DNA of 39,125 bases from Reclinomonas americana ATCC 50394 (taxonomy: Eukaryota), in the NCBI GenBank assembly GCA_048213135.1, contig PS015124.1, positions 48,528 to 87,652 of the forward strand, in the 5' to 3' direction. Of the stretch, positions 1-39,125 are shown in pieces. How positions within the stretch are numbered: the stretch's first letter is position 1; the number at the start of each line of letters is the position of its first letter. The position numbers were made by a program, and so were the translations under genes. A model generated the notes under the pieces. The model was given only the letters and a program-made list of their open reading frames with translations. It was not told where the DNA came from and ran no database searches.

Positions 1-472
1 TTCCGTTGCAGAAACGCCAACTGATCATGATATCGAACGTCGACGTCGGGACAGCTCGCACTGCCTCACACACTCAGCATGCGCGTGGAGCCTGCCGGAT
101 CTGAACATGCATACACCATGGCCCTGCAACACCTGTCTCTAAGCACCACATGCCAACTTCGTTCCTTTGCAGATCGACGTCGATCCTCTCTCAGATACAA
201 AATGTACAAATATATTGAACCCTGTCACCCGCGATCTCCTTCCCCGCCCGCAACATCTGCATCACGGCCTTCCTCACTGCAGCGCACACTAGACGCCACG
301 CCAACAAATAACACGGCCGCACAATTCTGATGACCAAAAAAGGAAACCACGAATCTTCATCACTCTCGGGTCCCACAACACACATACTCACACACTTACT
401 CACACGCACAGAGGATTCCTCTCTGACGCATCTCTTTGTCTCTGAGACTCACTGAGTGCGCGTGACAACAAC

Positions 473-3400
473 ATGTCAAGGCGCCACACGCCCGGTCACA
501 GCTACGAAAGCTGTTGCGCGCGGACACACACACACACACACACACATNNNNNNNNNNNNNNNNNNNNTCCCTCGTGGACCGCACGCGGAGGAGGAGGCGC
601 CAACAACTCGTCCTCGCGCTCCTCCACACCTCCAGCGATGCGATTGGGAGGAGGTGGTGGTGGTGGAGGAGGAGGAGGGTATACTGCGCGGAGTGGGGAA
701 GGCGGGGCGACGATTCTGGGAACGCTGGCCGGCAGCAATGCGGAGAGTGTGGTGGAGGAGGAGAGTCCGTTGTATGTGGCGTGCAGGTGAGGAACGGGAA
801 AGGAGTAAGGGGGAAGGGAAGGAGAAGGTATTCTTTCTGTTGCTCTCAACTCGCGCTTGAACGTTTCGAACTGAGAGAAGGCTGTCTGTCTCTGTGCGCT
901 GTGGGAGAGACGTACAACTGACCCTTGATTGATTCAGAGGAGAGAGGCACTCTTCCTGAAAGACAGTGCAACTCACCTTTGAATATTTTATCTCCTTCTC
1001 TTTTCACTCTCTAATGCACGTCGTGAGGAGATGAGATGTGAAGAGATCGATTTTCTCTCCAGCACCGTTCCTTCGAAGAGACGCGCAACTCACGTTTGAG
1101 CGTTTCGAACTGAGAGAAGGCTGTCTGTCTCTGTGCGCTGTGGGAGAGACGTACAACTGACCTTGAACGATTCAGAGGAGAGAGGCGTTGTCTCTCCCTC
1201 CTCCCTCCTTCACTCTGTGAAGGTGTGTGTCGTGAGGAGATGAGCTATTCTATTTGCATTCTCTTGCGCATTCCCTTTGGAGAGTCGTACAACTCAAGCT
1301 CGAGCACTTCTGAGCTGTAGGAGAGACGCACAACTGACCCTTGAGCAATTCAGAGGATAGGGGCATTGTCTCTCCCTCCTTTCTGTTTCACTTTATGAGA
1401 GTGCACTTCGTGAGGAGAAAGTGTTCCTTCTCTTGCTTTCACTGGCTGCACCTTTCCTGGAGAAAGACCAGCTAACCATTAAGCACTTCGAATGGAAAAA
1501 GGCTGTCTGTCTCTGTGCGCTGTGGGAGAGATGCACAACTGACCCTTGAGCAATTCAGAGGAGAGGCATTCTCTCTCCCTCCTCTCACTTTCACTCTGTA
1601 ACGGTGTGTGTCATGAGGAGATGGGCTGTTCTATTTGCAGTCTCTTGCGCATTCCCTTTGGAGAGTCGTACAACTCACGCTCGAGCACTTATGAGCTGTA
1701 GGAGAGAAGCACAACTGACCCTTGAACAATTCAGAGGAGAGGAGTATTCTCTCACCCTCCTGTCTGTGCACTCTACCTGTGTGTATGTCGAAAGGAAAGA
1801 GCTGCGAAGGGCTTGTTCTCTCGTTCTGTCTTGCGCAACTCAAGGTTGAACATTTCAGGGAAGACATGACTGACGGTCCCGTACTCCCTCTCATTCTCCT
1901 TTTTTCAGCTTGAGCATTGCGGGATAGAGACTGGACTGTCCTTCTTTCTCACCCTCTGTCACGAAGACTTGGGCCTTCTTCACCCTCTCTCCCCTCTCCT
2001 CCCACCCTTGCGACCATGTTTTCTGAACCACCTCCATGCCACAGAGACGGCCGGCTGGATCGAGTGCGATCAATTATTGCCTCCTCACCAAGTGGTTTTG
2101 ATTTGACGCTGGTGAATACTATCTTCTCCCTCTGTCTCCCTCCCCTCCCCTCCCCTATCCTCACCCCCACTCCCACAGGGCAAAGTCTGCCGGTGCACGC
2201 ATCCCGAGGTGGCCACCGACGAAGTCGTGTTGCGCGAGTCACCGCTGTATGTGGCGTGCGTCCACGGTCGTGCCGAGGTATACAATCTCCTCCCCCTTTC
2301 CCCGTCGCCCCACTCCCTTACTCACTGCCCCCCCCCCCCCCCCCACGGTCGCCTCCGAGTTGCTAGCGCACGGAGCACCGCCCGCCATTGGCTGCGCGGA
2401 GCACCGTATCGACGAGTTTGTAGGATCACGGCTCGTGCACAACATTACGTGTCTGTACGGGGCCGTCGATGCCGGCTACCTGGGCGTGGTTGGCCTGTGC
2501 GTCCTTCTGCTTTGCTCCATCCTTGGTGTGCAAGTGCACTCACATTGTCGGCTCTTCAGTTTGCTGGAACACGGAGCCGATCCCAACACCGTGATCGAGC
2601 ATCACCACGAAGTGCGCCTCGCCGACGAGGCTCCATTCACCGAAATCGAGCGCGCCACAGCACTGCATTGTGCAGTGGAGCGCGGGCATTGTGCGTCTGT
2701 TCACCATTCACGATTTCTTTGATTGTCTTCTCACTCCCCTCGCAGTGGAGTGCGCCCGCCTTCTGCTGCGCCACAACGCACAGGTCGAGGAGGTGCAGTA
2801 CTCGTATCTGGAGAATCAACCGGCGCCGGGCGAGTTGGTGACGCAGGAGCGCTCATTCCGACCGGTGCATCTCGCCGCCTATCACGGCCACGATCGACTG
2901 CTGGAGGCGCTGTTGGATCACGGAGCGAGCATCGAATCCAAGTACGTGTGCTCGGTGAATGGGAGAGAGTCGACGGGCACGCCGCTGCATGTGGCGGCGC
3001 AGACCGGGCACGTTGAGGCCGCCAGATTACTGCTGAAGCGGGGAGGTACCGACCGATTGCGACAATGATGTCCATCCACCCCTCGTTGCTGATTCCGTGA
3101 AATTGCGCAGCATTGGTGGATGCCACGGACGGCAACGGACTGACGGCGTTTCTAATGGCGTGCCAGTTGGGCAACTTGGAGATGGCACAGTTTTTGCAGA
3201 GTGCTGGTGCCGATGTCAACTGCAAGACGTGTGATGGGGCCACGGCGTTGTCGGTGAGTGCTGAAAGGGGAAGAGAGGGGGAGGGGAGGGAATNNNNNNN
3301 NNNNNNNNNNNNNNNNNNNNNNNNNNNNNNNNNNNNNNNNNNNNNNNNNNNNNNNNNNNNNNNNNNNNNNNNNNNNNNNNNNNNNNNNNNNNNNNNNNNN

Positions 3401-5096
3401 NNNNNNNNNNNNNNNNNNNNNNNNNNNNNNNNNNNNNNNNNNNNNNNNNNNNNNNNNNNNNNNNNNNNNNNNNNNNNNNNNNNNNNNNNNNNNNNNNNNN
3501 NNNNNNNNNNNNNNNNNNNNNNNNNNNNNNNNNNNNNNNNNNNNNNNNNNNNNNNNNNNNNNNNNNNNNNNNNNNNNNNNNNNNNNNNNNNNNNNNNNNN
3601 NNNNNNNNNNNNNNNNNNNNNNNNNNNNNNNNNNNNNNNNNNNNNNNNNNNNNNNNNNNNNNNNNNNNNNNNNNNNNNNNNNNNNNNNNNNNNNNNNNNN
3701 NNNNNNNNNNNNNNNNNNNNNNNNNNNNNNNNNNNNNNNNNNNNNNNNNNNNNNNNNNNNNNNNNNNNNNNNNNNNNNNNTTCTCCCCCTTTCTCCTTTC
3801 CCCCCTTTCCCCCCTCACCCCCTTCCCACTTTCCCTTCCCCCTTTTCCCCTTCCCCCCTTTCCCACTTCCCGTCCTGTCACAGCTGGCCGACGCCGAGAG
3901 ACACCTCCTCGTCTCGCGCTGGCTGCACTCGAAAACCACCACGGGCCTCCGACTGGACCTGTCGCGCACCAACTCGGAACAAGACGGCGTCGAGCGAGAC
4001 ATTTTCGAAGACATGGACGACGACCTTGGCGGCGGTGGTGGTGGCGGAGGTGGCGGTGGCGGCGCAGCAGCTGTGGCTGCGGCTGCGGCCGCCGCCGCCA
4101 CGGTGGCCGCGACGGTTCCCGAAGTGGTGGGAGAGCAGGATGAGGAGGAATTCAACGGGACGATTGCCACCGACACGCTGTCGACGACGGTGATTCGCGA
4201 GGTGGAGGACGACACGGACGAGGATGAGGTGGGCGGAGAGCATGTACCGCTCTCCTCGTCCAACGACCGAGGTCGCGTGCCACTCGTTGGTCGCCGCCCC
4301 GGTGCACCGACTCCGCCGGCGTCCATGCCTGCCGCTGGAGCGTCGTCACACGCACCGGCCTCCGCCGGCGGTGTGGCTTCTGCAGGACCGCGGGTGAGTC
4401 CTGACAAGGACATCCTCTCTCTCTCTCTTTATCTCACGTGTTTGCGGTCGCCAGCTGGCCCTCTCCAAAGCGCCGGCGCCACCGTCGTCATTGCAACCGC
4501 TGGCACCCCCCGTCAGCGCCATCGCCAGCAAGTCGCGCTCCGCTGGCGCAGCAGACAAGGCCGCGGGCGACGCCAAGAGCAACAATGGCCAGCAGCGGCC
4601 GCGCGATCGGAGCAACAGTTCGCAGGCGCGAGGTCGCATGGAGGCGCGATTTGCGGTCATGATGCGCGAGATGAACCGGAAGATGGCCGAGGTTTGTCAT
4701 CACTGCCGTGTCCTCCTCCTTGCTCCTCCCCTGACCCCCTTTACGTGCGCGCAGCTGGAATCGCGTCTGCGCCACCTGGAGGCCGCCACGGAGAACAGTG
4801 TGAAGGAGAACTCGGCGATTCGCTCGTCGCTGGGTGCACGACCACCGGACCGCGAAGCCGTGTGGAGAGGCAGTTATGCATCGCGTGGGTTCCCGCCAAC
4901 TGTGCCACCGCTGCTCGGTGTGCCGTCGGCTGCGGAGACCGACGACATGGAGGCGAGGCTATCGTCGAGGTTACGCTACTCACCGCGCGACTCGGCCCGC
5001 CCTCTCGCCAGCCGCGCCAGTCCGTATGACGCTAGTGATTTTCGCGTGAGCAGCCACGTCGACCGTGGTCGCTGCGTACGTTGTAATCTGCTGTAG
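473..5096 (+). CDS. Multi-exon ankyrin-repeat protein with low-complexity and short coiled-coil-like C-terminal half (interrupted by N gaps)
   Basis: Spliced exons give repeated ankyrin motifs: ESPLYVACR|DGRLDRV (intron 787-2044), ESPLYVACVHGRAE, TCLYGAVDAGYLGVVGL|LLEHGADPN, TALHCAVERGH|LECARLLLRHNA, TPLHVAAQTGHVEAARLLLKRG|A, TAFLMACQLGNLEMAQFLQSAGADVN. The last exon ends TAG at 5096. The ATG at 473 is tentative because the next acceptor lies in the gap. Confidence 0.85.
855..1870. repeat. Degenerate tandem repeat inside ankyrin intron 787-2044 (about two ~390-bp units plus a partial unit)
   Basis: GGCTGTCTGTCTCTGTGCGCTGTGGGAGAGA recurs at ~880, ~1119 and ~1501. TCTTGCGCATTCCCTTTGGAGAGTCGTACAACTCA recurs at ~1262 and ~1643. 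CAACTGACC(C)TTGA..ATTCAGAGGA occurs five times. Confidence 0.8.
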
Positions 5097-5177
5097 GTCT
5101 ACTTCTTCTTTAAAAGCGCGTGGGAAAAAGGTAGTAACATGCGGAATTCTGTTGTACACTTTCTAAAGCGCAGCTGT

Positions 5178-6179
5178 TCACGAGCTCTTCACGGCACGCT
5201 GGCAGGTGACATGCAGGCGGCTGACCTCGCGCTGGAAGTCATTGTCCAGCGTGTGCGTCAGGCTGCCGTCGTTGGGCAGACCGGCGTCCTGGATCTTGCT
5301 GACAATGTTGCGGCGCTCGGCGGACCAGATGCCAGAGAGAGCGCGCTCGGCTTGCAGGCACGCAGTGCGCACGGCATCGGTGTCACCGCGGATGCTCTTG
5401 TCGTTGGCCTTGGCGCGTCCCTTGTCGCCGGCAATGTGCAGGGCGCGAATGGCACGGCGAGTGCGGTGGTAGATCTCCTCCAGAGTCACGTCGCGGTCGA
5501 GGTAGCGGTGGACAGGGTCAGCTGCAGCAGGCAAGAAGAGAGAGAGGTGTGAGTGGAGGTGGCGGGCAAGGGCAAAGGAGAGGAAAGGCGAGACAACGCA
5601 ACAGACGGGGTGCTGGTTGAGGTTCAGTTCGTTGTGGCGAATGTCTCCGGGGCGGTTCTCAATGTCCTGCACCGACAGGTTGCGGTTGTCGTACGGACGA
5701 GGTCCACGAGTGACTGCNNNNNNNNNNNNNNNNNNNNNNNNNNNNNNNNNNNNNNNNNNNNNNNNNNNNNNNNNNNNNNNNNNNNNNNNNNNNNNNNNNN
5801 NNNNNNNNNNNNNNNNNNNNNNNNNNNNNNNNNNNNNNNNNNNNNNNNNNNNNNNNNNNNNNNNNNNNNNNNNNNNNNNNNNNNNNNNNNNNNNNNNNNN
5901 NNNNNNNNNNNNNNNNNNNNNNNNNNNNNNNNNNNNNNNNNNNNNNNNNNNNNNNNNNNNNNNNNNNNNNNNNNNNNNNNNNNNNNNNNNNNNNNNNNNN
6001 NNNNNNNNNNNNNNNNNNNNNNNNNNAAGGGGACATACAAGTGTGTGTGAGTGTGGTGGGAGGGGGAGGAGGGAGGAGGGAGGGGAGTGAGGGAGAACGG
6101 AACTGCCATCACCACGGGCACTGACGGTCACGGCCACGAGGCACAAGACCAGAGCAAAGACGAGAGTCGAGCGGATCAT
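5178..6179 (-). CDS. Secreted protein A, family 1 (unknown function, ~175 aa, 3 exons)
   Basis: Signal peptide MIRSTLVFALVLCLVAVTVSA, then ITRGPRPYDNRNL...HPV|SDPVHRYLDRDVTLEEIYHRTRRAIRALH...CQRAVKSS*. Intron 1 spans a gap; the structure is confirmed by the ungapped copy at 9718-10396. Confidence 0.85.
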   Translation of the reverse strand: MIRSTLVFALVLCLVAVTVSARGDGSSVLPHSPPSSLLPLPPHSHTLVCPLXXXXXXXXXXXXXXXXXXXXXXXXXXXXXXXXXXXXXXXXXXXXXXXXXXXXXXXXXXXXXXXXXXXXXXXXXXXXXXXXXXXXXXXXXXXXXXXXXXXXXXXAVTRGPRPYDNRNLSVQDIENRPGDIRHNELNLNQHPVCCVVSPFLSFALARHLHSHLSLFLPAAADPVHRYLDRDVTLEEIYHRTRRAIRALHIAGDKGRAKANDKSIRGDTDAVRTACLQAERALSGIWSAERRNIVSKIQDAGLPNDGSLTHTLDNDFQREVSRLHVTCQRAVKSS

Positions 6180-6807
6180 GGTAGTGTCTGGGTTGGGCTG
6201 GTGGTCTGCGCTCGCAACACAAGGCTAAAGGCAAGTGGTGATCGCTTCCGGCTATTGGCAGGAATTGATCCGGACTATTCGCGCTGCGATGGTTGGACAC
6301 TACCACTGTGTCCGAAATGTAAGCCGCTCACTCTCTCACCTTGCATGCAAGCAGGCTAGCAGGCAAGAAGACCACTGCTTCCATTCAGTGCTATCGCCAT
6401 TGTCGATCACTGTGCTGGTGCAGAGAAAGCAGAATCGTGCAAGCAGTACCGGTTTTTCAGTGCAAGTGTGTTCGGTCCGATTATCGACCGAAGTCGAGAC
6501 ATGCGACCAGCCTCGCGTGCGCCGAAGAGAATGGTGGAACACTGGGGGGATAGATGCACTTGTACACGCAATCTTAAAGATCTCTGTGCTTGACTTGACG
6601 GCCAAGCTGCGGAATGCGGACAACTCATGTAGTCGGCAGAAGCTGGGTCCAGATTTAACAGGAGACGTGTCCATGCACCACCGCGTAGCTGCACGAAGGC
6701 ACCACCACTGTGTGTGTTGCGAGAGGAAGAAATCCGATTCATTGTCACCTCTGAATCAAATTTGGAAATACTGGTTTTCTTTCAGTCGAGGTGTGAGCAA
6801 AGGAGAC

Positions 6808-6992
6808 ATGCGCGCTGTGTTGATCATCGCCGTGACTGTCTGCCTGTTGGCGGTGGTCGCGAGTGCTGCAAGTTGCGCGCACACACTCTATCAGCTCGCC
6901 ATCACCACAGCACTCATGATCACTTGCTTTTTCTCCTTGCGTGCAGTTCCTCGTCACCGACACAGGCGCAACTTTGTGAATCGTTGAGTATG

Positions 6993-7033
<41 letters not shown>

Positions 7034-7619
7034 GAGAGAGAGTGTGAGAGAGAGAGAGAGTNNNNNNNNNNNNNNNNNNNNAGAGAGAGAGAGAGGAATG
7101 TGTGAGAGAGAGAGAGTGATCACTCATCGACAAGCCACTCATTGTCTCACCCTCGCACAGCCTTCCGTGGAAGCCACGGCGAGGGCCCTCGTGCGCGCTT
7201 CACCTGTTGCGTGACGCACACACACTAATGTCTCCCTCGCATCACACCTTTGCTCACATCGCGATGCACACGCGAACGAAACAGCCGTGCCCGGTCGTGC
7301 CTACAATCGCTTCCTCGACAACCGCGCCACCCTCCGCGATGCATACCTGCGTCACCTGCCCGGCAAGCTGCGTCGCGAGGCCGTCTACCACGAGCTGTTT
7401 GAGCGCGATGCACGTCTGCGTGCTCGTCGCGATGGAGTGTCCGACGAGGACTTTGACACGGCAGTGCCCGGATTCAGTGGCCACCGTCTTCGTCGCCACC
7501 GCCGCTTGTCGCACGCCGAGGCTCCGTCTGCGCGACAACTCAGCTGCGGCAATGGCGGATGCGACACACGTCGTCGGTGCGCCAATGAGCGTCGCCGTTG
7601 GCTCGCCAATGCGTGGTAG
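6808..7619 (+). CDS. Secreted Arg-rich protein B, family 2 (unknown function, 4 exons)
   Basis: Signal peptide MRAVLIIAVTVCLLAVVASAA. Phase-1 introns with GTTGCG, GTTGAG and GTTGCG donors join IPRHRHRRNFVN|PFRGSHGEGPRARFT|SVPGRAYNRFLDNRATL...CANERRRWLANAW*. Confidence 0.8.
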
Positions 7620-7739
7620 AGATATCGATGAGTGGTGGTAGATTGATGTCAAAGTTTTGTTTGCTTGTTGCCGTCCCTTTTTTTCAATGAATTGAATCTT
7701 GTTTTGCACCCACACCTCGTGGTGCCTAATGCGCATCGA

Positions 7740-7838
7740 GGCCGCGCTCCATCCGCCCTCACACCAGCTACACTCTGTTGCGCGAACGAGCGCTGTGACG
7801 AACAGCGTCGCCGGTGGTTGGCCGGTGCTTGGTGATGA
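7740..7838 (+). pseudogene. 3' remnant of gene D left in duplication copy 1
   Basis: Encodes ANERCDEQRRRWLAGAW** and is followed by the same downstream sequence as D (13148 onward), but the upstream D exons are absent. Confidence 0.8.
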
Positions 7839-8237
7839 AATTCTTGGAGGAAGTGTGTGAATTATGTTTTGCATTGTAGTTGCTGGTGTTGTTGTTGTTA
7901 TCGCTGCTACACCAGTCTTGCTCGTGGCTGCTCTTCTCGGTAACTCGGCTGTTTCTCCATGGCCACATCACCGTCATGATCGTGCGCGATCGACAGCATT
8001 GCATTTTGCAACTGTTGGCACTTGCCCACGAACAGCAAGGTAGCAGAGCTGTCGTTGGACATGCCCATCCTGACAGACCAGCGCAAGCACAGTGGCATCA
8101 CTTCTTACACAGGTCCTGGACACGAGAAAACCAATGCAATGCAATGTATGTGCTGCGTTCAGTTTCGCACGTTGCTCATCGAATTCACACTGGCTTTGTT
8201 TGTTTGCTTTTGGTTCGACAGTGGAGAAGAGGAAACC

Positions 8238-8993
8238 ATGCGCACCACCACCTGTGTTCTCGTGTTGACTCTCAGCCTGCTGGCGGTGGCCTCACAAGCC
8301 GCAAGTTGCGCGCGACTCATTCTTTGACAGCGACAACTGTGTGGTCCCTCTCTCACACACTCGCGTACCATCCCCCACACACAGTCCTCCGCGGTCCTCG
8401 TGCCTATGACAACCGTAACCTCTCGGTCGCCCAGATCGAGAATCGACCAGGCGACAGTTGCGTGACCACACCAACACAACACAACGCTGATGAGCGATAT
8501 CAAAACTCATCAGTTTCGTACGCTCACTTCAACACACAGTTCGTCACGTCGAGCTCAACCAGGACCGCCACCCTGTCTGTTGCGTCTATCCACCACCCAT
8601 CGCAGACACTGCATCCCTCTGCAATCCACTCACCCTCCCACTCCCGCAGCGACACCGACCCACCGCTTCCTCGATCGCGATGTGACGCTGGAGGAGATTT
8701 ACCACCGCTCGCGCCGCGCCATTCGTGCGCTGCATGTGCAGGGTGAGCGTCTGCGCCACCAAGTGGCCGGCATCTCTCCAGCTGGCGACACGGACGCCAT
8801 TCGTGCGGCGTGCCTGAGTGCGGAGCGTGCACTGGACGAGACGTGGGCAGCGGCGCGTGACGGCATTGTGCACAAGAGCATTGACGCTGGCCTGCCCAAC
8901 GACGGCACCCTCACACACACGCTCGACGACAACCACCAGCGTGAGATCAGCCGTCTGCATGTGGCGTGCCAGCGCGCGCAGCACAGCTCGTAA
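8238..8993 (+). CDS. Secreted protein C, family 1 (~173 aa, 4 exons)
   Basis: Signal peptide MRTTTCVLVLTLSLLAVASQAA. GTTGCG donors at 8305, 8457 and 8579 give ILRGPRAYDNRNL...RPGD|IRHVELNQDRHPV|STPTHRFLDRDVTLEEIYHRSRRAIRALH...CQRAQHSS*, colinear with A. Confidence 0.85.
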
Positions 8994-9231
8994 TTTCCGA
9001 GAGACCAAGACCAAGAAGCGTTGTCAATCGTCGCGCGCCATACATGTGCCGCACAGCAGTAATGTACGTACTGGTAATAGCATACATCGCGGTGGGGGGA
9101 GGAGAGGAGGAGCGGAGGAGTAGAAGAGAGAGTGAGGGAAGCAGAGCTCGAGTGAGGGAAGCGCAACATGTACAGAGAGAGTGAGAATGCAATGGGAGAG
9201 AGAGAGAGTAAGAGAGAGACACACACACACA

Positions 9232-9264
<33 letters not shown>

Positions 9265-9717
9265 GGATAGAGATGGAGGGAGGGAGAGAGGTGAGAGTGG
9301 TGCACTGGCAGCAGCCACGCGTGCACACTCACACTCATCACCGAATTGCAAGCGAGTGAGTGGACGACTGGTGACGAACTGTCAGCATCAGAATCGAAAT
9401 GTCACACTCCATCAGTCAGGAATGGACGCCTGAGAGGCTGTTCATGTAGCATTACCATTACCATCTCTCTCTTCTCTTGTACATCTTCCTCACGCCACGA
9501 GACCACGTGTACATTGTTCGATATTTGGAATACTGGTGCATGTGCTGGAGAAGTTATCTTCGTCACTGCCGACTGCATGCCTTGATGACGGAGTCTATCT
9601 AGTGCAGGCGACAACAGCAGTCTTAGCATTCAACGCAGCCAACCATTGCGCAGCAGGTGAAAAGTGGACAGGTAAAACATGCGGAATTCTGTTGTACACT
9701 TTCTAAAGCGCAGCTGT

Positions 9718-10396
9718 TCACGAGCTCTTCACGGCACGCTGGCAGGTGACGTGCAGGCGGCTGACCTCGCGCTGGAAGTCATTGTCCAGCGTGTGTGTCA
9801 GGCTGCCGTCGTTGGGCAGACCGGCGTCCTGGATCTTGCTGACAATGTTGCGGCGCTCAGCGGACCAGATGCCAGAGAGAGCGCGCTCGGCCTGCAGACA
9901 CACAGTGCGGACGGCATCGGTGTCACCGCGGATGCTCTTGTCGTTGGCCTTGGCGCGTCCCTTGTCGCCGGCAATGTGCAGGGCACGAATGGCACGGCGA
10001 GTGCGGTGGTAGATCTCCTCCAGAGTCACGTCGCGGTCGAGGTAGCGGTGGACAGGGTCAGCTGCAGCAGGCAAGGAAAGAGAGAGGCATGAGTGGAGGT
10101 GGCGGGCAAGGGCAAAGGAGAGGAAAGGCGAGACAACGCAACAGACGGGGTGCTGGTTGAGGTTCAGTTCGTTGTGGCGAATGTCTCCGGGGCGGTTCTC
10201 AATGTCCTGCACCGACAGGTTGCGGTTGTCGTACGGACGAGGTCCACGAGTGACTGCGCGAGGGGACGCAAAGTGAGTGAGTGAGTGGAGGGAGATGGGG
10301 AGGAGAGAGGAGAACGGAACTGCCATCACCACGGGCACTGACGGTCACGGCCACGAGGCACAAGACCAGAGCAAAGACGAGAGTCGAGCGGATCAT
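9718..10396 (-). CDS. Secreted protein A' (duplicate of A)
   Basis: Ungapped 3-exon copy with donors A|GTTCCG and T|GTTGCG. The protein differs from A at VRTVC vs VRTAC in the visible sequence. Confidence 0.88.
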
Positions 10397-11029
10397 GGTG
10401 GCTTCTGGGTTGGGGCTGGTGGTCTGCGCTCGCACACACAAGGCTAAAGGCAAGTGATGGTCGCTTCCGGCTATTGGCAGGAATTGATCCGGACTATTCG
10501 CGCTGCGATGGTTGGACACAGCCGCCGTGTCCGAAATGTAAGCCGCTCACTCTCTCACCCTGCATGCAAGCAGGCAAAAAGGCAAGAAGACTACTGCTTC
10601 CATTCAGTGCTATCGCCACTGTCGATCACTGTGCTGGTGCAGAGAAAGCAGAATCGTGCAAGCAGTACCGGTTTTTCAGTGCAACTGTGTTCGGTCCCAT
10701 TATCGACCGAAGTCGAGACATGCGACCAGCCTCGCGTGCACTGCAAGCGCGTGGTGGAACACTCGGGGGAATAGATGCACTTGTACACGCAATCTTAATG
10801 ATCTTTGTGCTTGACGTGACGGCCAAGCTGCGGAATGCGGACAACTCGTGTAGCCGGCAGAAGCTGGGTCCAGATTTAACAGGAGACGTGTCCATGCACC
10901 ACCGCGTAGCTGCACGAAGGCACCATACCACTTGTGTGTGTTGCGAGAGGAAGAAATCCGATTCATTGTCACCTCAGAATCAAATTAGGAAATACTGGTT
11001 TTCTTTCAGTCGACGTGTGAGCAAAGGAC

Positions 11030-11760
11030 ATGCGCGCTGTGTTGATCATCGCCGTGACTGTCTGCCTGTTGGCGGTGGTCGCGAGTGCTGCAAGTTGCGC
11101 GCACACACTCTATCAGCTCGCCATCACCACAGCGCACTCACTTGCTTTTTAAATTTCTCCTTGCGTGCAGTCCCTCGTCACCGACACAGGCGCAACTTTG
11201 TGAATCGTTGAGTATGCGAGAGAGACAGAGAGAGAGACAGAGACAGAGAGGAGTGATCACTCATCGACAAGCCACTCACTCTCTCTCTCCCTCTCACCCT
11301 CACACAGCATTGCGTGGAAGCCACGGCGAGGGCCCTCGTGCGCGCTTCACCTGTTGCGTGACGCACACACACTTATGTCTCCCTTGCATCACACCGTCGC
11401 TCACATCGCGATGCACACGACACAGCCGTGCCCGGTCGTGCCTACAATCGCTTCCTCGACAACCGCGCCACTCTCCGCGATGCATACCTGCGTCACCTGC
11501 CCGGTAAGCTGCGTCGCGAGGCCGTCTACCACGAGCTGTTTGAGCGTGATGCACGTCTGCGTGCTCGTCGCGATGGAGTGTCCGACGAGGACTTTGACAC
11601 GGCAGTGCCCGGATTCAGTGGCCACCGTCTTCGTCGCCACCGCCGCTTGTCGCACGCCGAGGGTCCGTCTGCGCGACAGCTCGGCTGCGGCAATGGCGGG
11701 TGCGACACACGTCGTCGGTGCGCCAATGAGCGTCGCCGTTGGCTCGCCAATGCGTGGTAG
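11030..11760 (+). CDS. Secreted protein B' (duplicate of B)
   Basis: Same 4-exon structure as B with a few substitutions (PLRGSH, HAEGPS, QLGCG); ends WLANAW*. Confidence 0.82.
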
Positions 11761-12170
11761 AGATATCGATGAGTGGTGGTAGATCGATATCAAAGTTTTG
11801 TTTGCTTGTTGCCGTCCCTTTTCTTCAATGAATTCAATCATGTTTTGCATCCACTTCTCGTGGTGACACAACTGTGCGCATGCAAGTCGCATGCCAGCAA
11901 TCAAAAACTGCAGAATCGCGAGCAGTAGTTGCAAGATGTGCGCGAGGTGAACGAATCCTGGAAGAAAGTTGGGCGTGCATGCCAGTCGATTTGTCCGCAG
12001 CGCACAGCAGGTGAGTGGATATGTTCGCAGCGTGCAGCAGGTGAGAGTGTACACAGCCGGCTCGTGATATTGTCGTTTTGTTATTCGCGATTACGGTTAC
12101 CGTAGTGTAATATGAAATACGTTTCGTGAGTTATTTCGGACGTGAGGAGAAGAACAGGAGAAGTCAAACC

Positions 12171-13147
12171 ATGCTTGTGCTTTCCGTGTCTCGAGTGCTC
12201 GTCTCATGTGTGCTGGTGGTGGTGACGGTGTTGGCGACCGTGACATGTGGTAAACGCGGCGCGTGCTGTTGCCTCTCTCGCTGCGCGGCGCGCGGTGAGA
12301 GAGTGCACTCTGTGTGTGATTCTCACTCGCGTCCGATCTGCGCAGCCGCCCGTCCTCATCCGCCACCGCCAGCCAACTTCCCTGCGCGCTTTCCCCAGTG
12401 TTGCGTTCCGCGCGCACGCACTCCGCAGCGCAGCGACGCAGACTCACTCCCACCATCGATCAGTTTTGCCACCGTTTGCCGACCATCGTCCCACATTCGG
12501 GCGTGGTATCCTGGACGCTCGCGTCCCCCAGTGTTGAGTGCTACTTCTCGTTCCTACTCCCTCTCTCCTCCTCCACTCTACTGCGCGTTCACAACACCAC
12601 GCAGTCCTCCCGCCGTACAAGCGCCCACAAGACATCAACGATTTTTCCTTCTTGAGTGACTTTGACGATCTCGACCACGATCGCTCGTACGCTGTGGGTT
12701 GCGTTGTGGCTGTGTGCAAGTGTGGAGCACAGTACAGTATGCTGTACCTCGTGTGCGCGAACTCTCATGCAACCTGCACGCACAGCATTGCCCGGACGCA
12801 CGTACCCCCACTTGTTCCACACGCTGCAGCACGAGCTGATTGGCTTCTCGCCAGCCGCCGCCACCGCCCACGTGCACGACAACCACCATCACGGCCACGG
12901 AGCTGCTGGTGTGACTCCCTTTGTGCGCGGCACTGGTGAGCGTGACGAGATCTTCCGTGCCCGCCACGACATTGCCAATCTGCCGCCGGCAGACAAGAAG
13001 CCGGTGCCGAAGGCACACCGCGGACCCGCCCCACCCAAGCGGCCTCACGCCAAGCAGGCTCTGTTGCGCGACGCACCGCGGTTCTCCTGCGGCGCGAACG
13101 AGCGCTGTGATGAGCAGCGTCGCCGGTGGTTGGCCGGTGCCTGGTGA
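12171..13147 (+). CDS. Secreted Pro/His/Arg-rich protein D, family 2-related (5 exons)
   Basis: Hydrophobic leader MLVLSVSRVLVSCVLVVVTVLATVTC. Four phase-1 introns give AARPHPPPPANFPARFPQ|FLPPFADH...ARVPQ|FLPPYKRPQ...SYAV|ALPGRTYPHL...CGANERCDEQRRRWLAGAW*. The C-terminus resembles that of B. Confidence 0.78.
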
Positions 13148-13538
13148 TGAAATTCTTGGAGGAAGTGTGTGAATTATGTTTTGCATTGTAGTTGCTGTTG
13201 CTGTTGTTGTTATCGCTGCTATACCAGTCTCGCTCGTGGCTGCTCTTCTCGGTAACTCGGCTGTTTCTCCATGACCACATCACCGCGAGATTGACGTCAT
13301 TGTAACTTGCAACTGTTGGCACTTGCCCACGAACAGCAAGGCAGCAGAGTTGTCGTCGGACATGTCCATCCTGACAGACCAGCGCAAGCACAGCGGCATC
13401 ACTTCTTACTCAGTCCTGGACACGAGATGACCAATGCAATGCAATGTATGTGCTGCGTTCAGTTTCGCACGTTGCTCATCGAATTCACACTGGCTTTGTT
13501 TGTTTGTCTTTTGGTTCGACAGTGGAGAAGAGGAAACC

Positions 13539-14289
13539 ATGCGCACCACCACCTGTGTCCTCGTGTTGACTCTCAGCCTGCTGGCGGTGGCCTCACAAGC
13601 CGCAAGTTGCGCGCGACTCATTCTTTGACACCGACAACTGCGTGGTCCCTCTCTCACACTCGCGTACCATCCCCCACACACAGTCCTCCGCGGTCCTCGT
13701 GCCTATGACAACCGTAACCTCTCGGTCGCCCGGATCGAGAACCGACCAGGCGACAGTTGCGTGACCACACCAACACAACACAACGCTGATGAGTGATAAC
13801 AAAACTCATCAGTTTCGTACATCTGAACACATACACAGTTCGTCACGTCGAGCTCAACCAGGACCGCCACCCTGTCTGTTGCGTCCATCCACCCATCGCA
13901 GGCACTCAATCCCTCTGCAGTCCACTCACCCTCTCACTCCCGCAGCGACACCGACTCACCGCTTCCTCGATCGCGATGTGACGCTGGAGGAGATTTACCA
14001 CCGCTCGCGCCGCGCCATTCGTGCGCTGCACGTGCAGGGTGAGCGTCTGCGCCACCAAGTGGCCGGCATCTCCCCGGCTGGCGACACGGACGCCATTCGT
14101 GCGGCGTGCCTGAGTGCGGAGCGTGCACTGGACGAGACGTGGGCGGCGGCGCGTGACGGCATTGTGCACAAGAGCATCGACGCTGGCCTTCCCAACGACG
14201 GCACCCTCACACACACGCTCGACGACAACCATCAGCGTGAGATCAGCCGCCTGCATGTGGCGTGCCAGCGCGCGCAGCACAGCTCGTAA
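13539..14289 (+). CDS. Secreted protein C' (duplicate of C)
   Basis: Same four exons and GTTGCG donors as C; VARIEN replaces VAQIEN. Confidence 0.85.
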
Positions 14290-15265
14290 TTTCCGATCGC
14301 GAGATCTAGAGATCAAGAAGTGTGATGCAGTTTTGTCAATCGTCGCGCGCCATACATGTGCCGCACAGCAGTAATGTACGTACTGGTAATAGCATACATC
14401 GCGACGGGGGGAGGAGAGGGGGAGCGGAGGAGTAAAGAGAGAGAGGGAAGCTGAGCGAAGCCAACAGAGTGAGAGAGAATGACATGGACGAGAGAGAGAG
14501 TAAGAGAGCGACACACACACAAAGAGGAAGAGAGAGAGAGAGAGAGAGCGGGATAGAGATGGAGGGAGAGAGAGAGGTGAGAGTGGTGCACTGGCAGCAG
14601 CCACGCGTGCACACTCACACTCACCACCGATTGCAAGCGAGTGAGTGGACTGGTGATGAACAACTGTCAGCATCAGAATCGAAATGTCACACTCCATCAG
14701 TCAGGAATGGACGCCTGAGAGGCTGCTCATGTAGCATTACCATTGCCATCTCTCTCTTCTCTCGTACATCTTCCTCGCGCCACAAAACTACGTGTTCGAT
14801 ATTTGAAATACTGGTGAAGACAACACCAACACCGCAGCGATATAACAAGTAGAAAGCGTATCCTGACGGCTGAGTCCAACCACATACAGTCGCAGCATGT
14901 CTTCAGTGCGCAGCATGTGCGTGCCTGCGTTCGCTCTCGTCGCGTCGTGACCAGTGGAGACCTCCAGAAGATTGTGCTTGCACCACCACACAGCATGGAT
15001 TCTCCTCTCTCTCTCTCACACACACACACACCACACATTCTATTAGGCCCCGCATAAGTGCATTTAATTCGCAGGAACGCCAAACAGCAAAACAGTGAAC
15101 TCTACAGTACAACAGATACCAAAAAATCAGCGACACCAATGCATGCGCATGCAGCAGTGTGGCAGATGTGTGCGTGTGTGACACACACCAAAAGTGTGCG
15201 TCAGGAGAGGGAGAGGCAAAACAAAAAGAGAAATCAAAAACTCTCTCACTTCCTCTCTCACAAGC

Positions 15266-15945
15266 TTACTGCTTCTTGTCGGTCTCCGAGCGCTGGCAGG
15301 CCACGGAAATGCGGCTCTGCTGGCGCTCGTAGTTGACGTTGAGCAGGTGAGTGAGGTCGGCAGCCACCGGCAGACCAGCCGCGGCAATCTTCTGCTCAAT
15401 GCCCGTGCGCTCCTTGTTCCACGCGTTGCGCAGCTCGCGCTCCGCCTCTGTGCACAGAATGCGGAGGGCCGGCAGGTCACCGTGGAAGCGCGGAGCGCGG
15501 ATGTTCTTGCGCAGCTTGTCGCCCACGTTGCGCAGAGTGCGGATGCCACGGCGAGTGCGGAAACCGATCTCAGTGAGCGTCACGTCGCGGTCGAGCAGGC
15601 GGTGCGAGTGAGGAGCTGCAAAGCAAAAACGGGACGGAAGTCAGCGAAACAGAGCATTGTCCCGAGTGGCGAGAGAAGGAGAGAGGAGAGGAGAGTGGAC
15701 TCAACTCGCCGGCCTCGCCTCCACCTCGGACAGCGGCAGGTTGCGGTTGTCGTACCAGCGCGGACCGCGGGTGACTGTGCTCACAGGGAGAGAGAGAGGT
15801 CGTTGGTGAGCACAATGGCCAGTGCGATTACGCTGCGATCGTGTGTGCATGCGCAACTGTTGTCAGCGGCGCTGGTGCACATCGCACACAGCAGCACGGC
15901 GGCCACGGCCACAAGGAGGAGAGACGAGGTCTTGACAATGGACAT
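15266..15945 (-). CDS. Secreted protein E, divergent family 1 member (3 exons)
   Basis: Signal peptide MSIVKTSSLLLVAVAAVLLCAMCTSA, then ITRGPRWYDNRNL...RPA|TPHSHRLLDRDVTLTEIGFRTRRGIRTL...CQRSETDKKQ*. Donors are A|GTTGCG and A|GTTGAG. Confidence 0.85.
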
Positions 15946-16466
15946 GGTTGCAATGGGGGCAGGTGGCCTTGGCGCGCGAGACGATTGAAGAATTAATGTG
16001 TCCGAATCTGAAAGTGAGTTGGTGATCGCCCGCGTCCCACCTGCACATGCATATCGAGGAGGCCACTCGGGTGGAGAGAGAGAGAATGAAAGGTGGGAGA
16101 GAGTGGGCAGGCTTTGAGCGCGCAGAAAAAACGGTTGCGAATTCTCGACTCGACCTGGTTTCTGCCAACAGTTCGCCAAGATGTACTTGTGCCGAATGAC
16201 AACCAGCCATGTGCAGACCTGGATCAAGGCCAACTCATGAGGCGCGGATGAGATACAGCGTGCTTGGCACACATACACGAGAAACAAAAGTTTGTCCGAA
16301 CCGATATCTGTATCCCGTAAAAGGAACAACAAAGGCCCACTGCTCCTCTCTCCCCATCCATATCACCGCTGCTGTTTCTATTGTTGTCGTCTCTCCGCAC
16401 ACAGATAGCCTGGAGTGACTGCCAACGCACTTTTGTTGCTGACAGGACAGTCGACATCGACCTCGA

Positions 16467-17134
16467 ATGTGGCTTCTTGTGAGCGAAGCATGTCCACCCG
16501 ACGTGCGCGACCTCTCGCTGCTGGATGGTAAACAACAAGACCACCTCCTCGTCCACCAACACGCACTCACCTACACTCACACACAGCATCACACTATCTG
16601 TGTGCGTTCATCTGCAATCGCGCATACACTGTCGGGCGCAATGGTGAGCTCTCTCTCTCACACACGCATGCACACACTCTCTGACTCACACACACACGCG
16701 CGCGCGCACACACAGAGGAAAACAGCGACATCTTGCTGCAGAACGACAAGTCGATCTCACGGTATGAGTTGTCTCTCACTGTGACCACACTTTGACGACT
16801 CACACGCTCATGCGTTACCACAGAGAGCACGCAAAGATCTCTGTTGAGATGCTCTCTGCAGACGAGCTGGTGNNNNNNNNNNNNNNNNNNNNNNNNNNNN
16901 NNNNNNNNNNNNNNNNNNNNNNNNNNNNNNNNNNNNNNNNNNNNNNNNNNNNNNNNNNNNNNNNNNNNNNNNNNNNNNNNNNNNNNNNNNNNNNNNNNNN
17001 NNNNNNNNNNNNNNNNNNNNNNNNNNNNNNNNNNNNNNNNNNNNNNNNNNNNNNNNNNNNNNNNNNNNNNNNNNNNNNNNNNNNNNNNNNNNNNNNNNNN
17101 NNNNNNNNNNNNNNNNNTACGTACGTACGTCGTC

Positions 17135-17216
<82 letters not shown>

Positions 17217-20200
17217 TTTGCTCTCTCTCTCTCTCTCTCTCTCGTACACACACATACACAGGTCACCATTGTTGATTCATCTCGCTACGGGACCATTGTC
17301 GACGGGAAAGCACTGCAGAGTGGATCGCGAGTGCAACTCGCCGACAATGCGCTCATCTTGTTTGGCAAGTTTGGGCACAGCTATCGGTGAGGGTGTGACA
17401 AAGAGAGGTGTTCTCTTCCCCGTTCTCTTCTCCTCCATCTCTGTCTTACTTCCTTCTCTCATTCTCTTCCTCGCTCCCTTCCCTCTGCGTCTTACTTCCA
17501 TTCCATCTATTATTCCTCTCCCTTTCCCCCTTCCCTCTCCCATCCTCTCCGCTTTCCCCCACTGTCGTGGTGGCCCTGTCCATCTGCTTGGTCGGTGACT
17601 ATTTCGATGGTGCTCTGAATGTCGACGTGTTTGCAGTCTGCGCTGGTTTCCGATCACGTTGTGTGTGTCGGTGAAGAAGAAGGTGTTGCGTTCGGAGGTG
17701 ATGCCGGCCGCTGCTGCGTGTGGTGAGTACAGCGGATGGGGAAGAGAGAGACAACTCTTGCGCAGTCGACGATCTTCGTGGATGGTAGCGTTGGTCCTCG
17801 GTCGTCTCTTGCCCACTCGCATTCTGTTCACCGAGCGCTATGTTCCCGTGCTCCTTCTTGCTTATGTCGCATCCTTGCTGTCGTCTGTGCTCGGTGACTG
17901 AGTGAGAGTTGTTGTCGCGATGTGTTCCCGTGCTCCGTCTTGCTTATGTCGCACCCTTGCAGTCGTCTGTGCTCGGTGACTGAGTGAGAGTTGTTCCCCG
18001 TGCTCCGTCCTTCGCTGTCGCACCCTCGCTGTTGTGTACACACGATGCTCGATTGTCTCTTTCGATCACCCAGCACCTCCTGTGTGAGAGAAGTCTTCGT
18101 CGTCCTCCTGCCCTCGGTGTGGATGAGAGTGCCAATTGATTTTTTGCATTCTTCTCATTCCTCCCGCCCTCTCCCCTCAACATGCACAGGCATTCCGCTG
18201 ATCAAAAATCTCCGCGGTGATGTGGTGACCGCCACACATTACGTGACAGACAAGATCACAGGCAGCGGGCCGTTGCGTGTGGATGCTTCACGTTACGGCT
18301 GCTCTTCTCCTGCTCACCACTTGTCTCTCCCGTGCATGCGTGCAGCGATCTGAACGCCATGATGCACCTGCTGCCGATTACATCGCCGCAGTGGGTTGTC
18401 GCCGTGGCGTCGCGGGCGTCGGTCATGTCGCCGCTGCCGTTCACAGGACTGTTTCGTGTGACCGATGCAATCTGCGTGCACAAGCTCCTCCCCACCCACT
18501 CACTCTCATCGATGCAGACATGTGCCTCCCATCGACGACAGTATCAAGGAGATTGAGGGCGTCGACCTGACTCGCATCAACCTGTCGGTGCAGCCGTCAC
18601 GCAAGCGCTTGTTTGAGGACACGGTGGTGGTATTTTTCGACCGCCCAGAAGTTGCGAACCCAGGCACGCACACAGTGCATGCGTTGTGTTCTTNNNNNNN
18701 NNNNNNNNNNNNNNNNNNNNNNNNNNNNNNNNNNNNNNNNNNNNNNNNNNNNNNNNNNNNNNNNNNNNNNNNNNNNNNNNNNNNNNNNNNNNNNNNNNNN
18801 NNNNNNNNNNNNNNNNNNNNNNNNNNNNNNNNNNNNNNNNNNNTTCCTCACACTTGTCCCTTTGCCTACAGTTCATCCAACTGAGCTCGCTGATTTACGC
18901 CGGCGCTGGTCTCGCACACGACGCCTCGTCGTGGCTGCTGGACGATGAGTTTATCCGGCAGTATCGCACCGCCATTATGATGGATCCCACGGAAGCCACG
19001 TTGCCCGACTACATCACCGAGGACAGCCCCGAGTGGGAGGCCACCAGCAAACTGATGCTCGACAAGAGCGACTGGTTGCGCGACCACGGATTCCAGCTGT
19101 ACACCGTTGCGTCTCTCTCGTTGTGACGCGGTGGAGCTATTACTCCCGCTCTCACTCTCAGCGGGCGTGTTTGCTTTGCTTCTCAGTCCCTCTCGTCTTG
19201 CGGTGTGTTGATATATTCAGCTGCCGAACTGTTCTCTCTCTTCTCTCACTGTGTATGTGTATGCTCTTCTTGTCTTGCTGACTGTCTCCCTTCCTCTCCT
19301 TATCTCCCTCCTTTCGTCTTGCGGTATGTTGATCTCCAGCGTATTCTCTCTCTCTCACACACACTCTCTCTCTCTCACACTCTCTCTCTCGCCCTCTGGC
19401 GTGCAATTGTCTCGCTGGTTGTCGCGCTCTCGCGTTCCCCTCCCCCTTCCCGTCCCCCTTCTCCTTCCCTCACCCTTCCCCTTCTCCTTCCCTCACCCTC
19501 ACCCTCACCCTTCCCCTTCCCCTTCCCCTTCCCCATTCCCCATTTCCCCTTCCCCTTCCCCTTCCCCTTCCCCTTCCCCTTCCCCCTTCCCCCTTCCCCT
19601 TCCCCCTCCCCCCTTGCCGTCCCCCTCTCCACCTTCGCCTTCCCTGACCTCCCTTTCCCTGTTCGGCAGATCCAAGAGCTCACGCTCTGCATCATGTTCA
19701 ACACACGTGACCGGTGGTTCTGTGAACCGCGTTCCATTCCACCCGAGCCGCCCGGTTTGTTAAATTGTGCATAATCGAGGCCTTTTCCCCTTGCTCACAC
19801 TTGTCGGCACAGTCCATCAGCCGGTTGTCGTCACTGGGTCCTCCGCCGCGGCCGCGCTGTCGTCGCTCCTGGGTGGTGCCGCTGGTGGCGACGGTGACGA
19901 AGACAGTGACGACGCCTTTCGGTAACAACACAGCGTCACATACCGTTCTCAAAATCGCGCGTCTCACACCCGCGCCGTCTGCAGAGCAACCAGCGAGTTC
20001 ATGCCATTGGTGATTCGCCGACCACCGGCACCGTCGGCCACCCACAACGCAGGGGCCGCCGTCGAGGGGCCAGATTTTCGACGCTTCAAGAAGGCGTGTT
20101 GCCCTGCACTGTTTGTGTCTCACAATGCCGGCGGCAATTGACTCACCAGTTGTCGTGTAGCAACGTGTGTTTGGCAAGTACGGTGGTGCCACGGAGGCAC

Positions 20201-20897
20201 TGGTGGGGCGACGAGAGACCAATGAGCGACGACGACGAGTGGATGTGTGCCTGCCAACCGACGCTCGAGTGGCAGCAAATGGTGCGAACGGCGACGACGA
20301 GGACGAGGAATTCGAGTTTGACGATCGACAAGTCGAGTGTCTGTTTGGGCCCGCTGCGCCACGGGCTGGCTCGTTGCGTCTCTCACTTTCTCACTGCGCT
20401 GTGCCAGCAAACTTACTGCATCAGCAAGCAGCCAACGACCGTCACGTGCTGCCGCCAAGACCGCCAAACCCGCGAAGCGCGTTGCGAGTGCTGTGGACGA
20501 CGGCGAAGACGACTACGATCTGGACGACTACGACGACGATGGTCGACCGAAGCGGCAGGCACGTAAGCGCCGTGCACCGGCAGCCGTGTCGTCCGACGAG
20601 TACGACGATGGCGACAATGACTCGGATCACAGCGTGTCCACTGCGCTTGGGCAACTGCGGGAGCGTCCCAAAGTGCAGAGTACCATCTTTGGCACCAAGG
20701 TCGCCACCGCCGCTGCGCCGCCGGCCAAGGCACGCAAGACGGCGGAGAAGACCACTGCCACTGGGGGCAAGCGAGCCACCGGAAAACGCGGTGGCAAGAA
20801 GGCTGCTGCTGCCGCCCCTGCCGCAGCGGCAAAAGACTTTGGCTCCAATCCCTTCTCGTTTGACAGTGCCGAGGAAGACGACGACGATGGCGAGTAA
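16467..20897 (+). CDS. NBS1: Nibrin / NBS1 (MRN complex): FHA + tandem BRCT + Mre11-binding motif
   Basis: Starts MWLL. FHA: YTVGRN|EENSDILLQNDKSISR|EHAKI...DSSRYGTIVDG. BRCT region: VPPIDD...SRKRLFEDTVVVFF...LSSLIYAGAG and LRDHGFQLYT|IQELTLCIMF...FCEP. DFRRFKK corresponds to the NFKKFKK motif, and the acidic tail contains FSF. The donor of the last intron is not resolved. Confidence 0.88.
17841..18030. repeat. Intronic minisatellite, ~75-82 bp unit, about 2.4 copies
   Basis: TGTTCCCGTGCTCC.TCTTGCTTATGTCGCA.CCTTGC.GTCGTCTGTGCTCGGTGACTGAGTGAGAGTTGTT occurs twice and is followed by a partial third copy, in an NBS1 intron. Confidence 0.8.
20094..20160 (+). other. Probable GC-AG intron in NBS1
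   Basis: AAG|GCGTGT...GTGTAG|CAA is the only junction I found that joins FRRFKK in frame to QRVFGKYGG. Confidence 0.6.
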
Positions 20898-21100
20898 ATC
20901 ACAAAGACAATGACACAATGTGACAGTCCGCTCAACAAAGCCGACCTTGCCTGTTTAAGCGCTGGAGAAGGGGATTCGGCAACGGCTCGTAAAATCACAG
21001 ACACTACGGAATTTCACTGAAGAGAGAGAATGAGAGATTGAAAACAAGTGGCACTCACGACACCAGCGCGCGTGAGGCGATGTACAGACAACGATGACGA

Positions 21101-22706
21101 CTACTTTCGTCCTGAGACTCCACTCGGCCCGGCACCGCTGCCGCCTGCTGCTGCTGAAGACGGCTCCGATCCCCACTCCACATAGCCAGGCGTCTCGGCG
21201 GCCTTGTACTCGTCGACCAGACTTTGCACGATTTCCCTGCGCGACGCAACGCGGCGGTGAGTGCTGCTGCCGCGAACGCGGAGAGAATCATCACGTAAAC
21301 CTTGACGAGTCGAACTCCTCGAGACCGTCGGAGAACATGTCCAGCGCCTGGTAGTTGGCAAGGAAAGCACCTTTGCGACGCAGCTTGTCGTATTGATCCA
21401 GCGTGCGCGAGAACAACTGCTGAATACTGGTGTGGTTGGCGAGCATCAGGCCGCTCACTCGATGCTGCGCGGGGGGTGAGAAAGGACGAAAGAAGAATGT
21501 NNNNNNNNNNNNNNNNNNNNGGAGCCTGTGCCGCCCGCAATGCCGTGGATCATCAGGAAGCCCTCGAGGGAATCGCTGCCGTCGGCCTCGCGATCAATCA
21601 TCTCCATAATGTCCTCGTGCACCTTTTCCGCCTGCTCGAAACCTGCGGGAGGCGGGGAGGAGGAGGGTGAGGGTGAGGGAGAAAGGGGGGGAGGGAGGTG
21701 CGAGGTGAACGCACCAGAGCCCCAGTTGTTGCCGGCACCACCGCCCTCGGGTGAAATGTAGATGTTTTCGGGGTTGAACAGGTTGTGGTAGGTGCTGTTC
21801 TGGATGCCGTTGATGACCTGCGGGAAAGGAGTCGTGAGGCACTTGTCACAGTGACAAGGAACAGAGACAGCACGAAACTCGTGGTTCCAAATCGCACAGT
21901 AGAGCGCGGGGGATGTAGTGTTCGTCGTCGGCCTGCGGAGAGGTGAGGGTGAGGGAATGGGAGAGAGGGAGAAGGGAGAGGGAGAAGGAGAGAGAGTGTG
22001 TGAGAGGGAGGGAATGAGAGAGACAGAAAACAAGCGCAGTTTAATAAAGAGAGGGATGCGAGTGCGTGTGTGCGTGTGTGCGGGAGAAAGAAATAGAGAA
22101 AAAGACAGAAGGAGTCGGATGAAGAGGAGAAGAGAGACAACAAGAAACAGATTACAGACACGGACAGCGGGGCGTCAAGCACAGAGAACAAGCGAAGTGT
22201 CACAGAAAGATAGCAAAGAGCAGAAAGGCAAAGTGTGAGTTCGTGCGCTCGTGTGTGAGAGAAAGAAAAGAGAAAGAGGCACAGGGGGAAAACAAAGCCA
22301 AAAGAAAAGCACACGAGAGAGAGAGAGATGAAGAAAGACAACAAAGTAAGCACAGAGAACAGAGAGTGCATGAACAAGCAGAGTCAACAAGCAGCACAAG
22401 CACACACACACACACACACACACACGGAGAGAGAGAGAGATGAGGAAAGACAACAAAGTAAACATGCATGAACAAGGCACACGCACGCACACAATGAGAN
22501 NNNNNNNNNNNNNNNNNNNGCACACACAGAGACAGTGAGGCCTCTCTCTCTCTCTCCACCACACACACACAGACAGGAGGAGAGAGTGCGTAACTTTGGT
22601 TGCCACATTGGCCCACCTGCGCGCAGACAACGAGGTAAGTATGCATGCGCGTGAGTGAGAGAGATGAGAGAAGTCTCACCTGCAGCGTGACGATCTCGCG
22701 AGGCAT
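21101..22706 (-). CDS. TUBG: Gamma-tubulin (partial; internal exons lost in two 20-N gaps)
   Basis: [42 protein letters not shown]...[14 protein letters not shown]...[38 protein letters not shown]...[11 protein letters not shown]...[20 protein letters not shown]. These segments are diagnostic for gamma-tubulin. Confidence 0.97.
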
Positions 22707-23529
22707 TGTGGAGTGAGTGAGTTGTCAAAGGGATTTTCGCGCCAAATCTTCGCGCCATTTTTGGATCGACTTCGACTGTGAATTCATGAAGGCCGAGGTC
22801 TGCAGATCTGTGTTTGCAGGGTACAGCCTCACCACGATACAGTAACGATTAAAGAAGGGCTCCTGCAGTCTTTCACTTGCCGACGTCGAGAGAAATTCAT
22901 GATCAGAGTTGCATGATCAGCTGCAAGCAACCTGCTTTGATCCTCTCTATCTTCTCCTTCTACCCCTCGTTTGCAGTTGAGGAATATGGACTGCACCAAA
23001 ATGTCAACACCAGAGACACACTTTCATTTTCTGTGACACCTCTCGCTTCCAGCCACCCTCTCACATATCCACGCAGAATTACAAAAACAGATAACACTCA
23101 GGCACTCAGGCACCCCACATTCCTTCCAACGATGCTGCCACACAACAAAAAAAGGCCACAAAATTCTCAGCACCGCCTCCGAAAAAAACACGCACGGGTC
23201 ACATCACGCCAGAGTTGTCTCGCTCGACACCGATACATACAAAGAAACACACAGTCCCCGTGCATCTCAGCTGCACGAGGATGCTATTCTGTGTACACAG
23301 CACACATGCATGACTTGCACACCCTCACGACACACGACCACGAACAGAAGCGGGAGGAGGTAGAGGAGAAATGCACGGTACCAGGCAACGAGCGGTCAAG
23401 AAACGAAAAAAAGGGGAAGAAAAGAGTTCTCCCACGCAGACACACAAGCGAGTCACCACAAGTGGATCGACAAAGTGACAGGGCACAGCAACAAATAAAA
23501 GTGTTCACACCACAACCGCAGCATACACC

Positions 23530-26500
23530 TTAGAAGGCGAACGCCAGCAGCGCGGCAATGGCCATCAGCACCACAGTCCACAGCGACGAGGTCGCGGCGA
23601 AGCCGGCACCACCGGTCGTCGACACACGCAGGTTGGCCGACGGGATCGACTGGCCGTACGAGTTGACAGCGCGCACGTTCACCACGTACGGCGTGCCCGG
23701 CTGCAGGTTGGCCTGGGTGTAGGTGTAGTTGGCGCGCGACGACGACGTCGAGTCGGTGGCGTTCTTGTAGCCAATCACCACGTTGCCACCGTTCTCCGGG
23801 AACGTCTGGATCTGGTAGCTGGTGATCAGACCGAGACCAGTGTACGTCGGGGTCGAGAAGTTGATGGTGATCGAGGTGTTGGTGTTGGTGCCCTGAGTCG
23901 GGGCGGCCGGAGCGGCAGCCTGGCCCGTCTGGGTCAGAGCGCCCTGCGTCGGCGTGCCAATGTTGTTGTTGGCGGTGCCCTGCGAGCCCTGGCCGAGGCC
24001 GACGGTGTTGCCACCGATCAGCACCATGCGGTAGCGCGACGACGGCTTGATCGTCTGGAACAGCTGCACGCAAGTGCCGGCAATGGCCGGGTTGGTGCCG
24101 CTGCCGAGCACAGCAGTGTTCAGGCCCAGGCCGTCAGCGGCGGCCGGGTTGCCAGTCGACGCCAGGAAGCGGGTCGTCCACTGCCAGAACACCAGGTAGT
24201 AGGTGGCGGCCGCAGTCGTGCCCGAGCCCACCGCAGTCCACGACACGCGGTACTCGTTGGCGGCGTAGAAGTCCAGCGACGGGGTGCCAGCAGCCGGCAC
24301 AATGCCAGTCGTGGTCACCGGTGCCGCCTGGATGTAGATCGACAGCGAGTTGTTGCCCGTGCCAATCGAGTTGGTGGCGTTGAGCCAGAAGCGGTAGAAG
24401 TTGCCGTTCACCACCGTCACAGACGCCGTGGTGTCGGTGGCACCCACCGCCACCGCCGGGTTCGACGCAGTCGTGCCCGACACACCAGTCAGAGCCTGGC
24501 CAGAGATGGCAGTCGACGCGCCAGTGGCGGTCGTCCACGAGAACGCAATCGCCGTGCCAGTGTTGCTGGTCACCGCAAAGTTGGTCTGGTCGTTCGGCAC
24601 CTGGCCCGTCAGCACGTTGTTGTTGAGGCCGTTGCCGACAATGCCGTCGCCAAAGGTGGCCTGAGTGGTCGACGTGCCGATGCCGTTGATGCCGCGCACA
24701 TCGATAAAGTAGTTGGTGGCGTCAGTGAGGCCGCGGATCACAGCCTGCTGCACCGAGGTGGTGTTCTGGGTCAGCGTGCTGGCCGTAGCCGCGCGCCACG
24801 ACACCTGCCACTGGTTCACGAAGCCCTGGCCGCCAGTCTCCTGCGGCTGTCCCCAGCTGAGCCAGATCGAGGTCGAGCGCTTAAGCAGAAGGTTCGACGA
24901 CAGCGACGTGATGCCGCTCGGGCGCTGCGGCGACGTGGCCGTGGTGATGGTGATGGCCGACGCAGACCAGGCAGCCTGGTAACCGTTGTACGACGCCACG
25001 CCAATGCGGTACTTGGTGTTCGAGTTGAGGCCATTCACCAGCAGAGTCGAGGTGGTCGAGCCGAGCGAGCCATTGAACTGAGTCACAAACGAGTCCGGCA
25101 CGAAGGTGGTCGAGGTGACGTTGGTCAGGTTCTGCACCAGCACCTGCACGCCGACGTAGTTCGCGAAGCCGTCCGAGGTGGTCAGCGAGTACTGCGTGCC
25201 CGACACAGTCGACGGGGTCGACAGCGTAAAGGTGGCGTAGCCGGAGCCAGTCGTGCCAGCCGAGCCGCCAGTGGTCAGAGCCGGCAGCGGGTACGGGCGC
25301 ACAATCGAGTTGGCAATCTGCGACAGAGTGCCCGACTGAGCACCGCTCTGCGTCGAGGTCACACCAGAGTCCGAGCGGGTGTTGGTGGCCTGCACGGCGT
25401 AGGTGTACGACTTGCCCGGAATGGTCGGGAACGAGTAGTTGGTGGTCAGCGTCGTCCACGTGTACGTGCGGTTGCAGTTGTTGGTGTTCTGCGTCACAAC
25501 GTAGCCGTTGATCGAGGTGCCACCAATGCCAATCGGCGACGCCCACGAGGCGTTGGTGAGAGTGTCCTGGTAGTAGTTGCCAGAGAAGCCCACACCGCCA
25601 GTCGAGCCGCCCTCCGAGTTGGCCACACCGCCAACGAGCGTCGGGGCCGCCGGGGCAATAGGCGCGTCATCTGTGTGTTGGGAAGGGAAGGGGGGAAGGG
25701 TCAGCAACAAGACTCAGAAAAAAACACAAGCACACCAAGAAACTGCACAGCTCTTCTCTTCTCTCTTCCTCTCTCTCTCCCCCTCCCAATCCTCGCACGC
25801 AACTGGTGTTGTGAGTGGTCTGAGTAAGCGGGCCAGCAGCCGTGGCCGAGTTTGTCGAGCCGGCAGTGGCGTACACCTGGTACGTGTACGACGTGTTGGC
25901 CGTCAGCGTCGTGTCGGCGACATAAGCGGCGGTCAGCGCCCAGCCAGTCGGCAGGGTCACCGTGCCCACAGACACCGGGGTGGCGCTGCCCTGGCCGCGG
26001 AAGATCGTGAACACCGTCACCGAGCTGGAGCCAAAGTTCTGCGGAATCGTCCACTGCAGGAAGATGTTGGTGAGGCCGTACTGGGTCACCGTCAGGCTGG
26101 TCGGCGGGTTCGGCACGACGCCAGTGGCAGCCGGAGTGGTGAAGTTGATGGCAGTGCTGAACACGCACGTCACCGGGTTGGCGGCAGTGCCAGCCGGGTT
26201 GAAGGGCGACGTCGGGAAAGCAATCGAGAACTGGTTGCTGGCGCAGATCTGCAGGTTGACCGAGGTGCCAGCCGGCAGGCCAGTCACGTCAATGTAGTAG
26301 GTCGACAGGTTGTTGCTCCACGACGCCGCAGCGCCAGTGCCGTTGGTGGACGGAATGGAGCTGGTGTCAATGTTGGTGGCAGTGCCGGCAGTGGCCGCAG
26401 TCACCGACGAGGCGCTGGTGGTGTAGTACGTCACACGGTAGTTGGAGACACTCGGGTTGGGCGTCGACAGGTTGCTCTGCGAGGCGTTCGAGGTGGCAGT

Positions 26501-29500
26501 GTTGGAGCCACCGACGCTGATCGGAGTCGAGAAGTTGAGGCGCACGCCAGTCGAGAACAGGCGCGAGTACGCCACGTTGGTGGGCGCAGCCGGCACTGCA
26601 CCGTTGTTGTCGGTGGTGGCCTGGATGGAGCCAGCCGACGAGGCGCTGGTGTTGTTGTTCACGGTGAACTTAGCCTTGACCGTGTACTGCGTGGCAGCCA
26701 CAAAGTTGTTGGTGGTGCCGCTCACAGTGAAGCCAGTGATCTGCTGGTAGAAGCCAGAGTTGTACGAGAACAGGCCGTAGAACGAGGTGGCGAGGTTGCC
26801 GTTGCCAGTGGCGCCAGAGGTGATGGCAGGCTGGTCAGTGCTGGCGTTGGTCACCGTGTAGGCGGCCGTCGGCGCAGCGCCAGTGTCGCCCGAGCCAAAG
26901 GTGGCCGGGTAGTTGAAGGCGACGACAAACGAGGTCGAAGTGACCTGGTCCACAGAGCCAGTGTACGGGGCGACCGAGTAGCCAGTCGGGGCCGCCGGGG
27001 CGCTCATGGCACCCTGCAGCGTCACCGTCACGGCCGACGAGAAGGTCAGGTTGGCACCGTTGGCGCCCGGAGTGCCGCTGCCGTTGTTGTAGGCCACAGA
27101 CACAGCGCAGCTGGTGCCCGTCAGGCCAGTGACCTTGACGAGCACGCGGTTGCGCGACAGACCAGAGCTGCCGACCGGGATGCCGAAATCGGTCAGATCG
27201 GCAATGGTGGTGGCCACCGTCACCGCACCGCTGCCGCAGTCCGACTTGACGTACCACGACGGAGCGCCGCCAATCACGCCCACATTGGCCGCCACACCCT
27301 CCCACTCCACCCACGACGACGTCGAGGTGATGTAGCGCAGGTTGGACGACAGCGTCGGCGCCGCAGTCGACACCTTGGTGGCATCGGTGCCGCTGGTGGT
27401 CAGAGTGCCGCTCCAGGCCGTGGCCGAGCGGTTCACCTGCGACTCAGTCCACACGTTGATAGTGTACGACTGGCCAGTAGTGGCGCTGGCAGCGGCGAGC
27501 GCGCTCAGCGTGTAGCCGCGCCACGTGCCAGACGACACGCTGGCAGCGGTCACAGTGGTGGGACCAGCGTCGGTGAGGACGAACGCGCGGTACGAGGTGG
27601 CAGTGACGGCCAGGTTGGACGTCTGCTGCACGGTGAGCGAGGTGTTGATGTCCTGGAACTGGTTGGCAGCAGTGCCGACCGAGGCGTTGGTGGAGAGACC
27701 GCCCTGGCCGACGAGGTCAGTCGGCAGCTGCAGCCAGACGGTGGCCTGGGTGCTGCCAATGTAGTAGATGGCGTTGGTGCCGGCAGTGGCGACCGCACCA
27801 CGGGCTGTATTGAGAAGTACGTGAGCTCACATGAAGTATGGCAAAGAACGAAGAGACTTGGGAGATGCGCAACTAGTGGCAGTCCAGAAGTTGGTGCCAG
27901 TCGGCGAGGCAGCGGCAGAAGCGTTGGTGGTGCCAACGCCGCTGACAAGCGAGTAGGTGACCTGCGGGAAGTATTGGCGACCGGGGAGGAGGCCAGAGAG
28001 GGTGACCTGCCAGCCGTCGAGGTGGGCAGTGGCGGGCTGGTTGCTGTTGGCGGTTGTGGTGAGGCCCGAGGCGACAGCGACACCGCGCACGTTGGCGGTG
28101 CTGGTGGCGGTGAACTGGTAGGCGCTAGCAGCCTGGCTGGCAGCAGCAGTGGCCTGGTTGGCCGTGTAGCCGTTGCCGGTGGCGGTCAGGGTGATGACGA
28201 AGGTCAGCGAGGTGTCGGTGATGTCGATGACGGTGATCGAGTTGGCGGCGGGGAGAGCACCAGCGCCACCAGCGGCGGCACCGGTGGCGACGGCACCAGC
28301 ACCGTTCGAGGCGACGACGGCAGCAGCACAGCAGTACAGCTGCACGGGAGTGCCAGCGTTGACGAGAGTCCAGTTCACGCCGACCGTGGCGGTGGCCGAC
28401 GGAGTGGTGCGGACGGCAGCGACAAACTTGGCGGCCGACAACACGGTGGTGGAGGTGTTGCCGTCGAGGTACTGGAAGTCAGTGACAGCCGCACCGTTGC
28501 TACCGGCGTTGGTGCCGGCAAAGAAACCGACAGCGTTGACACCGCCGACAGTCGCGCCGGAGCCAGCAGTGGCCACGACACCGCGCTGAGTCGGTGAGCC
28601 GATGTTGAGCACCACAAAGTTGGTGCCGATCGTGACGAATCCGTTGACGTCGGTCACGGCAGTGCCAGAGCGGTTGTACCAGACGGCATTGGTGGGAGCG
28701 GTCACGGCCTGCGAGGTGACGACCGCAATGTTGGCGGTGACAGTGCCACCAGTGGTGTTGGCCGCCTGCAGCTGCGCGTTACCGCCAGCGTTGGGGAACG
28801 TGAAGGTCACGGAGCCGGTGAGGTCGCTCGGGCCCATCGACACGGTGCCGGTGGCGCCAGTGACGTTGTTGGCCACAAACGTGTACGGAGTCGCACCAAA
28901 GTTGCCGTTACCAATGACAGTGGCGGCAGTCGTGTTGGCCAGGCAGTTCGTGGCCGTGCTGCCAGTCACCGACCAGCAAGCCACCAGAACCGGGGCAGTG
29001 CCGAGAGTCGGGTTGGCGGCGGCGTTGAGGGTGATTTCCTGCTGCGCGGCAACGTCGAGCGCGGCAGTGCCGTCGCCAGTGGCGTTCTGCGCCGTGACGC
29101 GGACGCGGTACTTGGTGATGTTGGTCGTCGCCAGCTTGGAGATCAGAATGTGGCCACCAGACACACGGCCAAAGGTCGTGTCGGTCACCGGCGAGCCAGT
29201 GAACGAGGCGCCAAAGGCGTTGTACATCACAGTGCCGCCGTTGGCCGAGGCCGCAGCCTCGACCTTCCAGCCGGTGATGGCACCACCAGTCAGCTGAGGA
29301 GTGGTCCACGACAGCAGACCGCCATCAGAGGCGGCAGCCACGGTGGTCGGGATCAGGACCTTGCCCGGAGACTGCTTGCCGTCCTGGGTGGTCACCGTGG
29401 CGGTCTGCGAGAAGAGGAGAGGCAGGTGGGGTGAGCAACTTCCTTCCAACTTTAAAAAATGATTAGAAAGACGCAACAGTGCTCCACGGGCCAAAGCCCC

Positions 29501-30729
29501 ACTGGCCGACAGCGCGAGCGCGCACCACGTAGCCAGTGTTCGGCTGCAGAATGCCGGACGAGGCGGTGGCACCAGTGCCAGACACCACGCACGACTGCTG
29601 CGAGAAGGGAGAGGCATTGAACGGCAGAATCGCCGCGTTGGCGTTGTTGCCGTTGGTGGTCTCAGTGTAGAAGGTCACCGGGGTCCAGGCGTTGATGGAG
29701 GTGCCGGTCGAGCTGCGGATCTGTACCTGGAAGAAGGGAGTCTGCAGCTGGTTGAAGTTCGAGTTGCCGGTGCCGGTGGCGCCAGTCTGGCCGAGCTTGA
29801 TCGGCGGGTAGAACGACAGCACAAACGAGGTGGCAGCCGTGTAGTTGATGGCCAGGCTCGTCGGCTGGCGCGGGGTACCGCCGAGCGGCACCGTCACGAC
29901 CTGCGACGAGGTGCGGACGCCCTCACCGTACAGGTTGACCGAGTAGGCCTGTTGGTGGGAGAAGAGAGGACATGAGTGGGGGAGAGGTGGTAAGATGGGA
30001 GGGGAGGAATGAAGGAGACGCAACAGCGATGGTGTACTGCACGCCCTCCTGGATGTTCTGGTCAAAGTAACGCAGAATCAGGCCGTAGCAGCCGTTGCCG
30101 CCGGTCGAGGGGCCACCATTGGGGACAATGGCGTTGACCGACGAGCACTGTTGGTGGAGGTGAGCAGAGGAGAGGAGAGAGGGGAGGGAGCAGGCAAGGA
30201 GACGCAACAGTGTACTTGGTGGTGCCACCAGTGCTGGTCACGTCGACACCGAACTCGGTGGGCGGCGCGTTGCCCTGGTTGATGGGGGTCGTCCAGTTGA
30301 CCCAGATGGCCGACTGCGAGCCAGTCGGGGAGGAAGTGTCGAGATCTGCCAAAAAGGAGAGAACAAGAGTGAGTGAGGAGGAATGCACACACGCACGAGA
30401 GAGAGAGAGGGAGAGAGAGGGTGAATTGCACGCACCATCCTCTCCCACAGCCTTGATAATCTGGAATTGCTCCGGCGCGTTAGAGCTGCCAGGGGCAAAA
30501 GTGGTGGTCTGGGCGTCTGTGGAGGACGGGAACGTCAGTTGGACACGTTTACAACAGAAAACAAACACGCACACTCGTACAGTCGGATGCAAAAGATGCA
30601 TCCCACAAAGTGGCGATCGAGTCGCCACGGAATCACCGTCTCGCCATCACATGTGCGACATGCAAACTCACCAGCCAAGAGGACTGCGCCGAGGAGCACG
30701 AGGCACACGATGGAGAGGAGCCAACGCAT
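23530..30729 (-). CDS. Large (~2,200 aa, 8 exons) Thr/Ala/Ser/Gly/Asn-rich fibronectin type III repeat surface glycoprotein, probably GPI-anchored
   Basis: Signal peptide MRWLLSIVCLVLLGAVLLA. FN3 signatures include LQPNTGYVVRARAVGQWG, LLPGRQY, LTANTSYTYQVYA, LNSNTKYRIGVASYNG, LTDATNYFIDVRGINGIG and LQPGTPYVVNVRAVNSYG. It has many N-x-S/T sequons and ends in a hydrophobic tail with no cytosolic part (LWTVVLMAIAALLAFAF*). All seven introns restore frame. Confidence 0.88.
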
Positions 30730-31188
30730 GTTCTGCAAGCGGGAGTTGAGTGAGTTCGCGGCACGTCAGTTGCGGAGAGCAGTTGGACGAGGAGGAAGAA
30801 GAACAGAGTGGTGCACGCCGCTCTCACGCTTGCAAACGCAGGAGAGCAGCGACAGAGAGGAGAGGTCAAGAGTACGTGTGCGTGTATGTGTGTGAGAGAT
30901 TGAGGGAGGCAGCATGAGAGAAGAGCTGAAAGAGCACGTGTACCACGAACATGTACACAATAAGACGAACAAACAAGCAATATACACGCAACCAAGAAGA
31001 AAGAAAGAGACAATGTATGGGAGAAAAGGGCAGGTTGCCAACTCACCGCCGACAGTGCAAGAAAAAAGTAAACTGAGTGTACACCTTGTCGCGACGACTC
31101 ATGTTGTCCCCGACTGCTTCCATATCCGCACCGTTCGTGTCAATTATTTGCCATTATTGTCGCCCAACTGCCACGCTGCAGTGGCGCC

Positions 31189-32377
31189 ATGGCGTCACGG
31201 GCTCCATGTCGGTCACCAGTGGCTTGCTCGCCTGAGTCGTGCGCACTGCTGCGCGTAGTGAGTGCGAGTCGAGGGACGCACAGAGAGTACAAAAGTGAGG
31301 GGATGGTCCACGCGGTCGCATGCGACACGGATTTGGAGGGAGTTGCAACTGCTGCTGTCAAACTCACGCACGGCGCTCGAGGAGAGAAAGGGATGGAGGA
31401 GTGGGAGGCAGGTGGGAGAAGGAGGGGGGAGTGGAGGAAGGAGAGGTGGCATGGGAAAGGGTGATCAGTTGGGGTTTTGGCGCGGCATTGAGTCAACTAC
31501 TCACTACACAGTGATGTATTGAGATGCACGGGAGGGGGAGGAAAGAGGATGGGAGGAGGAAGAGGAGAGGGAGGGCGAGGAAGGAGAATGACAGGAGGAG
31601 GAGGGAAAGAGAGAGATGCAGAGGGAAGCGCAGTGGATGAAGAAAGGAGCATGAGACAGGCGAAAAGAAGAAGGAGATGGCGGTGAAGAAGGAAAGGAAC
31701 AAGTCGGGTGAGGATGAGGAGGAGGAGACAGTAAAGAAGAATGAGCAACTGCAGACTCAAACACTTCTGATCCACACACGAGCCAGCCCGAGTGCCCAAC
31801 ACAGACAACAGACGACAATGCAGGTTGACTGTCTCTCTGCATGAGTGAGTGAGAGAGACTGTGTGTCATTGAGTGAGAGAGAGAGTGCGAGCTCACTGCC
31901 TCTTTCACTGTCTGTCTCTCTTGCTCTCTCTCTCTCTCTCTGTGCGAGTGTGCGTGTGCGTGTGTATGTCACTGGTGAAGCATGCAGAGGACCTCTCGCA
32001 GTGATATGCAGACTGTCTATCTCTCTCTCTCGCTCTCTGTGTGTGTGCTTGTGAGTGAGTGAGTGGGTGAGTGTGTCTGTGAGTGTGTGAGTGAGTGTGA
32101 GTGAGTGAGTGAGTGAGTGAGTGAGTGAGTGAGTGAGTAAGTGAGAGTGTGAGTGAGTGAGGGAAGGGAGAGAGTGAGTGAGTGAGTGTGTGTGTGTGTG
32201 TGTGGGAGGGAAAGAGTGAGTGAGTGAGTGAGTGAGTGAGTGAGTGTGTGTGTGTGTGTGCCTGTGAGAGAGAGAGAGTGAGTGAGTGAGTGAGAGAGAG
32301 AGAAAGAGTGAGTGTGTGTGCACTTCTCTTTCTGATTGTGATTGTGTGTGCATGCAGTCACATTAATCAGTGCATGC

Positions 32378-32431
<54 letters not shown>

Positions 32432-33956
32432 CTCCTNNNNNNNNNNNNNNNNNNNNNNNNNNNNNNNNNNNNNNNNNNNNNNNNNNNNNNNNNNNNNNNN
32501 NNNNNNNNNNNNNNNNNNNNNNNNNNNNNNNNNNNNNNNNNNNNNNNNNNNNNNNNNNNNNNNNNNNNNNNNNNNNNNNNNNNNNNNNNNNNNNNNNNNN
32601 NNNNNNNNNNNNNNNNNNNNNNNNNNNNNNNNNNNNNNNNNNNNNNNNNNNNNNNNNNNNNNNNNNNNNNNNNNNNNNNNNNNNNNNNNNNNNNNNNNNN
32701 NNNNNNNNNNNNNNNNNNNNNNNNNNNNNNNNNNNNNNNNNNNNNNNNNNNNNNNNNNNNNNNNNNNNNNNNNNNNNNNNNNNNNNNNNNNNNNNNNNNN
32801 NNNNNNNNNNNNNNNNNNNNNNNNNNNNNNNNNNNNNNNNNNNNNNNNNNNNNNNNNNNNNNNNNNNNNNNNNNNNNNNNNNNNNNNNNNNNNNNNNNNN
32901 NNNNNNNNNNNNNNNNNNNNNNNNNNNNNNNNNNNNNNNNNNNNNNNNNNNNNNNNNNNNNNNNNNNNNNNNNNNNNNNNNNNNNNNNNNNNNNNNNNNN
33001 NNNNNNNNNNNNNNNNNNNNNNNNNNNNNNNNNNNNNNNNNNNNNNNNNNNNNNNNNNNNNNNNNNNNNNNNNNNNNNNNNNNNNNNNNNNNNNNNNNNN
33101 NNNNNNNNNNNNNNNNNNNNNNNNNNNNNNNNNNNNNNNNNNNNNNNNNNNNNNNNNNNNNNNNNNNNNNNNNNNNNNNNNNNNNNNNNNNNNNNNNNNN
33201 NNNNNNNNNNNNNNNNNNNNNNNNNNNNNNNNNNNNAAGGGGTCAAAGGAGAGGATGAGTGACTGAGGAAGAGTGTTGCATTATGATGCTATGATTCTGT
33301 CACTCTTGCATCTTCCGACCCACTCTTCTTCAGTGTCGCCTGCTCTCCTTTGCTCCTTCCTCACCCCCCCCCCCTCTCGCTCTCTCTTTCTCATCGCATA
33401 TTCCGGCTGAGGATCGCAAGTTGCAGTGAGATACTGAGAGAGAGAATGAGAGAGCGAGAGAGAGAGACAAGTCAACGAGGAAGCATAGAGTGACTGAGTC
33501 TGACTGCTTGTTGTCTTGCATGCAACAAGCTGCAGTGAGATGCTGAGAGAATGAGAGACAGACACAGACAAACGTGCAGCGAGAGAGACAAGTCAACGAG
33601 GAAGCATAGAGTGACTGAGTCTGACTTTGTGTTATCTTGCATGCTGAGGATCACAAGCTGCAGCGAGGTGTTGAGAGAGAGGCAGATAGACTGAGAGAGG
33701 GCAAGAGAAAGAGTGACTGCGACTGAGTGTGGTGGTATCGGAATGGAGAGACACACACACCAGCACACGCAGACTGACAACAATTGATCTTTCTCGCTCT
33801 TCTTTGACTTGTCTCCTCTCTCTCTCTTGTCTCTCGTCGCAGTTTGAGGATCGGAAGAGGCAACGAGAGGCACAACAAAAGCCAATGTTTGGCTTCTTGC
33901 AACGCAAGGAATCTCCGGCGCCGACAGCTCCTCCGGAGAGTGATCGCAGCAAGTGA
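31189..33956 (+). CDS. Possible small multi-exon gene of unknown function spanning the 32437-33236 gap
   Basis: A plausible terminal exon at 33843-33956 follows a pyrimidine tract and CGCAG (FEDRKRQREAQQKPMFGFLQRK...SK*). A candidate first exon reads MASRAP...LLRV|GTGAGT, and a candidate internal exon lies near 31755-31822. Linkage between them is unproven. Confidence 0.3.
32040..32430. repeat. Compound microsatellite (GAGT)n/(GT)n/(CT)n bordering an assembly gap
   Basis: Directly visible. Similar (AG)n/(AC)n/(CCCTTC)n tracts occur at ~6996-7115, 9190-9260, 17136-17242 and 19500-19610. Confidence 0.95.
33405..33675. repeat. Short imperfect tandem duplication, 120-bp spacing
   Basis: GAGAGAGACAAGTCAACGAGGAAGCATAGAGTGACTGAGTCTGACT occurs at ~33461 and ~33581; CAAG.TGCAG.GAG occurs three times. 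Confidence 0.75.
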
Positions 33957-34031
33957 GGAGTTTTGCGTTTTTTTTTTTTAATCTCTCAGTGATAAAAAAA
34001 GGGATGGCGAGTCGTTAAGTGCGGCGGTGGA

Positions 34032-37000
34032 TTAGAGCACGACTCCGGCGGCGTCGAGATGCACAGGTGGTTCTGGGATCACTTCGCTGTCCGGCACCGG
34101 TTTGATCTGCAACCGGGAGGTGTCAGAAGCAGCAATGGTGCAAGGAAAGGAAGACGTCGAAGAGTCACTCGCTCTCTGTGCACACATGCGCACAGTGCAG
34201 GGGAATAGCCTCGCTGAACACACACACATACACGCAAACACGCCATGCGTGCAATGGAGAACAACAGCTTCGCTGAATTCGCATTTGTGGGAGTGTAGCT
34301 CTCCCTCGCTTTCTTGCTCTCTCTCTCTCTCTTCACGCACACACACAGTGGAGAACAACAGCCTCGCAGAAGTTGCATGAACACGCTCTCCGTGTGAGTC
34401 TGTCTGGCTTCATGCACGCAGTGAAGGACAACAGCTTCGCTGAATTTGCCAGCGGGGGAATGTAACCTCCCCGCACTCTGCATGCACTCACACACTCACT
34501 CCCTCTCTCACTCCCTCTCTCACATACCCACTCACTCCCTCACTCNNNNNNNNNNNNNNNNNNNNNNNNNNNNNNNNNNNNNNNNNNNNNNNNNNNNNNN
34601 NNNNNNNNNNNNNNNNNNNNNNNNNNNNNNNNNNNNNNNNNNNNNNNNNNNNNNNNNGCTCCCTCATTCTCTCTCTCTCTCTCTCTCTTTTCACTCGCAC
34701 GTGCGCGCCAAACTACAAACTCCGTTTCTCTTCCCCCAACTCACCATGCAAACATACACCCACACCGCCAGCACCTGGTTACGATACGCCTCCTGCGGTT
34801 GACAAGAGAGTGAGAAAACGCACGCATTCTTCGCACACTCCATAATGCGTACCAAGTGCACAGCAAAGCAAAACTGGACGTCCTTCGTTTTGTCTTCGTG
34901 AATGGGGTAGTTCTTCATGACCCACTGGAGAGGCAGAGAGGAGTGTCAGAATGAAATCCACAACAGACCTTCCCTCTCATCAGCGCACCTTGCGAATGCG
35001 AATCTCATCATAGTATGCAAAGCAGAATGCACGGCCCTCAAAATCGTGCCCCTTTGGCACCGCCTCTTGCAGCACACCCTTCCACGCATCGAGATCTGGT
35101 ACACGCACACGGGTGAGAAGGAGGAGGCGATGACAGCGAAGCCCTCTGCAGGAAAAAAACACACACACACCCCAATCCAAAATCTTGGTTCGAATGGAGC
35201 GCATCTCCTGCAACAAGTGCTTCCACTCCGCCGCCTGCTCCTTGGTGAGATTCTCACGCGGCAGCGCGGCGAGCTTTGCCTGGCACTCCTCCAGTTGCCT
35301 CTTTGGTTTCAGGCGGTCCTCCGGAGCCATGACGCGCAATCTGTGGCACGCACGACGAGAAATAATGAGGGCGGAGAATGTGAAAGATCGGTCTGCGATG
35401 AAAAACGAACTTTTCCATAATGCGCAGGCCCTGTCGCAAGGTCTTGTTCAACTCCAAGAACAGCTTCGTCTCCAGATGGTACTTGTTGCGCCACACGAAA
35501 TACGACACTGGGGAGGGAGAGAGAGACGTGAGAAGTCTTGTCAACAAGAAAGAAGATTGTTTTGCCAACGCACATTGCAACTCCTTCTGGATGCAGTCCG
35601 TGTAGGAGCGAACGCGATATACAGGGAACCGTGGCCGCAACGGAGTCTCGCGGTAGAAGGCCACAATGTGTCGTCGCAAGTGCGTCTGCAAATGGGCAGT
35701 CAGCAAGCTGGCAACGAGCATAATAATATTCATGCACGCGCTCAAACTTGATCTTTCCCCTCCTTTGCTCTCTCACTGCTCTATCGCTCTCACTTGCGTG
35801 TTCATTCACTACCATTCTTCACACACACCCCCTATTCGCCTCTCCTCCACTTCGCTCCATTCCGCGCGCTCGCCTTCTCACCTCTGTCCCCTTTTCATCA
35901 TTCCCTAACTCTCTCTCGTCTCTCAGCCACGCTCTCAGCTTCCATTTCTTTCTTCACGAATGTTCTTCCGTTTTCCCCCCTTTGCTTTCGTTGTACTCCT
36001 CGCGCCTACTTTCTAACCTCCTCGCCTCAATTCTCTCAGCCGCACGCTCAGCACCTCCTTCACACCCCTTCCCCTCCCTCCTCCTCCACTTCCGCTTCTC
36101 CCTACCTCCTTCCCCACCTTTCCCTCATCCCTTTCCCTCCCCCTCCCCCCTCCCTTTCCTCCCTTTCCCGCACGCAACAAATCGCGGATCATCGGGGATG
36201 AACGGCACCCACCGCGCCTCATCCTCCAAATCAAACTTGATGTGGTTCGGTCGCTCTTCCTGCGCATTCGCCCACAGATTCGTGTGGTTGAACACGACAT
36301 AGATCTTGGCGTACGGCACCGGTACGTGCACCAGAGGCTCCTCCAAACCACCCGAGTGCGCTTGCAGTGTCTGCTCACAGCGGCGCGTGAGAAGAGTTCA
36401 CACGAGGCGAGAAGCATGAGAGAGAGAGAGGGACTCACGTAGCGCCCATCAGAGCCGCGAGCAGTCACTGGCTTCACCACCGGTGCCGCACGGCCGACCA
36501 TAATGTCGTCCTCGTTCAACTCGTCCGACAGCACCTCACGCATCTCCAAGTACATGTCACCGGGGAAGATGATCATGTCCTCGTCACGCGCCTGAAACAC
36601 ACGCCATATTAGACAGGGGCAGTGAGTGGATGGGGGAAAGGAAAAAAAACGCAACATATGCGACATCGGCTTCGGCAGCCGCTGGAGATATCAACATGAG
36701 AGTCAGTAAAGCACATTCGCTACCACACACATTCACATTGAGAGAGACACACCTTGCGTTTCCTCTTCAGTGGGCTTCTGTACACCGACCCATCTCTCCG
36801 GAAGCTGCATTCAACAAAAGTGAGTCTTCTTCACCTTCCTGCGCAGACGCGCGCCAGACTCACCAAATAGTGCTTGCCGCTCGAGGTCTCCCAGAAAATG
36901 ACAGAACCGTCATCCTCGCGCGTCATCACCCACGTGTGCTCCACTCCAGTCGATGTCTCGCCAATACACAAATACGCCTCCACTCCGCGGTATCGCTCCA

Positions 37001-39125
37001 GACCCAGCATGAGATTGCACTATTGCTCATACGCATGAGGGGGATGCTGAATACAAAGCCACTCCCACCCCATTCGAGGCACGTACCATCAAAATCGCGT
37101 GATCCTCCGAATCGCCCTTGCGCTGATTCTGGAAGAACTCGGGCGTGGTCCAAATGTCGTCGTGCCCAGCAAAAATGTTCTCGTCCGTGTCCCACGTCAT
37201 GAGGCTGATCATGCGTGCAATGATACGCGGCTCACGTGTGTCTGCGCCAAGATTGACATGAGTGAACCGGAAGATCACACGCGGTATTTGAATGATGGTG
37301 GCGACGCACCGCGCGGGACTGGCAACTCCGGCGGCAACACGTACGACGGCAGGAAGCGGTCCATCAACTTCTCGTCCTTGCGCACCACCGGGAAGCGCGC
37401 CGTAATGCCGCGCGTCTTCATCTCGGCGTGCCACGTCTTGTCACGCTCCAAAATGTCGTCCGGCACCTTGTAGTGCGGGTCGAACACAGGATCGGGATCG
37501 TCCTCAAAGTCGATGCGTGGACCGAGATCTGTGGCACGCCAATGGTCAGCAACCAGGAAGCAGCGAGGGGAAAATACAATATGAGCAGCACCTTGGATAA
37601 AGTAGGCGCTGAATGTGACTTTCTGGTCGGCCTCCGGATGGAACGGGTTGACGAGTTTCAGCGTGCCCTGGAACATGCGCGTGGTCTCGCCACTGCGCTC
37701 CGTGTACGCCGACTTGTTGGCCTTCAGAATGCTGGAGACAGCTGTGGGGATAGCAAACAGTATACCGGTGAGATGATGCGGCTGTTAACTTCCTCGTTTT
37801 GCGATATTACGCACATAACCGCACAGTGCCCAGCAAATCATTGCCGTCCTTGTCCTCGTCAAACACCTCCAACTGAATCTTACCCTTGGCCTTGAACTCG
37901 TCCGGCGACTTGTCGATAAAGAGCACAGGGAAGTATAGCTTGGTGTCGAAGCGCGGATCCAGCTTCTCCGTGATTGTCTGCGCAGTGGGATGAGCATAAC
38001 TGTGCGGTGGAGTGGTGACTCTTCCGTGGAGGGCAGACGCAACTCTTGTGCGATACTGCATGCCGTCGTAGCTGACGACGACAAACGCATCCGAGTACAA
38101 CGAGGCGTCCGCCGCAATCAGATTCTGGCACGACTGAACGTGCACGGCGAGGTACGTGTGCCACGGCTTCAGCGTATCTGTGAAGCAGAGTCAGTATTGC
38201 AGAAGTGTAGAACGTATGAGTTGGAGTGGCGGGCGCAACAGAATTCGCCAGCCTGAATGTAGCGCGGACTGGACAGCAGGTTCACACTGCCCTGCAACAC
38301 ACCACCCGGTGTTCGTTTCCGACCCTCCACGTGCACTGCAATGGACGCGAGTATAAAGTGAGGGCGTCGAGTTTTGTAATGGCAGGGGAGAGAGCGCGAC
38401 GCACCAAGACGACATTGCAACATTTGCGTGTCCACCACACCACGCAGGGGCAGCAAACGCTCGCCAATCTTCACATCGCGTGTGCGGTTCCAGTCAAACA
38501 CCTGTACATCCAGATCCTCGTTCTCCAGCTCGCTCATGGTCCCGTAGTATGTCACCGAGCCCAACGTGTCCCACACAGGCTCGCTGCGGTGGCACACAAG
38601 GTGAGTCGAACGTGTATGTCGCGCGAAGGCAGTCCACACACGACGTACGTTGTCTGATAAATGACTGGCGACTGGAGGCCGCGGCCATAGAAACCGCCCA
38701 GCTTCTTCCATTTCCTCCAGTCCCTGCAGGAGAATGTCAGCTCACATCGACAACAGTTCGCCGACACACACATCCATCCACTCACCGCTTGATGACGAGC
38801 TTCACGTACGGATCCGAGACCAACTCTGCCTGCCCCTCCTTCCGGTCGACACCGACAATCTCGCGACCGGTCCAATCGTCGAAACTCATCACAAACTGGA
38901 ACATCTCCTGGAACATGATCTCAAAGTCGAGCTTCATCACGATCGGTGAGGAGGGGTGCGAGTCAAGGTGTGAGACGGAAGGGGAAGAGAAAGATGATGA
39001 TGATGATGGGAAATGAAGGATATCATTGCCGTCGCTGGCACCCGGTGGTGCGCGCAGCTCCACCGACTGCTGCACCTCGCCCGACGCAATGTCCACCAGC
39101 TTGGTGCGCGAGAAGCCCTTCAGCT
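34032..39125 (-). CDS. C2-domain protein of the CEP76/CC2D2A (MKS6) family with transglutaminase-like domain; 5' end outside the window
   Basis: C2 motifs: SDPYVKLVI, VQVFDWN, ADASLYSDAFVVV, LEVFDEDKDGNDLLG. Family core: WTTPEFFQNQRKGDSEDHAILM|CNLMLG...AYLCIG...HTWVMT...FWETSSGKHY and PYAKIYVVFNHTNLWAN. C-terminal QFCFAVHL|EAYRNQVLAVWVYV. About 21 introns in the window. Exact orthology is not assignable by eye. Confidence 0.88.
38946..39023 (-). other. U12-type (minor spliceosome) AT-AC intron, 78 nt
   Basis: On the minus strand: 5' end ATATCCTTC, branch-site-like CCTTGAC with its A at 38963, and 3' end CTCAC. The tract contains no AG. Removal gives GN|AIVMKLDFE. Confidence 0.88.

Follow-up and report, generated by a model that had tools for sequence, protein, structure and literature searches.

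The question raised by this locus, a window of 39,125 nucleotides from Reclinomonas americana, was whether its introns begin with one 5' splice site consensus or with two. Donors of the ordinary GTGCGT type, with G at +5, were designated class 1, and donors of the form GTTNMG (GTTGCG-type) were designated class 2.

Abundance and distribution of the donor classes

The curated table contained 47 GT-AG introns, of which 26 had GTTNMG donors, 18 had ordinary donors of the GT[GA][ACT]G kind with G at +5, and 3 had other donors (21300, GTTTACG; 37591, GTGCTG; 35410, GTTCGT); the NBS1-like gene over-sampled class 2 in this count, with just one ordinary donor curated there. When counted by distinct donor 14-mers, GTTNMG accounted for 23 of 44. 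GTTNMG made up only 117 of the 5,031 GT sites in the window (2.3%), showing that its frequency among introns exceeded chance expectation. Class 2 was thus a real, mainstream donor class within this window, comprising about half of the introns checked. The earlier note described a mainstream splicing code of the lineage, and the part that stood is the statement for this window (26 of 47 curated introns), since all donor evidence was drawn from this single 39-kb stretch. The 16 donors that it named were recovered with the right motif and strand (13 GTTGCG, 2 GTTTCG and 1 GTTACG), and the cut was independently supported at 15 of them, the exception being 513, with an assembly gap 35 nt downstream. 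Its figure of 37 such donors in about 70 introns is plausible beside the count made here on the 47 curated introns. GTGAGT, GTGCGT and GTACGT donors were found beside class 2 within the same genes, as it had reported.

The share of class 2 differed among genes. It was 6 of 24 in the gamma-tubulin and CEP76-family genes, where donors were fixed by homologues except one by frame logic (2 of 5 in gamma-tubulin; 4 of 19 in the CEP76-family gene, one of these four by frame logic only). By contrast, 5 of 7 introns in the FN3 gene and all 11 in the secreted family (7/7 non-redundant) were class 2, so that class 2 supplied roughly one donor in four in the conserved pair and almost every donor in the lineage-specific genes. 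Of all 26 introns in class 2, seven were located in recently duplicated gene copies.

Position of the cut

Donor-blind evidence of several kinds showed that the cut precedes the G of GTT. In gamma-tubulin (minus strand throughout), tblastn with P0006 and P0035 fixed five donors, namely two GTTNCG, one GTTTACG and two ordinary. The ordinary first donor, GTGAGA (22674..22679), was placed by homologues after MPREIVTLQ. At the class 2 donor GTTACGC (22588..22594), whose acceptor was lost in the gap 22500-22519, the P0035/P0006 match ended at GQCGNQ with a sole GT at that point. The 61-nt GTTTCG intron (class 2, 21818..21878) separated DLEPR from VING flush with homologues, and the argument for the cut position built on DLEPR|VIN was therefore correct. 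An ordinary 72-nt GTGCGT intron (21643..21714) and the 64-nt two-T intron starting with GTTTACGT (21237..21300) were each fixed by homologues (FDSSR|EIVQ in the latter) and by a joint in contigs of a related organism (X1; 21235>21300 for the latter). X1 contigs joined across 21300, 21714, 29477, 34988 and 35170.

In the CEP76-family gene, also on the minus strand, spliced alignment of P0123 with knowledge of GT..AG only proposed 20 introns, and two of these (38976 and 36750) were overruled on inspection. GTTGCG was found at 3 of 17 well-aligned donors, compared with a background frequency of 1.15% among GT sites in general (binomial p = 9e-4). The alignment gave class 2 GTTGCG introns at 38178..38239 (62 nt), 37978..38043 (66 nt) and 35686..36178 (493 nt); the fourth (64 nt, 36592..36655), which follows a 26-nt exon in a region not conserved in P0123, was placed by frame logic only. 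Also aligned were introns with GTGAGT (38724..38785, 36805..36863 and, with a weakly supported acceptor, 36341..36438), GTACGT (38584..38648 and 37020..37086), GTGCGT (38336..38404, 37742..37814, 37242..37309 and 35508..35573), GTACGC (34793..34852), and, both with X1 joints in addition, GTGTGT (35096..35170) and GTGCGC (34925..34988). Another GTGTGT intron (36682..36752) was assigned by frame logic. Two aligned donors were odd: GTGCTG (37529..37591) and GTTCGT (35341..35410), the latter with T at +3 yet G at +5. The same gene contained, outside class 2, a 78-nt candidate U12-type AT-AC intron (38946..39023, minus strand) with ATATCCTT at its 5' end and CCTTGAC 17 nt before the terminal AC; the model was in frame and restored the alignment to P0123, pointing to the probable presence of a minor spliceosome.

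The FN3 gene (minus strand) began with an ordinary 155-nt GTGAGT intron after the signal-peptide exon (30517..30671), followed by a 90-nt GTGCGT intron (30346..30435). At its five further ORF junctions, a frame-compatible GTTGCG was available each time, among 5, 2, 15, 3 and 5 options. A gene finder without a donor model, which is unreliable where genes have short exons, chose all five GTTGCG introns, at 30148..30208 (61 nt), 29949..30024 (76 nt), 29405..29477 (73 nt), 27805..27873 (69 nt) and 25671..25803 (133 nt). Only after removal of all five did a stop-free frame of 2,133 codons open. An X1 contig crossed the third from 29404 to 29481 with 3 letters between, and another X1 piece stopped at 25806, 2 nt short of the exon boundary at donor 25803, an observation that does not fix the acceptor.

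Paralogues provided a further line of evidence in the secreted family. Intron 2 (83 nt, GTTGCG) was present in copies B (8457..8539, plus strand) and D (13756..13838, plus strand; by paralogue alignment) and absent from A and C, and only one placement was possible: GACA and TTCG flank the intron in B, and GACATTCG runs uninterrupted in A and C. The earlier argument from GD|IR was therefore sound, with the copies labelled here as B and D with the intron and A and C without. Paralogue alignment also placed GTTGCG introns 1 and 3 of copy B (8305..8384 and 8579..8649, plus strand) and of copy D (13606..13683 and 13878..13945, plus strand), and the 67-nt GTTCCG intron 1 of copy C (10254..10320, minus strand). 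It agreed with the gene finder on four minus-strand introns: the 81-nt GTTGCG intron 3 of copies C (10062..10142) and A (5522..5602), and in copy E intron 1 (83 nt, GTTGCG, 15775..15857) and intron 3 (90 nt, GTTGAG, 15616..15705). Copy D is a recent duplicate of B, and copy A of C. Three old lineages of paralogues retained GTTG[C/A]GT, although their intron bodies have diverged too far to be aligned.

The NBS1-like gene (plus strand) had an ordinary donor, GTGAGG (17387..17392), at its FHA exon, which was confirmed by Pfam. Its class 2 introns included one of 74 nt with GTTGCG (18272..18345), placed by the frame across BRCT-like exons, and one of 91 nt with GTTTCG (18451..18541), placed by frame logic. 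Donors GTTGCGA (18651..18657; its intron enters the gap 18694-18843) and GTTGCGT (19106..19112; acceptor not fixed) were assigned by frame logic only. At the putative ankyrin-gene donor GTTGCGC (513..519, plus strand) the motif was present, with the gap 548-567 downstream.

In a coding-independent test, a CTSAY, pyrimidine and YAG signal was sought 50-100 nt downstream of GT sites. This branch-site/acceptor signal followed 22 of 58 GTTGCG sites compared with 427 of 5,026 GT sites overall (8.5%; p = 7e-10), and GTTGCG ranked top among GT-hexamers for enrichment upstream of such signals.

Structure of the shifted signal

Positions +4 to +7 of class 2 (23 non-redundant donors: G 19/23, C 22/23, G, T 17/23) mirrored positions +3 to +6 of class 1 (15 non-redundant donors: G 12/15, C 9/15, G, T 12/15), showing that class 2 is the ordinary G|GTGCGT signal moved by one base, column by column, and bearing out the proposed one-base displacement of the donor consensus. 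The exon side differed as well. None of the 23 class 2 donors had G at -1, as against 11 of the 15 in class 1 (Fisher p = 1.1e-6), a result that favours a shifted register and speaks against a simple bulge; class 2 had C at -2 in 14 of 23 and T at -1 in 10 of 23. The extra base must be T at +3: the downstream signal followed 25 of 58 GTT[AG][AC]G[TC] sites (p = 2e-12), compared with 1/15, 5/71 and 5/78 when the extra base was A, C or G, respectively. In the two-T form at 21300, fixed by X1 and homologues, the core was displaced by two bases.

Beyond the donor, class 2 introns matched ordinary introns in branch sites, acceptors and lengths. In the compared set their lengths were 61-133 nt (class 1, 59-98 nt). 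Among their final 30 nt, 13 of 22 introns of class 2 and 12 of 14 of class 1 had a CT[GCA]A[CT] motif. Mean identity of intron interiors was 0.518 between class 2 introns of different genes (162 pairs), 0.52 within class 1 (91 pairs) and 0.509 in mixed pairs (416 pairs). Pairing between the first 12 and last 45 nt of 22 introns was equal to that of shuffles (mean z 0.0), and no target-site repeats were seen by eye at class 2 borders.

Recognition mechanism and alternative explanations

Pairing was modelled with the 11-nt standard U1 5' end, with pseudouridines ignored. Predicted duplexes averaged -1.0 kcal/mol for class 2 (n = 23), -5.8 for class 1 (n = 15) and -3.1 for 600 random GT sites, the last being stronger than class 2. 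The +1 register was the best fold in just 11 of 23 class 2 donors, and at least 7 pairs formed in only 3 of these, so that unmodified U1 in a shifted register is a weak fit. Pairing to U1 position 10 does not account for T at exon -1 (10/23). We consider it probable, on balance, that class 2 introns are genuine major-spliceosome GT-AG introns with a second consensus, W|GUUGCGU, which is read one register over. The ordinary donor is G|GUGCGU (variants GUGAGU and GUACGU), and in class 2 its core U-R-M-G-U lies one nucleotide further from the cut. U1 and then the U6 ACAGAGA box would pair with this core in the displaced register, intron G+1 would stand in for exon G-1, and U+3 would replace U+2 opposite the conserved A, while the position of the scissile bond would still be dictated by GU. 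The run of U (GU, GUU and rarely GUUU) may permit the pairing to slip. Because predicted pairing to the standard U1 5' end was poor, a lineage-specific adaptation in the 5' splice site recognition machinery is likely. Two equivalent registers do not predict the uneven spread of the class (6/24 in conserved genes; 5/7 and 11/11 in lineage-specific ones).

A second or altered U1, perhaps with a change in U6, that is complementary to GUUGCGU would instead give two codes and two recognisers. The tighter class 2 motif (G and C in 19 and 22 of 23, against 12 and 9 of 15), the predicted pairing to standard U1 below random GT level and the concentration of class 2 in the secreted and FN3 genes are in its favour, and co-evolution at the Physarum U12 branch site (10.1101/2020.10.12.336362) offers a precedent. 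However, a free-standing code need not be the ordinary consensus moved by one base, exon-side G included, and the variants GTTTCG, GTTCCG, GTTACG and GTTTACGT are more readily explained by slippage along a run of U than by a fixed complement, leaving a dedicated snRNA possible but rather unlikely. No snRNA genes were found within the 39-kb window.

The remaining explanations fared worse than the shifted register. Young introns from a single gain mechanism (an introner-like element or biased insertion) could have inherited GTTGCG without selection, as might be suggested by the dominance of class 2 in fast-evolving lineage-specific genes, its minority in conserved ones, and the presence or absence of one intron among paralogues. 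This is very unlikely, given that class 2 interiors were no more alike across genes than class 1 or mixed pairs, that lengths varied from 61 to 493 nt with no target-site repeat seen by eye at the borders, and that the motif was kept while bodies diverged past alignment, indicating selection on the motif itself; young introns would in any case still need splicing, so a recognition mechanism is not replaced. Faulty gene models, or single T bases inserted into GTGCGT donors by systematic homopolymer error, were judged extremely unlikely. An extra intronic T would leave reading frames undisturbed, the draft assembly has ten N runs, and the donor-blind gene finder is fallible at short exons; yet random errors in ordinary donors could not yield the difference in exon -1 G, GTGCGT donors in the same genes were unaffected, independently assembled paralogues agreed, and cuts were set by homologues, X1 contigs and intron presence/absence. 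Hardly any credence was given to another splicing system. The probable AT-AC intron in the same window would suit a minor (U12-type) spliceosome, but class 2 donors are unlike the U12-type donor and their branch motif is the ordinary CTSAY at the ordinary distance. Euglenid non-conventional and intermediate introns undergo structure-guided removal, and a similar process here is opposed by intron-end pairing at shuffle level.

Comparison with known systems

No description of such a donor class was found in the literature; its human counterpart is a rare exception. Shifted-register 5' splice sites in mammals were reportedly described by Roca and Krainer in 2009, and the bulge +2/+3 register at human sites by Roca et al. 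in 2012. In a bulge register, exon G-1 stays paired with U1 C9, and any bulged base should be tolerated. Class 2 resembles the human bulge in having one extra nucleotide, +2 or +3, between GU and core, the two U's making the bulged base degenerate, but it lacks G at -1 (0/23) and accepts T only. Its exon preferences (no G at -1, C at -2) and the U after GU with the core one position downstream instead fit the mammalian shifted register. The cores differ, GCGU/GAGU in class 2 against AAGU in human shifted sites, and a shift in register still leaves class 2 with weak predicted pairing to standard U1. Suppressor U1s proved the human register, whereas the class 2 register is proposed from sequence.

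PMC4856993 gives register counts that make the human shifted and bulge +2/+3 registers, to which class 2 had been compared, an apt reference. Of 201,541 human 5' splice sites, 1.5% use validated non-canonical registers, and the bulge +2/+3 register accounts for 68 predicted and 54 curated sites; in the shifted register, all U1 pairs are thought to be displaced by one while cleavage stays at GU. Shifted sites are a handful within that 1.5%, compared with 26 of 47 curated introns here. The STAT3 tandem donor study (PMC11162779) proposes that U6 as well as U1 may bind in a non-canonical register, as both would have to at any class of shifted donors, although its subject is a single human exon whose two competing GUs lie 3 nt apart, rather than a genome-wide donor class. 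The main text of the report on Physarum polycephalum (10.1101/2020.10.12.336362) contains no occurrence of "GTT" or "GUU" and differs in concerning U12-type introns and the branch site. As with class 2, however, it describes an unusual kind of intron that has become common, in that case in one lineage, and U12 snRNA there carries changes that compensate for the altered branch-site motif, the kind of co-evolution that a variant snRNA would predict for the donors described here.

Frequency of GTTNMG donors

All 16 coordinates named in the earlier note bore the GTTNMG motif on the strand proposed there: GTTGCG was found at 13 of them, GTTTCG at two and GTTACG at one. The curated table held 47 GT-AG introns, all from one 39,125-nt window; 26 had GTTNMG donors with the conserved G at +6 (class 2), 18 were ordinary with G at +5 (class 1) and three were odd. 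By distinct donor sequence, class 2 accounted for 23 of 44. Its share was 2/5 in gamma-tubulin, 4/19 in the CEP76-family gene, 5/7 in the FN3 gene and 11/11 in the secreted family (7/7 non-redundant). The overall share was inflated by the NBS1-like gene, because curation there was confined to the four sites first proposed and a single ordinary donor. The initial estimate that roughly 40% of introns belong to this class was a fair figure. Two of the odd donors, both fixed by a homologue on the minus strand, fit neither class: GTTCGT of intron 35341-35410 (T at +3, G at +5) and GTGCTG of intron 37529-37591, which lacked G at +5. More class 2 candidates were present outside the curated table, for example at 6872, 11094 and 12400 on the plus strand and at 1089 on the minus strand.

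Placement of the exon-intron junctions

Six lines of evidence, each blind to the donor beyond GT, were used to locate the cuts. The gamma-tubulin, CEP76-family, FN3, secreted-family, X1 and coding-independent evidence concurred in placing the cut before the G, as had been proposed from the sequence. GT opened all 26 class 2 introns, AG closed all 22 whose acceptor was fixed, and reading frames were restored when the introns were removed.

When gamma-tubulin was searched by tblastn with two full-length homologues, the minus-strand donors were located at 22679 (GTGAGA), 22594 (GTTACG), 21878 (GTTTCG; DLEPR|VING) and 21714 (GTGCGT). A further minus-strand donor at 21300, GTTTACG with two extra T's (GTTTACGT), was located by the homologues and by contigs of the sequencing run X1. 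One full-length homologue of the CEP76-family gene product, the transcript-derived P0123, was found among 1.84 billion representatives. A spliced aligner that demands GT..AG alone proposed 20 introns across 39120-34739. The proposal at 38976 was a 57-nt skip of an insertion and was re-read as an AT-AC intron after sequence inspection; that at 36750 was overruled on reading of the sequence. GTTGCG occupied three of the 17 well-aligned donors (38239, 38043 and 36178) against a background of 1.15% of GT sites (p 9e-4), and a fourth GTTGCG, at 36655, was placed by frame logic only.

Five long-ORF junctions of the FN3 gene each offered a frame-compatible GTTGCG among 5, 2, 15, 3 and 5 GT..AG pairs, respectively. 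All five GTTGCG introns were chosen by a gene finder without a donor model, and 2,133 stop-free codons were obtained once they were removed. This gene finder performed well for the FN3 and secreted genes and missed the gamma-tubulin benchmark (e.g., 21868 instead of 21878); because of that failure and its collapse onto FN3 codon usage, it was kept out of the counts. When the five secreted-family copies (A-E) were aligned, copies B and D carried the intron GACA|GTTGCG...CAG|TTCG where A and C read GACATTCG, and the flanking bases permitted a single placement. Among three old paralogue lineages of this family, the intron bodies were unalignable and GTTG[C/A]GT was retained at two intron positions.

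X1 contigs were compared with window positions 18001-38000 (X1 share of words 0.05), with nine joints among those listed. These contigs came from a related organism; long pieces differed at 6-12% of letters, mainly at each third base. They joined across 21300, 21714, 29477, 34988 and 35170, and one piece ended 2 nt before 25803; two class 2 introns and the two-T intron were spanned in this way. The joints 21464>21525, 21817>22678, 25629>25806 and 34107>34852 could not be interpreted, owing to gaps, unidentified letters in between or one short side. X1 was only presumed to be RNA; transcripts and intron-less DNA would give identical exon-exon joints. In a test that made no use of coding sequence, CTSAY followed by a pyrimidine stretch and YAG was found 50-100 nt downstream of 22 of the 58 GTTGCG sites, a count that takes in recently duplicated gene copies, compared with 427 of 5,026 GT sites (8.5%). 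GTTGCG was the strongest of the ranked GT-hexamers in this test (p 7e-10).

Composition of class 2 donors

The class 2 donor is an ordinary donor displaced by one, column by column. Positions +4 to +7 of class 2 (G 19/23, C 22/23, G, T 17/23) mirrored positions +3 to +6 of class 1 (G 12/15, C 9/15, G, T 12/15). G at exon position -1 was absent from class 2 (0/23) and present in 11/15 ordinary donors (p 1.1e-6), while 14/23 class 2 donors had C at -2, so that C-A/T|G-U-U-G-C-G-U aligns with the canonical C-A-G|G-U-G-C-G-U with one column different. Only 14.6% of FN3 codons end in T, yet all three phase-0 class 2 donors of this gene came after a T-ending codon. The extra base must be T: a branch/acceptor signal accompanied 25/58 sites with an extra T, and no enrichment was observed when the base was A (1/15), C (5/71) or G (5/78).

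Intron lengths were similar in the two classes (61-133 nt in class 2 and 59-98 nt in class 1), and a branch motif lay within the last 30 nt of 13/22 class 2 and 12/14 class 1 introns. With GT/AG ends, restored frames and a degenerate branch site followed by pyrimidines and YAG, class 2 introns resembled major-spliceosome (U2-type) GT-AG introns, from which they departed in standard-register U1 complementarity, the G sitting at +6 and not at +5.

Gene content and assembly of the window

The window was eukaryotic nuclear DNA of 39,125 bases with a G+C content of about 55% and ten N runs. Pfam matches to an FHA exon, C2 and CEP76 peptidase-like domains, fn3 domains and ankyrin repeats agreed in outline with the gene names first given from the sequence. 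A scan of the window at Rfam gathering thresholds returned no match to snRNA or other families. Long (GAGT)n and (GT)n microsatellites at about 31900-32430 raised the window counts of GTGAGT (97) and GTGTGT (154); motif counting would misread them as clusters of donors.

Gamma-tubulin retrieved 158 proteins among 5.8 billion, the best with 75-76% identity and none a close relative. A quick tree gave the window sequence a well-supported place outside animals and fungi, but no definite one beyond that. Four runs of exactly 20 N (548-567, 7062-7081, 21501-21520 and 22500-22519) were assembly gaps of unspecified size that hide exons. An X1 contig carried 667 letters where the window has 20 N at 21501-21520. 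Around the gap at 22500-22519, gamma-tubulin lacked about 40 residues following GQCGNQ.

The CEP76-family gene (34739-39125, minus strand) encoded a C2 and a CEP76 peptidase-like domain, had about 20 introns and ran past the window end. When a 169-residue stretch was used as the query, only two proteins matched at E up to 0.001 among 1.84 billion representatives, which points to strong divergence of the family in this lineage. A probable U12-type AT-AC intron of 78 nt lay in this gene at 38946-39023 on the minus strand. It had ATATCCTT at its 5' end and CCTTGAC 17 nt ahead of the terminal AC, was in frame, and its removal restored the alignment to P0123. This intron suggests that the organism probably has a minor spliceosome.

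A three-gene secreted-family unit (copies A/C and B/D) was recently duplicated, the two segments lying at about 5100-8990 and about 9680-14290. The unit also held a further gene encoding a signal peptide (donors 6872 and 11094), and its paired GTTGCG sites were about 4.2-5.3 kb apart. The secreted family, in which a signal peptide precedes a conserved C-terminal exon (..R[FYL]LDRDVTL.EI..), had no match in Pfam. The FN3 gene (23533-30729, minus strand) encoded a very large, Thr/Ser/Ala-rich protein with fn3 repeats, an N-terminal signal peptide and a hydrophobic C-terminal tail (membrane or GPI anchor). X1 word depth at its 3' end reached 4,141, by far the highest of the stretch. A protein database search returned two weak matches to the FN3 protein, neither of them close, and the window's own protein was not itself among the matches; metagenome scans with an FN3 exon and with P0123 gave no matches.

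Recognition of the shifted donors

Across eukaryotes, few intron positions other than GU itself are as conserved as G at +5. The reading that we favor, with some reserve, is that a single recogniser serves both classes: the U-R-M-G-U core would be read in a register shifted by one, and cleavage would remain at GU. Four features fit this reading: every column is displaced, T is the only base inserted, G is lost from exon position -1, and a rare form with two T's occurs at 21300, its core displaced by two bases. The class 2 consensus equaled the canonical one at +1, with G+1 occupying the slot of exon G-1. A simple bulge at +2/+3 fits poorly, because it would retain G at -1 and accept any bulged base, and neither was observed. 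Assembly error was ruled out as a source of class 2, since errors would have left the exon -1 G in place. Predicted pairing energy is the weak point of the shifted register. With a standard U1 5' end, which may differ from the organism's own U1, the predicted duplex was -1.0 kcal/mol for class 2, -3.1 for random GT sites and -5.8 for class 1, and the +1 register was best for only 11/23 class 2 donors, and weakly. Such poor predicted pairing would mean either that U1 pairing is of little weight for these short introns or that the lineage's recognition machinery has adapted, an altered or additional U1 being one possible route. In C. elegans, a mutant of the tri-snRNP 27K protein alters which cryptic 5' splice sites are chosen (PMC6140464).

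A dedicated snRNA would go further, with two recognisers for two donor codes and a second U1, possibly with a U6 or protein change, co-evolved with W|GUUGCGU. We consider this unlikely. W|GUUGCGU donors occur mainly in lineage-specific genes for secreted and very highly expressed surface proteins. If the two-recogniser reading were true, the cell could regulate or buffer the splicing of one gene class apart from the conserved housekeeping set. Other intron types did not account for class 2. Interiors of class 2 introns paired from different genes had a mean identity of 0.518, no more alike than control pairs (0.52 and 0.509), which excludes an introner or mobile intron family. Paired ends, as in euglenid non-conventional or intermediate introns, were rejected, as 22 class 2 introns gave a mean z of 0.0 for the duplex between the 5' and 3' ends. 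U12-type introns have an RTATCCTT donor and a TCCTTRAC branch site near the 3' end; class 2 introns had GTTGCGT donors and CTSAY branch motifs, and U12-type features were found in one separate intron (39023-38946).

Significance and comparison with human donors

An organism with G at +6 in anywhere from a quarter to over half of its introns would offer a natural experiment on three matters: where the cleavage site is set with respect to U1/U6 pairing, what degree of slippage the catalytic core can bear, and whether snRNAs and splice signals co-evolve. In such a genome, a large part of the genes would be mis-annotated by gene finders whose training used standard donor models. Searches of the main text of open-access papers turned up no account of GTTGCG-type donors forming a class in any organism. 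Out-of-register donor recognition is regarded as an infrequent oddity in mammals. The few human sites with a shifted register show the same kind of +1 shift, with cleavage at GU. In a human survey, 68 predicted and 54 curated sites were assigned to the +2/+3 bulge register (PMC4856993). Validated non-canonical registers made up 3,119 of 201,541 human 5' splice sites (1.5%; PMC4856993). In the window, the shifted class accounted for about half of the curated introns.

Follow-up and report, generated by a model that had tools for sequence, protein, structure and literature searches.

Gene models and donor definition

Does the last base of an exon determine how the following intron begins? The question is raised by a 39-kb window (the whole stretch of DNA analyzed) of Reclinomonas americana ATCC 50394, eukaryotic nuclear DNA carrying some 13 genes, in which roughly four out of 10 introns start with GTTGCG. 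A sequence-only reading had proposed that exons ending in a base other than G use such a shifted donor, read by U1 in a register displaced by one base (+1). The 13 gene models were derived by combining reading frames with Pfam domains and two homologues, all introns being predicted. A shifted donor was defined as GTT[GAT][AC]G, mostly GTTGCGT, the usual ordinary forms being GTGAGT and GTGCGT. This resulted in 64 confident donors, 28 shifted and 36 ordinary, all within a single 39-kb window in which many introns are paralogous. Intron J17 (a/GTTCGT; slash, exon-intron junction; lower case, last exon base) was placed in the ordinary class on account of its G at +5, and three low-confidence introns (F13, B'1, and J18) were kept outside the main set, with ordinary donors numbering 39 if they are included. 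At position 513, where the range covered by the earlier reading begins, a putative intron would enter an N gap.

In a later gene finder the donor classes served in part as a bonus, applied to intron bases only and never to the base at -1. A dynamic program free of any donor model placed GTTGCG at five of the six introns it predicted in the giant gene H. Every final model holds an open frame from start to stop, and the frame is preserved in all 27 complete shifted introns. Exon ends of the gamma-tubulin gene (gene G) were set by tblastn with the homologues P0002 and P0014, while gene J aligns with the homologue P0122 in a single HSP of 858 columns at 49% identity, 16 of its 19 junctions lying within gap-free windows of +/-8 residues. 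In addition, ankyrin, FHA, and C2 profiles run on beyond exon ends. Because open frames and homologue junctions fit, the GT-AG parse appears right; in these predicted models the shifted class is still cleaved at GT, with frames kept and a conserved Tyr rebuilt over the junction at 38239.

Shifted and ordinary donors along the window

Many shifted donors lie in tandemly copied genes. On the forward strand, C1 (a/GTTGCGC, 6872-6946), C2 (c/GTTGAGT, 6983-7160, with an N gap inside, the short exon upstream being included with only moderate confidence), C3 (t/GTTGCGT, 7206-7284), D1 (a/GTTGCGC, 8305-8384), D2 (a/GTTGCGT, 8457-8539), and D3 (t/GTTGCGT, 8579-8649) are all in phase 1 and keep the frame. 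C2 has a copy at 11207, and the first seven nucleotides of the others are the same in their copies at 11094-11170 (C1), 11353-11425 (C3), 13606-13683 (D1), 13756-13838 (D2), and 13878-13945 (D3). The same holds for B'2 on the reverse strand (t/GTTGCGT, phase 1, frame kept, 10062-10142; copy at 5522-5602), which, like D2, was obtained with a flat donor score. Phase 1 and an intact frame are likewise found for E2 (t/GTTGCGT, 12400-12463) and E3 (t/GTTGAGT, 12533-12604) on the forward strand and for B''2 (a/GTTGAGT, 15616-15705) and B''1 (a/GTTGCGC, 15775-15857) on the reverse strand. The sole shifted donor after G, E4 (g/GTTGCGT, 12698-12785, forward), belongs to the unique GT/AG pair holding the last-exon frame.

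Gene F (forward strand) contributes F7 (c/GTTGCGT, phase 2, 18272-18345), F8 (t/GTTTCGT, phase 2, 18451-18517), F9 (a/GTTGCGA, phase 0, N gap inside, 18651-18871), the long, CT-rich F10 (c/GTTGCGT, phase 0, 19106-19669), and F14 (c/GTTGCGT, phase 2, 20373-20431), the frame being kept throughout. The remaining ones are on the reverse strand. In gamma-tubulin, homologues align LEPR/VIN across G3 (a/GTTTCGT, phase 0, frame kept, 21818-21878); for G2 (a/GTTACGC, 22588-22594) just the donor is present, the next exon falling in an assembly gap, and it is the only GT at this exon end, which corresponds to homologue residue 16. Gene H holds H7 (a/GTTGCGT, phase 1, 25671-25803), found without a donor model, H6 (a/GTTGCGC, phase 1, 27805-27873), and three t/GTTGCGT introns in phase 0, H5 (29405-29477), H4 (29949-30024), and H3 (30148-30208), all frame-keeping. 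In gene J, the alignment with P0122 is gap-free at J15 (t/GTTGCGT, phase 0, 35686-36178; 9/17 residues identical), J6 (a/GTTGCGT, phase 0, 37978-38043; 11/17, the preceding exon stopping at position 40/104 of the C2 profile), and J5 (t/GTTGCGC, phase 1, 38178-38239; 13/17, the split codon being the conserved Tyr); J13 (t/GTTGCGT, phase 0, 36592-36655) keeps the frame but falls where the alignment is variable and gapped, and is more weakly supported.

Ordinary donors after G, on the forward strand and in open models, comprise A1 (g/GTGAGG, 787-2044, 1258 nt with internal repeats), A2 (g/GTGAAT, 2112-2178), A3 (g/GTATAC, 2278-2359, its acceptor GAG less certain), A6 (g/GTACCG, 3046-3110), A7 (g/GTGAGT, 3254-3883, N gap inside), A8 (g/GTGAGT, 4394-4454), A9 (g/GTTTGT, 4692-4754, in frame and stop-free), E1 (g/GTAAAC, 12250-12345), F1 (g/GTAAAC, 16528-16586), F2 (g/GTGAGC, 16644-16715), F3 (g/GTATGA, 16762-16823), F5 (g/GTGAGG, 17387-17636, the preceding exon completing the FHA profile at position 67/67), F6 (g/GTGAGT, 17723-18189), F11 (g/GTTTGT, 19755-19812), and F12 (g/GTAACA, 19922-19984). 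Open models on the reverse strand contain G5 (g/GTTTAC, 21237-21300; SSR/EIVQ by tblastn), G4 (g/GTGCGT, 21643-21714) and G1 (g/GTGAGA, 22617-22679), at tblastn alignment gaps of 24 and 21 codons, respectively, as well as H2 (g/GTGCGT, 30346-30435) and H1 (g/GTGAGT, 30517-30671, after the signal peptide). For gene J (reverse strand), gap-free alignment supports J20 (g/GTACGC, 34793-34852), J19 (g/GTGCGC, 34925-34988), and J11 (g/GTGAGT, 36805-36863) with 11/17 identical residues each and J10 (g/GTACGT, acceptor TAG, 37020-37086) with 16/17. The P0122 alignment further supports J9 (g/GTGCGT, 37242-37309), J4 (g/GTGCGT, 38336-38404), and J2 (g/GTGAGT, 38724-38785); J8 (g/GTGCTG, 37529-37591, in frame and stop-free) coincides with a 21-codon gap against P0122, and J12 (g/GTGTGT, 36682-36752) keeps the frame in a variable region.

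Seven ordinary donors follow another base. A4 (t/GTGCGT, 2497-2559, forward) restores the ankyrin helix GYLGVVGLLLEHGA, and the exon before A5 (t/GTGCGT, 2691-2745, forward) breaks off at position 14/33 of the Ank profile, the repeat resuming in the next exon. The others are on the reverse strand in gap-free alignment: J3 (c/GTACGT, 38584-38648; 9/17 identical), J7 (t/GTGCGT, 37742-37814; 10/17), J14 (c/GTGAGT, 36371-36438; frame kept, only 2/17), J16 (t/GTGCGT, 35508-35573; 8/17), and J17 (35341-35410; 6/17). Among the low-confidence introns, F13 (t/GTGTCT, 20115-20160, forward, 46 nt) is the sole in-phase GT/AG pair linking two frames, B'1 (10254-10338, reverse) may use a/GTGCCC at 10338 or a/GTTCCG at 10320, both in phase, and J18 (35096-35170, reverse; P0122 alignment) has its donor within a (GT)n run, g/GTGTGT being preferred.

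Partition by the last exon base

The association between the -1 base and donor class is confirmed as real for these predicted introns. The rebuilt models give T12, A11, C4, and G1 at -1 of the 28 shifted donors, close to the T13, A12, C3, and G1 of 29 tallied in the sequence-only reading, and its estimate of about 34 of about 41 ordinary donors after G now stands at 29 of 36 (30/39 with the three low-confidence ones). Hence G precedes 1/28 shifted and 29/36 ordinary donors (Fisher p = 1.6e-10). Collapsing paralogous and duplicated introns to 21 retained the effect (Fisher p = 1.9e-8), as did restriction to the conserved genes A, F, G, and J (0/11 shifted versus 26/33 ordinary, p = 4e-6). The same applied when all GTT donors were classed as shifted (4/32 versus 26/32, p = 4e-8) and when only GTTGCG was (1/22 versus 29/42, p = 6e-7). 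From codon-position composition, 9.8 shifted donors would be expected after G, with a single one seen (P = 8.5e-5).

The reverse rule is looser. Non-G exon ends were proposed to use the shifted donor, which holds for 27/34 but is too strong as a rule, the other seven being ordinary, four of them T/GTGCGT. Likewise, C at -2 in about half of the shifted donors is correct as a count (13/28) but is not a significant enrichment (9.5 expected, P = 0.11). Of the 41 GTTG[AC]G occurrences on the sense strand of genes, 32 are donors and 2 are preceded by G, compared with 10/40 elsewhere.

Displacement of the exon-side profile

The -1 composition of shifted donors (A11, C4, G1, T12) resembles the -2 composition of ordinary ones (A9, C7, G1, T12; chi-square p = 0.80), while the two -2 positions differ (p = 0.015). 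G is also scarce at ordinary -2 (1/36 versus 11.3 expected). These counts support the view that the exon-side preferences of shifted donors are the ordinary ones moved by one base. Such a displacement disfavors a bulged-U register, in which G-1 would stay paired, and is as predicted for the +1 register.

On the intron side, the classes are discrete with few intermediates: GTTGCG[TCA] occurs in 22/28 shifted donors, whereas the 36 ordinary ones are spread over 19 hexamers. The TGCGT core of shifted donors equals positions +2 to +6 of GTGCGT, the commonest ordinary donor. Between tandem gene copies, 0/42 positions of the donor heptamer differ versus 12.2% in intron interiors (P = 0.004), pointing to constraint. 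The 3' signals are common to both classes, with C at acceptor -3 in 25/25 shifted and 35/38 ordinary introns (those without N) and CTCAC/CTGAC-like branch motifs in both; median intron length is 74 nt for shifted and 66.5 nt for ordinary introns, with similar composition.

Pairing with U1

Canonical U1 genes carry ACUUACCUG. With canonical U1, the mean best duplex of ordinary donors reaches -5.96 kcal/mol, that of shifted donors only -0.14 in the canonical, -0.91 in the shifted, and -0.71 kcal/mol in the bulged register. In the shifted register, only 3/28 shifted donors reach duplexes below -3 kcal/mol, and 17/28 pair no better than in the canonical one; the bulged register is best for none. 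The pairing gain anticipated by the sequence-only reading is small in the shifted register, less than 1 kcal/mol on average, and close to the absence of gain that the same reading named as refuting it. For the +1 register, the displaced exon-side preferences speak in favor; the near lack of a duplex with canonical U1 in any register speaks against.

The 5' end of canonical U1 to which these energies refer is given as AUACUUACCUG in an extract of PMC4856993. The ratio of GCG to GAG is 22:3 in shifted versus 9:11 in ordinary donors (p = 0.003), a preference opposing the canonical U1 reading because A, not C, would pair with psi5. Contrary to simple pairing, too, T is as frequent as A at the exon-side position that would lie opposite U10. 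A hypothetical U1 carrying G at position 5 would lower the +1-register energy of shifted donors to -4.4 to -6.0 kcal/mol (24/28 below -3), a variant fitted on the same donors that it explains and improving ordinary donors as well (-7.2 to -7.5 kcal/mol). No snRNA was seen in the 39-kb window, and a pattern search for G5-type U1 genes in metagenome contigs returned 27 matches, none being a U1 by Rfam.

Alternative explanations

The uniform heptamer, the discreteness of the classes, and the failure of canonical U1 to pair with it in any register could also point to a dedicated second reader, either a U1 variant or some other small RNA with a 5' end complementary, in register, to GUUGCGU; its own flanking bases, rather than a slid canonical U1, would account for the non-G at -1. 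We consider this rather unlikely, since the exon-side profile would then match the ordinary one moved by one base through coincidence, the TGCGT core is shared with the commonest ordinary donor, 3' signals are common to both classes, and such an RNA was not seen in the window. A bulged extra U at +2 or +3, with canonical U1 in its normal register, is suggested by the motif itself, which is GTGCGT with one inserted T, and has a precedent in human sites, for which an extract of PMC4856993 documents a bulge +3 (or +2) register. As C9 would be left free for G-1, this arrangement predicts the very base seen at just 1/28 shifted donors, and its duplex energies are also unfavorable; it is very improbable.

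The shifted introns might instead have been gained more recently, arriving with a fixed 5' end at non-G sites, older ones retaining the ancestral G/GT proto-splice site. Their distribution (17/20 in the lineage-specific genes B, C, D, E, and H versus 11/44 in the conserved genes A, F, G, and J; p = 8.6e-6 with paralogues uncollapsed) and the uniform heptamer agree with this history, which is compatible with a displaced reader. As a separate explanation it is improbable: the search of shifted introns for a mobile-intron signature, by interior similarity and target-site duplications, found none, mean local scores of interiors being 14.8 between shifted introns, 14.0 between ordinary ones, and 14.3 across the two classes (12.7 for shuffled sequence), with no target-site duplications seen by eye. 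Length and composition match those of ordinary introns, and drift would erase G avoidance and heptamer, yet the heptamer is kept between diverged copies. An artifact of hand-drawn boundaries or base composition, with no true second class, could draw on boundaries predicted from sequence alone, the bonus in the later gene finder, and the several paralogous introns. We give it hardly any credence, as GTTGCG donors were already chosen in runs without a donor model, the bonus is blind to the -1 base, homologues fix junctions in gamma-tubulin and gene J, the partition persists in conserved genes only, and the motif is not only enriched but also used on the sense strand.

A proposed reader displaced by one nucleotide

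On balance, we favor a U1-like reader docking one nucleotide downstream, with two real GT-AG donor classes served by one splicing machinery. In the shifted class, the TGCGT recognition pentamer is set off from the point of cleavage by one extra base (GT-TGCGT). The early 5' splice-site reader, presumably the U1 snRNP, would dock one nucleotide downstream of the register it normally takes. The G+1 of the intron would take the slot of the exonic G-1, and the catalytic core would still cut at the sole GU, a base upstream of where U1 places the junction. An exon-final G would therefore be needless in the shifted class and even avoided, like G at ordinary -2. The +1 register interpretation is partly supported. 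The two classes, their -1 partition, the one-base displacement, the common 3' signals, and the heptamer constraint are borne out by the predicted introns, and U1 is the probable reader. Since the canonical U1 5' end is unable to explain the GCG core, a changed U1 position 5 (perhaps 6) or an extra TGCGT-reading factor may be involved; the shifted donors would fit either a candidate U1 carrying G at position 5 or some other reader. Our literature searches found no published description of a shifted-donor class. Reading the intron start one base further in, a rarity among human genes, would be routine in this window of Reclinomonas americana.

Gene models and intron inventory

The window consists of nuclear DNA of a eukaryote. 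It holds N gaps, runs of (GA)n and (CA)n, and introns that are short and CT-rich. Its gene models were built independently of the donor list of the sequence-only reading. A dynamic programme working with codon scores and without a donor model started five of the six introns predicted in the giant gene H with GTTGCG, and under flat donors combined with acceptor and length priors the same hexamer was also picked in genes B, D, B'', and J. A later gene-finder run awarded a bonus for intron-side motifs only, exon bases never being scored, and in the final step every gene was curated by hand on three-frame views.

The final models comprise gene A (an ankyrin-repeat protein), the tandem copies B/B', C/C', and D/D', the genes B'' and E, gene F (FHA domain, its product taken to be Nbs1-like), gene G encoding gamma-tubulin (21100-22706, minus strand), gene H (23530-30729, minus strand; a surface protein of 2,180 residues that has an fn3 match), and gene J, which combines a C2 domain with a CEP76/CC2D2A-type peptidase-like domain. 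All 66 modelled introns run from GT to AG, and in every model the frame stays open up to the stop. The encoded proteins are themselves absent from the protein collections, where the best gamma-tubulin match is 76% identical over one exon. The exon ends of gamma-tubulin were set by tblastn of homologues, in which gaps of 21 and 24 codons fall exactly at two introns. For gene J, one exon retrieved two proteins among 1.84 billion representatives in a HMMER library search, of which P0122 was the useful homologue. The spliced gene J model aligns to it in a single HSP of 858 columns with 49% identity, placing 16 of the 19 junctions in gap-free windows of ±8 residues; alignment gaps lie near junctions 38404, 36752, and 36655, and the surroundings of 36438 are gap-free and poorly conserved. 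Homologue searches for longer proteins with single-exon gene J queries returned no match, and among 381 pattern matches to gene J relatives in metagenome contigs none was confirmed. The Ank, FHA, C2, and CEP76-peptidase profiles are interrupted mid-domain by exon ends, as expected.

The last exon base separates two donor classes

The shifted class, of the pattern GTT[GAT][AC]G, comprises 28 donors, in the forms GTTGCGT (16), GTTGCGC (5), GTTGAGT (3), GTTTCGT (2), GTTGCGA (1), and GTTACGC (1). The ordinary class holds 36 confident and three low-confidence donors, GTGCGT (8) and GTGAGT (7) being the commonest. These classes are sharply divided by the last exon base (-1), which is T12 A11 C4 G1 before shifted and G29 T4 C2 A1 before ordinary donors (Fisher p = 1.6e-10). 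The sequence-only reading had tied the shifted donor to exon ends other than G, and this contingency table for the window bears it out, with 27 of 28 shifted donors following a non-G base. The association persists when paralogous introns are collapsed (21 shifted donors, one with G at -1; p = 1.9e-8) as well as within the conserved genes alone (G at -1 in 0 of 11 shifted vs 26 of 33 ordinary donors, p = 4e-6), and is still significant under other class definitions. Codon-position composition would lead to 9.8 instances of G at the shifted -1 position, compared with the one observed (P = 8.5e-5). A model-free motif count agrees with this partition: sense-strand GTTG[AC]G occurs 41 times in genes, 32 of these being donors, and follows G in two of the 41, compared with 10 of 40 occurrences elsewhere. 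When the diverged tandem copies are compared, not one of 42 positions within the first seven bases of the introns differs, in comparison to 12.2% in the intron interiors (P = 0.004). As judged from these sequence-based models, the coupling of the -1 base to donor class is confirmed as real within the window.

The rule is one-sided. Shifted donors are preceded by non-G (27/28) and exon-final G by its turn goes with an ordinary donor (29/30), whereas only 27 of 34 non-G exon ends take the shifted donor. The broader statement that non-G exon ends use the shifted donor is correct for this majority but has to be relaxed for the other seven, which carry ordinary donors (exon/intron: T/GTGCGT four times, C/GTACGT, C/GTGAGT, and A/GTTCGT). 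In the same way, the earlier impression of C at -2 in about half of the shifted donors is right as a count (13/28), but the value is not above expectation (P = 0.11).

Shared 3' signals and intron parse

Among introns free of N, CAG acceptors close all 25 of the shifted class and 35 of 38 of the ordinary class, and a branch-like CTCAC/CTGAC motif (CTSAC) is visible in both classes. The median intron length is 74 nt for shifted vs 66.5 nt for ordinary introns, with similar composition and pyrimidine content. Since acceptor, branch-like motif, composition, and length are common to both, all of them appear to be U2-type GT-AG introns served by one machinery, and not U12-type introns.

The GT-AG parse appears to be correct for the shifted introns. 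The reading frame is kept across all 27 complete ones, and the split codon at junction 38239 rebuilds a Tyr that is conserved in the homologue. At junctions 38239, 38043, 36178, and 21878, frames and conserved residues point to a cut at the GU, one base ahead of the junction that U1 would define. A parse with both boundaries moved by +1 was rejected, since it gives up the CAG acceptor as well as the conserved Tyr at 38239.

Proposed register displacement and pairing with U1

The exon-side preferences of shifted donors correspond to those of ordinary donors displaced by one base. Their -1 base (A11 C4 G1 T12) is distributed like the -2 base of ordinary G-ending donors (A9 C7 G1 T12; p = 0.80), and their -2 base is compatible with the ordinary -3 base (p = 0.33) and differs from the ordinary -2 base (p = 0.015). 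Avoidance of G is found at both positions, with one G in 28 at the shifted -1 and one in 36, vs 11.3 expected, at the ordinary -2. This displacement supports a reader of the exon end plus TGCGT that, on shifted donors, is placed one base downstream of its usual position. The proposed +1 register, i.e., docking one base further into the intron, is consequently retained with respect to its exon-side geometry, but canonical-U1 pairing as its cause is unsupported. At the ordinary -2 position T is as common as A and G is nearly absent; pairing to U10 of U1 predicts neither.

Duplex energies were evaluated for the canonical U1 5' end, printed as AUACUUACCUG in PMC4856993 and also written ACUUACCUG. 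Ordinary donors reach a mean of -5.96 kcal/mol with it. For shifted donors, the mean best energies are -0.14 in the canonical, -0.91 in the shifted, and -0.71 kcal/mol in the bulged register, and 27 of the 28 stand at 0 kcal/mol in the canonical register. The shifted register is better than the canonical one in 11 of 28 donors and falls below -3 kcal/mol in three, the core GUUGCGU having two mismatches to canonical U1. At this mean and with these three donors, the anticipated gain in U1 duplex energy is slight for canonical U1 and would become clear only if position 5 of U1 were G. A preference for GCG over GAG (22:3 in shifted vs 9:11 in ordinary donors, p = 0.003) runs against canonical U1 because its pseudouridine (psi) at position 5 would favour A, and in the exon-side slot facing U10, T is as frequent as A. 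With the canonical U1 5' end, the pairing argument fails.

A scan of all 16 pairs of base choices at U1 positions 5-6 was performed. With G at position 5, the +1-register energies of the shifted class would come to -4.4 to -6.0 kcal/mol, lying below -3 for 24 of 28 donors, and the energies of ordinary donors would improve as well. Having been fitted to the same donors that it explains, such a U1 is a prediction and not a finding. Rfam detected no RNA family, and hence no snRNA, in the 39,125-base window. A search of metagenome contigs for the variant U1, defined by the loop-I motif together with G at position 5, gave 27 pattern matches, close to chance level by a rough estimate, and 0 of 27 were U1 according to Rfam.

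Tentatively, and as a possibility that we consider rather doubtful, the lineage may have retuned its 5' splice-site recognition by a U1 (or one variant of it) with G in place of psi at position 5 and perhaps C at position 6. The changed 5' end would make UGCGU the anchor, which could then be placed directly after GU or one base further in, and approximately 40% of the introns would be read in the +1 register genome-wide as a routine. If so, an exon-final G would be dispensable and introns would be able to sit after any base.

Intron origin and comparison with known systems

The shifted class accounts for 17 of 20 donors in lineage-specific genes vs 11 of 44 in conserved genes (p = 8.6e-6, paralogues not collapsed), and shifted introns could therefore be younger. 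While this enrichment is compatible with the recognition model, it also feeds a rival explanation based on intron origin. Introners and transposon-derived intron families are reportedly the subject of Huff et al. in 2016 and Gozashti et al. in 2022; the shifted introns resemble them in that many introns with an identical 5' end are enriched in lineage-specific genes. They differ from such families in that their interiors show no similarity beyond background, their lengths form no separate mode, and neither terminal repeats nor target duplications were seen. Pairwise local scores of intron interiors are indistinguishable (14.8 for shifted, 14.0 for ordinary, and 14.3 for mixed pairs), with top-scoring pairs being low-complexity matches across classes. 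As shifted interiors are no more alike than other intron pairs, a mobile intron family was rejected. U12-type (minor) introns provide the precedent for an additional class of donors that has a dedicated snRNA and a long rigid consensus; they represent <1% of introns and are characterized by a /RTATCCTT donor and, close to the 3' end, a branch site resembling TCCTTAAC. Two discrete donor classes coexisting in the same genes, one with a long rigid consensus, are common to both situations. In contrast to U12-type introns, the shifted class comprises ~40% and shares CAG acceptor, pyrimidine content, and CTSAC motif with the ordinary one, and neither of the two U12-type motifs was found in the donor lists or 3' ends of the window, so that this assignment was likewise dismissed.

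Bulged-nucleotide 5'ss/U1 registers are said to have been described by Roca et al. in 2012. Tan et al. 2016 (PMC4856993) cover such bulged registers together with asymmetric-loop registers. Like the shifted register, the bulged one is established for atypical sites of human genes. One additional intronic nucleotide near +3 relative to the consensus is a feature that the shifted donors share with bulge-register sites. A bulged U would keep a G at -1 paired to C9 of U1, yet G is found there in one of the 28 shifted donors and the bulged register is the best one in 0 of 28; it was rejected. A closer parallel is the +1 shifted register by which U1 recognises 5' splice sites in human genes (Roca and Krainer 2009, as described in Tan et al. 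2016, PMC4856993). There, such sites are called atypical, and the tested one, ACA/GUCAAGUAU, is complementary to U1 at -6.5 kcal/mol. As in the human sites, an extra base follows GU so that the downstream bases meet U1 one position in, G+1 fills the slot of G-1, and the cut stays at GU. The differences are that the shifted class makes up 28 of 64 donors here with a near-total exclusion of G-1, and that the GUUGCGU core yields only about -0.9 kcal/mol with canonical U1. In the tunicate Fritillaria, the 5' end of U1 is conserved and complementarity to it is poor at many 5' splice sites; most introns there have lost the GT, and a shifted register is discussed as a possibility (Soo et al. 2026, PMC13326754). 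A poor match of many donors to the canonical U1 5' end is shared with Fritillaria, whereas here GT-AG is kept and a precise one-base displacement is coupled to the exon end. The literature matches listed for GUUGCG/GTTGCG as splice donor were primers and unrelated sequences only, and a prior description is possible. The shifted donors would have the geometry of the human shifted register, but as a main way of donor recognition, with another core and a strict rule for the exon end.

Additional features of the window

Owing to a tandem duplication of ~4.5 kb (5100-9700 and 9660-14300), genes B, C, and D are each present in two copies. D and D' differ in 12 of 522 coding bases, and intron interiors of the tandem units by ~12%. 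Gene E is present only in the second unit, with a last-exon remnant containing the same GTTGCGCGA stretch at ~7770-7835. A family of small secreted-looking proteins is encoded at 5178-6179, 6808-7619, 8238-8993, 9718-10396, 12171-13147, and 15266-15945. A signal-peptide-like start is followed by RGPRxYDNRNL (B, D, B'') or GRAYNRFLDNR (C), and the C and E proteins have the common ending RRRWLA[NG]AW. The family gave no Pfam match, and the ESM Atlas queried with the last exon of D no usable match. The segment 6716-6784 (copy from 10940) combines the shifted donor t/GTTGCGAG with a good acceptor immediately ahead of the start codon and is likely a 5'-UTR intron of gene C. A further candidate shifted donor lies at 513, upstream of gene A, where the intron would run into an N gap. 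Within intron A1 (787-2044, 1258 nt), several copies of a ~60-100 nt segment can be seen by eye; Tandem Repeats Finder reported no array in it.

Unused exonic sense-strand GTTGCG occurs at 2229, 13063 (copy 7777), 17685, 19075, and 20481 on the plus strand and at 35641 on the minus strand, the one at 17685 preceding the real donor (17723) by 38 nt; such sites may serve as cryptic or alternative donors. In gene F, a 46-nt GT-AG intron (20115-20160, t/GTGTCT) is the only join of two frames and is shorter than all other introns of the window (at least 55 nt). In the gamma-tubulin gene, the parts matching homologue residues 17-53 and 148-367 are concealed by two 20-N gaps, where the assembly is either incomplete or collapsed. 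The gene H protein (about 2,180 residues), in which T, S, G, A, N, and V abound, starts with a signal-peptide-like segment and has a hydrophobic tail at the C-terminus; its fn3 match is weak (E = 2e-4). Codon usage in gene H is much more strongly biased than in the neighbouring genes. Repeated units with GAGGATCGCAAGTTGCAG-like strings at 33240-33960 lie ahead of a short terminal exon (33843-33956); these units may represent exon copies, decayed or alternative, adjoining an 800-N gap.

Implications

In eukaryotic gene expression, the U1 5' end and the G/GU junction belong to the features that are conserved most. To our knowledge, shifted registers are otherwise on record only for rare, exceptional sites of human genes. 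A donor displaced by one base at approximately four in ten introns, together with a near-absolute exon-end rule, would represent a natural experiment separating the U1 binding site from the cut site of the spliceosome. It would show how coding constraint on exon ends can relax, and may show co-evolution of snRNA and splice site. For R. americana itself, gene finders trained on G/GTRAGT will misplace or miss introns with shifted donors.
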